Source of the DNA: an uncultured Gemmatimonadaceae bacterium
Lineage (GTDB): Bacteria > Gemmatimonadota > Gemmatimonadetes > Gemmatimonadales > Gemmatimonadaceae
DNA length: 64,000 bases
NCBI GenBank assembly: GCA_963829055.1
Contig: CAWHHI010000012.1
Location: 64,001-128,000, forward strand
Reading direction: 5' to 3'
Shown: positions 1-64,000 of the stretch, piece by piece
Position numbering within the stretch: the first letter of the stretch is position 1
How the letters are laid out: every line of letters starts with the position of its first letter
Notes under the pieces: model-generated
Seen by the model: the letters and a program-made list of their open reading frames with translations, nothing else
Told to the model about the DNA's origin: nothing
Databases searched by the model: none
Made by a program: the position numbers and the translations under genes

Positions 1-1219
1 TAACGACCCGAGCGCGGAGAGCTTGCCCGAGACCGTGCGGATCGTGTTGATGTCGACGAGCGCAGCCGCAAGGTTGTTGAGCTGGATGTTCGCTTCGGCG
101 CGGAGGAGGATCAGTTCCTCGTTGCGGATGATCGGCACGTCCGTGCTCGGCGTCGCATAGATCGTGAACGCATAGTTCGCCGGAATGCCCGTTCCCTGCG
201 GTGGTGAGACAGGGTTCGCGAGCTTGACCACCTTTCTCCCGACGCGATCGTCCAGCGTCGTACCATCGGCTTGCTTCTGAGCGTCGGTCACGATGCTCGC
301 GTGCGCGAACAGGTTGCCGTTATTCGCGGTCGAGAGGCTGTTCTGCACGTCGCCGGTGGCGGTGCTGTAGTTGTTGTACACACCGGCGTTCAGCTGCGCC
401 AGGCTGGTCGCAGCGCCCGGAGCGGTGGCGAACGACTCGCCGATCGCGGTCAGCGCCTGCGTGAAGCACGGAGCTCCGCAGCCCTGCGTACCACGATTCA
501 CGAGCACCCGCGCGAGAATCGCGCGGTTGAACTTGAGGAAGGTGGCGGGCGTGTCGAAACCAGCGAAGCCCTTGCTGAGCGTGAACGGAAACGCGGCCCC
601 ACCGGCGGAAAGGTCGGCCTTCCCCTGCTCGAGCATTCCGGTGGAGAACTTGTACGCTGAATCCTTGCTGACGAACGGGCGCCAGCTCGTTCGGGTCCTC
701 GTTGACGTCAACCGGCGTCCCGAGCGTATCGCGCGCGTACAGCACGTACATCACGTCCAGGCCGCGAATGGTCTTCGCGAAACCGGTCGTCGCCTTCTTC
801 TGTGCATCGGTCAAGGTCGACGCTTCGACCGCGTTCATCAGATTGACCGCGTTCCGCATGTTGTTGAAGCGGTTGTTCCAGTTGGTCCCGGTGGCGCCGA
901 AGCCGCCCGGATCGATCGTCTTTCCTCCGGGGCCGGGGCCCGGAACGCCCACCAGGAACCCGGTGACGTTGCGCGTGTCCGTCGAGAAATAGACATACGA
1001 CTCACGGCCAAGGAAGCCGAAGTCCTGGCTCGTGCCGGGCTGCAGCGATCGCTCGCGCTCGATGAGACCCGTCGCGGCCAGTTGAATTCCTTGAGGATCC
1101 TTGGACACGCCGTCCGTAGTCGGCGCGTTGTAGTTCGGGATCGCGAGACGGTCGGCACTGCAGGCCGCCGCTCCCAGAAGTGCTCCCGAGAGCACCCATC
1201 CCTTCAGGGTGTACTTCAT
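1..1219 (-). CDS. RagB/SusD-family outer-membrane lipoprotein (frameshift near 680; runs off the window start)
   Basis: Lipoprotein signal (MKYTLKGWVLSGALLGAAAC). After the frameshift the minus strand reads ...FDTPATFLKFNRAILAR...PIIRNEELILLRAEANIQL, a typical SusD C-terminal motif. Lies directly downstream of a SusC-like gene. Confidence 0.88.
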
Positions 1220-1274
1220 CCGTTAGCTATCTCCTCGAATGCCCGGAGGCACCCGTTCGTTGATTCGTTAGGTG

Positions 1275-1373
1275 GTCATTCCGAGCGAAGTCAGGGAACC
1301 GACGTCGTCGCAGCTGGGGCAAACCCCTGCGGCCACAATCGCGGTTCCTCTCACTTCGCTGCCTCGGAAAGAC
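1275..1373. repeat. REP-like imperfect palindrome between susC and susD
   Basis: GTCATTCCGAGCGAAGTCAGGGAACCG ... CGGTTCCTCTCACTTCGCTGCCTCGGAAAGAC form a long imperfect stem. The same GTCATTCCGAGCG head occurs at ~7262. Confidence 0.7.
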
Positions 1374-1383
1374 AACGCGCTGC

Positions 1384-4300
1384 TCAGAAGCCGATGTCGA
1401 AGCTCAGGAAGAACGAACGGCTGGGCGGCCACGGTGCGAGGTCGACGAACCGCGCGACGACGTTGCCGCCGTTGTTCACTTCCGGATCGACGCCGTTGTA
1501 GCCCGAGATGATGAACAGGTTTCTGCCAGCGAGGTTGACACGCATGTTGTCGACGCCGCGGACCTTCGAGAGCATGTTGCGCGGAACGTCCCACGACAGG
1601 CTGACTTCACGGACCTTCGTGTAGGACCCGTCCATCAGGTACGCTGCCGTGTTCGCGCCACCGTTCCACAGGTCGTAGCGGTACTTCCCGAGGGGGACGC
1701 CGGCCTTTGGCGACGCGTCCTCGTAATCCCACGTGTTCTCGCCCTCGTCGTACAGGTTCAGCGTCATGTTCGAGAGCGTGCCGCCGTGGCGGTAGTCCAC
1801 GAGCACGTTGAGCGCGAACGCCTTGTACGTGAGGTCGTTGCCGAACTGCATCAGGTACTTCGGGTTCGCGTCGGCGAGCGGAATGTTGCCCACGCCGTCG
1901 ACAGCACCCCAGATCGTGCTGACGCGATTGCCGGAGGCAAAGCGCAGCCGCCCGTAGGCGTTACCGAAGCCACCGGTCGAGTTGATCGTAAACGGCAGCA
2001 CGCCTTCGCCCAGCGTCTTGATCTCCGCGTAGTTCTGCGTGTGCGACGCGCGCGACGTCCAGCTGAAGTTCTGGGTCTGCACGGGAACGATCGTGAGGCC
2101 GACCTCCGTTCCCTGCGACTCCATCTCGCCGCTGTTGTCTGATCGTCTGCGTGATGCCGCTGGACGGCGCGAGCACAGGCCTAACGAGCAGATCGGTGAT
2201 GTTGCGCCTGAAGTACGTCGCCTCGAAGCCGAATGCGCTCGTTCCACGCCGTGACGTCGGTGCCGAACTCCGTCTCGGCTTGCGTCTCAGGCTTGATGTT
2301 GGCGTTGCCGACCGTCGCCGCCTGGATGAAGGCGGGACGCCCGTCGATCAAGGCGGCGTTGGTGACGGTCAGGAACCGATCGCCGTAGTTCGGCTGGTTG
2401 CCCGACAGGCCGTACGCGCCGCGGAGCTTGATCTCGTTGATGAATGGGAGCGGGCTGACGAAGCGGTACGACGCCGCGCCGCGCGGGAACGTGTAGAACT
2501 TGCTCGATGTCACCGTTCACGCTCGAACGCTCGGCGCGGACGGCGCCCGAGACGTAGAGCTTCTCGCTGAACAGGAAGCCTTCGAGCTGTCCGAAGTACG
2601 ACTGGTTGCGAACGATCTGGCGGTTCTGCGTCGTCGCGGTGTTCGCGGCGCCGGAGGCGTTGAACTGCTGCGGCGCGAGACCACGGCCCTGAATGTTGTA
2701 GTCGTTGAGCGTACGATCCGTGTACTGGATGCCGCCCTGAGCCGTCGTGCGAAGCATCGAACCGAAGTTCCAATCGAACACGGCCGCCGTCTGGAAGCTC
2801 GTGTTCAGCTCAGTGCCGTTCCCCTGAATCGCAACGCCGGGGAACGCGCCGGCCTGGACGGAACCGGGAGTCTGGAACTGAAGCGAGGTCGGGGCATAGA
2901 CGTAGTTCTCGTTGGAGAAGCGGTCCACGCCACCGGACGCCGTGAACTGCAGCGCGCCCTTGTCACCGGTCCATGCCGAGTAGTTCAGCGCGGCCGCCGC
3001 CGATGATTCGGTACACGTCCTCGTTCGTGCGCATGAGGTCGAACGTCTGGAACGGGTTCGACGCCGCCTTCACGCCGCCGGGCGGGAACGGGTTGAACAG
3101 GTAATTCCCCTGCGAGTTCTTGGTTTGCAGGTTGAGCACGGCGGGCGTGTAGCCGAACGCGTAGAGCGGGCTCGAGAACGTGTTGTCGTTGTTCGAGACG
3201 CCACGCTGCGCGAAGGAGCGCAGCATGTTCGCGTTGAGGCCGACCGTGATCTTGCTGCCAATGTTCTGGTCGACGTTGGCGCGAAGCGACTGACGCCTGG
3301 CACCCGTCTGGTTCGCAGTGCCGGCCTCGACCTTGTGGAGGCCAGACACGAAGTAGCGCGTGTTCGACGCGCCGCCCGTGAGACTCGCGACCGCCTCGTA
3401 CGACGGCTTCGTCTCACCGAACATCTCCTTCTGGTAGTTGTAGTGCGGGCAGTTCGGCGTGCAGACGGAACGAGCGGCAGCCTGTGCATCGGGGTTACCC
3501 GACGTCGCGCCGACCGAGAGCAGCTCGTCGAGCGTCTCGAAGTTGCGCGAGTCCTGGAGGCGCATGGCCTGATACGTTCCACCACGCATCGTCAGGTTGA
3601 ACTTGGGCGACCCGGCCCTACCACGCTTCGTGGTGATGAGGACGACGCCGTTCGTCGCCTGCGACCCGTAGATCGCAGCCGCGGCGGTGCTCTTCAGCAC
3701 CTCGATCGACTCGATGTCGTTCGGGTTGATGTCGGCGAGCCGGTTCGTGCCGTTCTCCTCGCCGGAGTTGAGCGAGCCGGTCGCGACTGCCTGACGCGTG
3801 CTGCGAACGGAGTTCGAGACGACGACGCCGTCGACGACGAACAGCGGCTGCGTGTTGCCGATCAGCGAGCTCGCGCCGCGGATCTGCACCTGCGCACCGC
3901 CGCCCGGGGCGCCGTTGTTCATGTTGATGCTCGCGCCGACGACCTTGCCCTGCATGGCACTCTCGATCGACGTCGCAGGCGCGCGGGTGAGATCCTCGGC
4001 GCTGACCGAAGATACCGACGTCGCGGCGTTCTTCTTTTCGATCGTGGTCGCGGTGCCGGTGACCGTCACGCCTTCGAGTTGCAGCACGTCCTTCTCGAGT
4101 GCGAAGTCAGCGGTCGACTGGGTGGCTACCACACGCGCGCCGCCACGCTTGAAGCCGATCGCTCTGACGAGCAGCGTGACGTCCGTTTGCGGTACGCGGA
4201 TGCGATACTCACCGTTCGCATTCGTCCGAACGCCGGCAGGGGAGCCGACCACGCCGACCGTAGCGTCGGCGAGCGGTGTGTTCGAACCGGTTTGGACGAC

Positions 4301-4393
4301 TTTCCCGGTGATCTCTCGCGTCGCCTGGGCTCGGGCAATGCCCGGCACCATCAGCGTCGCGATGAGTGGTACGGCAGACAAGAATCTGCGCAC
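1384..4393 (-). CDS. SusC/RagA-family TonB-dependent receptor (several frameshifts)
   Basis: ORF fragments 2963-4393, 2287-2928, 2181-2513 and 1384-2247. Signal peptide, CarboxypepD-like domain, plug motif INPNDIESIEVLK..AAAIYGS..TNGVVLITTKRG, IKPETQAETEFG, C-terminal SFFLSFDIGF. Confidence 0.93.
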
Positions 4394-4455
4394 ATCTTCC
4401 TCCGTTTTCTCGGGTTGAGTGGGACTGGTGGACGAAATTTCCCATCTCGGCCCGG

Positions 4456-4484
4456 ATTCTCGCGGTCTGTCACCGAACTGTCAA
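4456..4484 (-). promoter_or_regulatory. Putative sigma70-type promoter of susC overlapped by an 11-bp-period CTGTCA direct repeat
   Basis: Minus strand TTGACA (4479-4484), 17-nt spacer, GAGAAT (4456-4461). CTGTCA at 4467-4472 and 4478-4483 on the plus strand. Confidence 0.5.
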
Positions 4485-4717
4485 GCTTCGCCCGGCATTT
4501 TGGGACGAAGCGCGAGAAACGAACGACATACGGGCGTGAAATCGCGCGCTCCCGCATGATCCGAGGTGGCAAACCGTCCGAATTGGTGACGAATCGTAGA
4601 CGGTCGCGGACGATGCTGCGCAACCGGGTTGTCGCCGTCGTGTGTCTTGACGCGCGGTGCGCCAGCGATAGGCTATCGGCTATTCGCACCACCGACCCGT
4701 TCGAGGGAGTCAACTCA

Positions 4718-7003
4718 ATGCGTCGCGCATACCGCAGGACGTCTCGCCCGATGACGGTTTTCGCCGTCGCCATCTGCTCCGCGTTCGCTGCACCCACTCG
4801 CGCGGTCGCGCAGACAGCGCCGCCTGCGTCGACGTTCTCGATCGACGATGCGCTCAATGTCGTCAGCTACTCGCAATCAGATCTGAGCGACGACGGACGC
4901 TGGCTCGCGACGGTGTCCGTGAGCCGTCGCGACGGCATCGGCGTCGATTACCGGCGTGATGGCGACCCGACCTACATCCGCCCAGCGGCGGGGATGGTGT
5001 GGGTCATCGAGACCGCGACGGGCAAGTCGCGCGCACTGTTCCCGGACAAGCGGAACGCGAAGAGTCTCGCCTGGTCCCCCGACGGTGCCCGGCTCGCGAT
5101 GCTCGTCCTGCACAACGACGCGTTCGAGCCCGTGATCTGGGAGCGCGCGACGGGACGCGCGACGACGGTGGCGACACCGCCGGGAACGTACGTGGCCGAG
5201 AATAGCGACGTGCGCTGGACGAGCGACGGCGCGTCGATCGTGTTCGCCCTGCACCGCGACGCGTGGAAGAAGTCGATCCATGAGCAGTTCGATCGATACA
5301 CGAAGGGACCGGTGTTCGTGCAGTCGAGCAGCGATCCGTTCCTGGCGTGGGATGATCTCCGGCGCTCCGCGAACAAGCGCTCGGTCGCGGCATACGATCT
5401 CGCGACCCGTCGCACGCGTGAGATCATCCCCGAAGGCATGATCGCCTCGTACACGCTGGTCACCGGCGACTCGGTCGTCGTGTACAGCGAGGACGTCACG
5501 ACCAAGACCGACTACGACGTCATCTTCGGCACCGAGAACCGGCTGATGGCGCGCACGCCCGGTGCGGCAGCGCCACGAACGGTGCTTCCCTCGCTCAAGT
5601 CCACGAACGTGGTGTGGACCGAAGACGGTCGGCGCTTCGCGTACGGAAAGGAAGGCCGCGTGTTCATTGGATCGCCGAAGGACAGTGGCGGTAGACAGAT
5701 CGCGGGTCCGGCGGCCGGCGCTCCGCGCGACACGAGCACGGCCGATACGTCGGCGGCGGCGCGGGAACGTCGCGCGCGCGAACGATTCACGCCGGTGCGA
5801 TTCAACAGCACAGGCGAGCTGCTGCTGCTGTCCAACCGACAGGGCCTGTGGGTCGCCGACGTCGCGACCGGCAACAAGGATCTCATGCTGGAGATCGCGC
5901 CGGACTCCTCGACGCAGGGTCCGCGCATGACGGCGATCGGCTGGAGCCCCGATAGCCGCTACGTCTATCTCACGTCAGCGTCGCGCACGAACTGGGAACG
6001 CGGCATCGCGCGGTTCGACCGCACGACGAAGCGCCTCGATGAGCTGGTGAAGGACGGGCGGATGTACTCGAACTTCCGCCTCTCGAAGAACGGCTCGGTC
6101 GCGATGGTCTCGATTGCGGACGGCAACCGACCGCCGGACATCTATGTGGGAGACGCGTCACTTGGCGGGATTCGCCGGATCACGGATGCCAATCCGTGGA
6201 TGCGCGAGCGGAAGATCGGTAGTACGGAGCTGCTCTCGTACCTCGACGCCGATGGGCATCAGAAGTACGGCGTCGTCTACTATCCCGCGAACTACACCAA
6301 GGGCCAGCGCTATCCCACGCTGTTCAACATCTACGAGGACTTCTTCGACGACGCGTTCGACGCGACGGCGAACGTGCTGACGGCCGCCGGCTACGTGGTG
6401 GTGAAGCCGTCGGTCGACTTCGACATCGGGTATCCCGGCGAGGCGTGGGTGAAGGGTGTCACATCGGCGGCGAACAAACTCATTGAGATGGGCGTGGCCG
6501 ATTCAGCGCGGCTCGGCGTGCATGGCACGAGCTACGGTGGCTACGCGACGAATCTGCTGATCACGCAGACGAATCGATTCAAGGCCGCCATCAACATCTC
6601 CGGCAAGGTCGATATCATCAGCTTCTACACGGACAGCCCGCGACTCGGCGTCCGCAATGTCCACGCGGCGGAGAAGAGCCAGGATCGGCTCGGCGCAACG
6701 CTCTGGCAGCAGCCGCAGAAGTACGTCGCGCATTCGGCGATCATGTTCGCGGATCGCATCACGACCCCGCTCCTGCTGATGACGGGCGACCAGGACTCGA
6801 ACGTTCCGGCGAACAACACGCGCGAGATGTACTACGCGCTGCGTCGCCTCGGGAAAACGGTGGAGTGGGTGAACTACATGAACAGCGGTCACGGCACGCC
6901 GGCGACGACGGTCGAAGATTTCACGGACTTCCACCGCCGCATGCTCGCGTGGTACCAGAAGTACCTGAAGGTCGAGCCGAAGAAGGTGGCGGAGGCGCGT
7001 TAG
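4718..7003 (+). CDS. S9 family (prolyl oligopeptidase / dipeptidyl-aminopeptidase-like) exported peptidase
   Basis: ATG 4718 after GAGGGAG; signal-peptide-like N-terminus; beta-propeller repeats (WSPDG); nucleophile GTSYGG, GDQDSNVP, C-terminal SGHG. The ORF-track extension to 3125 is antisense shadow of susC. Confidence 0.92.
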   Translation: MRRAYRRTSRPMTVFAVAICSAFAAPTRAVAQTAPPASTFSIDDALNVVSYSQSDLSDDGRWLATVSVSRRDGIGVDYRRDGDPTYIRPAAGMVWVIETATGKSRALFPDKRNAKSLAWSPDGARLAMLVLHNDAFEPVIWERATGRATTVATPPGTYVAENSDVRWTSDGASIVFALHRDAWKKSIHEQFDRYTKGPVFVQSSSDPFLAWDDLRRSANKRSVAAYDLATRRTREIIPEGMIASYTLVTGDSVVVYSEDVTTKTDYDVIFGTENRLMARTPGAAAPRTVLPSLKSTNVVWTEDGRRFAYGKEGRVFIGSPKDSGGRQIAGPAAGAPRDTSTADTSAAARERRARERFTPVRFNSTGELLLLSNRQGLWVADVATGNKDLMLEIAPDSSTQGPRMTAIGWSPDSRYVYLTSASRTNWERGIARFDRTTKRLDELVKDGRMYSNFRLSKNGSVAMVSIADGNRPPDIYVGDASLGGIRRITDANPWMRERKIGSTELLSYLDADGHQKYGVVYYPANYTKGQRYPTLFNIYEDFFDDAFDATANVLTAAGYVVVKPSVDFDIGYPGEAWVKGVTSAANKLIEMGVADSARLGVHGTSYGGYATNLLITQTNRFKAAINISGKVDIISFYTDSPRLGVRNVHAAEKSQDRLGATLWQQPQKYVAHSAIMFADRITTPLLLMTGDQDSNVPANNTREMYYALRRLGKTVEWVNYMNSGHGTPATTVEDFTDFHRRMLAWYQKYLKVEPKKVAEAR

Positions 7004-7040
7004 GTGTGACGCGATGATCGCGGATGCTTAGTGCTGGGTT

Positions 7041-7427
7041 CATCGCGCCGCGGCCGGTGGGAACTGCGATTTGGCGGATGACACGGAAAACGGCCGGATA
7101 CAACTTTGCATTGACGCTGGCTCATCACCGGACTCTGAACTAATGGGAACGGCCGCTCGGGACGCCAGTGCGTCCCGAGCGGCCGTTCCCAACAGATCCC
7201 GGCTCGTCTGGCGAGAGGAGACTCGTCACCTGAACGGCGACCGTGAATGCAAAGCCGGGCTGTCATTCCGAGCGGAGCCGCGAAGCGGCGCAGTCGAGGA
7301 ATCGCGATCATCCGGGTCGAGCGGCCCTACGGCGCAATCGCGATTCCGGGAATGCAACGCCGTGGAATCCGGTCGTTTCGCAGTTCCGATCCGCCGAATC
7401 GTAGTTCCCACCGGCCCCGGCGCGATG
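7041..7427. mobile_element. MITE/REPIN-like element with ~60-bp imperfect terminal inverted repeats and an internal REP-like palindrome
   Basis: 7041-7101 (CATCGCGCCGCGGCCGGTGGGAACTGCGATTTGGCGGATG...CGGCCGGATAC) matches the reverse complement of 7364-7427 with few mismatches. Internal TGTCATTCCGAGCGGAGCCGCGAAGCGGCGCAGTCGAGGAATCGCGAT at 7261. Confidence 0.55.
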
Positions 7428-7437
7428 CACTGTCTGG

Positions 7438-8640
7438 CTAGCCGCGGCTGACATTTCGGATCTCGTCCGGTAGCGCATCCAGCAACGGCCGGAGCTCCGT
7501 CGCGCGATCGAGCGTCGTCACGAACGTGAGTCCTGGCAGCGTCACCACCAGCATGCTCGATACTCCGTAGAGCACCACCGGCACGCCCTCGGCATGCACG
7601 ACGTTCCCCGTGCATTCCACGAAGTGCACCTCGCCGTGTGCGCCGTTCCCGTCGTCGTCGAGCTCCCGCGCGCGGCGCAGGGAGGCCCACGTGCCGACGT
7701 CGTCCCACCCGAAGTCTCCCGGCACGACCACCAGGTTCGACGTTCGCTCGAGCAGGCCTCGTTCGATCGACACCGACTGGATCATCCCAGCGAAGCGCAC
7801 GAAGTCCCGTTCTCCGAGCGCCTGCAGTCCGTGCGCGAGCTCGGACGCGTGCTCGGACAGTGCGGCGAGCACGTCCTGCGCGCGCCAGACGAAGATCCCG
7901 GAATTCCAGAACGCGCCATCGCTCACGAGCATCTCGGCCAGGATGGGCCCCGGTTTCTCGATGAACGTCTTCACGCGACACGGCGCGCCGTCATCCGCCA
8001 TGCCGCCGTGCAGCGGCTGACCGGGACGCATGTAGCCGAACGCCGTTTCCGGCCGCGTCGCGCGAACGCCGACGGCGGTGAGGACCTTGTCGCGCGCCGC
8101 CACGCGAGCCGCGCGGATCACGGCGTGCCGGAAGAATTCCGGAAATGCCACCGCGAGGTCGGCGTGAATGCAGCAGAAGATCGTCTCCGGCCCCGCGCGC
8201 CGAGCAATCTCCTGTGCGCCCCACGCCAGCGCTGCCGCCGTGCCGAGGGGCCGAGGCTCGACGAGCATGTTCGTCTCCGGGATCTCAGGGATCGCGGCGT
8301 GGATCGCCGGCGCGATGTCGCGGCTCGTCAGCACGAGCACGCGCTCCGGCGGAATGAGCGGCGCGAGGCGGGCCACTGTCTCGGCGATGAGCGGCCGCTC
8401 GCCGATCAGCTTCAACAACTGCTTCGGTCGTTCAGGTGTGCTCAGTGGCCAGAAGCGTGAGCCGATACCGCCCGCCAGCACGATCGCCCACATCGATGAA
8501 TCGGCGTCGAGCTGCGCCTCCGGTTGCGCCTCTTCCGCGGGGAGCGTTGCAACGGGCTCGGTTTCGGATGTCGTCACGGGGACGACCGGCACGGGCATGT
8601 TTCGCATGGGATCTCGTAAACGCGGTCCTGGAGCAGCCAT
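7438..8640 (-). CDS. manC: Mannose-1-phosphate guanylyltransferase
   Basis: WAIVLAGGIGSRFWPLS..RPKQLL, EP.PLGTA, FIEKP, WNSGIFVW, WDDVGTW. Start uncertain. Confidence 0.9.
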   Translation of the reverse strand: MAAPGPRLRDPMRNMPVPVVPVTTSETEPVATLPAEEAQPEAQLDADSSMWAIVLAGGIGSRFWPLSTPERPKQLLKLIGERPLIAETVARLAPLIPPERVLVLTSRDIAPAIHAAIPEIPETNMLVEPRPLGTAAALAWGAQEIARRAGPETIFCCIHADLAVAFPEFFRHAVIRAARVAARDKVLTAVGVRATRPETAFGYMRPGQPLHGGMADDGAPCRVKTFIEKPGPILAEMLVSDGAFWNSGIFVWRAQDVLAALSEHASELAHGLQALGERDFVRFAGMIQSVSIERGLLERTSNLVVVPGDFGWDDVGTWASLRRARELDDDGNGAHGEVHFVECTGNVVHAEGVPVVLYGVSSMLVVTLPGLTFVTTLDRATELRPLLDALPDEIRNVSRG

Positions 8641-8709
8641 GGTCGCGGGGCGTGTAAACTACACAGTCGCAGTGCTGGCGTCTGCCAGTGCGAGAACGGG
8701 GTATCGGGA

Positions 8710-9504
8710 GTGGCCACGATTCATCCTCCACACGGGCGGGGCGACCCTGCCCCGCGGCTCGACGAGCTCGACCTCGAAGCGCATCTCACGGATCCTGCGC
8801 TGAAACAGCGCTTCGTGACGCCGATGTTCGACATCATCGCGCCACGTTACGATCGATTCACGCGCGTCTTCTCGTTCGGGATGGACCGTCGCTGGAAGGC
8901 CGAGCTCACGTCGTGGATGGCGACCGCCATCGGCCCGCGCGACCGCGTCCTGGACCTGGCCTGCGGAACGGGCGATCTCGCGTTCGCCGCGGGTGAGCGC
9001 GCCGTCGATGGCGACGTCCTCGGTGTGGACGCGTCGTCCGTGATGATCGACCTCGCCCGCCAGCGCGCCGAGAAGGATGCGCCCCGCCGGAACGTGCGGT
9101 TCGTCGTCGGCGACATCTCGACCCTCGACGTCCCGACCGCATCGATCGACGCCATCACGGCGGGCTACGCGCTCCGGAACGTTCCGGACTACGCTCGCGC
9201 CGTGGCGGAGATCGCGCGCGTGCTCAAACCCGGCGGCGTCGTGACGACGCTCGACTTCTACCGCCCCCAATCCGTGCTGTGGCGGCGCCTCTTCCTCTGG
9301 TACCTGTCCGTCGCCGGGAACTGGATCGGATGGCTGTGGCACCGCCAGCCGGTCGTGTACGGGTATATCGCGCCGTCGATCGACCACTTCGTGTCGTGGC
9401 AGCGGTTCTCGCGGACGCTCGCGGAGCACGGGCTTCGCGTCGAGTCGGTGCGGACGAAGCTGCTCGGCGGCGTGGCGATCCACATCGCCCGGCGCGCTGC
9501 CTAA
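8710..9504 (+). CDS. UbiE/MenG-family class I SAM methyltransferase
   Basis: MFDIIAPRYD...SFGMDRRWK, VLDLACGTGDLA, GYALRNVPD, RVLKPGG. Confidence 0.88.
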   Translation: MATIHPPHGRGDPAPRLDELDLEAHLTDPALKQRFVTPMFDIIAPRYDRFTRVFSFGMDRRWKAELTSWMATAIGPRDRVLDLACGTGDLAFAAGERAVDGDVLGVDASSVMIDLARQRAEKDAPRRNVRFVVGDISTLDVPTASIDAITAGYALRNVPDYARAVAEIARVLKPGGVVTTLDFYRPQSVLWRRLFLWYLSVAGNWIGWLWHRQPVVYGYIAPSIDHFVSWQRFSRTLAEHGLRVESVRTKLLGGVAIHIARRAA

Positions 9505-9520
9505 CGTCGTTCCGTAGCGC

Positions 9521-12500
9521 TCAGCAACCCATCCGGCTAGCGAGGCCGTGGAATCCGGATGCGATCGCCGCGTAACGCACCCGTTCCACGATGGCGTTGG
9601 CTGACGTCACGCCGACCGCTACGAGCGCCGGTGCACACTCCGCCACCAGCGTCGCGGTCGCGAACGCGTCGTTAGGTTCCGCTGCCTCGAGCGCGCGCTG
9701 GAAGCGATCCGCCGCGATTTCAGAATGACCGGCGAGAGAAGCAAGACGAATCGCCAATGCGTCCACACGCTCACGGCCCGTGAACCACGCCGACGCTGGC
9801 CCCGCGGTGACCATCTCGTCTGCACGTCGGAGGCGCGCTTCCGCAACGCCGATATCGCCTTGGTCCAGCGCGGCAAGTCCTGCGCTCGCGTGGGCTACGA
9901 TCTCGGTTGCTTCGTCGTCGAGCTCATTCGCGCGCGCCGCCGCGGCCTCGTATGCGGTGATCGCCTCATCCCACCGCCCGTCCTCGCGCGCGACGTGTCC
10001 CAGCGTCAGCAGCACGACGGCGCGCTTTGAATCATCGCGCACTGTCGTGAACAGCCGCAGGGCTTCCTCGAGTCGCTCACGTGCTTGACCGAGCACACCC
10101 GCTTTGAGGTCCAGCACACCGAGCGCGAAGGTCGCGATGGCGGCAAGGTCTGGCGCATGCGCCTGCCGCGCCGTGTCGAACGCCATCTCGAGCGTCTCAC
10201 GCGCCGCGCTCAGGCGACCTGCGTCCGCGTGTGCGTTGCCCGTAGCGAGCCAGCAGCGCGTCTGCCCGTGCTTGTCGCCGAGTCGCATGAACAGCGCGAG
10301 CGCCTCCCGATACCGGTCGAGCGTCTCCTCGAGGCGTTGCGCCGGGAGCGATGCGCCGAGCCGCAGCAGCGCGTCTGCATGGCCGCGCCTGTCGCCGCGC
10401 GTGGCGGACAACCGAACGGCGCGTCGGGCGGACCGCTCGGCTGCCTCGAGGTCGCCTAACGCGGCGTGCGCTTCGGCGATCATGACGTGCAGCGCGACGG
10501 CTTCTTCATCGATGTGTTCGGCCTCGGCTTCGACGAGCAGCATCGAGCACGCGTCGAGCGTTTGACGCACAGGTTGGCCGCGCCGCGCGCGCAGCCGTTC
10601 CCGAATACGGCGCACGGACAGTGCGCGCAACGTGTCGCTCTCGATTGCCAGATGATCGAGCGCCAGGTCGCAGAGGTCCTCCGCCTGTTCGAAGCGGCCT
10701 GCGAACTCGGCCACCTGAGCATGTTGGATGCGAGCGGCGGCGAGGTCGCTGGCCGACGGAGCATGTCGCTGCGCCACCGCGAGACACGCCGCCGCCTCGT
10801 CGTGGGCATGAACGCTGATCGCGCGTTCTGCCGCGAGCATCGCATAGCGATACGCTTCGCGATCGTCGCCGGCGACGTGGTAGTGACGCGCGATATCGGC
10901 AACGGCGGTCGGCGTCCTCATCTCGAGCGCACGCGCGATACGACGATGCAACTCCGGACGTACGCGATCCGGTATGACGATACGCGCGGCGTCAGCGAGC
11001 ACCGCATGCGCGAACTCGTACTCGCGCCCGTCGTGCCGCTCACCGCGAACGAGCACCGCCGCGGTCACACCCTCGTCGAGCGCACCGTCGATGTCCGCCG
11101 GCTCGCCGGCACCGGCGGCGACGAGGAGGCCGGCGTCGAACGAAGTCCCCAGCGACGCGGCGCACGCGATGATCGCCGCGGCTCGCGGAGACAACCGGGC
11201 GATGCGCCGGCTCACGAGTTGCGTGCACGCCGGCGGGAGCTGCATCTGATCCAGCGACCGCCACTCCCAGCGCGTGCCGGCATACCACACGCCTCCGTCG
11301 TCGATGAGCGCGCGTAGCACCTGCACGACGAGCAGCGGGTTCCCTTCCGTGTACCGATGAAGGAACGTCGGGAGCTCGGTGCCGATGTCACCCTGATGGA
11401 ACACGGTCTCGAGCCACCGCTTCAGCTCTTCTCGCGAAAAGCGGCGAAGACTGACCTGCGCGAACCCGCGTGAACGGGCGAGCCTCCGCCGGCGCTCGGC
11501 CACGTCACGCGCTTCCTCCGCGCGAATCGTCGCGCAGATCAGAATGCGTGCATCGCCAAGCTGGGCGACGACGAACTCGAGGGCGTCCCAGCTTGCCCGG
11601 TCCGCCCACTGCATGTCCTCGAGGACAACGGCAAGCGGCCGATTGGACGCGGCGGAGCGGAGGTATGCGACCAGTTCCTCGAGCAACGCGTACGGACTGG
11701 GTTCCCCTTCTCGCGATGGCTTGCCACGGCCTAACGCCGGAACGATCCGTGAGAGTGCAGGCCATTCCGTGGCAGCGACGAGACCTTCGTGGTGAATCGT
11801 GGCAACGACGTCGGCCCACGCCGCGAACGGCGCCTTCACGGCGGACTCCGTGTTGCGTCCGCCGACGATCAAACCAGCGCGCACGCGGACCTCGGGCTCG
11901 AGCTGTCGAAGGAGGGTGGACTTCCCCACCCCGGCCTCGCCGACGACCGCGACGAGGCGGCCGTCGCCGCGGAACGCCGCGTCGAGCCAGCTCACCAGCT
12001 TCCTCAACTCTTCGACGCGGCCGACGAAGCGGTCGAGATCCATTCGCGGCGTCGCAGGGCGCGGCTCGACGTCATCGGCGGACGCGATCCCACCGGCGCC
12101 GGCGCCTCGAGCGGCGAACAGCGCGCGATCTGCCGCGGCAATGAGCGCCTCCGCGCTGTCAGCGTTCGCCGGTGACGACGCGGCCCCGGCCGACACCGTA
12201 ATGGCCATCGTCGATTCCGGATCGTTGCGAACAGGCAAGCGCAGATGCGCGACCGCAGCCTGCAGCCGCACCGCAACCTCTCGCGCTACCGCGAGCGGGG
12301 CGCCGGGCAGGAGAATCGCGAACTCGTCACCGCCGTATCTCCCGACGACATCTCCACCGCGCAGACCATGCTGCAGCACGCGCGCGATCGCCCACAGCAC
12401 GTTGTCACCCTGCAGGTGCCCGTACGCCTCGTTCACTCGCGCGAGGTCATCGACGTCAATGAACAGGAGCGACACTGGCGCGGTTGCATTTCGGCGCCGA

Positions 12501-14267
12501 TCGAGCGCGTCGGCCACGGCCGCGATGAACGTAGCGCGCGGAAGTACTCCGGTGAGACCGTCCTCCGGGCCGGCATCTCGAGTCACACGTGCGTCAGAGG
12601 CCGTTACCGGTGACGTGACCTGACGCGGCTCCGAACAGGTCCATTCGCCCACGACTTCGTCGAACGCGCGGAATACCGCTGGGTCGAACTGCCGCCCGAC
12701 ATCGCGGCGCATGACGTCCATCGCCTCGTCGTGCGGGAGCGCGCGCTTGAAGCTGCGGTCGGACGTCAGCACATCGTAGACATCGGCGACGCACACGATG
12801 CGCGCGGCAAGCGGAATTCCTTCCCCCGCCAGGCCGTGTGGATAGCCGGAGCCGTCCCAGCATTCGTGGTGACATTCGACTATCGGGCGGACGTCCCAGG
12901 GAAAGTCGACGTCACGGAGCATCTCTGCGCCGGCGACAGGGTGGCGCCTAACGAGCGCCCACTCGTCCTCGGACAATCGCCCTGGCTTGTTCAGCAACTC
13001 GGCGGGCACAACGAGCTTCCCAATATCGTGAAGCAGCGCGCCCACCCGATACCAGAATACCATCGGCGCCGCGACACCCATCCGCGTCGCGACCGCGCAG
13101 GCGAGATCGGCGACGCGCTCGCAGTGGCCGTGCGTGTTGAGGTCCTTGGCCTCGATGGACTGACCCCATCGACGCACCACATCGATGAATTGCGCTTCCA
13201 GACGACGCGTGCGGCGCGAAAGATCGGCGACCGCAACGGTTCCACGGAGCTGCGACAAAGCGCGGTACGCGCGATTGAGCGCGATGATCGTCTCGCGATG
13301 GCGATCCTGACGGTGGTAGAGCTCCGCGCGCTCGGCTGCGATTTCCGCCGCAAGAATCGGATCGTCCTGGTCGCGCATCGCGGCCTCGGCACCCGAGAGT
13401 CGTTCCTCGGCGCGCGTGAGGTCGCCTCGCCCGCGCGCGACCATGGCGGCGGTGCGGAACGCGGCCGCCATCGCGCGCGGCTCGCGAATGCGGCGGGCCG
13501 TCTCGAGCGCCCGCTCGCAGACGTCGTGAGCGCGATCGATGTCGCCGCGACGCGCCAACAGTTCGGCGTGACGGAGCTCCGCGAATAGTACGGCCGCAGG
13601 TTCGCCCAACCCGGCGGCAACGGCTACCGCTTCGGCAAAGCCGGCATCCGACTCCGCCCATCGACGGGCGTCATCATGCAGCTCAGCCAGTGAGACCAGC
13701 GTTAGGCTCAAGTCTGCCGTCTGCCCGGTCGCCCGCAGTTCAGCCAGGCATTCTTCGTAGAGCGCGATCCCGTCATTCAGTGCGCCACGCGCGACCGCAA
13801 GGGCGGCGAGCGTTCGGAGTGCGGCGTTCGCTTCGCGTCCGTCGCCCGATGTGTGCGCCCATTGGCGAGCGCGCGTGGCTTCACGCTCCGCTCCGGCTAC
13901 GTCACCGCCCTCCCACAGGATGCGAGCGCGAAGGGACGCCGCGCGCGCGGAGTCCGCGTCTGCGCCAGCGGCCGCAGCAGACGCCAGCGCCAGCCTCGAG
14001 AATGTCGAGCGCCACCAATGGTTCTCCGGCGGAATTGGCTAAGCGTGCGCTGTTCAGTAGAGCGACAGGCACCACAGGGGCGTCGGTCGGTCCGACGGCG
14101 CGATGCAAGGCGCCTTCGTACAGTTCGCGTGCGAGGTCAGAGCGGCCACGCACTTCCGCCGCGCGAGCCTGCTCCAGGAGCGCGCCAGCCGAGTCGTCGG
14201 TGCTCCCGACGAGTCGCAGTCGCGAGGCATCGCCGCGCTCCGTTCCGAACGGACGTGCGGGCTTCAC
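9521..14267 (-). CDS. Large multidomain signalling protein: TPR-like - HD-GYP - GGDEF - P-loop (AAA_16/STAND-like) ATPase - TPR (N-terminal part frameshifted)
   Basis: HCERVA, LLHDIGK, HHECWDGSGYPHGL, ADVYD (HD-GYP); DVDDL, RYGGDEF (DGC); FVGR, GEAGVGKS, VVLEDMQWAD, TEGNPL, FAHAVL (STAND-like ATPase); helical repeats at both ends. ORF 13902-14504 supplies the N-terminus. Confidence 0.88.
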
Positions 14268-14723
14268 GCGTGACCGCGCTCGCCCAAGCGACGACAGCGC
14301 CGCGCAATAGATGCGCGGCGCGCCGGCAGATGAGACGAGCGCGCGTGAGGCATGACGGTGACGAACAGGATGCGGGGTCGGCGCAGTGACCGAGGAACTC
14401 AACGTATGACGCCGGAACCCATCTGTTAGGCAACGTCGGGACCACGTTCGCGCGATGGCCGCGCCGACCGCGTTCGGTACGCCCTCGCATACGGCGCAGG
14501 CCATTCCCTAACGCCACGCCTACGAGCGGTGATATCGCACACGCGATGCGTGCGGCATGCGTCACGAAACCCGAAGCGAGGAGCGCGGTGCGGAACTCCT
14601 GTCCCGCGAGTCGCGTGTCAGACGCGTCTGGCGAAACACGCGAAGACTGGCCATTCGCGGGATCGCTCTTCGGTGTTGGAACATGGCCTGGTTCACTATC
14701 TCTCCGGCTCAGCCCTGCTTCGT

Positions 14724-15475
14724 TCAATCGGCGGCTGCGGGCGCCAGCGTCCGTCTGTCACGCACGGCGACAGCGTGCCCTCGTCCATAGGCGAAGTACA
14801 CGACCATACCGATCGCTAGCCAGATCACGAGGCGCGCCCACGTCGCGACCGGCAGCACGAGCATCTGACGACGCAGACCGTGGCACCCAGGATCGGAACC
14901 CAGGGCATACCCGGCGTGCGGAATGGACGTTCGAGATCTGGTGCGGTCTTCCGCAGAATGATGATCCCGACGCAGACGAGCGTGAACGCGAGCAGCGTTC
15001 CCATGCTCACGAGCTGGCTGAGCGTCGTTAGGGGAAGAAGCCCGGCGGCGATCGCGACAATGACACCGGTGACCAAGCGTGCTCACGTGCGGCGTCCGAA
15101 ACCTTCACGACAGGGCTGAACCACGTCAGTCCCGTCGCTTCGATTCCAACGGCGATTGGATCCGCGACGTTGAGCTTCGCATAGGGCACGATCCCGATCA
15201 GCACGATCGCGACGCAATGTACAACACGGTGCATAACGCGAGAGACACGAGAATGCCGAACGGGAGGTCCCGTTGTGGGTTCTTCGATTCCTGCGCGGCG
15301 GTGGAAACCGCGTCGAAGCCGATGTAGGCGAAGAACATCACCGCCGCTCCCCGAAGTACACCGCTCCAGCCGAAGCTGCCGAAGATACCTGTGTTCGGCG
15401 GGATGAACGGCGTGAGATTCTCTCGACGCACGTAAGTCGCAGCTCGGCGACGGATTTCTTGGTGAAGAGAGACAT
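14724..15475 (-). pseudogene. APC-family amino-acid permease with two apparent internal deletions
   Basis: MSLFTKKSVAELR jumps directly to YVRRENLTPFIPPN..FFAYIGFDAVSTAAQESKNPQRDLP. Later VVKV joins FRTPHVST..LVSMGTLLAF..RPFRTPGMPWVP. Total ~750 nt, about half the usual length. Confidence 0.72.
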
Positions 15476-15479
15476 CGTC

Positions 15480-15507
15480 GGGAATCGGGAACGGGGAATC
15501 GGGAATC
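15480..15507 (+). repeat. Heptamer tandem repeat (GGGAATC)x4
   Basis: GGGAATC GGGAACG GGGAATC GGGAATC. Confidence 0.85.
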
Positions 15508-15641
15508 GATCGCGCCGGCCCTGTCCCCAACATGCACGACGATCACGCCGGCGAGCGTCCGACGGGCGTGAGAACGGTGTGCGAGCCGAGTGGTCGCGTT
15601 GTTAGGCAGCCAGCAAGCAGCCCCGGTCACCGTTCCCGCCC

Positions 15642-15676
15642 GATTCCCGATTCCCGATTCCCGATTCCCTATTCCC
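15642..15676 (-). repeat. Heptamer tandem repeat (GATTCCC)x5, inverted relative to 15480
   Basis: GATTCCC x4 + TATTCCC; overlaps the response-regulator stop. Confidence 0.85.
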
Positions 15677-16372
15677 GACTGAGCCGATATCCCGTCTTGA
15701 GCACCGTCAGAATGTGCCGCGGGTTTGCCGGGTCCGACTCGAGCTTGCGCCGAAGCTCGGCGATGTGCGTATCCACCGTGCGGCTCATCACCGAGTCGTC
15801 GTAGCCCCACACTTCCTTGAGCAGCTCGATGCGCGTCGCCACCTGCCCGTTGCGTCGGAGCAGTGCCACCAGCAGGTCATATTCCTTCGGCCGCAGTGCG
15901 ACCGCCGCGCCATCACGCGTCACCGTGTGGCGTGCCGCGTCGACCCGCACATCGCCGAACCCGGAAGGCGCGTCCGCCTGTGACGCGCGGCGCGTCGCCG
16001 TTAGGCCGGGTCGCGCGGCGGAGCAGCGCGTCGATCCGCGCCAGAAGCTCCATGAGTCCGAACGGCTTCGTGACGTAGTCATCGGCGCCGAAGCGGAAGC
16101 CGCGGACCTTGTCCGCCTCTTCACCTAACGCCGTCAGGACGAGGACTGGCGTGGTGTCCCCGTCGTCGCGCAGCGTTCGGAGGACACGATAGCCGTCAGT
16201 ATCCGGCAGCATCAGGTCGAGCACGATGAGGTCCGGACGCTTCTCACGTGCGAGCGCCAGCCCCGCGCGCGCCGTCGTTCGCGCAGAGTACCGAATAACC
16301 CTCGAACTCGAGGTTGCTCTGCAGCCCGCGCGCGAGCTTGTCGTTGTCTTCGATGAGGAGAACGGTCGGCAT
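15669..16372 (-). CDS. OmpR/PhoB-family response regulator (frameshifted)
   Basis: [26 protein letters not shown], wHTH VWGY...[24 protein letters not shown]. Confidence 0.92.
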
Positions 16373-16374
16373 GT

Positions 16375-18181
16375 TCAGGATTCGCGAGCCGACGAACCAG
16401 GCCTACGCGCCAGCCGCCGCCGAGCGCGCGCCGTCCAACTCTGCCGCTCGCGTGACCCGTTGCTCGCGTCCCACCGCCGTTCGCGCGAACGCTCGCGTCG
16501 CGCCGCCGCACCAGCCGCCGGCTCGGCCCCTGCGGGAACACCAGTCGGAAGCTCGACGACGAATCGCGCGCCGCCTGTTGGCGCATCCTCGACGTAGGCC
16601 ATGCCGCGGTGCAACGCGGTCAGCTCGCGCACGACCGCCAGCCCGATCCCGCTTCCCTCGTTCGCTGCATTCCGCTCGCGACGAAGTCGCACGTACGGGC
16701 TCCAGATGCGGTTGCGATCGACGAGCGGGATGCCGGGCCCCTGGTCCTCCACCGCGATCCGCGCGAGACTGTCGGCGCGCTCGACGATCAGCCGCACCGT
16801 CTGCCCGCGCGGTCCAAACTTGAGCGCGTTGTCGAGGAGATTCAGGACGATCTGTCGCACCGCACCACAATCGACGAACGCCGTGATGGATTCGCGAATA
16901 TCGGTGACGACATGAGATCCGCGCTCCTCCGCGAGCGGCGCGAACGTCGCAACGATTGTGGCGACGAGTGGGTCGAGCTCCGTCTGCGTACGCTCGAGTT
17001 CCACACGGCCTTCGCTGGTGCGCGCGAAGTGCAGCACGTTGTCCACCATGCGCATGAGACGTCGCGCCTCGTGGACGATCGTCTCGACCGCGAGCTGACG
17101 ATCGGCTTCCGAGCGAACGCGCCCGAGCTCGAGCGTCTCACCGAACAGGAGAATCTGCGCGAGCGGCGTCCGCAGCTCGTGCGACACGCTCGACGTGAAG
17201 TCCGCGCGAAGTCGCGCCAGGTCGTGCTCGCGTCGAAGCTGCAGCAAGCGCGACGGCGGCGAGCGCAACGGTGAGCGCGAGCAGGCCAAGCAACATCGGA
17301 AGCCGTGAGCCGGGCGGACGACCCACCAGCAGTCGCTCGGGCGCGCTCGCCCGCAGCGCCGCGTGGACGATCAACGGGACGCCGACACCATCGAGCGCGA
17401 CGTCGCTCGCGTACGGAGACGCCGCACTGGCCGGCGTCGACGTACCCGACCGGTACCACTCCTGTCCCTGCGCATCGCTCACCGTGAGCACGAGCAGCGA
17501 ATCGTTCGACGCGCCACCGGTGACCGAACCGGGCAGCAGCGCGTGCGCCCTCATGACGTCACGCAGCACGCCTTCGCCAACCGCACGCGGACACGTTGTG
17601 AAGCCGTACGCGGCGAGCGGCGCGCCATGCTGCGCATACCGAATCGCGTAGAACACGAGGCGGCCGGGGGCGTGAACGGGATCAGCCACCGCGGCGTACC
17701 GCATCTCCGGTCGATACCGCAGCCGGTTGTTGGTGACGACCGTGTCTCGTAGCCAGCGGACGAATCCGCTGTCGGCGACGCCGCCGCCGAGAGCGACGGA
17801 CCCATCGCGAAGGTCTACCCGGAACACGACGCGCGCCGAATCGCCGGCACTCTGCCGACACGCGAGCACGTCGCGGGCGGGAGCGGTAACCAGGTCCGGT
17901 GGAGCGAGCAACTCGTAGGGCGAGCTCGCCCGGACGCTCGTCACCGGCGAGAGCAGCTCGCTCGCCGCTTCGCCGAGCCGGTCCTGGGCGTTCGCGACGT
18001 ACTCCCACGCTGCAACGGACGCGTAGTCCCGCAGCGCACGCTCGGCCGTCACACGATGCGACCGCGCCGCGTCGTGCGCCTCGTAGGCGAGCGACGCCGC
18101 AAGCACCACGGTGAGCGTGAGCAGCCCGACGAGGAGCGTGATGCGTGGCGCGGCAACGTGGCGTGTCGGCAGGCTGGGCAT
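16375..18181 (-). CDS. Membrane sensor histidine kinase (frameshifted)
   Basis: Two TM segments around an extracytoplasmic domain; SVSHELRTPL, NLLDNALKF, DQGPGIP, GSGIGLA, GGARF. Confidence 0.92.
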
Positions 18182-18298
18182 ATCGCAGGATAGCACTCGG
18201 CTCAGGCGGAGAACAGGAACGCCGCGGCAACCGCCACGCCGCGTCAGGCACGTGCGGCGGCCCCTAAGTCGCGCCGCCAGCGCTCGCCGGACAACCCT

Positions 18299-18317
18299 TC
18301 TGACACGGCTCTGACAG
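18299..18317. promoter_or_regulatory. Candidate OmpR/PhoB-type binding site (TCTGACA direct repeat, 11-bp period)
   Basis: TCTGACA 18299-18305 and 18310-18316, between the divergent histidine kinase and corA. Confidence 0.4.
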
Positions 18318-18528
18318 CGGTCGCACGCGTCCATTCGGCCGAGGGGTGCTCCCGACAATCGACCCGCGCCCCTAGCTTAGGCGTGACGGGCGCCTCGGCC
18401 GAGTCCCGACCTCCGGCGCCGTCGTCCGCCCGTTACTCAATCGTTTCGCCGGATCCTCCGTGACCACGCCTGCCCGCGCCCCGAACCTAACGCCGACCGA
18501 CGGTACCGCGACGGCGACCGACCGGCAC

Positions 18529-19506
18529 ATGCCGCACAGCGTCATGCGCGACCGCGAGCGGGCGGCTCGCGTTCGACCTTCCACCACGCGAGATCCGCGA
18601 CGCACTGGCCGACCCCGGCACCAAGCTCTGGGTCGACATCGACAGCACGAGTCGTCACCAGCACGCGGTGCTCGAGAAGCTGTTCAAGTTCCACCCGCTG
18701 ACCATCGAGGACACGCTCAACCCGAACAGCCGGGTGAAGATCGAGGCCTACGATGGATTTCTGTTCGTCGTGCTGCGCGCGATCCGCTTCTGCGACACGA
18801 CGACCGATCCCTACGACCTCGAGACCGAAAACCTCTACATCTACATCGGCGCGAACTACGTCGTCAGCGTTCACGCAGGCGAGTCACAGACGGTGGACAC
18901 GGTCGCCGACCTGGTGCGACGGAGCCCCGATCTGTTCGACCGCGGTCCCGCTCGCCTCGCGCACACGCTCTGCGACACAGCGATCGATGCGTTCTTCCCG
19001 ATCCTCGATCGCGTCGACGAGTTCGTCGACGGGCTCGAGTCGCGCGTCTTCGAGCGGTTCGATGAGACGAGCGCTGCACGACATCTTCGCGCTGAAGCGC
19101 ACGGTGCTGTCGCTCCGACGGTACCTCGCGCCGCAGCGCGAGATCTTCAACGTGCTCACGAACCGGCCGTCGCCGCTGCTCCCGCCGGAATCGCAGCTGT
19201 ACTTCCGAGACGTCTACGATCACGTGCTGCGCATCAACGACTCGCTCGACACGTTCCGCGAGCTTCTGAGCAGCACGCTCGACAGCTACCTCACGCAGGT
19301 CTCGAACCGGCTCGGGTCGATCACGAAGGGGCTGTCGGTGATCGCGACGCTCAGCGTCCCGTTCGTCGTCATCAGCGGCATGTGGGGGATGAACTTCGGG
19401 CGAGATTCCGCTGTCAGGGCTACCCGCACGGATTCCTGCTGATGGTGTCCTGCAGCTCGCGTTAGGTGTCGTGCTGGTCGCGATCCTTCGCTGGAAGAAG
19501 CTCTGA
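18529..19506 (+). CDS. corA: CorA-family Mg2+/Co2+ transporter (frameshifted)
   Basis: FHPLTIED, LYFRDVYDH, ISGMWGMNF (GMN signature). Start uncertain (18460 or 18529). Confidence 0.9.
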
Positions 19507-19545
19507 AATCGCGGTGAAGTCGGCGCGCGGCTCGGCCGACGCGCG

Positions 19546-20539
19546 TCAGGGAAGCGGACCTCGCCATGCCGCCAGCATCAGCTCCAGCGCGAGCGCCAAC
19601 GAGCGCGATACCGAGCGGCCAGCGATACAGCTCCGAGTAGCGCGTGTACACGCGCGTGCGCACGGGCGTGCGCTCCAGCCGATCGATCTCCTCGGTGATG
19701 CGTTGCAGCGCCGCCGCGTCACGCGCGCGGAAGTACCGTCCACCGGTCCGCTCGCGCGATGTCCGTGAGCAGTGCATCGTCGATCTCGACCGGCCGATTC
19801 TCGTACCGCAGCCCGAACACGCCACGGCCGACAGGCACGGGCGCCATGCCCTCGGTGCCGACGCCGATGGTGTAGATCTTCACGCCGAACGCGGACGCCG
19901 CCTGCGCCGCCGTTCGCGGATCGATCGAGCCGCGATTGTTCACGCCGTCGGTGAGCAGGACGACCACGCGCGAATTGCCCGGCGCATCGCGCAGGCGGTT
20001 CGCCGCCGTCGCGATCGCCGTCCCGATCGCGGTTCCGTCCTCGAGTTGGCCGGGCTGCAGGTTGTCCACCGCGGCCATCACGACGGGATAGTCGGTCGTC
20101 AGCGGCACCTGCGTGAGCGCCTCACCGGAGAACGCGACGACGCCAATGCGGTCGCTGCCGCGCATCGCGATGAACTGCTTCACCTTGTCGCGCGCCACCT
20201 CGAGCCGGTTCTGCGGCTGGAAATCTTCGGCCAGCATCGAGCTCGAGATGTCGAACGCGATGACGATGTTGATGCCCTCGGTCGTCGACTGCTCCGCGCG
20301 ACCGGCGGATCGCGGCCGAGCGAGCGCGATGATCAGGCCGAGCGAGCACGAGATTGCGCGCGACGACCAGCGAGCGCGCGATCGCGCGCCCGCGCGCGGG
20401 CCCGCGCGCGAGCACGGAAACGCGCGAGAACACGATGGCTGCCGGACGACGACGTCGCCGCCACACCCACCAGATCGGCAGGAAGAGCAGCAACAGCAGG
20501 ACCCACGGAGCACCGAACTCCAGATGCGGGAATGTTCAT
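19546..20539 (-). CDS. BatA-like VWA-domain protein (frameshifted)
   Basis: ALARP, MIDAS DISSSM, DRIGVVAF, GTAIG, LLTDGVNN, IYTIGVG. Confidence 0.88.
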
Positions 20540-20546
20540 GGCCTAA

Positions 20547-22292
20547 ATGTGCGCGATCGAGCGTGGCGCCGCAGGGGTCGCACGCGTCCTACAAGGCACG
20601 CCGCCGGCGTGCGCGATTGGCCCATCTTCTGTCTCCGGAACTTCGATCTTCGTGCGCCTCGTCACCGATTCGCTGGTTCGTCTGTCACGTGGTGTCTCGA
20701 TCATCTTCGGTGTCGCCGGCGTCTCTTTCGCGGCAGCCCTGTACGTCTCCGGCCGAGCGTCCGGCGCCCTCGCGCTGAGTCTCGGCCTGTACGCCATTGC
20801 CTTCGCGTTGATCGCGCTCGTGTTTGCCACGCGCGCGACGATCTCCTCTGCGCTCGCGGCAGCAACATCGGACGCGGACCGGGCCGACCCCGGAATTCAG
20901 ACGCTCGCGTCGTCGACAGCCGGCAACGTAACCGCGCCGGACCCGGCGACGGACGGATCTCCAACGGCACCGCCGCTCAGTCCTCGCTTCAATCTTCTAC
21001 ACCCGACCTGCGCGATCCGCTCACCGGACTCGCGACGCGTCTGCTGCTCCACGACCGGGTCGGTCACGCACTCGCGCGGGCGCACCGGCACGAGCGCGCC
21101 GTGGTCGATCATGCTGCTCGACCTGGATGGCTTCCGCTCGGTCAACGACGCGTTCGGCTACGCCGCTGGCGACCGCGTCCTGGCGGCGGTCGCCACTCGA
21201 CTGAATGCCGACACTGCGCGGCGGCGACACGGCAGTCACGACCCGGCGCCGATGAGTTCGCTCTGCTGCTCGAGGACATGGCCGACGAGAGCAACTTCGT
21301 ACAGATCAGCGAGCGCGTGAGCGACGCGCTCGCGCGGCCCATCACCATCGACGGACGCGAGCTCACGATCAGCGCGTGCACAGGCATCGCGCAGGCGACG
21401 CCGGATGACGACGTGGACAGCCTGCTGCGCAACGCCGACGCGGCGCTCGCCGCGGCAAAGCGCCGCGGTCGCGGGTCCTGCGAAGTGTTCTCGGACCGGA
21501 TTCGCTCGACGCTCGTGGACCGCGTGGAGCTCGAGGGCGAGCTCCGCGCCGCGATCGAGAACAAGCGCGTTCGAGATCGAATACCAGCCAATCGTCATCC
21601 TGCACAACCGGCGGATCGCCGGCGTCGAGGCGCTGCTGCGCTGGCGTCACCCGTCGCGCGGAGAGATCCCGCCGTCACGTTCCTGCCGGTCGCTGACGAG
21701 TTGGGCCTCTCCTCCGTGCTCGGTCGGTGGGTCCTGCTCGACAGCCTGCACACAGGTGAAGAAGTGGCAGGACGACGTCGCGAGCGCCCGCGCGCTGACG
21801 CTGACCGTCAACGTGTCTCGCGCGCAGCTGCGTCAGCCGTCGCTCATCGCGGATGTCGCGAACGCGCTCGAGCTTTCGGGCCTCGATCCACGGCGCCTCG
21901 TGCTCGAAGTCTCCGATGCCGTGCTGCTCGACGATGCCGGCACCGCGCTCGCGCGCCTCCAGTCGCTGAAGTCACTCGGCGTCCGCATCGCGATCGACGA
22001 CTTTGGCGCGCGCCAGGCGGCGCTTCACCAGCTGCCACGCATTCCGGTGGACATCCTGAAGATCGACAAGGCGTTCATCGACCGCGTCGGTCGCGGCGGC
22101 GTGAGCGTGGCTCACGTCGTGCTCGCGTTAGGCAAGTCGATGCGCCTGCGGACGGTCGCCGAGGGCGTCGAGGCGGAGGAGCAGGTCGCGGAGCTGCTGC
22201 GCCTCAAGTGCGAGTTCGGGCAGGGGCTGTTGTTCTCGCGCCCGCTGTCGCCCGCGGGCGTCGGAGCGCTCCTCCGCGCCGATCGGCGATAG
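20547..22292 (+). CDS. Membrane-anchored GGDEF-EAL protein (frameshifted, motifs partly degenerate)
   Basis: Two N-terminal TMs; DPLTGL, LDLDGF..VNDAFG, GADEF, YQPI, GVEALLRW, IDDFG, LKIDK, AEGVE, QG. True start may be later. Confidence 0.85.
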
Positions 22293-22320
22293 CGAGCATC
22301 GGCGCCAGCGTATCGGTTCG

Positions 22321-23147
22321 TCAGGCCGTCGCGTGCCAGAACTGGCGCACGAGATTCTGCGACACCGTGCGCCGATACTCCGCCGTCGAGCGCACATCGT
22401 CGATCGGCGTAATCTCTGCGCCGACCGCGGCTACGGCCGCATCGATCCCCTGCCCGGCCGCGAGCGCTCGCTCAGCCGCGCGCGCACGGACGACCACCGG
22501 GCCCACCGAGCCTAACGCGATACGCGGCGACGTCCGAGCGGACGCCAGCCATGACGACCTTCGAGATGGCCTGTGCGGCACGCGTGCCGACCTTCCGAAA
22601 CCACTGGCGTCCCGTGATCGGCCGGAATCTCGACCGCGACGATGAGCTCGTCGGGACGAAGGACGCTCGTCCGGTATCCCGAGTAGAACTCCGTGAACGG
22701 GATGCGCCGCTCGGCACCCGCACTCCGGACGACGACGACCGCCTCAGCCGCCGCGAACACCGGCAGCGTGTCTCCCGCGGGCGAGCCGTTCGCGATGTTC
22801 CCGCCAATCGTGCCGCGGTTCTGGATCTGCACGCCGCCAACCTGCCGCGCCGCGTCGACGAGCATCGGCAGTCGCTGCTTCACGAGCCGGGACCGCGTTA
22901 GGCTCGTGTACGTCGCGAGCGCACCGAGCGACGAGGACGTCGCCGCGCATCTCGATGCGTCGGAGCGGCTCGAGCGCCCAGAGATCGAGGAAGCGCGTGG
23001 CTGACAGCGTCCCGAAGTTGAGCGACTACGTACAGATCGGTCGCGCCCGCGAGCGGCGACGAGCGGCCCGTCATCCCGCAGCATCGTGAGCGCCTCGCGG
23101 ACCGATCGCGGCCGACGCAGCGTGAGCGGCGTGACCGCGGTTCTCAC
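22321..23147 (-). CDS. Xanthine-dehydrogenase-family FAD-binding subunit (frameshifted)
   Basis: VGGVQIQNRGTIGGNIANGSPAGD, PIDDVRSTAEYRR. Confidence 0.88.
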
Positions 23148-23621
23148 GTCGGCACGCTCGATGACGACATGCCTGCTGCCGCCGCTGTGCGACTCGCCCG
23201 CTTCGCCGCGCGAATGGCGCGATAGATCGCCTCGTAGCCCGTGCACCGGCACAGATTCCCGGCGAGCGCTTCCTGCATCTGCTTTCGGCGTTGGGTCCGG
23301 CCCGAGCGACATTGCCGCCATGATCATGCCGGGCGTGCAGATCCCGCACTGCGCGCCGACGTGATCCATGAACGCACGCTGCAGCGCCTGCGCTTCCGCG
23401 CCCTCGATCGTCTGCACGTCGCGGCCTTCCACCTGCGCGAACGGTACGAGGCACGATACGACCGCCTGGCCGTCGACGAGCACGGTGCACGCGCCGCACT
23501 CGCCTTCACCGCACCCTTCCTTCGTGCCCGTGAGCTCGCACTCCTCACGAAGCACGTCGAGCAGCCGTCGCATCGGATGCGCGTCGATGTCGACGCCTCG
23601 GCCGTTGAGCTGGAATTGCAT
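23144..23621 (-). CDS. Xanthine-dehydrogenase-family [2Fe-2S] subunit
   Basis: GTKEGCGEGECGACTV, QCGICTPG, NLCRCTGY (after a frameshift). Confidence 0.92.
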
Positions 23622-23623
23622 CG

Positions 23624-25757
23624 TCAGAGCACTCGCTTCGCCAATGACTGCCGGAAAATGACCTCCGGTACCGCGGGCACCTCGCGCACGTCCACCCCAA
23701 GACTTCGGATCGCGTTCACGATGGCGGGGGCCGGGCCATCCATGGGCAGCTCGCCCAGTCCCTTCGCGCCGAACGGGCCGCCAGGGTACGGGTTCTCGAC
23801 CAGCACGACGTCGATCGGCGGCGTGTCGAGCGTCGTCGGGATCGTGTAGTTCGTCAGCTGTGCGTTGGCCATCGCGCCATCACGCATGACGACGTGCTCG
23901 AGCAGCGCGAAGCCTAACGCCTGAGCGGTTCCGCCCTCGATCTGACCGATCGGCGAGCGCCGGATGAATCGCCTTGCCGACATCCACGCACAGCCGTGAG
24001 ACGCAACGGCCGCACCTCGAGCGTCACGGGATCGAGCTCCACCTCGGCGACGTTGCACCCCCACCCGTACGTCGCGTACGCATCGCCCGGTACGTCTCGT
24101 CGTCCCACTGAATCCACTCGGGCTGCTCGTACTCCGCCTCGACGCGCAGCGGACCGTGCTCGCGGAAATACTCGGCCGGTGTCGCGTCGCCGATCCGCCG
24201 GCGCAGTTCGGCCGCCGCCCGCTGCAGGATGCCGCCGACGACCATGCAGGTGCGCGATGCGACCGTCGGCCCGCTGTCGGGGACGCGCGAGGTGTCCGGC
24301 TGCGCGACCTCGACCGATTCGTACGGCACGCCTAACGCGTCGGCGACGATCTGCGCGTGCATCGTGCGCGTGCCCTGCCCGATCTCGGTGCTCGACGTGA
24401 GCACCCGAACGCCGCGCTCCGTGAGCTCGAGCGCCGCACGCGATGCGAGGCGCAGCTCTCCGCTGCCGGTGAATCCCGAGCCATGATAGAACAGCGACAC
24501 GCCAATGCCGTCGCCGTTCGTACCCGCCACTGCCTGCTTTTCATGGTACCGGGACTTCCGCACCGCTCGACTCAGCGTCTCGAGCGCGCTGCAGTCGCTC
24601 GCCGAGCGTCTGGCCGGTCGCAGTGGTGTCGCCAGGCCGCAACGCGTTGAGCTCCCGCAGCTGGACCGGGTCCATACCTAACGCTTCGGCGATCCGGTCC
24701 ATGTGGACTTCCATCGCGAACTGCGTCTGCGGCGCGCCGAAGCCGCGGAACGCACCGTTCGGCGGCGTGTTCGTCATCACGGCGCGCCCGACAATGCGCG
24801 TGTTGTCGCACCGATACGGGCCGGCGGCGTGGATCGTTCCGCGCGAGAGGACGACGGGACTCAGCGTGACATAGGCGCCGCCATCCAGCATCACGTCAAT
24901 GTCCATCGCGACAATGCGACCGTCGCGCGTGACGCCGGTCCGATGCCGCACCACGGACGGATGCCGCTTGGTCGTCGCCACCATGTCCTCGGTGCGATCG
25001 TAGATGATCTTCACCGGCCGGCCCGACTTGAGCGCGAGGAGCGCGGCGTGTCCCGCGATCACCGACGGGAATTCCTCCTTGCCGCCGAATCCGCCGCCGG
25101 TCTCGGTCTGCACGACGCGCACGTGCGACACCGCATCGCCCAACAGTGCGACGAGCGCCTTGTGCACGTAGAACGGGCACTGAATGGAGCCGTGGACTGC
25201 GATGCCGCCGTCCTCCGGAACGGCGATCACCCCGTTAGGCTCGATGTACACGTGCTCCTGCGCGCCGGTGCGGTACGTCCCCTCGACGATGACGTCCGCG
25301 CTCGACATCGCGGCGTCGACGTCACCCTTCTCGATGTGGATGTGCTTGAAGACAGTCGTCGGAAGCTTCGGCGTCGAGCACGGCCGGCTCGCGCTCGTAG
25401 TCGATCTCGACGCGCGCGGCGAGCAGCTTCTCGCGATCGGCGTGCGCGAGCAGCAGAATCGGCTCGGCCGCGTGCCTGACGTCTCGCTCCGACGAGGCAC
25501 GGCTGATCGACCTCGATGAGCGCGACGACGTTGGTGCCCGGAATGTCGCGGTAGTCGACGACGGTGAAGTCCGTCTCGTCGAACTGGCGACGGACTGCCG
25601 TTATGCGTCCGCGCGGAATCTCGGAGCGGATGGTCCGGCCCCAGAGCATTCCCGGGAACACGAGGTCATCGGCGTAGACCGCCGTGCCCGTCGCTTTCCC
25701 GATACCGTCCTTGCGCGCGACGCTTCGTCCGACGGCGCGTTCGCTGGAGTTCGCCAT
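23624..25757 (-). CDS. Xanthine-dehydrogenase-family molybdopterin-binding subunit (frameshifted)
   Basis: KATGTAVYADD, GGGFGGKE, AFRGFGAPQ, EIGQG, TVASR, GQIEGG, GAKGLGE. Confidence 0.92.
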
Positions 25758-25871
25758 TGGGCGAAGGATGATCCACCGCGTGCGCCGGGATCAAGGTGGT
25801 CGAGCGTCGATCGTTCGACGTGAGGGCAATGAGAAAGGCGACCGAGGCTGTTCGCCGCACGACCGCCTTTC

Positions 25872-25899
25872 GATTCCCTATTCCCGATTCCCTATTCCC
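25872..25899 (-). repeat. Heptamer tandem repeat (GATTCCC/TATTCCC)x4
   Basis: GATTCCC TATTCCC GATTCCC TATTCCC followed by a T run. Confidence 0.8.
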
Positions 25900-25912
25900 G
25901 TTTTTTTGCGCG

Positions 25913-26305
25913 TCAGACGTCGCTCACCGGACCAGTCGCCGGAGGCGGCGTGCCCTCGTCAGGCTTCGATCCGTTGCCGTTCCATCCCATGATCCAGCGG
26001 AGCAGCCACACGAGGAGGACGATCGGGAGAATGATCTTGAGCGCCAGGAGCCCGAACGACAACACGGCCGAGAGAATGGCCAGTAGCGCACCACCGAGCA
26101 GGAACACCAGAATGAACGGCATTCCAAAGAGTGCAAGCATGAAGAGAATCGGGAGCGCGAGCACCCCGAGTACCATGAGCACCGGCAAGCCCACCATCTT
26201 CAACACGAAGGCGATCGGAACCAGAATTCCCAACGAGCCAAGGCTCTGGAGCAGCCACTTGAGCATGGCCCACTTGAGCAACAGGCCCTTGATCAGGATC
26301 CACAT
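25913..26305 (-). CDS. Hypothetical, very hydrophobic membrane protein
   Basis: ATG with GAGG upstream; ~100 aa almost uninterrupted hydrophobic stretch and a short polar tail. Confidence 0.7.
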   Translation of the reverse strand: MWILIKGLLLKWAMLKWLLQSLGSLGILVPIAFVLKMVGLPVLMVLGVLALPILFMLALFGMPFILVFLLGGALLAILSAVLSFGLLALKIILPIVLLVWLLRWIMGWNGNGSKPDEGTPPPATGPVSDV

Positions 26306-26392
26306 CGGCGTACCTCGTATCGGGGAAATGGGTGCCACACCCTACGGCGCCGACCACGGACGCGGTTTCAGAAGATTCACCCCAATCTCTGC

Positions 26393-27412
26393 GTGAGCCA
26401 GTCGACCTCCGCTCATCACGACCCGGGCACGCGAGCGGCCATCGACCGCGCCGCGGCCGTGACAGAGGCACCCACTGAAGCGATCACGTTCCCGAACGGG
26501 CATCGAATCCGCGTGGGCACCGCCAGTTGGACGGATCGCACCCTGCTGCCCACCGGTCTGTTCTACCCCTCCGGCGTCGAGTCCGCCGAGGAACGGCTTC
26601 GCTACTACGCGAATCGCTTCCCGCTCGTCGAGGTCGATTCGTCGTACTATGGCCTACCCGTGCGACGGAACGCCGAGCTCTGGGCGAGCCGAACGCCTGA
26701 CGGATTTCGGTTCGACATCAAGGCCTTCGCGCTGATGACCGGGCATCCGACCGAGGTCGCTCGGCTCCCGAAGACGCTGCGCGATGCACTGCCACCCACG
26801 ATGGCGTCGCAGAAACGCGTCTACGCCCGTGATCTACCGCCGGAGATCTACGAGGAAGTCTGGGCGCTTTTCCGCGACGCCATCGAGCCGCTCATCGCCG
26901 CGGACAAACTTGGCTCCGTGCTGCTGCAGTATCCCCAGTGGTTCATGCCGGGCACCGCCGCGCGCAACGCCATTCTCGAAGCACGCGATCGGCTCGCCGG
27001 AGTGCCGTGCACGATCGAGTTCCGGAATCGCGCGTGGTTCGATGAGCGCAGTCGCGAGCGCAACCTCGCCTTCCTCCGCGACAACGCGCTGCCCTACGTT
27101 ATCGTCGATGAGCCTCAAGGGCTTCCTAACAGCGTGCCGCCCATCGCGGCGGTCACCGCGCCTTCACTCGCGATCGTGCGCTTTCACGGGCGTCGTGATG
27201 ACATTTGGAACCGGCGCGGCGTGAAGGTGGTGGACAAGTATCGCTATCTCTACGACCGGGACGAGCTCGCGACTTGGGTGCCCCGCGTCCTCGAAGTTGC
27301 CGAGAAGGCAGACGACACACACGTCGTGTTCAACAACTGCTACGCGAATTACGGTACTACCAACGCGCTCGAGATGAGCGCCATGCTGGCCGAGGCGGCT
27401 ACACACGGGTAG
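26393..27412 (+). CDS. DUF72-domain protein
   Basis: RVGTASW, FPLVEVDSSYY, LLQYP, IEFRN, VRFHGR, YRYLY, FNNC. Confidence 0.9.
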   Translation: MSQSTSAHHDPGTRAAIDRAAAVTEAPTEAITFPNGHRIRVGTASWTDRTLLPTGLFYPSGVESAEERLRYYANRFPLVEVDSSYYGLPVRRNAELWASRTPDGFRFDIKAFALMTGHPTEVARLPKTLRDALPPTMASQKRVYARDLPPEIYEEVWALFRDAIEPLIAADKLGSVLLQYPQWFMPGTAARNAILEARDRLAGVPCTIEFRNRAWFDERSRERNLAFLRDNALPYVIVDEPQGLPNSVPPIAAVTAPSLAIVRFHGRRDDIWNRRGVKVVDKYRYLYDRDELATWVPRVLEVAEKADDTHVVFNNCYANYGTTNALEMSAMLAEAATHG

Positions 27413-27447
27413 CGCCGTGCGGCCCGATCCGAGCAGCGGGAGTGGCA

Positions 27448-28452
27448 ATGACTGATCACACCAGGCTCGTCCGCGATCACCTCGCGGACGGATCACCACT
27501 GCCAGCCATTCCCCTCATCATCTCGGAGCCGATCGTCATGCGCGATCGCATGGATCTGCCGGCGGTCCGCTCGGAACGGCCGGCGGTCCGCCTGCGATTC
27601 GTGTGGCGCGGGAAAGCTCACGATCCGATGTTCGTGTTTCAGAATTGCCGTGAGCCGAGCTGGGAGCGAGTCGACATCACGGTCGAGAACCCGCTCGAAG
27701 CGGCGTTCGTCATGGAGCGCACGCGCCACGGGCCGGGCGTGATCCCGAGTACCATGCATCAATGGCGCGACGTTAGGGTCTTCGGAAACGGGGTGCTCGA
27801 ACGAGGATTCTGGCATCGCCGCGGCGACTTTGACGAAAACAACGAGCACGCCCGGTTCGACTCGGTTTCCGTGTACGGCTACACTGATTGCGGTTGGCTC
27901 ATCGAGGGCACGCAGTCGAAGGAGCATCTGTTCACGCATTGCCGCGCGAACGGCGACACGACGGGTCGCGTTGGGGTGCGCTCCTTCGGGTCGTTTCAGT
28001 GGATCGGCGGAGCAATGAGCGGCCACGCCGAAAGTTGCTTTGCGCTCGGTCCGCCCTGCGACGTCGTACGCATCGAAGGCGCTGGCTGTGAGACGTCCGC
28101 CCGCCTCCTTACGGCGAAGGGGCCTACGGGGAACGCGTATCCGGTGCTGCTCGAGCAGGTGCGATTCATGACCGATCGTCTGCATCCGGACGGCGTGATG
28201 ATCGATTTCGGCGCGCCAGGCCCGCTCACCATCCGCGGCGGTCAGTTCGGCAATGGGCACCAGCCGATCCCAACGATTCGGATGCGGACCGTGGCCGATC
28301 TGGCGTTCATCTGCGAAGGGGCCGCGTTCGACGCGTGGGGCTCCCACGAACACGCCGAACACATCTTCGACCTTCCGACGAATACCGGGCGCGACGTGCG
28401 CATCGTCGCCAACCTCTTCGCCGACGCGAACGGAATGGCGCGCCGTCGATAG
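27448..28452 (+). CDS. Hypothetical protein, possible right-handed beta-helix (pectin-lyase-like) fold
   Basis: Intact ORF with GGGAG upstream; repeated short beta-strand/turn pattern (NNEHARFDSVSVYG, EHLFTHCRANG, VRIEGAGCE). Confidence 0.55.
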   Translation: MTDHTRLVRDHLADGSPLPAIPLIISEPIVMRDRMDLPAVRSERPAVRLRFVWRGKAHDPMFVFQNCREPSWERVDITVENPLEAAFVMERTRHGPGVIPSTMHQWRDVRVFGNGVLERGFWHRRGDFDENNEHARFDSVSVYGYTDCGWLIEGTQSKEHLFTHCRANGDTTGRVGVRSFGSFQWIGGAMSGHAESCFALGPPCDVVRIEGAGCETSARLLTAKGPTGNAYPVLLEQVRFMTDRLHPDGVMIDFGAPGPLTIRGGQFGNGHQPIPTIRMRTVADLAFICEGAAFDAWGSHEHAEHIFDLPTNTGRDVRIVANLFADANGMARRR

Positions 28453-28570
28453 ACGCCGCTGGACGCCGTTCTGTAGTCACGTGCCCTTCGTGTCGCAGTG
28501 GTCGTCATCGGGCATGGTCCCGTGCGCAAGATCGAGGCGCGGAACCACCCGCTGCCTATAGGGAAGGGCG

Positions 28571-28855
28571 ATGAGCGATCCAACGAACCGGTCACACACA
28601 CCACCCTCCGTCACCGGACGCCGACGGCGCTTCACCGGCGCGCATCCGTACCCGGCGCTTCCACAATCGCGCTTGCCATTGCTGCGCGGGATGCTGTGGC
28701 TGACCTGGGCCGCCTGCCTCGCGATCGTCGACAGCGTGCTCGAGCTTGTGCCGGGCACCACGCGGTCTCGGCGTCGCAAGCGCAACCGCGGTGCGTCAGA
28801 GCCGGCAGCGGTGCCGCGTAGTCCGCGACTCCCTTCACTGACACCTACCGGATGA
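28571..28855 (+). CDS. Hypothetical small protein with one hydrophobic segment
   Basis: ORF of 94 aa preceded by GGGAAGGG; no family recognised. Confidence 0.35.
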   Translation: MSDPTNRSHTPPSVTGRRRRFTGAHPYPALPQSRLPLLRGMLWLTWAACLAIVDSVLELVPGTTRSRRRKRNRGASEPAAVPRSPRLPSLTPTG

Positions 28856-28995
28856 CACCCGCGTACGAGATCGAACGCGGGCGCGTCGCGCTGACTGCCT
28901 CGCCTAACGTGTTCAATTCGAGGGGGTCGGCCGCGCTGAGTCGATCACCCGCGGATCGCGGGCGTTAGTCCGCTTCACACCAAACAGTGTCGTCG

Positions 28996-29611
28996 ATGCG
29001 CGGCTCGTTTGCGTTCCTGCTTCCCCTCTACTTCGGTGCCGCCCTGTTCGGCGTGAACGCGGCGGCCAATACCGTGACACCGCTAGCTGCAGCGGCTGAC
29101 ATGACCGTCGTCGCCGGGCCCATCCGGGCACGCTGGGAGCGACGCCCGCAACGACCCATTCGCGTCTTCATTGCGGCGGCACGGACGACCCCGGGTTGGC
29201 AACCCGAACTCGTCGAGGCCGCCTGGGCCGGATTTCGGCGGTGGTCCACACCCGACGTTCCGGTTCGATTCGCACGCGTCTGGTCCGCATCGGACGCCGA
29301 CGTAGTCGTCGAATGGGTCGGATTCACTTCCCGGGACATGCATTGGCAAGACGTGGCGCGAGGAGATCGGTACCGAGATCAGCAACGCGCGGATTACGCT
29401 CGCTCTGCACGATCACCGCGGCCGGACACTCACGCCCGAGATGCAGCGCGGCGCGGCGCTCCACGAGATCGGCCATCTGCTCGGGCTCGAACACGTCGCG
29501 CACCGCGACTCGATCATGTACCCGCAGGTGTGGGTCACCGACATCGCCGATGCCGACAGGAACGCGTTGCGGAATCTGTATTCGACTCGCCCACCGGCGG
29601 TGGCGGACTAA
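28996..29611 (+). CDS. Matrixin-family (M10-like) zinc metalloprotease (frameshifted)
   Basis: Signal peptide; after a frameshift near 29325 it reads ALHEIGHLLGLEH (HExxHxxGxxH) and the Met-turn SIMYP. Confidence 0.82.
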
Positions 29612-29659
29612 CTGGCCAAGGTTGGCGGACACCATCGCCCAGTCGGCGGCGCGCTGGAT

Positions 29660-30056
29660 CTACTCGTTCCTGATGGCGAAGGTCGAGATGGAGATCGGGC
29701 TTCCAACCTGCAGCTCGAGCCGCTGACCGGGCCCCAACACGACGGGATCCGTGACGTATCCGCGCGTCGCGCCGATGGGATCCGCTAGAATCTGAACCTC
29801 GCTGCCGCCGCTAATCGCCTGAGCCGGCAGCCGGAATGTCTGTGTCGACGAGCCGCCCACCGTACCGACGCGGAACCGGGCCGATCCACGCACGGCATAG
29901 ATCACGACGTCCAGCCAATTATCGTTCCGGACGGTAACACTCCGCGCCACCGTCCCATCCCCGGAGCGTCTGCTGATCGGAAACACGATTGGTAGCACAG
30001 GCACTCGAGATGACAGCCGCGACCAACGCCAACCCACCTAAGGTTCTCCGTACCAT
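29660..30056 (-). CDS. Hypothetical lipoprotein (frameshifted)
   Basis: GGAGG RBS; MVRRTLGGLALVAAVISSAC lipobox; continues as ..VRNDNWLDVVIYAV..ADPIG.. Confidence 0.65.
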
Positions 30057-30235
30057 CGTTCCTCCCTCTCCGTTGCCCGGCCGCCCTTTATCGAGTACTC
30101 CGTAGCGCGCGCGGTGTGCCATTCGCCTCCGGAGAAACGAGGAAAGAACGCGCGAGTGGTCCGTGGGATGCAAACGACGGCGGCACGTGAACGGTCGCGC
30201 TGGGCGACGCACTTTCGGTGTGGCCAATACGAAGG

Positions 30236-30270
30236 AGCCCCGGCGACCGCGAAGGTCACCGGGGCTTTTC
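30236..30270. terminator. Hairpin terminator downstream of tRNA-Ile
   Basis: AGCCCCGGCGACC-GCGAA-GGTCACCGGGGCT followed by TTTC. Confidence 0.6.
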
Positions 30271-30284
30271 AATCGCTTCCGTTA

Positions 30285-30358
<74 letters not shown>

Positions 30359-30372
30359 GGAAAGAGTCGCGA

Positions 30373-30401
30373 AAACTAGCCACGCCTATGAGTTGAGTCA
30401 A
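30373..30401 (-). promoter_or_regulatory. Sigma70-type promoter of tRNA-Ile
   Basis: Minus strand TTGACT (30396-30401), 17 nt, TAGTTT (30373-30378), ending 14 nt upstream of the tRNA. Confidence 0.65.
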
Positions 30402-30619
30402 CCGACGAACCCTTGGAATGCAAGTGAGCCCAACAGTACGGGGAACAGAAATTGCCCCTTCGACGATACGAGATGTCGCGTGCGCCGCCGCTGTCAGCGG
30501 GCGCCCCATGGCACCGTCGATGACACTCGACGAAAGCACCATCGCCCGGCGACGTCCGGTCCGTCACTACCGCCGCCCAAATTAATTCACTTATGCTGGA
30601 ACGATTCGGAGGCAGGGTC

Positions 30620-31421
30620 ATGATCACGATCATCATCCTGTCCCTCCTCGCCGCGCTCATTCTCATTGCAGCGTTCGTGGCACGAAGACGGAGACGGACG
30701 GAACGAGGCGGGGATGCGATTCCGCTCTTCTCGGTGCCGTCCAATTCGCCCGCCGCCATCCCCCGACCCGCGACGACCGCAGGTCGTGCGACGCGCAACA
30801 CCCCGCCGATGCCGCACGATCACGTGCCTTCGCCTCGGAACCACACTGCCGAGCAGGCAGTGCGCTTCGCGCCGACCACCGCCACGATCAAGACGCGCGA
30901 CGGCGGTGTCTCCACGCTCCCGCTCTCCTCACACGCAGAGCAACCAGGATCGGCTGATCAGGAACAACTTGGCGAGGAAGTCGACGGCCAATCATTGCGG
31001 TTCTGGCGTCCCGCGGACGGCACGCTCCAGTTCTTACCGGGGCGACTCGTGATCGCTGCGGGACGCGATGTCGGCCAGGAGATCCGGTTCGTGCGCACGG
31101 AAGGACCCGACGGCACGCGCATTACGTTTGGCCGCGCCGAAGGCGCGCCGTACCGCCACGTGCAGCTCCGGGAGCCGACGGTAAGCCGAGCGCATGCGCA
31201 GATGACATACGAGCAGCCATCGGTGTCGAACGGATCCGGATCGCGGGGTATAACCGGAATCACGTCCCATTGGCGCCTCGAGAATCTGTCGTCGACGAAC
31301 CCCGTCGCGGTCAACGGTCGGCCGCTTGAATGGTCAGGGCGGGCCCTCCGCATCGGTCATCCTGGCTGAGGGTGATCGGATTGAAATGGGTGAGGTCGCC
31401 TTCATCTTTCACTCGCGCTAA
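30620..31421 (+). CDS. Membrane-anchored FHA-domain protein (copy 1; frameshift near 31340)
   Basis: GGAGG RBS; N-terminal TM; ITFGR, PTVSRAHA, LENLSSTNP, GDRIEMGEVAFIF. Confidence 0.82.
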
Positions 31422-31494
31422 TGTTCCTGTCCCCGGCCGCCACTTGCCGTCGTCCGGTATCTGCGTCACAACCGCGGGAAAGAAGAGCTGGCTG

Positions 31495-34225
31495 ATGCTT
31501 GGTGATACGGAAGAACAAGTCGTCACAACCGATCTCGAGAGCGAATACGAGATACTCGGCGAGCTTGGCCGCGGGGCTACTGCTGTCGTGTATCGCGCGC
31601 GCGATCGCGAGCTCGGTCGTGAAGTCGCGATCAAGGTCATCCGTCCGAAATTCGCGGACGATGACGAGGCGGTAGCGCGCCTCGCGTCGTGAGGCGCGGA
31701 CGGTCGCGCAGCTTGGGCATCCGAACATTGTCACGCTCTACGCGGTCCGACGTGTTCGCGACGGCAGCCTTGCACTCGTTATGCAGCTCGTGCCGGGCAG
31801 AACGTTGCGCGAGATGCTGAACGAGCGCGGCCCGTGCACGTTCGAGCGAGCTGATCGGATCCTTCGCGATGTTGCCTGCAGCGCTCGCGCACGCGCACCA
31901 GCGAGGCATCGTTCACCGCGATGTGAAGCCCGAGAACATTTTCATCGACGAAAACACGGGCCATGCACTGCTCTCGGACTTCGGCGTCGCGCGCTCGCTC
32001 GAGCCCGATTCGCAGCTGACGGCGACCGGGACAGCGATCGGCACGCCCGCGTACATGTCACCCGAACAGATCGACGGCGTCGAGCTCGATGGGCGCAGCG
32101 ATCTGTACAGTCTCGGACTGGTCGGGTGGGAGATGCTCACCGGCCGGCGCCCGTGGGATGGCGAAGGCCTGTACAGCGTCATCTACAAGCAGAAGCGAGA
32201 GGAGCTCCCGCCGATCGACGAGATCAGACCGGACACGCCGGACCGGCTCATCTATCTCATCGAGGGCGCCACAAGGAAGGCCGCCGACGAACGTTGGAGC
32301 GGTGCGGCGGAGTTGCTCGAGCGCGCATCGACCATCGCGCCGGAAGGCGGATGGTCGCGCTGGCACGCCGAGCGGCGGAAGCGCCGGCGCGGGATGGTGT
32401 ACTCAGCCGCGCGCGAACGCGGCGACTCGGTGCTGTCAGCCGCTCTCGAAACGGTTCGCTTCCGGCGCGACGGCACCACGCCCACCCAGCAGGTCGCTAG
32501 CGCACCGCCCGCTCCTCGAGAGCGGTTCGCTGGAGCGGATCCCGCCAAGGTCGAGATCCAGGCGGCTCGGCGCGCGGCGTTCGAGGAGGCCGTCGACGAT
32601 CAGCCGCCGCGCCGCTCGGTCCTCCCCGTGTTCATCGTTGCGATGCTGGTGATCGCAGCGATTGGGGCCGGCGTGCGCCTGATGCGCGGCCGCGCTGATC
32701 CGATCACCGAAAGTCGCTCGCCAGTCGCATTCTCGGACAACGGCGGTGTTGAGGTACCGGTGGGTGGAGTCGCGACGTCGAAGCCCCCCACGCCTAACGC
32801 CATTGTAGGTCAGTCCCCGACTGTACCCGACTCCGCGCCTTCTGCCGCGGTGACTCCAAAGGATTCGAATGGGGTCGCGAGCAACAAACCGGCGCCTGCT
32901 CCGAGCTCGGGGCTCGCACGCACGAGCGAACCGACGGCGACGCCAACGCGCCCGAGCCAGGATGGGCGGAAGGCCGCGACTGGTGGCGAAGTGTCGGCGT
33001 CGCCGACCACGACGGATCGCGGGAAGACCGCGCGCGCGGCCGAAGTTCCGCTGCCTCCGCCACCGGTGTTGCCACCAACGAGCCCCGCCACGTCTTCCGT
33101 CGCATCGCGAGGGGCGGCGCCGGTGACTGCCGTAGCGCCACCGAGTGTTGGCGCGGTCTCGTTTCCCGCGGAGCGAGCGACCGTTGCCGCTGGAGGACGA
33201 CACTCGTGCGAGTTGACCAGCTCGGGCTCCGCGTTATGCTGGGGCTCGAACGACCAGGGACAACTCGGCGACGGCACGCTCGACGATCGCACCGATCCCG
33301 CCGTCGTCGCCGGCGATCTTACGTTCGCGCAACTCAGTGCCGGCGCATCGCACACCTGCGGCGTGACGCGCGACGGCGACGCGTACTGTTGGGGCAACAA
33401 CGAGCGTGGCCAGCTCGGCGACGCCACCACATTGCAGCGGAATACGCCCGTACGCGTCGGCGCCGCCGGCCCGTTCAAGACGGTGCGCGCGGGGTTCGCA
33501 CACTCGTGTGCCCTGTCACGCGGTGGGGAAATCTCATGTTGGGGCTCGAACGCGTACGGCCAGCTCGGGACGGGGGTCGGCCTAACGAGCACACGGCCCG
33601 GGGCCGTCGCCGGTGGGCTCCGGTTCGGCGCCATGGCGGTCGGCTGGAATCACACGTGCGGCATTACGACCGCGGGCGACATGTACTGCTGGGGTGCGAA
33701 CAACGGTGGACAGATCGGCGATGGTACGCGTGACGACCGTCGGACTCCGACACGAATCGCCGCAGGTACCCGCTTCGTGGCGGTCGCTGCGGGAAACCAG
33801 CACACGTGCGCCGTCGCCACGACAGGAGACGTCTACTGCTGGGGGCGAAACAACTACGGGCAACTCGCGACGGGTGCCGGCGATCGCGCTCAGCCCAGCA
33901 AGATCGAGTCAGACGGTAACTTCTCGACGCTCACCGCCGGAGCCGTACACACGTGCGCGGTGACAACAGCCGGTCAGGTGTTCTGCTGGGGACGAAACAC
34001 GTTTGGGCAGTTAGGCGACGGTACGACAACGGATCGTCCGACACCCGTTCGCGTCGTTGGTCTTCCGGCGGTCGGTAGTCGTCCAGGCCAGCGGCGCACA
34101 TACGTGCGCCGCGACACCAGGCGGGCGACAGCTACTGTTGGGGCTACAATGTCGAAGGACAGCTGGGCGATGGAACGCGAAACCATCGATCGCGCCCAGT
34201 GCACGTCGCAGCTCCGTCACGCTAG
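31495..34225 (+). CDS. Hanks-type Ser/Thr kinase - TM - Pro-rich linker - RCC1 repeats (frameshifted)
   Basis: LGRGATAVVY, VAIKV, HRDVKPEN, DFGVAR, GTPAYMSPEQ, DLYSLG; TM VLPVFIVAMLVIAAIGAG; about seven CWG.N..GQLG RCC1 repeats. Confidence 0.92.
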
Positions 34226-34237
34226 CCCAGGCGCCGC

Positions 34238-36404
34238 ATGCTGCACTTCCCACTGCCGGTCCGATTGTCACGTACCGTGTCACGACTCCGCGCCGCCAGT
34301 GGGCTCGCCGCGTTGGCGGCCTCGCTCTCCTGCAGTACCGATACGCTCGACCCCAATCGTACGGCCGTCGCCTCGGTCGTGGTCGCTCCGAGCGAGCTGA
34401 GTGTCGGCGTCGGTTCGTCCGCGCCGCTCATCCGCGGAAGTACGCGACGCCGCGGGCGCACTACTCGCGGACCGAAAGGTCGTGTGGGCGACGAAGAACG
34501 TCACGATTGCCACCGTGTCTGGCTCGGGTGCGGTGACGGGCGTGAGTCCGGGGCCGGTCCAGATCGCCGCGACCGCCGAGGGCAAGAGCGCGCATCGTCG
34601 ATGTGACGGTGAATCCGAAGGCCGTCGCCACCGTGCGCCTAACGCCGAACGGCGACCAGCGACTTGCTGGTCGGTGAAACGAGGCAGATGACGGCCGAGA
34701 CCCTGGACTCACAGGGTGCGCCGCTACCGAGTCGTCCCGTCACGTGGTCGAGCAACTCCATCGGCGTCGCGTCGGTGAGTGCCAACGGACTGATCACGGC
34801 TGTCGCCTCGGGTGGCGCGGTCATCACGGCGTCCAGCGAAGGAAAGACGGCCGTCGTTGCGATCACCGTCTCGTCCGTGCCGGTGGCGACCGTGTCCGTG
34901 ACACCGCCGAGCGGTGAAGTCGTCGTCACGCAGACGCTGCAGCTGACCGCGAACCCCAAGGATGCACAAGGCGGCACACTCGTCGGACGATCCATCGCGT
35001 GGTCTACGAGTGACGCGACTCGTGCCACCGTGTCGTCAACGGGTCTCGTCACAGGCGTGGCTCCAGGCGCCGCCACGATCACGGCGTCGGCTGACGGCAA
35101 GTCAGGAACGTCGTCGATCACAGTCAAGCCGAAACCAGTCGGCGCCGTGATCGTGTCCCCGGGGCAAGTGAGCGTCGAAGCAGGCCAAACGCGTCAGCTC
35201 ACGGCACAGGTGACGGACGATCAGGGCAACGTGCTCAGTGGAAGGCCAATCACATACTCCAGCGACAACCCCGCTATCGCGACGGTTTCGGCGGCCGGCG
35301 TCGTGACGGGTGTGGCAATCGGCTCGGCGAAGATCACGGCCACGAGCGAGGGAAAAACGGGCACCGCCGATGTCAGCGTGACAGCGGTTCCGGTCGCGAC
35401 AGTCGAAGTGTCGCCACCGTCGGCGGATCTCACCGTCGGCCAGACCCGACAGTTGGCCGCAATCGCGAAGGACGGGCGCGGCACGGTGCTCGGCGGCCGA
35501 ACCGTCGTCTGGTCGTCGGGCGCGCCGTCGGTCGCCACCGTATCGGGAACAGGCGTGGTGACCGGGGTTGGCGCGGGGAGTGCCGTTGTTTTCGCGACCA
35601 TCGAAGGGCGACACTGGTTCGGCGACGATCAACGTTAGGCAGGTCGCCGTCACGAGCGTGGCCGTGGCGCCGGCGTCGAGCAACATCGCCGTCGGTGCTG
35701 CCGTGCAACTCGCCGCCACCGTGCGCTCCGGCACGACCGTCCTCACCGATCGAGGCGTCGGCTGGAGCTCGAGCAATGATGCGGTCGCGGTGGTATCGAG
35801 CACGGGCCGCGTGACCGGTCTCAAGGCAGGCGTGGTGACGATCACCGCGACGAGCGACGGCGTCGTCGGCACGGCCGTCGTATCGGTCGGTATCGCGAGC
35901 GTCGTAGTCACGCCCTCGCCGACTACGGTCGGCGTCGGCCAGACACGACAGCTCACCGCCTCGGCGCGCGACGCGGCGAACGGCGCTGTGGCGGGCGTCT
36001 CCTTCCAGTGGTCGTCGCCCGCGACGCAGACCGCGACCGTCGATGCCTCGGGTTTGGTGACCGGTCGCGCGGCGGGCACCGTCAGCATCGCAGCGTCCGT
36101 AGGCTCGGTATCCGGATCGGCCGCGGTGACCGTGGCGCCGCCGCCCGTGGCATGCAGTCACCGTAGCACCGCCAGCACCTAACGTGAAAGCCGGCCAGAG
36201 CGTTCAGCTCACGGCAACGCTCAAGGACGCCAACAACAACGTGCTCACCGACCGCACCGTTGCGTGGAGTTCCAGCAACCCCGCTGCGCGCGACTGTGAA
36301 CGCGCAGGGGCTCGTGACGACATCACTGGTGAACAAAGGAACCGGTAACGATCACCGCGACGTCCGAAGGCAAGAGCGGCTCGTCGGTCGTCACCGTCCA
36401 GTAG
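34238..36404 (+). CDS. Lipoprotein with tandem bacterial Ig-like (Big_2) domains (frameshifted)
   Basis: Lipobox-like AASLSC; about eight repeats of V.V.P...L.VG.T.QL.A...W.SS...VATVS..G.VTGVA.G.A.ITAT.EGK. Confidence 0.88.
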
Positions 36405-36413
36405 GCGCCGCTC

Positions 36414-37586
36414 ATGAAACGATTCATTCGGTCGACGCTTTTCGCAGCCGCTCGCCGGGCTTGTCCTTCTCCTGTCGGGAGCGCTCGCCAGGTCCACTGA
36501 CGCGCAGCAGCTCGCCGCGAAACGCGCGCTGTCCGCGGCGAGCACCTTGCCCTGTGCCGCGCCGACGGCAGGCGTCGCCGCGACGCGCAACGACTCGCCA
36601 GACGTTAGGCGGCTCATGGCGCTCGGCCACGAGGCGGCGATCGTCGGCGATCACCGACAGGCGCGCGACGTGTTCGTCGACGCCGCCCGGCTCAGCCCCG
36701 GCGACGAGCGGATCGCGTACCAACTCGGACGCGCGTACGAGGAGCTCGGCGAACAGCCTAACGCGGTTCGAGAATACTGTCGCTTCCTGGCCCTGGCGCC
36801 ACAGGCCAGCGACGCGCCCGACGTGCGGACGCGGATCACTCGCGCTCGTCGCTCGCACCGCCTGGCGCGACTCGCGGCCAGCGACCCGGTCGGCACGGCG
36901 TTTCGGCACGGCGTCGCGACACCTCGATCGAGCGTCAGTGGCGCGAGGCCGCCGATGCGTTCGACTCGCGTCATCCAGTCACTCCCCCGTGCGGCGGAAG
37001 CGTACTACGATCGGGGACTCGCGCTCGCGGCGCTCGCAGGAGCGCGACGCCGCCGTGCGAGACTTCGAGCAGTATCTGGCGTTTCGTCCGGGCGCCGAGG
37101 ACCAGGCGCAGGTGCGCGCACAGATCGATGCGCTGCGTCGGCCGACGTGGAGCACGAGCACGGCGCTCCTCACGGGGCTCGTCGTTGCCAGGACTCGGAC
37201 AGGTCTACACGTCGCGTCCGTGGATCGGCCTCGGCGTCGCGGCGGTTGCCGGGACGTCGCTCTACCTCGCGCTGCTATCGAAGGAGGAACAGGAGATTCG
37301 CGAGTTCCCGTTCCCTCCCGGATTTCCCGAGCCGACCTACACGGACACGATCACGGTGACGAAGCACCCGTACTACGCGGCCGGGATCGCCGTCTTCGCG
37401 ACGCTCACGATAGGCGCCGCGTTCGAGGCCGCTCGTTACGCACGGCGGTCTCGCGATGCGCCGGTGCGTCACCAACGGGCGGCCGCCCGCCGCACGCGTT
37501 GGCGCGGTGGAGCTGTTTTCACCGGACGTCATCCCGACGCGGCGCGGGCTCGCGCTTCGCATGTCCGGACGCGTATCGCTGCGTAG
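36414..37586 (+). CDS. Exported TPR-repeat protein with C-terminal hydrophobic segments (frameshifted)
   Basis: TPR-like AYQLGRAYEELG..AVREYCRFLALAP, AYYDRGLA, DFEQYLAFRP; C-terminal PGLGQVY..TM pattern. Confidence 0.72.
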
Positions 37587-37748
37587 GCACACGCCCCGGT
37601 ACGTACGCGGTTGCGACTCCGTCCAATGGCCGCATCCACCTGACACGGAGGTCAGCCGAGTCTAGGTTTCGTATCTGCACTCTGTTACGTATGTCGATGC
37701 GTATGTGAAGTGCGCGCACGTTGCCGGTCAGCGTACGTACGCGTTTTG

Positions 37749-38716
37749 ATGATCGTTCACACTAGGCTCGCCGCTGTTGCCTCGGGCGCTGCCGCCGCTC
37801 GGGCAGCATCGGCTCCCGCCGCCAATCATCGACTTCGGGTGGAGGAATACCAAACCATCTTGCATGGCGTCCGGCGCGGCGATCGCTTTGATCGTCGGCT
37901 CTCGCAGTCGTCGACTGCCGTCATTCGCCGCCGCCGTCGCGCGCGAGCGCTGCAGGCGCCGCTGCCATTGATTCCCTTCTCCACCGGCTTCGGGCATGTT
38001 CGGGCCGCCGAGGCCGGATCGGCACGCTGCGGCCCCCCGCCCGATCACCGTATGCGATCGTCGCGAACGCGCCGACACCAGCGTGGACATCCGCACAGTG
38101 CCGAATGCAGGACGCAGCAGAACGCCGGACGCTCCCCGTACGCGCCGCCGCACCAGGCACCGCCTGTAGCCGGGAGGCGCGGCGAGCGTGATGTCGGCGC
38201 GCCGACAGCAGCGCGCTGGCCGAGCACGGCGCGCCTAACGAGATGGTCTCCGGGGCCGCCGTCGATGGCGCATCGGTGCGCTACTGGCGCCCGGCCGATG
38301 GCACGTTGCAATTCCTGCCCGGGCCGACTCGAGGTGATCGCCGGTCGCGACGCGGGCCAGGAGATCCGATTCGTCCGCACGCCGGGCCCTGATGGCACGC
38401 GGTGACGTTCGGGCGGGCCGAGGGCGCGCCGTATCGTCACGTGCAGCTGCGAGAGCCCACGGTCAGCCGCACGCATGCCTGCATGACGTTGGACGTCAGG
38501 ACACCGGCGCGGACTGGAGGGCCGGACGAGGTCGGTCCAACGGCGACTCCGCAGCGCCGCGCTGGCGGCTCGAGAATCTCTCGGCGACGAATCCGGTTGT
38601 GGTGAACGGGAGTCCGCTGGCGGCGGATGAGAGTCCGAGCGTCGTTCGGCGGTGCTCGAGCGAGGGCGATCGGATCGAGATGGGCGAGGTCGTGTTCCGC
38701 TTTCATGAGAACGATA
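37749..38716 (+). CDS. Membrane-anchored FHA-domain protein (copy 2; frameshifted)
   Basis: Pieces read WRPADGTLQFLPGRLEVIAGRDAGQEIRFVRT, TFGRAEGAPYRHVQLREPTVSRTHA, LENLSATNP, EGDRIEMGEVVFRF; paralogue of 30620-31421. Ends approximate. Confidence 0.75.
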
Positions 38717-38755
38717 GCGGAGCGACCGACGGCGCGTTGAGTGAAGGCGGGCATG

Positions 38756-38793
38756 GAAAGCCCCGGCGACTCGTGTGGAGTGCCGGGGCTTTC
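38756..38793. terminator. Probable bidirectional hairpin terminator between FHA copy 2 and the 16S 3' trailer
   Basis: GAAAGCCCCGGC ... GCCGGGGCTTTC stem. Confidence 0.7.
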
Positions 38794-38892
38794 TCTGTAT
38801 GCCTAACAATCGAATGTGACTCGTGGATGGCGCGACACGTGAGCGGTTTTCAGCGGTTGGCGCGAGCCGTCCTGCGTACTCGCCTGCTCCGT

Positions 38893-40443
<1,551 letters not shown>

Positions 40444-40631
40444 AATTCGATAGCTCCTCGAACGCGGTCTTCTCGAAACGCAGTCTCAATAGACCACGTC
40501 CGGAATCAATTGATCGTGATTTGATCTCTCACTGCGGCACACGAACACCGCAGCTCAACGAGAGCCATCGCACGAATGTCACACTCGATTGTCAAACAGC
40601 AACTTGCGTCCCCCAAGTTTCCGGGGAACGC

Positions 40632-40660
40632 TAAATATAACCGACAGTTTGCGCGTGCAA
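40632..40660 (-). promoter_or_regulatory. Putative rRNA promoter
   Basis: Minus strand TTGCAC (40655-40660) with AT-rich TATATTTA at 40632-40639, ~190 nt upstream of the 16S. Confidence 0.55.
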
Positions 40661-40772
40661 GGGGGCAAGTTCACCGCTCGCCACGCTGCAATCGCTCCCT
40701 CACGAATCGTCGCGCATCCCTAACGCGAGCAGCTCGACCAGCGCTCAGCCGCCGAGCGCGACAAACGCTGCC

Positions 40773-41139
40773 TCATTCCTCGCGACGCGGATGACCAGGA
40801 CGCGGACGGTCCTCATCATCCTCATCGTACTCATCATCGAGATCGACGAGATCGTCGTCGAGTTCCTCGAAGTCCTCCTCGTCCTCATCGAGGTCTTCGT
40901 CGTCCTCGTCTTCGTCCTCATCGTCGTCGTCCTCGTCGTCGAGATCGTCGTCCTCGTCATCCTCATCGAGGTCATCGTCCGTCCTCGTCGTCGAACTCGT
41001 CGTCCTCATCGAGATCGTCGTCGTCGAACCCGTCATCCTCATCGTCGTCGTCGAGATCGTCGTCGTCGCGCCTCGGGGATAGCGCACCGGCCGTGAGCTG
41101 CTCCTCATCGGCCTCCGACGAGTCGAGCCAGTCCAACAT
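40773..41139 (-). CDS. Small hyper-acidic (Asp/Glu-rich) low-complexity protein (frameshifted)
   Basis: AGGAG RBS then MLDWLDSSEADEEQL..., a long D/E run (DDDLDEDDEDDDLDDEDDDDEDEDEDDEDLDEDEEDFEELDDDL...) and a basic tail RPRPGHPRREE. Confidence 0.7.
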
Positions 41140-41163
41140 TGTACAGGTCTCCTGGAGGAAGTT

Positions 41164-43051
41164 TTACAGCGAAGCGCGCTCTCGCTCGCGCTTCGCTTCC
41201 CGCGACAGCTTCTTCCGATCGTTCGCACTGAGGAATCGCTTCCGAAGACCGAATCGCTCCGGGCGTCACCTCGATCAGCTCATCGTCCTCGATATACTCC
41301 AAGGCGCCTTCGAGCGTCAACTCCCGCGGCGGCTCGAGCTGCACGTTCTCATCGCTCGCCTTCGAGCGCATGTTCGTCAGCTTCTTCTCCTTCGTCGGGT
41401 TGACGTCCATGTCGCCCGGACGCGAGTTCTCACCGACGATCATGCCTTCGTACACCGTGTCACCAGGTGACACGAACAGTGTCGATCGCTCCTGCAAGTT
41501 CGCGAGAGCGAATGCGACAATCGTGCCCGCCTCCATTGACACCAACGTCCCGCGCGTCCGGCCCGCAAGCGGACCCGCCCACGGCCCGTAGTCGAGAAAC
41601 CGGTGATGAATCACGCCGGTCCCACGCGTGTCCGTCAAGAACTCACTGCGATAGCCGAACAATCCGCGCGCCGGAATGCGGTAGCGCAGACGCACCATCC
41701 CCTGCCCCGGATTCTTCATCTCCAGCATCTCGGCGCGACGCGGCCCGAGCTTCTCGATGACGGCGCCCAGGAATGCCTTCGGGCACATCGATCATCAGCT
41801 CTTCGTACGGCTCGAGTCGTTCACCATTCGCGACCCACGCGCGTGATGACGCGCGGTCGCGACACCTGAAACTCGTAGCCCTCGCGACGCATGGTCTCCA
41901 TGAGAATGGAGAGATGCAGCTCGCCGCGTCCGGACACGGTCCACGAATCGGTCGAATCCGTATCCTCGACGCGCAGCGCGACGTTGCGCTCGAGCTCTCG
42001 GTACAATCGCTCTCGCACCTGACGCGACGTCACGAACTTCCCGTCGCTTCCCGGCGAACGGCGAGTTGTTCACGAGAAAGTCCACCGAGATCGTCGGCTC
42101 CTCGACGGCAATGCCTTCGAGGCGATCCGGATGATCGACGTCGGTGATCGTCAGTCCGATCTCGACATCTTCGAGGCCGGCAAGCGCGACGATCTCGCCA
42201 GCGCGCGCCTGTCTCGATCTCGATTCGATCGAGTCCTTCGAACATGTACAACTTCGTTACGCGCGATCGCTCGACTGACCGCGAGTCGAGTGCAGTACCA
42301 GCGGCGACGATCGCCGGCTCGGCTCCTTCGATCGGAAGCAGTGCAACCGTATCGCCGACGCGAACCGTGCCGCGCTCGATGACGACCGATGCCCAGGCGA
42401 CCGAGATACGGCGAATGATCGATGGTCGAAATCAGCATCTGGAACGGCGCGCCGCCATCGCTCGGTGGCGCCGGGACGTGCCGCACGATCGCTTCGAACA
42501 GCGGCGTGAGGTCCGTCGGAGGGACGTTCATGTCGTTCGTCGCGACGCCCTCGCGCGCCGACGCGTAGATGAATGGCGCATCGAGCTGCGACGAATCGGC
42601 CTCGAGCTCGAGCAGCAAGCTCGAGCACCTCGTCGTGCACACGAAGCGGATCGGCACCAGGTCGATCGATCTTGTTGATGACGACGATGGGCGTGCGGCC
42701 TAACGCGAGCGCCTTGCTCAGCACGAAGCGCGTCTGCGGCATGGGACCGTCGAACGCATCGACGACGAGCAGCACGCCATCGACCATGCGCAGGATGCGC
42801 TCGACCTCACCGCCGAAATCGGCGTGGCCGGGTGTATCGACGATGTTGATCTTGGTGCCGCGCCACCGAATGGCGGTGTTCTTGGCGAGGATCGTTATCC
42901 CCCGCTCGCGCTCGAGCGGGTTCGAATCCATCACGCGCTCCTGAACGACCTGATTGTCGCGGAACGCACCGGCCTGGCGGAGCATTTTGTCCACCAGCGT
43001 CGTCTTCCCGTGGTCGACGTGCGCGATGATGGCAATGTTGCGAATCTGCAT
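41164..43051 (-). CDS. typA: Translational GTPase TypA/BipA (frameshifted)
   Basis: [68 protein letters not shown]. Confidence 0.96.
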
Positions 43052-43160
43052 AGCCTGCATAGCCTGTAAGTATAGCAATCTCACCGGAATGCATTCAAGC
43101 GCTTGCATGGTTTCGGAGTTTTCGTCACCGTACGCGCGTCACGCTATCCGGAGGTGTCAC

Positions 43161-43370
43161 ATGCAGCAGTCGCAGGAGCCCACGGAACCGGGCTATCCCC
43201 ACGGGCGCGGATACGGCCACGACTACATGCGTGGCGGTGAGGTCCTCGGAGGCTACGGCTACAGCGCCCGGGCCGAGTACGAAACACCTCGCGGGGAACT
43301 CCTGACTACAGGGGAGCACGAGCACGTGGGCCCGTCGGACGAGCTGTCGACCAACTCAGCTGGTCCGTAA
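43161..43370 (+). CDS. Hypothetical small Gly/Tyr-rich protein (69 aa)
   Basis: Strong GGAGGT RBS before ATG; divergent from typA; hairpin downstream. Confidence 0.5.
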
Positions 43371-43454
43371 CCACCCTCCGTCACCAATGACGAACGGCGC
43401 CCGAGGCAATCCGCGGGCGCCGTTTTCCATTCGACCGCTGGTCCGTGACCGACG

Positions 43455-45081
43455 TCAGCGTTTCGTCGCGTAGCCCGGCCGAGGCGGACGCGTCTTCGTG
43501 TCGACGCCGTTATCGGGCTTCGGTGACTGCGCCGCCGCACTCTCGCCATCGACGAACGACGTGTCGTGCCCGCGCGAGCGGAGCGCCTGCGAGAAACCCG
43601 ATCTTGTCGGTCGCCTTCATGTACGCCTCCTTCGGCTCGACCTGACCGGCGTCGACGAGCTCGATCAGCGCGTCGTTGAGCGTGCACATTCCGGCACGCC
43701 GCGACGTCTGCATGACCGAGGTGATCTGGAACGTCTTCGCTTCGCGAATGAGGTTCGAGATCGCGATTCGTCGACAGCAGGATCTCGCGCGCCGCGACGC
43801 GACCACCGCCGATCTTCTTGCAGAGCACCTGCGAGATCACGCCCTTGAGCGACTCCGAGAGCATCACGCGGATCTGCTCCTGGCGATCGGCCGGGAACTG
43901 ATCGACGAGCCGGTCGATGGTGCTCGGGGCCGTCGTCGTGTGCAGCGTGCCGAACACCAGGTGTCCGGTCTCCGCCGTCTCGATGGCGATCGATGCCGTC
44001 TCGAGATCGCGCAGCTCGCCGACCAGCACAATGTCGGGGTCTTCTCGAAGCGCCGCGCGGAGCGCGTGCTTGAACGACCCGGTGTGAACACCCACCTGAC
44101 GCTGCGTGATCACGCACTTCTTGTTCTGATGGACGAACTCGATCGGGTCTTCGATCGTGATGACGTGATCGGTGCGCGTCCGGTTGATCAGGTCGATCAG
44201 CGCGCACAGCGTCGTCGATTTGCCCGAGCCCGGTCGGCCCAGTGACCAGCACGAGGCCCTTTGGTCAGCTGGCAGAGCGCCTGCACTTCGCTCGAGATCC
44301 CAAGCTCTTCGGCCGAGACGACCTTCGCCGGAATGACGCGAAGCACGGCGCCCGCACCCTTCCGCTCGCGAAACACGTTCGCGCGGAAGCGGGCGAGCCC
44401 CGGAATCTCGTACGCGAAGTCGGTGTCGTTCGTCTCCGCGTACTCGGTCCGATTCCGCTCCGGCATGATCGACGTTGCAGCATGCGCATGAGCGTCGGAT
44501 CGTCGAGCGGTGGCTCGTCGTCGAGCCGCACCATCTCGCCGTGCCGGCGAAGAATCGGCGGCTCGCCGCACCGAAGGTGCAGATCCGACCCGCCCTGCTC
44601 CACGAGCTGTCGGAGCAGGTTGTCGATCGCCACACGCGCGGTGTGATCCTCGCCCACCTGCAATCGCTCGTCGCGGCCGGGCGGCGGCGGAACGACACGG
44701 GCCGCCGCCATCGATGGAGTCGGGCGGCCTGCACCGCCGGCGCGGTGATCGCCGGCGTCGGTGCGCCGGCGTTCCGCCGTTCACACCCGCGTGATCGCGG
44801 CCATCCACTTGCCGCTCTCGTTCGACGCACGGGCGTTGAACACGCCGTCGCCACTCCGATACTGGAACTCCGCGGGCGCTCCTTCGTCGAGACGGCGCAG
44901 CGCATCCGGCGGCGCGATCTCGCGCAGCAGTCCGAGCAGCTGCGTGGCCCCAAGCGCCTGCTTGGTCAACGGGAACGGTGGCGCCGTCCTTCACGAGCGA
45001 CGCGAGCTCGTTCTCGACGAGGCGAAGCGCCTCGGCGCGGTTGCTCACCATGACGGAGAGCAGTCGGTCCAACTGTGGCAT
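43455..45081 (-). CDS. pilT: PilT-family type IV pilus retraction ATPase with an extra N-terminal domain (frameshifted)
   Basis: [62 protein letters not shown]. Confidence 0.9.
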
Positions 45082-45090
45082 TAGGCTCCG

Positions 45091-45566
45091 TCAGTCGAGC
45101 GGACGAACGCGCTCGATGAACTTCGGTTCAGCAGGACAGTACCGCGCGCGGTGTACAGCAGCAGAAATCGCTCACCGACGCGATTGAGATAGTCGAGCAC
45201 ACGCGTGCGCCCGCTGAGCGATTCGAGGTACACGTTGCCCGGTGTGCACTGCTGCCACCGGTGAGCACGACCTCGATCGTGGCCGGTGCGCCGATCTGCC
45301 ATTCATCGGCCGGCATCGGATCGCGGCTTTCGAGCTCACGCACTCGATCCTTCGCGACGAGGAACAGCGTCACCGTCGCTCGTGAGCATCGGGAAAAACG
45401 GCTCGGCGGAGTTCAGAATGTCGGCGGCTTCTTCGCGACCGTACCGGTTTCGCGGACTCGCCTGCACGAACAGCTCACCAGCGATCCGTTCGCCGCCGAC
45501 CGTGACGAGCACGGCCGCAAGTCGGTCTTTCTGAATGCGGTAGTCGTTGTTGTTCATCGTCCCCAT
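45091..45566 (-). CDS. Hypothetical protein with two similar small beta-rich halves (frameshifted)
   Basis: ..GERIAGELFV..DILNSAEPFFPM.. and ..GNVYL..RVLDYLNRVGERFLLL..; immediately upstream of pilT. Confidence 0.6.
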
Positions 45567-45709
45567 TGGCCGCCGTGCTCCATCGGCTAACGGATGAGGA
45601 CGCGCCACGGCCAAGTCTGGTCACCCGCGGTGGCTTACGCGTGTCACGCCGGCGAAGCGTCGGAGAGCGTCACAGCCATCAGCTGCTCAGCTCGCGCGTG
45701 CTCGACGCC

Positions 45710-46694
45710 TCAGCTCGTGCAGGTGTGACGCTCGCGCTCGTACATCTCGCTGCGCTCGAGCTGCACGGTGACGTGATCGATGCCGAAGAGCCGCATGGCA
45801 TCGTGCACGTGCTCGAGCACGTGCTGATGTCGATCGGCTCGCGAACGATCGCGTGCGCGCTCATCGCGACGAGTCCGGACGTGACGGTCCACACGTGCAG
45901 GTCGTGCACGGACTCGATACCCGGGAATCGCCTCGAGTTGCGTGCGAACGGAGCCGAGCGAGATGTGCGACGGCGTCGACTCGAGCAGGACATCGACCGA
46001 CTCACGAACGATTCGCCACGCGCCTCGAAGGATCAGCAGCGCCATGATGAGCGATGCGATCGGGTCCGCGGCGACCCACCCGGTCCATCGGACGATCACC
46101 GCGGCCGCCACTGTCCCGACCGAGCCAAGGAGATCGCTCAAGCACGTGCAGGTACGCCGCACGCACGTTGAGACTCGACTCGCCGGACGAGTGGAGCATG
46201 CGCGCGGCGATGACGTTGACGATCAGTCCGGCGATGGCCACGACGAGCATGAGGCCACTCTGCAGCGGCTCGGGCGCGCGCAGCCGCAGCGATGGCTTCC
46301 CAGACGATCCAGGCGGAGATGAGCAGGAGCGTCGCCCCGTTGAGGAATGCGGCGAGGACTTCCCACCGCAGGTAGCCGTAGGTCTTCTGCGGTGACGCCG
46401 GCTGCCGACTGAACCACGCGACGAACAGCGAGAGGCCAGTGCGGCGACGTCGGTGAGCATGTGACCGGCGTCGGCGAGCAGCGCGAGCGAGTTCGCGAGC
46501 CAGACCACCGACGACTTCGACGACGAGAAACACCGCCGTGACCGCCAGCGCGGCACGCAGCCGTCGCATCGGCGTGGCGTGATCGACCTCGCGTGAGGCG
46601 TCGCCGACGCGGCTCCGTGCGAGTGACCGTGCATGGCTGTGCCCGTGATGGTGCCGTGATGCTCGCCCGGCCCGTGCACGTGCAAATGACTCAT
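45710..46694 (-). CDS. Cation diffusion facilitator (CzcD/ZitB-like) with His-rich N-terminus (frameshifted)
   Basis: NSLALLADAGHMLTDV, TYGYLRWEVLAAFLN, AAYLHV..DLLGSVG, VHDLHVW, HVTVQLE. Confidence 0.9.
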
Positions 46695-46747
46695 TGCGCG
46701 CTGCGAGCTGCTGGCGGTCGGGTCGCGGCGCGCGGTATCTTGCCCTG

Positions 46748-48060
46748 GTGATCGGTCGGCTCCTCGCCATCGTCGTGCTCCTGCTGTTCAACGGGTTCTT
46801 CGTGGCCGCCGAGTTTGCGCTCGTGCGGTCGCGACGCACCCGACTCGACGCAATGGCGCGCGAGCGGCGACGCCAAGGCGCGCCTCGCGCTTCGCGCCAC
46901 CGGCAACCTCCCGCGTCTGCTCTCCGCGAGCCAGCTCGGCATCACGCTCGCGAGTCTCGCGCTCGGGTGGGTCGCCGAAAGCACGCTTGGCGAGGCGCTT
47001 GCGCAGCTGGTTCGGCTCACTGCCGTTCGCCATCGAACAATCGCTGCGCGTGAGCTTCGGCGCCATAGTCGCGCTGGCAAGCGTGACGTACCTGCACGTC
47101 GTGTTCGGCGAGCTCGCGCCGCGCGCCGTCGCGCTGAACCATCCCGAGCAGTTCGCGCGCTGGCTCGCGCCGCCGCTGATGGTGTTCGCGTGGCTCGTCG
47201 ACGCCGTTCATCGCCGTGCTGAATCGCTCGTCGCAGGCCGTGCTCAAGGTGTTCGGGCAGCGCGGCGACGTGCTCGAGGAGCCCGTGCACTCTCCCGACG
47301 AACTGCGACTGATCGTGGAGCAGAGCCAGGAAGGCGGCGCGATCCCGGCGCAGGACGCGGATCTCATCGAGGGCGTGTTCGAGTTCTCGGAGAAGAATGC
47401 GCGCGAAGTGATGACGCCGCGCACGGAAGTGGTCGCGATGCCGATCGACGCGACGCTCGACGAGGCGCTGGCCATCGTCGAGGAGAACGCATTCTCGCGC
47501 TATCCAGCGTACGACGACTCGATCGACAACATCGTCGGTCTCGTGCTCGCGAAGGATCTGCTGCGCGTGCTGCGCAGTCCGCCGGCGGGATTCACGGTCG
47601 AGTCGATCATGCGCGACGTGCACGTCGTGCCCGGCTCGCGCGAGGTCGAGGAGGTGCTGGCGGACTTCAAGCGACTCAAGGAGCACATGGCCGTCGTGCT
47701 CGACGAGTACGGTGGCACCGCGGGCATCGTGACGATGGAGGACCTGCTCGAGGAGATCGTCGGCGAGATTCTCGACGAGTACGACGAGCCGACACCGCCC
47801 GAGGCGTCGACAGACGGCTGGCGAGACGTTGGTGCCCGGGTCGCTGCACATCGGCGAGCTCAACGAGCGGTTCGGGCTGACGGTGCCGCAGGACGACTAC
47901 ACGACGATCGGCGGGTTCGTGTTCGGCTCGTTAGGCCGGCTGCCCGTCGTCGGCGATCGCGTCGCCGCGGGCGGCGCGGTGTTCACCGTGCGGCAGATGG
48001 ATGGCCGGCGGATCGAGAGCGTCGCCGTCGACGTACACCGAGCTCAGCAGCGACTGGCCG
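46748..48060 (+). CDS. Hemolysin-family HlyC/CorC transporter (DUF21-CBS-CBS-CorC; frameshifted)
   Basis: [60 protein letters not shown]. Confidence 0.9.
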
Positions 48061-49003
48061 AGGCGCGCTCACGCGAGCGAAGCGCGATCATCGCGCAGAC
48101 GCGCACCGACTCCTTCATGCTCGACGCGTCGGCGATGCCACGACCCGCAATGTCGATCGCCGTGCCGTGATCGGGCGACGTCCGCGGGAATGGAAGGCCG
48201 AGCGTGACGTTCACGGCGCGCCCGAACGCGGCGACCTTGATGGCCGTCATGCCCGACGTCGTGATACGGCGCGATCACGGCGTCGAACTCACCGCGGAGC
48301 GCGCGCACGAATACCGTGTCCGCGGGAAACGGCCCGGCGATGCCCGCCGCGACGCGCGGCCGGCGCGCAGGATCGTGTCGTCCTCGGTGCCGAAGCGGCC
48401 GCCATCGCCGGCATGCGGGTTGAGCGCGCATAACGCGATCCGCGGAGACTCGACGCCGAACCAGTCGACGAGTCCGTCGCGCGTCACGTCGAACAGCAGC
48501 GCGCGATGGCCTCCGCGGTCACGGCGTCCGGGACGTCGCGCAGCGGCAATGTGCGTCGTCGCGAGCACGACACGCAGCGGGATGCGTGCGCCCATCGTCG
48601 CTCGCACTCGATGCGAGCATCATCGCGACCGTGCGCCCGTCAGCGCGGCGAGCATTTCCGTGTGGCCCGGGATAGTCGTAACCGCCGGCGAGGAGCGCGG
48701 CCTTGTCGATCGGCGCGGTGACGATGCCATCGACGTCGCCCGACTGCGCCAGCGTCGACCGCGCGCTCGATGGCGCGGCCGGCAAGACGTCCGGCAGCGG
48801 CGGCGCGGTGCAGTGCGGTCGCCGCTCGCGGTCCACTCACCGACTGGATCGATCGACCGTTGACGCCGGTGCCCGACGGCCCGACGAGCACGAGCTCAGC
48901 GATCGCGCGACATGCCGGCGTCCGACTGAACGGCGGCGACGATCTCCGGACCAATGCCGCGCGGGTCGCCTAACGTGACAGCGAGACGGATCCGGTTCGT
49001 CAC
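48044..49003 (-). CDS. pdxA: 4-hydroxythreonine-4-phosphate dehydrogenase (frameshifted)
   Basis: [56 protein letters not shown]. Confidence 0.93.
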
Positions 49004-49032
49004 GTGGCGACCGCCGCGCAGCCGGATCCGCG

Positions 49033-50415
49033 TCAGATGCGAACCGAGACGTACAGATCCTTGCGCATCTGATCGATCACGCGACGCATGCCTCGCTCCT
49101 GCGCGAGCTGATCGCGAATCTGGTTCTTGAAGTCGGAGAGCGTGTAGTCGCCGCCGTCGTCGGCCTTCACGATCTGGGCGACGACGTACTTCTTCGCGGC
49201 GCGCGCCGGGTCGTCGATAGCGAACGGCGGAACGAACGCGCCCGTGCCCTTGCCCTCGAACGCGGTGCGGTACGACTCGGGAAGCTGCGTGCGGTCGAAC
49301 GGCTGGAGGCTGCCCTTCTCTTCCTGGCCCGCGTTATCGTGATACTTGGCGGCGAGCGAGTCGAAGTTCGCGCCCGCCTGCCACAGCGCCGACACGCTAT
49401 CCGCGCGCAGCCTTCGCCGCAGCGATGTCGGCGGAGTCGATGTGCGGACGGATCAGAATGTGGCGCGCCTTCACTTCGCCTGGCTGCACGCGATCGACGC
49501 GAATGATGTGGAAGCCGAACGTGGTTTCGATCACGGGGCTCATCTGCCCCGGCGCGAGCGCGAACATCCAGCGTTCGAACTCAGGCACCATCTGCCCTCG
49601 GCGATTCCAGCCGAGGTCACCGCCAAGCTCCTTCGACGACGGGTCCATCGACTCGCGCTTGGCGATCTGCTCGAAGTCACCGCCCTTGCGCACTTCGACC
49701 AGCAGCGACTCGGCTTTCGCCCTGGCAGCGGCCTTCGCCTTATCGGACGGACGTGCCGGGACGACGATCTGACGGAACGTGACGGTCGCCGGACGCTTCG
49801 GAAGGTTCGTCTTGGACTTCTCGAACGCTTCGTTCACGTCCTGCTCGCTCACCGGGACGGGGACGATCTTGCCGTTCTGGCGCATCTTGGCGAACAGCTT
49901 TTCCTGCAGCGCGCTGCGCCGCGAGCGCTCGTTCATCCAGCGCTTGTATTCTTCCGGCGTTCCGAAACCGCCGCTCTTGAGCGCCTGCGCGAACTCCGCG
50001 TCGGTCTTGAACTGACCACGCACGCGCTTCACCTGCGCGTCGGCCGCGTTCTGCACATCGAGATCCGAGACGTGGACGGACGTGTCGCGCAGCGCGTGCT
50101 GCACGATCACTTCCTCGTCGATCATCTCCTGAATGACGTCGCGGGCCATCTCCATCTGTTCGGTGGAGTCGGTGGGCAACTTGAGCCCACGCGCGCGACG
50201 CTCGTTGATCTCCTCCATGACTTCGGTCCAGCAGGATCGGGCGGTCGCCGACGACGCTGCGATATCCGTCGACCTGAAGCCCCGCGGTATCCGTGGGGAG
50301 CGTCGGGCGCGTAGGGGCGCCAGCAGGTACAGGCGGCGTGTTCTGCGCAAATGCAGCAGGCGCGGCGAGCAACAGTCGCGACCGCAGCGAGTCGAAGCGT
50401 TTTCAGAGTCGTCAT
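49033..50415 (-). CDS. SurA-like parvulin peptidyl-prolyl isomerase (frameshifted)
   Basis: Signal peptide; GGDLGW..MVPEFE, FGFHII, ARHILIRP; upstream of pdxA as in the common surA-pdxA order. Confidence 0.85.
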
Positions 50416-50502
50416 GGCGGATTCTACCCGGCTACGGCGGCGCTGGTCCGCCGCGGCCTCAAAGCGATGAGCGGGCGGGATATCCGCCCGCTCATCTGGA
50501 GC

Positions 50503-51986
50503 CTACGGTTTCTTGGTCGAATCAGGCGCCGGCGTCGGCGCTGCTGGCGCAGGCGTCGGTGCACCGGGCTGGCCGCCGGCAGCGGAACAGCCGACGGCGG
50601 CTGCTGCGCGGCTCGCGTCGAGTCGGCCACTGTGCGCAGACGCTGCGCGCGCTCGAGCGCGCGATCGATGCCCGCCGCGTTCACCTTGTAGTCGTACTTG
50701 CGTGTGCAGCGCGGCTTCGAGCGTCGGCTGCACCGGAACGAACTGCTCGTCCTTCGTGAGCAGACGATCCATGTAGTTGTCGACGCGCGCGGCGGCGAGC
50801 CGCTCGCGCTCGGCAACGGTCTTCGCGCTGTCGGCGAGTCGGTTCGGCGAGATGTTGAGTCCGGACCAGGTGTTCGCGACCATGCCGACGAACGCGCGAC
50901 GAATCTCGTTCGTCTCCGACGTGTCGAGCGTGATCTTCGCGCTGTCCGCCTGATGCAGGAACAGCTCGTTCCGGACGATCGCCTTCACGAACTCCGGCAG
51001 CAGCGGAGTCCGGCGCCTGCTGGATCTGCTGGCGAAGCTGCTGGGGGTTCGGGGAACGCCGTGATCCACTGCGCCGACCGCGCCGCGGTGAGGTCGCCCA
51101 GCGTCGACGTGGCGATGACCGTCTTGTCGTCCTTGTGCGCGTCCGGCGCGGAGGCGATCGCCTTCACGACGGCGGGCGCGTTAGGCTTGACCTGCACCTT
51201 CGCCTTCTCGGTCGAGCTTGGCGACGTACGTGCTCTCGCCGGTGCGCTGCGCGCCCTGGTTGTTCGCGGCCGCGAACTGATCCTTCACCTCGTCGTAGGT
51301 CGAGCGACGAATGATGTGGTAGCCGAACTGCGACCGGACGGGCTGCGAGATCTCGCCGGGCTTGAGCGCCGCGAGCGCGTTCGCCGAACTCCGGGACCAT
51401 CTGCTCCTTCGGGAACACGCCGAGATCGCCACCGGGGCCAGCGGCGCTCGGGCTGGTTGTACTTCGTCGCCATGTCGGCGAAGTTCGCCGACGTCAGCTG
51501 CGCGCGAACCGACTGCGCCTTCTTGAGGGCCGAGTCCGCGGCAGGGCTGTTGCCCGCGGGTGCGTTGAACAGAATGTGTCGAGCCGCGAGCAACTTGCCG
51601 CTCGCATACGCCGCCGCATTGCCAGCCGTGTCCGTCGATGCCCAGGTCTTGGCGCGATCACGTCGTACAACTTCTTGATGCGCGTGTTCGTGGTCGCGGG
51701 CCACATCGCCTCGTCGATCAGCTCCGGCTGATTGAGCGAGTCGTTATGCGCGGCGGCGCGGGCGAGGAGCTGATAGTTCACCCACATGTCCGCGACCGTC
51801 TGCGACGACGTCGCGACGAAGCGGGATCTTCGACGCGCCGAGCAGCTCGGCGAGTCGGGTGACGGAGAGCTCCTGTGAGCCGGCGCGCGCGGCGACGTCG
51901 ACGTGCGCAGTCATCGCCTCCTTGAAACCGTCGCACGCGACGAGTGGAGCGCAAACGGCGAGGGCGAGGACGAGAGGACGTTTCAT
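50503..51986 (-). CDS. Parvulin-type PPIase lipoprotein (PrsA/PpiD-like; frameshifted)
   Basis: Lipobox LVAC; ARHILF, FADMATKY, QMVPEF, VRSQFGYHIIRR. Confidence 0.8.
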
Positions 51987-52109
51987 CGGGAAAGGAATTG
52001 GAGTTAGCCCGTCAGCATGACGCGAGGAGCCGTCGGTGACCCGAGAACGGCACAGCGCGAAACGCCAATGGGCGGGCGGTGACTGTTACACGTCGACTGT
52101 CGCGAACGT

Positions 52110-55100
52110 TCACGCGACGGCCAAACCTCTGAGAGCACGGACGAGCCCGTCGAGGATGGCTGAACCGCCGACACGTGTCAGTTTGAGCGAAAGCGGGTGC
52201 GTGCGACGCACCTCGGCCTGGAACTGCACCTCGTGGAACGCGGCCGACAGCCCCTTCATCCGGGGAACAGCGGTGTCGCGAAAAGTAACACGGGCCTCGT
52301 CGCCGCGCACCAAGAGACCGTCGATCCCCAGCGCCCCGCCGACGACCCGCAGGGTGGCGGTGGCGAAGAACGCTTCGGCGGGCGGAGGAAGCGGCCCGAA
52401 ACGGTCGCGGACCTCGGCGCGGAGCTCCTCAATGGACTCCGGCGCGTCCAAGCGCGCTCAGCCGACGATAGACGTCGAGCTTGGCGTCCTGCGACGGGAT
52501 GAAATCGTCCGGCAGATAGGCCGGGAGGTCGAGCGACACGTCGGACGGCACGAGCTTCGGCCGGCCGCCGCCGTCCATGACGCGCCGCACCGTCTCCTCG
52601 AGCATGCGGAGGTACATGTCGAACCCAACCGCGTGCACGAAGCCCGACTGTTCCGGGCCCGAGCAGGTTGCCGGCCCCGCGGAGCTCGAGGTCCTTGAGC
52701 GCCACGCGGTAGCCGGAGCCGAGCTCGGTGTGGTGCTCGAGCACCTGCAGCCGGCGCTCGGCGTCGGCATCGATGGCGTCGGGAACCATCAGATAGCAGT
52801 ACGCACGGCGGTGCGACCGGCCGACGCGACCGCGCAGCTGGTACAGCTGCGCCAGACCGAACGTGTCGGCGCGGTTCACGAACATCGTGTTCGCGTTCGG
52901 CACGTCGAGGCCGGACTCGACGATCATCGTCGAGACGAGCACGTCGACGTCGCCGGCGACGAAGCGGTGCATGACGTCCTCGAGATCGCGCTCGCGCATC
53001 TGCCCGTGGCCCACGGCAACGCGGGCGCGCGGAACGATGCGGCGAATGCGGTCCGAGATCGCCTCGATGGTCTCGATGCGGTTGTGCACGAAGAACACCT
53101 GGCCGCCGCGATCGAGCTCGCGCGCGATGCCTTCCTCGATCAGCGCCTCGTCCCACGGCTCGACGAACGTGAGCACCGGCGAGCGGTCGCGCGGCGCGGT
53201 CTGCATGAGCGTCATGTCGCGCAGGCCGGCGAGCGACAGATGCAGCGTGCGCGGAATCGGGGTCGCGGTGAGCGTCAGCACGTCGGTCTCGAGCCGCAAG
53301 TTGCTTGAGCCGCTCCTTGTGCTTCACGCCGAAGCGATGCTCCTCGTCGATGACGATGAGGCCGAGGTTCGCGAACCTAACGTCGGGACTCAGCAGACGG
53401 TGGGTGCCGATGATGATGTCCACCTTCTTCGCGGCGAGCTCCGCCAGCGTGTCCGTCTGCTCCTTGGCCGACTGGAACCGGCTCAACGCGGCGACGCGAA
53501 TCGGGAAGTCGGCGAAGCGCTCGCTGAACGTCCGCTGATGCTGATCGGCGAGAATCGTCGTCGGGCACGAGAACGGCGACCTGGCGATCGGACTGCACGG
53601 CCTTGAATGCAGCGCGCACCGCGATCTCGGTCTTCCCATAGCCGACGTCGCCGACGAGCAGGCGATCCATGGGACGCGGCTTCTCCATGTCCCCTTGACG
53701 TCGACCGTGGCCTTCCGCTGATCGGGCGTGTCCTCGAAGAGGAACGAGGACTCGAGCTGGCGTTGCCACGCGCGTATCCGGAAAGTGCGGCGGGCGCGAT
53801 GCGACCTGTCGGCGCGCGTAGAGGTCGAGCAGCTCGACGGTCATCTCCTGAATGGCCGCGCGCGTGCGGTCGCGCTGCTGCGCCCAGCGTTTGCCGCCGA
53901 GCTTGTGCAGGCGCGGCGGCGCGGCGTCGCCGTCCGCATCGCCGGCGGCGCGGTAGCGCTCGATCTGGTCAATGCGGTACAGCGGCACGTTGAGCCGATC
54001 GCCGCCTTCGTACTCGATCACGGCGACTTCGACGGTGCTCTCGCCGACGAAGATCGTCTGCAGCCCGCGGTAGATCCCAACGCCGTGCTCGAGGTGGACG
54101 ACGAAGTCACCCGACTTGAGCGCGGTGATCGCCTCGAGGGTCGCACCGGTTGTGTAGCGCCGCGCGCGCCGAAGGCGTCGCTCTCGTCGGAAGATCTCGT
54201 GGTCGGTGAGGACACGAAGCCCCGATTGTCGGGAATCGGGAATCGGGAATCGGGAATCGACCTCGGCGACGGGTGGAATTACGAAACCGCCGTCCAGCAC
54301 GCCAATGACCAGTGCGGCTGGCGACGGAGCGAACGTGTCCTCGTTCAGCAGCTCATCGAGACGCTCGGCCTGACCTTCGTTGTCGCAGAGGATGATCGTC
54401 GGCATCCCGTCGCGGACGATGCGACGCAGCCGCTTGATGTCGCGATCGATCGCGTCCGGGTGACGAATCGGGAAGACCACGTCGGCGCCGGTGCCTGCGC
54501 CCGGCACAAGCGCGATCGTGCCGAATTCCGTGAGCGACCGCGAGCACGTCCGCCGGCGGCTGAAACAGCTCGTCGCGACGCGGCACGTCTTCGCCGCGTC
54601 GGCGCGCGAGGTCGAGGTGGTGCTGCGCCTCATCCCACGTGCGCTGAAGCTCTGGCTCGAGGTGCGCGTCGCCCGGAACGACGACGATCGTCTCCGGCGG
54701 CCACAGCGACGAAACGGAGACGCGCTCGAACTCTGCTTCCTCGTCGTCAGGAACGCCGCCGTCGACCGGGAGGATGATCGCGACGTCGGCTGCGCGGGTG
54801 GAGCGCTGGCTGTGCAGGTCGAAGTGGCGAAGCTCGACGATCTCGTCGCCCCAGAACTCGAGGCGCACCGGGTCGGCCATGCCGAAGCCGTAGATGTCGA
54901 AGATGCCGCCGCGCACCGAGAACTGCGCGACATCGTCGACCATCGGCACGCGCTCGAAGCCAACACGCTCGAGATGCTGCGGCGATCTCCTCGGGTCGCC
55001 TAACGTCGCCCTTGCGGATCTCGAGCCGCGCCCCGCGCAAGCGTCGTCGGCAGCCGCGTGCGCTCGAGCAGCGCGCGGGCCGTCGTGAGCAGGATGCGGA

Positions 55101-55448
55101 CGTTTCCGCGCGAGACACGCTCCAGCGTCTCCACTCGCTCGCCGGCGATCTCGGCGTGGGGCTCGACCTCACCGAATCCTTCACGCGGCGGATACAGCGC
55201 AACAGGCGTCTCGTCGAGAATCGCCTGCAGGTCGGCGAGCCAGCGTTCTGCCTGCGGAACGCCTTCGGTCGACGACGACGAAGAACCGCGTCGGCAGACG
55301 ACGCACGAGCGCGGCCAGCACGACGGCATCGCTCGAGCCCGGCGAGCCCACCAATCGTCAGACGGCGACCGGGCTCGGGGACTGTGTTGAGAACTCGCGC
55401 GAACGCCGGCAGCGCCGCGACCGCATCGATCAGCGTCGGAAGAGCCAC
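52110..55448 (-). CDS. mfd: Transcription-repair coupling factor (frameshifted)
   Basis: [65 protein letters not shown]. Confidence 0.96.
54231..54258 (+). repeat. Heptamer tandem repeat (GGGAATC)x4 inside mfd
   Basis: Four perfect units, translated in mfd as [10 protein letters not shown]. Confidence 0.88.
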
Positions 55449-57316
55449 TACGCTGCCGCCTTGACCGCCGCTCGACTCGAGCGGTCGCCGCTGCCGCGCG
55501 CGATGATCGCCTCGGCGACGAGCACGAGCGCGGCGAGAATCAACAACGGAGTGGAGAGAGGTCGGCGCGCCGACCCGGTGTACGCGTCGTCGCGCCCAGC
55601 GCTCGCCGTCAGCGGTGACGCTCACGTCGCGACCATCGAAGCGCGCGCGGAACGTCGCCGCGGGCAGACGTGCGAGCGTTGACTCGTCGGGCTCGCTGTT
55701 CACGACGACGGCGCCAGCCTTCGCTCCAGCGCGTCGCAGGAAGTACACGCCCGCGCGGTCGGGCGCGATGATCTCGCCGCTCGCGATGGGCACCGCCTGA
55801 CCGGACGCGTCGTCGATGGTCTGCACGCCTGCCGGCGCACGAAGGCGTGCGCCTGGAGACGGCGAGCAGCAGTACGCCGGCATCACCCGCGAGCCGCTGC
55901 GATGCTGCCTCGGCGAGCCACGGAAGAAAGCCGGCGCGCACTGGAAGGTCCGTTGCCGCCGGATCGAGAGGCGATGCGATAATGACATACCGATCACCGC
56001 CGACAGCCCATGGCTCGGTGCCGACGCGCGCCAGCGTGTCCGCGGCGGCGTCGCCAATTGCGCGTCAGCGGATAGCGCATGGTGACGGTCGACGCCATCG
56101 AGCAGCTTCGACGTGACGCTCGCAGGCTCGCGGACAGTACCCGTCTCGCGCTTTGCCGCCCCGAATCGCCACGGCACATTCAATCGCTCGAGCGCGCGGT
56201 TCGCGGCGCCGACGCGCACCGGATCCGCTGGCGCGACGATCAGCGCGGGGAGCCGAGTCAGCGCGTCGGCGGGAGCAATCGCCGCGTCGGCGCCGAGTCG
56301 CAGACGATCGCTCTGTACGAGCGCGTCGACGGCCGTCCGAACGAACGGTCCGACGGTCGGCATCGACGGATACCGCCGGCGCCGCGCCGATCCACGCCGC
56401 GAAGTATCGCACGTCGTCGCCGCGAAGCTCGTCCGGCTCGAGCTCGACCGAGCCCGCGACCCACCCGCGCTCGGGCGGCGCAGCCCTAACGAGGATCTCC
56501 CCGTCCGCAACGGCGGTGCCACGCGCGAGCGTGCGAGCGGCGGTGCCGGTACCTCCGATGCCGATCCGATACGTCGCGGAGTCCGCGCCTAACGTGCGCG
56601 CCACCACACTGCCGCGCGGCGTCCAACGCGTCGGACGAGCCTCGGCCACGATGACCGCGTGGTTCGCTGGCAGTGCACCGGTCGGCACGAGTGCGCTGAC
56701 ACCAACGTCCACGACTGGCGGTCGCGCGACGCCACGAGGTCGCCTGACCGTCGGTCGCGACGGCGACATGACGCGCGGGCAGCCCTGCCCCGCGCACGAG
56801 ACCGACGGCGCGGGTCAGCGCCGCGGGGAGATCGCCGGCGCCGGCAATGGGCTCCAGTCGCTGAATGGCATCGGCGACAGCGGAGCTCGAACCGCCGACG
56901 ACGCGTCCATCGGCAGTGACGAGCCATACGCGATCAGACGGTGTTGCCTGACGCGCGGCGAGCAGCGCCGCGGCGCGGAGCCGCCGGAACAGCGGTGCAC
57001 CGTCGATGATCGTGGATGTGCTGAGCGAGTTGTCCAGCACGATCGCCAATGCCGTCGGCGCGTGACCCGACCCAATGAGTCGGCCAACCGGTCGCGCGGC
57101 GGCCAGCGCGATGAGCAGCACGGCGAGAATGCGCAGCAACATCAGCAGCCAGTTCTTCAGCTTGAGCTTTCGGCTGTTTTCTCTTTCGGCGCGCAGGATG
57201 TATCGGGCCGCCGGAAATTCCACGCGGAGCGAGATGCGGCGCCGCAGCAGGTGGAGCAGCAGCGGAACGGCGGCCGCGCCAGCGAGCAGCAGGTAGAGTG
57301 GCTCGAGAAAGCTCAC
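55448..57316 (-). CDS. BatA N-terminal-domain / VWA membrane protein (frameshifted)
   Basis: MSFLEPLYLLL..PLLLHLL, LLMLLR..ALAAARP, VLDNSLS, TDGQ, C-terminal VN..PDES and TM. Confidence 0.8.
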
Positions 57317-58226
57317 GGCAACCGTTGGCGAGCGGCGAACGCCTTGCGGAGCGGCACGCCGAATGGAACGTCAGTCGTGAACACCTCGTACCCCGCGCCG
57401 GTCGACTGCAGCGACTCGCGCCACTCGCCGATCGCTTCTTCGACGGTCTCGCGATACGCGGATCGCACGTCGGCGACGGTCGCGCTGACCTCGAGGCCGG
57501 ACTCCGGATCGGCGAAGACCGCTTCGCCGCCCAGGGTAAGGTCGCGCTCCGCCGGGTCCATGATGTGGAGGACGGTGACATCATGGCCGACAGCGCGCAG
57601 CAAGCGGATAGCCTCCGCGACTCCGGCGGTGTCGACGAGCAGGTCGGATATGAGAACGACCATACCTGGCCGACGAATCAGGCGCGCCGCCTGAAGGAGC
57701 GCCGCGGACGCGATTGGACGCGAGCCCGGCCCCGTCTTCTTCGAGCGCGTGCAGGATGCGACGCCACTGCGCGGTTCTGGCCTTGGGCGGAATCACCGTG
57801 CGCAGACTGTCGTCGTAGCGGATGAACCCGACCGCGTCACGCTGCCGGATCAGCAGGAGCGACAGCGCGGCGACCAGCTGCTCGGCGTACGCGCTGCTTC
57901 GTCAGACGCGTGGGATCGCTCGACCACGCCATGGAGCGGCTGACGTCGAGGATGATCGTCGCCCGGAGATTCGTCTCCTCCTCGAACTGCTTGACGACCC
58001 ATTTGTTCGACCGTGCCGCGATCTTCCAGTCGATGTAGCGGAGGTCGTCGCCCGGCTGATAGGCGCGATACTCCGCGAACTCCACCGAGAACCCCTTACG
58101 GGGGGACCGGTGAAGGCCGGTGAGGAAGCCGTCGACCACCCACCGCGCGATGATCTCGACGTGGCCGAGCGATGCGAGACTTGCGGGGTCGAACAGATCG
58201 GCGCGGACGGCGCGGGAGCTTTCCAT
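57313..58226 (-). CDS. DUF58-domain protein (frameshifted)
   Basis: GLHRSPRKGFSVEFAEYRAYQPGDDLRYIDWK, VKQFEEE, LDVSRSM, LISDL. Confidence 0.92.
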
Positions 58227-58410
58227 CGAGCGGGGGAAGATAATTGGCGCGACCGCCACTGGGAGAATGGGGCCGCATGAATCGTGACCAGTCGCTCAGG
58301 GCCAGGCAGGCCAGTTCACCGGCCCGGGGTTGTGCCTCATCAGCGGTTGGTCGAGGACGTGTGGGTGGCTATCTTAGGAGGCTTCGCCGTACATCCTCGC
58401 CGGAATCTCC

Positions 58411-60214
58411 GTGAATCTCGACCACATCCGCAATTTCTGCATCGTCGCCCATATCGACCATGGGAAGTCGACGCTTGCCGACCGCCTGATCGAGACGACC
58501 GGCACGCTGCAGAAGCGGGAGATGAAGGCCCAGGTGCTCGACACGCTCGATCTCGAGCGTGAGCGCGGCATCACGATCAAGCTCAACGCCGTGCGCATGA
58601 ACTACACCGCGCAGGACGGCGGGCTGTACGAGCTGAATCTGATCGACACGCCAGGTCACGTCGACTTTACGTACGAGGTGTCGCGTTCGCTCGCGGCGTG
58701 CGAAGGCGCGATTCTCGTCGTCGACGCGTCGCAGGGCATTCAGGCGCAGACGCTGTCGAATCTGTTCCTCGCGCTCGACGCCGGGCTCGAGATCATTCCG
58801 GTCCTGAACAAGATCGATCTGCCGGGCGCCGAGCCGGAGCGTCGCAAGCAGGAAGTGCACGATCTGATCGGCGCCGATCCCGATCGCATCCTCCTCGTGA
58901 GCGCGAAGGAAGGACTCGGCGTTCCGGAGCTGCTCGAGGAGATCGTGGCGCGCGTGCCTCCGCCGACTGGCGATCCGAACGGTCCGCTGCGCGCGCTCAT
59001 CTTCGACTCGTACTACGACCGCTATCGCGGCGCCGTCCCGACCGTGCGCGTCGTCGACGGATCGATCAAGCGCGGCATGGAGATCACGTTCGGCGCGAAC
59101 GAAGCGAAGTACGAGGTGAGCGACATCGGCTACATGCAGCTGCGCCCGGTGCCGACCGACGAGCTCGGGCCGGGCGAAGTCGGGTACGTCGTCGCGAACG
59201 TGCGCAGCGTTGCGGAGACGCGCGCTGGCGACACGATCTTCGACGCCAGCAATCGCGCAACCGACCGCACTGCCCGGCTACCAGGACGTGCACTCGATGG
59301 TGTTCGCGGGCATGTACCCGTCGGACACGTCGGCAGTACGAGCAACTGCGCGACGCGCTGGCGAAGCTCAGGCTGAACGACGCCTCGCTGCAGTACGAGC
59401 CCGAGACGTCGACGGCGCTCGGCTTCGGCTTCCGCTGCGGGTTCCTCGGACTGCTGCACATGGAGATCGTGCAGGAGCGGCTCGAGCGCGAGTTCGACCT
59501 CGACCTCGTCACGACGGTGCCTAACGTCGAGTACCACGTGTACCAGGAAGACGGCACGATGGAGCTGATCGAGAACCCGTCGAAGATGCCGGCGCCGGGC
59601 ACGTACAACCGGGTCGAGGAGCCGTACGTCAAGGCGCGCATCATGGCGCCGTCCGACTACATCGGACCGATCATGACGTTAGGCAACGAGCGGCGCGGCG
59701 ATCTACAAGAACATGACGTACCTCGACCAGGCGCGCGTCGAGTTCGACTGGGAGTTCCCGCTCGCCGAGGTCATTCTCGACTTCTTCGACCGTCTGAAGA
59801 CGATCAGCCGCGGCTACGCCTCGCTCGACTACGAGATGCTCGGCTACCGCGCCGAGCGATCTCGTGAAGCTCGACATGCTGATCAACGGCGATCCGGTCG
59901 ACGCGTTCAGCGTGATCATCCACAAGGACAAGGCCTACGAGTACGGCCGCAAGATCGCCGACAAGCTCCGCGAGCTGATCCCGCGGCAGCTGTTCGAGGT
60001 CGCGATCCAGGCGGCGATCGGGAACAAGATCATCGCGCGATCGTCGGTGAAGGCGCTGCGGAAGGACGTGCTCGCGAAGTGCTACGGCGGCGACATCACG
60101 CGCAAGCGCAAGCTCCTCGAGAAGCAGAAAGAGGGCAAGAAGCGCATGAAGCAGGTCGGAGCGGTCGAGATTCCGCAGGAAGCATTTCTCGCGGTGCTGC
60201 AGGTCGACGACTAA
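58411..60214 (+). CDS. lepA: Translation elongation factor 4 (frameshifted)
   Basis: [69 protein letters not shown]. Confidence 0.97.
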
Positions 60215-60307
60215 CGGAGCCGTGTTCGAGATGTTGAGCGCAGGCGATCCTGGCGCCAGGGCCTGCTCGCCTGCCCTCGACATCGAAAGCAACCCACGAG
60301 CATCGTC

Positions 60308-61351
60308 GTGCAATTCTCGCTCGTCATCCAGACTTCGTTTCTCGGCGACGTCGTGCTCACGACGCCGCTGTTGGCCGAGTTGGCGACGCGTGGACCTGTG
60401 CATGTCGTCGCTACGCCGAGCGGTGCGCCGCTCCTCGCGAGAAACCCTGACGTCGCGAGCGTCACGATCTACGACAAGCGCGGCTCGGCACGCGGCGTCG
60501 GCGGGCTGGCGAATGTCGCGGCCGAACTGAGTCAGGCTCGCGCTCGTGCCATGACACGTGGGGCGACGGATGCCGTGGCGTACCTCGCCCAGGGTTCGGT
60601 GCGCAGCGCCGCACTCGCGCGACTCGCGGGGTTCAAGGGACGCGTCGGATTCACGACGTCCGCCGGCCGCTGGCTCTACACACGACGCGTGCCGTATCGC
60701 GACGATCGCCACCACGCGGAGCGACTCTGGAGCCTCGCGGCCGAGAGCCCCGAGGCAGCGCCAACGCGAGAGCAGTTGCGACCACGCTTGTTCCCAGGTG
60801 GCGCCGAACGCGAGACCGTCGACCGGTTGCTGGCGAGTAACGTGAGTGGCGACAAACCGCTGGTCGCGCTCGCGCCCGGCAGCGTCTGGGCAACAAAGCG
60901 GTGGCCGTTCTACCCCGAGCTCGCGCGCCTGCTCTCGCGACGCGCACGTCTTGTCGTGATCGGCGCGAAGGATGACGCGCCGATCGCTGCGGAGATCGCG
61001 GCCGCGGCGGATGGCGGCGTCATCGACGCGACGGGACAGCTGTCCTTGTTAGGCTCGGCGGAGATGATCCGTCGATGCACAGTGCTCGTGACGAACGACT
61101 CGGCACCACAACATCTCGCGTCCGCGATGGGAACACCGACGGTGACTGTATTCGGCCCGACGGTTCCAGAGTTCGGCTTCGGCCCGTTGGCTCCGCGCTC
61201 GGCCACTGCCGGCGTCGTGGGACTCGAGTGCCGCCCTTGCGACCGACACGGTCCGATGCAATGCCCGTTAGGCCACTGGCGATGCATGCGCGAGTTGGCC
61301 GCATCGGACATCGCCGCGATCGTCACGCGCGTCGAGTCAGGCACGTCATGA
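60308..61351 (+). CDS. Glycosyltransferase family 9 (LPS heptosyltransferase II-like)
   Basis: SFLGDVVLTTP, LAPGSVWATKRWP, TNDSAPQHLA, FGPT, CRPC..CPLGHWRCM. Confidence 0.9.
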   Translation: MQFSLVIQTSFLGDVVLTTPLLAELATRGPVHVVATPSGAPLLARNPDVASVTIYDKRGSARGVGGLANVAAELSQARARAMTRGATDAVAYLAQGSVRSAALARLAGFKGRVGFTTSAGRWLYTRRVPYRDDRHHAERLWSLAAESPEAAPTREQLRPRLFPGGAERETVDRLLASNVSGDKPLVALAPGSVWATKRWPFYPELARLLSRRARLVVIGAKDDAPIAAEIAAAADGGVIDATGQLSLLGSAEMIRRCTVLVTNDSAPQHLASAMGTPTVTVFGPTVPEFGFGPLAPRSATAGVVGLECRPCDRHGPMQCPLGHWRCMRELAASDIAAIVTRVESGTS

Positions 61352-62117
61352 CTCTCGTCGGCGTAGTCCTCGCGCTTGCCGTCGGCCTCGTGCTCGGACT
61401 ACTTGGCGGCGGCGGATCGATTCTCGCCGTGCCGATCTTTCTCTATGTGTTTCACGTTCCGCCAAAGCCCGCGATCGCGATGAGTCTCGTCGTCGTCGGC
61501 ATGAGCGCATTGGTCGGATTTCTGACGCACTGGCGCCAAGACACGGTGAACGTGCGCATTGCGGTGCTGTTCGGCGTGCTCGCGATGGTCGGGCGCGTTC
61601 GCCGGCGCCCGCGTCGCGCGCTTCGTACCTGCGCCTGTGCAGCTCATGCTGTTCGCGCGCGTTCGCGTTCACCGCCGCGATCATGATGCTTCGCGATTCG
61701 CTACGCCGTCCTCGCGCCGTCTCGGCACCGACGGATGGCTCGCCGCCACTGCGTTTCTCCCGATGCTCGGCGGCACAGGCGGTCGCGGTCGGCGTCCTCA
61801 CGGCACTGATCGGCGCGGGCGGCGGCTTCCTCATCGTGCCCGCGCTCGTGCTGATGGCGAACGTCCCGGTAAAGGAAGCGGTTGGGAGCTCGCTTCTCAT
61901 CATCGCGATGAATGCCAGCAGCGGCGTGGCCGGCTACCTCGGCCAGGTAGCTTTCGACTGGCGACTCGTGGGGTGGTTTACGAGCGTGGCGGCAATCGGC
62001 GCCGTTGCGGGAACGCAATTCATGCGACGACTGCCAGCCGCGCGCATCAAGCAGGGGTTTGCTATAATGATTCTCGTCCTCGGCACATACCTCGTTATTC
62101 GTCGTCTGACGCAATAG
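61348..62117 (+). CDS. TauE/SafE-family permease (frameshifted)
   Basis: GLLGGGGSILAVP, LIGAGGGFLIVPAL, AVGSSL. Confidence 0.88.
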
Positions 62118-62183
62118 GCCACACACCCAGCGTCAGGCGCGCGCTCCGCTCCGCGTCTCTGTTCCCTTCTCTCCGCGACTCAC

Positions 62184-63187
62184 ATGCCTCCTCGGAAACG
62201 ACAGCGCTACATCCTCGGCGTTGACCTCGGCGGCACGAACATCGTCGCCGGCGCGATGCCGGAGGACGGTAGCCGCGAGATCGCGATGCGCTCCGAGCCG
62301 ACGCTCGCCGATGAGGGTGCGGACGCCGTCGTGAATCGGATCGCGCGCATGATCGAGACGGTCATCGCGCAGACCATCGCCGAGACCGGCGCGGAGCGCG
62401 AGTGACTTCGCCGGGGTCGGTATTGGCTCGCCAGGTCCGCTCGATCGTGAGAAGGGTATTGTGATCGTCACGCCGAACCTCGGCTGGCGGAATTTCCCGC
62501 TGCGGGACGAGGTCGCGAACCGCGTCGGGTTGCCGGCATCACTCGACAACGATGCGAACTGCGCGACGCTCGGCGAGTGGTGGTGCGGCGCGGCGAAAGG
62601 TGCGACGTCACGTGGTCGGCCTCACGATCGGCACCGGCATCGGCGGCGGCCTCATTCTCGATGGTCGACTCTTTCACGGCGCGTCGGACGTCGCCGGTGA
62701 GATCGGGCACACGACCATCGATTCGACCGGACGTCGCTGCAAGTGCGGCAACTACGGATGCCTCGAGGCGTATGCGTCGGGCCCGGCGATCGCCGAGCGC
62801 GCACGCGAGGCGTTGGCTGGCGGCGAGCCATCGACGCTGCTGGAGCTCGTCGGCGGAGACCTGACACGCATCACCGCGCAGCTCGTGTACGAAGCGTCGA
62901 AGCAGGATGACGACGTGGCTCGGCAGGTGGTGCGCGAGACGGCGAACTTTCTCGGTGCCGGCGTCGCTAACCTGCTCAACATTTTCAACCCGGACGTCGT
63001 GGTCATCGCCGGCGGTGTGACGCAGGCGGGCGAGCCGCTGTTCGAACCGTTGCGCGCGGAAGTGCGTCGGCGCGCGTTCCGGCCGGCGGTCGAGGCCTGT
63101 CGCATTGTGCCCGGTACATTGAAGGGATCGGCGGGCGTCGTGGGCGCGGTGGCCACGTTCAAGCAACAAGTACTCGACGGAATGTGA
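62184..63187 (+). CDS. ROK-family sugar kinase (glucokinase-like; frameshifted)
   Basis: GVDLGGT, NDANCATLGE, IGTGIGGG, GEIGH, CKCGNYGCLEAYASG. Confidence 0.92.
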
Positions 63188-64000
63188 TGGAGGGTGGTGA
63201 GCGCAAACGACGCATCGGGGTCATCGGGACGTTCGTCTGGGACGTGATCTACGGACGCGATCCACGCGAGCTGCCCGTGCGAGGAATGGGGCGGCATCAC
63301 ATACGCGCTCAGTGCGTTCGACGCCGCTCTCCCCGACGACTGGGAGATCGTGCCGCTCGTGAGGGTCGGAGACGATCTCGCGAACGAGGCGCGTCGCTTC
63401 CTCGGCACGCTGCGACGCGTCGGCGCCCGACGCGGCACCGATCGCGGTGCCCTATCCCAACAACCGCGTCGAGCTGCGCTACTTCAGCGACGAGCGCCGA
63501 AGCGAGCGGCTCTCGGGCGGCGTGCCGCCGTGGAACTGGCTCGGGCTCAAGCCACTGCTCGGCGATCTCGATGCGCTGTACGTCAATCTGATCAGCGGAT
63601 TCGAGCTCGAGCTCGAGACGGCGCAGCTGATCCGGCAACATTATCGCCGGGCCGATCTACTGCGATCTGCACTCGCTCATGCTGAGCGTGCAGCCCACGG
63701 GATTTCGCGCGCCGCGCCCACTCGAGAACGTCGCCGCGTGGTGCGCGTGCTTCGATCTGCTGCAGGTGAACGAGGACGAGCTCGCGCTGATGGCGCCGGA
63801 CCCGATGGCGCTCGCCGCGACGGCATTCTCGAACGGCATTCGATCGTCTCGTCGTCACGCTCGGGAGTCGCGGCGTCGTGTACTTTGCCGCACCGGGTTT
63901 CGATGCCCTCGTCCGACCTGTCGCGGCAACCACTTGGCATCGGTACCGGCGATCGGTCCGGTGCGAACCGCGCTCGTGCCCGCCGATCAGGTCCGCGGCA
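63187..64000 (+). CDS. Probable PfkB/ribokinase-like carbohydrate kinase (frameshifted; runs off the window end)
   Basis: IGVIGTFVWD, GGITYAL, YCDLHS, LQVNEDE, VTLGSRG; the C-terminal DxxGxGD motif is not inside the window. Confidence 0.65.

What the first reader, a model, noticed from the sequence alone, without database searches (positions are those of the whole stretch)
1266..61272. Dispersed non-palindromic heptamer CCTAACG/CGTTAGG, strongly over-represented and written into genes through rare codons
Seen in sequence: at least 44 exact copies counted by hand. CCTAACG on the plus strand (27): 2180, 9500, 10455, 11730, 12947, 14507, 16124, 18486, 22511, 23913, 24331, 24677, 28903, 32793, 33581, 34638, 36178, 36757, 38234, 40719, 42699, 48969, 53376, 54999, 56485, 56588, 59520. 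CGTTAGG (17): 1266, 6998, 9670, 13700, 15026, 15999, 19460, 22126, 22896, 25233, 27771, 35633, 36603, 47929, 51179, 59677, 61266. Variants with the CCTAAC core occur at 14424, 15600, 27125, 34009, 38802 and 61047. A zero-order estimate at ~68% GC gives about 7 copies for both strands, and TTA/TAA/CTA are otherwise scarce here. Most copies lie in CDSs, in different frames: GCG-TTA-GGC (22126), ACG-TTA-GGC in pdxA, GTT-AGG in mfd, CCT-AAC in lepA, GGC-CTA-ACG (33581). Two supply stop codons (7001, 9502). I found none in the 16S gene. Inference: the motif is maintained at the DNA level rather than by protein sequence, like DNA uptake sequences, cyanobacterial HIP1, Chi/KOPS or a methyltransferase/nucleoid-protein site. 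I know of no description of such a motif for this lineage, so it may mark an undescribed DNA-recognition system.
Basis: partly seen in the sequence, partly recalled or inferred. Interest (0 to 1): 0.88.

Follow-up and report, generated by a model that had tools for sequence, protein, structure and literature searches.

The report
Genome-wide GCCTAACG tag in Gemmatimonadaceae
This soil bacterium and many of its relatives have written one eight-letter DNA word about once per thousand bases into their genes, much like the DNA uptake tags of Neisseria and Haemophilus, and the word matches the recombination box of the family's own integrons.

Summary
All 44 listed copies are present, against 2.8 expected. 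The genome (7.78 Mb, Gemmatimonadaceae) holds 6391 copies. 78% extend to GCCTAACG, which is 158 times denser than in motif-poor relatives.

The word is kept at the DNA level:
- Orthologues swap CTC for TTA and CCG for CCT at the same codons.
- 62% of Pro-Asn-(A/D/E/G/V) sites are spelled CCT-AAC-G.
- Synonymous shuffling predicts 278 copies in genes, against 3707 observed.

It is not an assembly artefact: short-read genomes from other studies carry it, and copies in a stop-codon frame sit only at real gene ends. It shows no strand polarity, even around the dif site, so it is not Chi- or KOPS-like. Vsr, C5 methylase, RecC and AddAB do not track it.

Copies are spaced more evenly than chance. 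Density varies from near zero to 1.5 per kb across 77 genera, and one genus has a dialect (GCCAAACG). Phage contigs carry the word; foreign or chimeric segments lack it.

New here: the word equals the R box of the family's integron attC sites (GCCTAACG...CGTTAGGC).

Best reading (about 40%): an uptake-sequence-like self-DNA tag. The recogniser is unknown.

The parts
1266..1272 (-). motif copy (ACCTAACG), outside called genes
2180..2186 (+). GCCTAACG; its complement supplies TAG stop of gene 2181-2513(-)
6998..7004 (-). ACCTAACG; CGT-TAG stop of the S9 peptidase ORF ending at 7003
9500..9506 (+). GCCTAACG; xCC-TAA stop of UbiE-type methyltransferase gene 8710-9504
9670..9676 (-). ACCTAACG; CCT-AAC-G (Pro-Asn) in 1396-aa GGDEF/HD gene; conserved in 5 of 6 species
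10455..10461 (+). GCCTAACG; xCG-TTA-GGx in same gene; G000-specific, orthologues have CGCTCGG/CGCTGGG
11730..11736 (+). GCCTAACG; xCG-TTA-GGx; conserved in all 6 species
12947..12953 (+). GCCTAACG; xxC-GTT-AGG (Val-Arg); 5 of 6 species, sixth has synonymous CGTCAGG
13700..13706 (-). GCCTAACG; xxC-CTA-ACG (Leu-Thr); G000-specific
14507..14513 (+). motif copy (CCCTAACG), outside called genes
15026..15032 (-). motif copy (CCCTAACG), outside called genes
15999..16005 (-). GCCTAACG; CCT-AAC-G in gene fragment 15913-16224(-)
16124..16130 (+). ACCTAACG; xCG-TTA-GGx in 15913-16224(-)
18486..18492 (+). motif copy (ACCTAACG), outside called genes
19460..19466 (-). motif copy (ACCTAACG), outside called genes
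22126..22132 (-). GCCTAACG; GCG-TTA-GGC in EAL-domain gene 21756-22292(+)
22511..22517 (+). GCCTAACG; complement supplies TAG stop of 22512-23621(-)
22896..22902 (-). GCCTAACG; xxC-CTA-ACG in 22512-23621(-)
23913..23919 (+). GCCTAACG; xCG-TTA-GGx in molybdopterin-dehydrogenase fragment
24331..24337 (+). GCCTAACG; xCG-TTA-GGx in molybdopterin-dehydrogenase fragment
24677..24683 (+). ACCTAACG; xCG-TTA-GGx in 24541-25308(-)
25233..25239 (-). GCCTAACG; CCT-AAC-G in 24541-25308(-)
27771..27777 (-). CCCTAACG; xxC-GTT-AGG in 27442-28452(+)
28903..28909 (+). GCCTAACG, outside called genes
32793..32799 (+). GCCTAACG; CCT-AAC-G in kinase/RCC1 gene 31869-34400(+)
33581..33587 (+). GCCTAACG; GGC-CTA-ACG in same gene
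34638..34644 (+). GCCTAACG, outside called genes
35633..35639 (-). GCCTAACG; xxC-GTT-AGG in Big_2 gene
36178..36184 (+). ACCTAACG; xCC-TAA stop of 35568-36182(+)
36603..36609 (-). GCCTAACG, outside called genes
36757..36763 (+). GCCTAACG, outside called genes
38234..38240 (+). GCCTAACG, 650 bases from the 16S gene, not in it
40719..40725 (+). CCCTAACG, 276 bases beyond the 16S gene
42699..42705 (+). GCCTAACG, outside called genes
47929..47935 (-). GCCTAACG; xCG-TTA-GGx in 47829-48170(+)
48969..48975 (+). GCCTAACG, outside called genes
51179..51185 (-). GCCTAACG; xCC-TAA stop of 51181-51432(-)
53376..53382 (+). ACCTAACG; complement supplies TAG stop of Mfd fragment 53377-54507(-)
54999..55005 (+). 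GCCTAACG; xCC-TAA stop of 54491-55003(+)
56485..56491 (+). CCCTAACG, outside called genes
56588..56594 (+). GCCTAACG, outside called genes
59520..59526 (+). GCCTAACG; CCT-AAC-G in lepA; poor relatives have CCG-AAC-G at this column
59677..59683 (-). GCCTAACG; ACG-TTA-GGC in lepA; poor relatives have ACG-CTC-GGC, one has the intermediate CTA
61266..61272 (-). GCCTAACG; xCG-TTA-GGx in heptosyltransferase gene 60308-61351(+)
14424..14430 (-). variant CCTAACA (the spelling of the R' side of f2 attC sites)
15600..15606 (-). variant CCTAACA
27125..27131 (+). variant CCTAACA
34009..34015 (-). variant CCTAACT
38802..38808 (+). variant CCTAACA
61047..61053 (-). variant CCTAACA

Best explanation
Shown: GCCTAACG (strict core CCTAAC) is a real DNA-level signature word of a subset of Gemmatimonadaceae. 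It is read as an 8-bp duplex in either orientation. It is installed mainly through synonymous and conservative codon changes and is then held for long periods. Its density levels off at roughly one copy per kb.

Inferred mechanism: it works like the DNA uptake sequences of Pasteurellaceae and Neisseriaceae. A protein of the DNA-acquisition route prefers fragments that carry the word. Alleles with the word are therefore re-acquired and recombined more often than alleles without it. This transmission bias, called molecular drive, spreads the word through the core genome and through resident temperate phages, up to the point where most kb-sized fragments hold one copy.

The word is identical to the R box of this family's own integron attC sites. 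The recogniser therefore either shares specificity with the integron integrase or is tuned to integron cassette DNA. That last step is the least supported.
For: Abundance:
- 6391 copies against 249-353 expected from order-1 and order-2 Markov models.
- The 8-mer stands at 643/Mb against 4.1/Mb in 41 motif-poor relatives' loci (738 kb), which is 158-fold.
- Pasteurellaceae USS saturate near 750/Mb (PMC6776037, passages read).

DNA-level origin:
- 3707 copies in 5028 gene interiors against 278 after within-gene synonymous permutation (10 shuffles).
- 1074 of 1743 Pro-Asn-(A/D/E/G/V) sites and 1475 of 5186 (S/P/T/A)-Leu-Gly sites are spelled with the motif, and 58% of all TTA codons lie in it.
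- Orthologous columns show CTC/TTA and CCG/CCT swaps in the 1396-aa GGDEF/HD gene and in lepA.

Orientation:
- 3154 against 3237 genome-wide.
- Variance of the strand z-score over 137 windows of 50 kb is 1.10.
- No flip at the dif site on C16.
- Both orientations are mixed in 7 other rich genomes.

Saturating spacing:
- Gaps under 100 bp: 149 observed against 505 under a null that preserves local density. Gaps of 400-1600 bp are 1.24-fold over that null.
- Density is similar in called genes (0.78/kb) and outside them (0.93/kb).

Clade pattern and dialect:
- A continuum from 2 to 7821 copies over 201 genomes of 77 genera.
- Almost none outside the family in 119 other genomes of the phylum.
- G010 carries GCCAAACG 925 times (control 110) beside GCCTAACG 605 times.

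Phages:
- Contigs encoding terminase, portal and capsid proteins carry the word at 0.5-2.5/kb in the same codon spellings. Temperate Pasteurellaceae phages do the same with USS.

Foreign DNA lacks it:
- Three deserts carry housekeeping genes, and those tested in the C6:0-55 kb desert have second copies at 47-54% identity elsewhere in the genome.

Competence parts are present:
- ComEC, a ComEA-like protein, secretin and DprA are found in 5 of 5 genomes tested.

R-box identity:
- attC hairpins read GCCTAACG...TGTTAGGC in the sister family and GCCTAACG...CGTTAGGC in this family.
- The published consensus is RYYYAAC/GTTRRRY (PMC12901181, passages read).
Against: - No uptake experiment exists. I know of no report that any Gemmatimonadaceae is naturally transformable (from my own knowledge; one search found nothing).
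- The competence genes are also present in the two motif-poor genomes tested, so they explain nothing about the rich/poor difference.
- Seven to eight base pairs is shorter than the 9-12 bp of USS and DUS.
- One species of a rich genus is poor: G124 has 66 copies while its three congeners have 3479-4141. I found no gene that tracks this contrast.
- The most motif-rich phage contig (L234, 2.5/kb) exceeds any host density seen. Several phage contigs show co-oriented copies. The uptake model does not predict either, and the phages' hosts and lifestyles are unknown (one search found no related terminase in 201 genomes).
- The R-box identity has no necessary place in an uptake model and may point to another mechanism.
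Confidence: 0.4

Rival explanations
1. The copies are integron-related sites. Each is an isolated R box read by the integron integrase IntI or a related tyrosine recombinase. They would act as secondary, attG-like landing or recombination sites. Alternatively they would be raw material from which new attC sites and gene cassettes are born. A further option is binding sites that titrate or guide the integrase.
For: - There is an 8-of-8 identity with the ends of the family's own attC sites.
- The second most enriched position-8 variant, GCCTAACA (10-fold), is the spelling of the R' side in sister-family attC sites.
- The purine preference at position 1 (G 78%, A 13%) matches the R of RYYYAAC.
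- Integron integrases score above the curated cut-off in 114 of 201 family genomes. G000 has one, at C20:208008-208985, with the IntI-specific extra domain.
- Copies flanking that gene are co-oriented: 12 of 14 on one side and 11 in a row on the other.
- The shortage of close pairs could reflect selection against recombination-prone pairs.
Against: - IntI does not track the motif. Poor genomes G007, G008, G009, G011, G016 and G124 have it. Rich genomes G002, G004, G099, G147, G065, G123, G198, G109 and G117 show only Xer-level hits. Missing integrons in draft genomes weaken this argument.
- The dispersed copies have no L box or hairpin partner. Only 17 scattered attC-like hairpins exist genome-wide, and there is no array beside the G000 intI.
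- Thousands of active recombination sites inside genes should be harmful.
- No known integrase activity converts neighbouring sequence into its own site.
- The G010 dialect GCCAAAC does not fit RYYYAAC.
Confidence: 0.2
2. The word is the binding site of an abundant chromosome-organising or DNA-maintenance protein. Ordinary selection keeps a site roughly every kb.
For: - The spacing is even, with repulsion of close pairs.
- The word works in either orientation.
- Density is equal in genes and between them.
- Phages could gain by using the same host factor.
Against: - Known nucleoid-protein sites are nowhere near 158-fold enriched, and they do not recode 62% of compatible tripeptides (the comparison rests on general knowledge).
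- There are no clusters and no preferred position relative to gene starts.
- Close relatives do without the word.
Confidence: 0.15
3. HIP1-like origin. A sequence-specific methyltransferase, together with a mismatch or short-patch repair activity, converts near-matches into the word in any DNA that replicates in the cell.
For: - The scale of enrichment, the use of synonymous sites and the patchy clade distribution resemble cyanobacterial HIP1 (recalled knowledge).
- Phage DNA is affected too.
- CCTAAC has an A at position 5, as sites of BREX-type methylases do (recalled). An Eco57I-family protein of 1024-1137 aa is present in four of the five genomes tested, and G000 has a shorter (351-aa) fragment.
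Against: - The word is not palindromic.
- Vsr was found in 0 of 5 genomes of this genus and 0 of 5 of the richest genus.
- C5 methylase was found only in the poor genome G124.
- N6_N4 methylase is absent from G000 and G066, and N6_Mtase from G000.
- The Eco57I-family and Dam-like genes occur in rich and poor genomes alike.
- A conversion that acts on each site independently does not predict the shortage of close pairs.
Confidence: 0.12
4. Chi-like or KOPS-like polar signal for a helicase-nuclease or for FtsK.
For: The word is short, non-palindromic and over-represented. FtsK, and in some genomes AddAB-like genes, are present.
Against: - There is no replichore polarity. On C16, which holds the only dif-like site at the GC-skew switch, counts are 159/201 on one side and 234/230 on the other.
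- RecC was found in 0 of 5 genomes.
- The AddAB-like pair is absent from the rich genomes G014 and G066 and present in the poor genomes G124 and G016.
Confidence: 0.03
5. Artefact of long-read base calling, or a by-product of base and codon composition.
For: The window's assembly does carry single-base indel errors.
Against: - The same enrichment occurs in six congeneric genomes of 260-1170 contigs and in megahit and SPAdes assemblies from many studies.
- Copies in a stop-codon frame occur only at true gene ends. The sequence downstream is as non-coding as after other stops (358 cases).
- Rich genomes span 62-75% GC.
- Synonymous and dinucleotide shuffles fail to reproduce the count.
Confidence: 0.01

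Closest known systems
Uptake signal sequences (USS) of Pasteurellaceae
   Same: - Density near 0.7-0.8 per kb.
- Both orientations, with no replichore bias.
- Spacing more even than chance.
- Located inside genes in tolerated frames, with an imprint on peptide usage.
- Clade dialects.
- Accumulation in resident phages and scarcity in foreign DNA (PMC6776037 passages).
   Different: - 7-8 bp with flat flanks, against a 9-bp core with AT-rich flanking segments.
- Uptake bias is untested here.
- Neighbouring genera, and one congener, lack the word altogether.
- The word coincides with an integron recombination box.
DNA uptake sequence (DUS) of Neisseriaceae with its ComP receptor
   Same: A lineage-specific self-DNA word at about one per kb, with dialects (PMC3630211 and PMC3868556, abstracts seen in the search listing).
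   Different: - DUS is 10-12 bp and often sits as inverted pairs in terminators. Here close inverted pairs are rare (85 and 90 of 6371 gaps under 200 bp).
- No ComP-like receptor has been identified.
HIP1 (GCGATCGC) of cyanobacteria
   Same: An 8-mer at about one per kb, written into genes, patchy among lineages, with its function still unsettled (recalled knowledge).
   Different: HIP1 is a palindrome tied to cognate methylases. This word is asymmetric, and no methylase family tracks it in the five genomes tested.
Integron attC core sites (R'' RYYYAAC / R' GTTRRRY)
   Same: Letter-for-letter identity with the R box plus one base pair of attC sites in this phylum. It is also the canonical GCCTAAC of a class 1 cassette (PMC12901181 passage).
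   Different: - The dispersed copies are single duplex half-sites inside ordinary genes.
- They lack an L box, a hairpin partner and array structure, and they are not adjacent to intI.
- Their abundance does not follow the presence of IntI.
Chi sites and KOPS
   Same: A short, asymmetric, over-represented word.
   Different: There is no strand polarity and no matching RecBCD or AddAB distribution.

Membership tests
DNA uptake sequences (USS/DUS) | Competent cells preferentially take up DNA that carries the word | not testable with these tools
   Needs an uptake or transformation assay in a motif-rich isolate.
DNA uptake sequences (USS/DUS) | Hundreds to thousands of copies, about one per kb, far above expectation | tested here: met
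   6391 copies in 7.78 Mb. 18-25-fold over Markov models and 158-fold over poor relatives.
DNA uptake sequences (USS/DUS) | Both orientations equally frequent, no replichore polarity | tested here: met
   3154/3237 genome-wide, z-variance 1.10, no flip at dif. Mixed orientations in 7 other genomes.
DNA uptake sequences (USS/DUS) | Spacing more even than random | tested here: met
   Gaps under 100 bp: 149 observed against 505 expected. Gaps of 400-1600 bp are 1.24-fold over the null.
DNA uptake sequences (USS/DUS) | Clade-restricted with dialects | tested here: met
   Restricted to the family. GCCAAACG dialect in G010, one genus of 77.
DNA uptake sequences (USS/DUS) | Competence machinery present | tested here: met
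   ComEC, ComEA-like protein, secretin and DprA in 5 of 5 genomes, including the two poor ones, so this does not discriminate.
DNA uptake sequences (USS/DUS) | A sequence-specific receptor (for example a ComP-type minor pilin) | not tested
   No candidate was identified.
HIP1-type highly iterated palindromes | Palindromic word | tested here: not met
   CCTAACG and CGTTAGG are distinct words.
HIP1-type highly iterated palindromes | Cognate methyltransferase present wherever the word is abundant | tested here: inconclusive
   No methylase family is limited to the 3 rich genomes among the 5 tested. Enzyme specificities are unknown.
Very-short-patch repair drive (Vsr with a C5 methylase) | Vsr endonuclease and C5 methylase in motif-rich genomes | tested here: not met
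   Vsr in 0 of 5 genomes of g1 and 0 of 5 of g9. No C5 methylase in G000, G014 or G066.
Chi / KOPS | Strand polarity that flips at ori and ter | tested here: not met
Chi / KOPS | RecBCD or AddAB present with the word | tested here: not met
   RecC in 0 of 5 genomes. The AddAB-like pair is absent from rich G014 and G066.
Integron attC site | Core sequence RYYYAAC / GTTRRRY | tested here: met
   GCCTAAC/GTTAGGC. The 8-mer is identical to local attC ends.
Integron attC site | Imperfect inverted repeat (R''-L''...L'-R') that folds into a hairpin | tested here: not met
   The dispersed copies are single. The flanks of 11 copies near intI show no attC fold. Only 17 candidate hairpins exist genome-wide.
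Integron attC site | Arrayed next to an integron integrase gene | tested here: not met
   G000 has intI but no array. True arrays were seen only in G021, G265 and G268 and near intI in G057, G066, G179 and G016.

The most novel reading that the evidence does not exclude
The genome-wide tag and the integron recombination box are one recognition system. Two versions are open. In the first, the DNA-uptake route of these bacteria is tuned to the attC R box. It would then fish integron cassettes out of environmental DNA and, as a side effect, drive the box into the whole chromosome and its phages. In the second, an integrase-type recombinase reads thousands of chromosomal R boxes, which would make these genomes the place where new attC sites and gene cassettes are born. 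Either version links natural transformation, integrons and genome-wide sequence drive in a way not described before.
Probability: 0.2. Interest if true: 0.95.

Novelty: new variant of a known kind. Interest (0 to 1): 0.8.

Why it matters
Genome-wide self-DNA words are firmly known from only two bacterial families, the USS of Pasteurellaceae and the DUS of Neisseriaceae. HIP1 of cyanobacteria is a third case that remains unexplained.

This is a further case. It lies in a mostly uncultured soil family and shows a natural gradient from about 0 to 1.5 copies per kb across 77 genera, with a sharp contrast inside one genus. That gradient offers a comparative route to the recogniser, by associating gene content with motif density.

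If the word is an uptake tag, it would be the first evidence for sequence-specific transformation in Gemmatimonadota.

The identity with the integron attC core is unexpected. It touches the open question of how cassettes and attC sites arise, and of how integrons couple to transformation.

In practice, the word is a sharp marker for binning, for spotting chimeric contigs and for assigning phages to these hosts.

Tried and rejected
- Artefact test by reads. Contigs of four runs from four studies cover all 30 bins of window 9000-28999. None of the 40 substitutions printed falls in the 21 motif copies there. A further 973 substitutions were not printed, so this is only weak support. The artefact reading was rejected on other grounds.
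- Apparent strand polarity. The place lists show runs of 19 plus-strand copies in G065, G165, G123 and G179. This is a listing effect: the fetched DNA shows mixed orientations.
- Candidate drivers that do not track the motif:
  - Vsr
  - C5, N6_N4, N6, Eco57I-family and Dam-like methylases
  - RecC
  - AddAB-like nucleases
  - integron integrase
- Competence genes are present everywhere tested, so they are uninformative.
- Xer half-site idea. The only dif-like site has the arm TTATGTAAACT, not the motif.
- attC array beside the G000 intI: none. The genome-wide hairpin scan gave 17 scattered candidates.
- Promoter or operator role: no clusters of more than 5 copies and no positional peak upstream of gene starts.
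- Alternative hyper-abundant words in poor relatives. None was found except the G010/L089 dialect. The hits in L079 and L102 are tandem arrays.
- Host link for the phage contigs. The L173 terminase has no relative in 201 family genomes at E<=1e-20, and no phage structural homologues were found in G000.
- A viral scan for convergent pairs found 40 loci, none motif-rich.
- Codon typicality against motif density gives only a weak trend, 0.59 to 0.85 per kb. It is partly circular because the motif uses rare codons.
- The maximal-order Markov model shows no excess for the 7-mer (3154 against 3014), because its 6-mers already carry the signal.
- The scan's earlier notes held nothing on this genome or this word.

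Full report
**1. The observation**

Dinucleotide-preserving shuffles give 2.8 copies (largest 11; 0 of 100 reach 44). The six core variants, the absence from the 16S gene and the two stop codons are also correct.

The window is G000:C12:64001-128000. The assembly has 7,784,024 bases in 20 contigs at 65-67.5% GC.

Genome-wide there are 3154 + 3237 = 6391 copies, or one per 1.2 kb, on every contig at 0.64-1.09 per kb. Order-1 and order-2 Markov models expect 353 and 249. TAA/TTA is the rarest trinucleotide, and 31% of all TAA triplets sit in this word.

Base frequencies are flat beyond position -3 and position +5 relative to the TAA triplet, so this is a discrete word and not part of a longer repeat. 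5004 of the 6391 copies are preceded by G.

I used 41 motif-poor loci from relatives (738 kb) as an empirical baseline:
- GCCTAACG stands at 643 per Mb in G000 against 4.1 per Mb, which is 158-fold.
- The six-base core CCTAAC is strict.
- Position 1 tolerates A (26-fold enrichment) and C (41-fold).
- Position 8 tolerates A (10-fold).
- GCATAACG is enriched 6.9-fold and GCCTGACG 4-fold.

**2. It is real**

The assembly does have single-base indel errors. Contigs from four independent metagenome studies agree on one-base deletions at several places, and many genes are fragmented. The motif does not come from those errors:
- The six other species of the genus have 260-1170 contigs each, which points to short-read assemblies. 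They hold 3403-6707 copies.
- Motif-rich lepA loci come from megahit and SPAdes assemblies of many projects.
- Within called genes, the two frames that would create a stop (xCC-TAA and CGT-TAG) occur only as the gene's own stop codon. The 50 codons downstream of 358 such stops are as non-coding as those after other stops (mean score -17.9, against -16.9 to -20.3).

**3. It is maintained at the DNA level**

In 5028 confidently called gene interiors (5.06 Mb) there are 3707 copies. Three controls were run:
- Permuting synonymous codons within each gene keeps the protein and the gene's codon usage. It gives 278 copies (10 shuffles; largest 213 + 99).
- Shuffling codon order gives 163.
- A first-order codon (dicodon) Markov simulation gives 2308. 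This model is built from dicodon counts that already contain the motif, and it still falls short.

Saturation of compatible peptide sites is high:

| Peptide context | Spelled with the motif | Share |
|---|---|---|
| Pro-Asn-(A/D/E/G/V), as CCT-AAC-G | 1074 of 1743 | 62% |
| (S/P/T/A)-Leu-Gly, as nCG-TTA-GGn | 1475 of 5186 | 28% |

CCT is only 8% of proline codons and TTA only 1.6% of leucine codons. 58% of all TTA codons lie in the motif.

Stop codons are also recruited: 311 of 915 TAA stops and 245 of 1928 TAG stops are motif copies.

Orthologous alignments show the mechanics.
- In the 1396-aa GGDEF/HD gene of six species (69-89% amino-acid identity) there are 8 motif columns. Species without the motif mostly carry synonymous spellings: CGCTCGG for Ala-Leu-Gly, CCGAACG for Pro-Asn-Asp, CGTCAGG for Leu-Val-Arg. 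One column is kept in all six species and two more in five.
- In lepA across 21 family members, poor genomes read GCG-CTC-GGC, CCG-AAC-G and ACG-CTC-GGC where rich ones read GCG-TTA-GGC, CCT-AAC-G and ACG-TTA-GGC. One genome shows the CTA intermediate. A few gains are conservative replacements, Ala to Gly and Lys to Arg.

**4. Geometry**

There is no strand polarity. Over 137 windows of 50 kb the strand z-score has variance 1.10, and its correlation with GC skew is -0.17.

A single dif-like site in the whole genome lies at C16:560791-560818, at the GC-skew switch. The motif counts are 159/201 on one side of that switch and 234/230 on the other. Seven other rich genomes also show mixed orientations. 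The seemingly polar place lists were a listing effect.

Sense and antisense copies in genes are balanced, at 2268 and 2336.

Copies avoid each other at short range. Against a null that keeps the count in every 10-kb bin:
- Gaps under 100 bp number 149 against 505 expected.
- Gaps of 100-200 bp are at 0.56 of expectation.
- Gaps of 400-1600 bp are at 1.24.
- Gaps of 3.2-6.4 kb are at 0.79.

Density is about the same inside called genes (0.78/kb) and outside them (0.93/kb). Density therefore seems capped by spacing, not by how many sites are free to change. There are no clusters of more than five copies and no preferred position upstream of genes.

**5. Who has it**

The record titles of 80 lepA loci place the genome in Gemmatimonadaceae.

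In a panel of 201 species genomes from 77 genera of the family, GCCTAACG ranges continuously from 2 to 7821 copies:
- This genus has 2861-5004 copies, and a second genus 4115-6360.
- Other rich genera reach 600-1300 per Mb.
- Many genera have fewer than 30 copies.
- In one genus, three species hold 3479-4141 copies and a fourth (G124) holds 66.
- Rich genomes span 62-75% GC.
- The loci titled Gemmatimonas aurantiaca and Gemmatimonas sp. have 0 and 1 copies.

Among the 119 panel genomes from the phylum's other families (of 151 searched), only one (G323, 726 copies against a control of 293) shows a mild excess.

One genus has a dialect. G010 carries GCCAAACG 925 times (control 110) beside GCCTAACG 605 times. 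No other of the 201 genomes shows this.

The panel tallies include a few genomes flagged unpublished (G013, G051, G052, G150; G255, G282). No example named here rests on them.

G000 has only three 20-kb-scale deserts: C6:0-50 kb, C6:600-620 kb and C11:0-40 kb. They encode housekeeping genes. The first one runs at 70-72% GC. Its FtsK, DAHP synthase and leucyl aminopeptidase have second copies on C16 at 47-54% identity. These stretches are therefore foreign or chimeric DNA.

**6. Candidate drivers tested**

| Candidate | Result |
|---|---|
| Vsr | 36 of 201 genomes; 0 of 5 in this genus and 0 of 5 in the richest genus |
| C5 methylase | only in poor G124 |
| N6_N4 methylase | absent from G000 and G066 |
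| N6_Mtase | absent from G000 |
| Eco57I-family protein (1024-1137 aa) | in all five (351-aa fragment in G000) |
| Dam-like methylase | in G000, G066 and G124 |
| RecC | in none |
| AddAB-like pair | in G000, G124 and G016; not in G014 or G066 |
| ComEC, ComEA-like protein, secretin, DprA | in all five |

Except for Vsr, these tests used five genomes: rich G000, G014 and G066, and poor G124 and G016.

This removes Chi-like and Vsr-type explanations. It gives a methylase drive no support. It shows that the parts for transformation exist, without explaining the rich/poor contrast.

**7. The integron link**

In motif-poor genomes of the sister family, the few copies stand in same-strand runs 500-650 bp apart. 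Fetched DNA shows each copy opens a 94-107-nt imperfect inverted repeat, GCCTAACG...TGTTAGGC, which folds at -21 to -35 kcal/mol. Integron integrase genes lie beside the runs in G265, G268 and G021. These are integron cassette arrays, and the word is the attC R box.

Passages of PMC12901181 give the consensus R'' RYYYAAC and R' GTTRRRY, and GCCTAAC as the R'' of a class 1 cassette.

Within Gemmatimonadaceae, hairpins near intI read as follows:
- G066 and G179: GCCTAACG...CGTTAGGC.
- G057: RYYYAACG...CGTTRRRY.
- G016: GCCTAACG...GGTTAGGC.

The dispersed 8-mer is therefore identical to the R box plus one base pair of the family's own attC sites. Its preferences also match: a purine at position 1, and G then A at position 8.

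However, integron integrases score above the curated cut-off in 114 of 201 family genomes, poor and rich alike, and several rich genomes show only Xer-level hits. G000 has an integrase with the IntI-specific extra domain at C20:208008-208985. It has no cassette array beside it, and only 17 scattered attC-like hairpins exist genome-wide. The identity is firm; its meaning is open.

**8. Phages**

A scan of IMG/VR for two co-oriented copies 270-300 bp apart returned more than 118 loci. Some are same-strand arrays. Six are GC-rich contigs that encode phage proteins, including large or small terminase subunits and, in several, portal, head protease or major capsid proteins. They carry 9-30 copies at 0.5-2.5 per kb:

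| Contig | Copies | Length |
|---|---|---|
| L173 | 12 | 12 kb |
| L204 | 9 | 7.6 kb |
| L234 | 30 | 12 kb |
| L186 | 12 | 14 kb |
| L223 | 10 | 18 kb |
| L190 | 9 | 19 kb |

Two copies in each contig are due to the search itself.

In four of these contigs (L234, L173, L204 and L190) I mapped the copies onto called genes: the same codon spellings are used and no copy creates an internal stop. L186 also encodes an integrase. Their hosts are not known. No related terminase was found in 201 family genomes or in G000.

Passages of PMC6776037 report that temperate phages of Pasteurellaceae accumulate USS up to host level (about 750 per Mb), whereas large, probably lytic phages do not. The phage result therefore fits the uptake model. 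The very high density in L234 and the co-orientation in several contigs are not explained by it.

**9. Verdict**

The finding is real, strong and not ordinary. Its anatomy matches the uptake-sequence class point for point, except for the defining experiment. I put that mechanism at about 0.4.

The integron-centred reading is at 0.2, a structural binding site at 0.15 and a methylation/repair drive at 0.12. Chi/KOPS and artefact are effectively excluded.

Searches of the held literature for the word itself, for Gemmatimonadota uptake sequences and for the integron core as a genome-wide word found no prior description. Papers outside that library were not searched.

Noticed in passing
window 7400-7433: These ~30 bases recur more than 40 times in G000 at 91-100% identity. 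They often form inverted pairs 300-420 bp apart (for example C20:555036/555454 and C3:212524/212897). This looks like a MITE family with ~28-34-bp terminal inverted repeats.
   Followed up: no
window 16269, 20340, 20407, 23952, 23988, 25358, 25491: Contigs from two to four independent metagenome studies lack one base at each of these places. The window assembly therefore carries single-base insertion errors. This explains split genes (the molybdopterin dehydrogenase at 23624-25308, and the lepA, mfd and typA fragments) and the 86% completeness.
   Followed up: partly
window 38893-40443: The 16S rRNA gene stands alone. No 23S or 5S gene reached the Rfam threshold anywhere in the 64-kb window, so the rRNA genes appear unlinked.
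   Followed up: no
L137-L139 (G000:C6:1-55000), L142 (C6:598001-618000), L140-L141 (C11:1-40000): These are the only motif deserts of the genome, all at or near contig ends. They encode housekeeping genes, and one runs at 70-72% GC. It holds FtsK, DAHP synthase and PepA that are duplicated at 47-54% identity on C16. They are probably chimeric joins or contaminant DNA.
   Followed up: partly
G000:C16:560791-560818 (outside the window): This is the single dif-like site of the genome (TATACTTATAATATGTATTATGTAAACT). It lies at the GC-skew switch and marks the replication terminus.
   Followed up: partly
L149:5008-5985 (G000:C20:208008-208985): An integron integrase gene with atypical codon usage and no cassette array beside it. 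The motif copies around it are co-oriented: 12 of 14 on one side and 11 in a row on the other, switching at the gene. This is unexplained.
   Followed up: partly
L013, L014, L015 (G021); G265:C23; G268:C109: Chromosomal integron cassette arrays in the sister family with very uniform ~95-105-nt attC sites. The arrays lie beyond the 3' end of intI, on the opposite strand, rather than at its 5' end.
   Followed up: partly
L079:11799-11861; L102:14581-14619 and 19017-19055: Tandem arrays of a 7-mer (GGCCAAA) and an 8-mer (GGTGGACN) in other Gemmatimonadaceae. They recall the heptamer-repeat tracts noted earlier in this scan.
   Followed up: no
G014:C73, G016:C23, G124:C24, G066:C2, G000:C8:75362-75748: An Eco57I-family (type IIG/BREX-like) methylase-domain protein of 1024-1137 aa occurs in four of the five genomes tested, rich and poor alike. 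G000 has only a 351-aa fragment.
   Followed up: no
L195:8868-13682; L196; L183; L214: IMG/VR 'viral' contigs with 10-13 same-strand copies at the ends of small genes. They look like integron cassette arrays filed as viral sequence.
   Followed up: no
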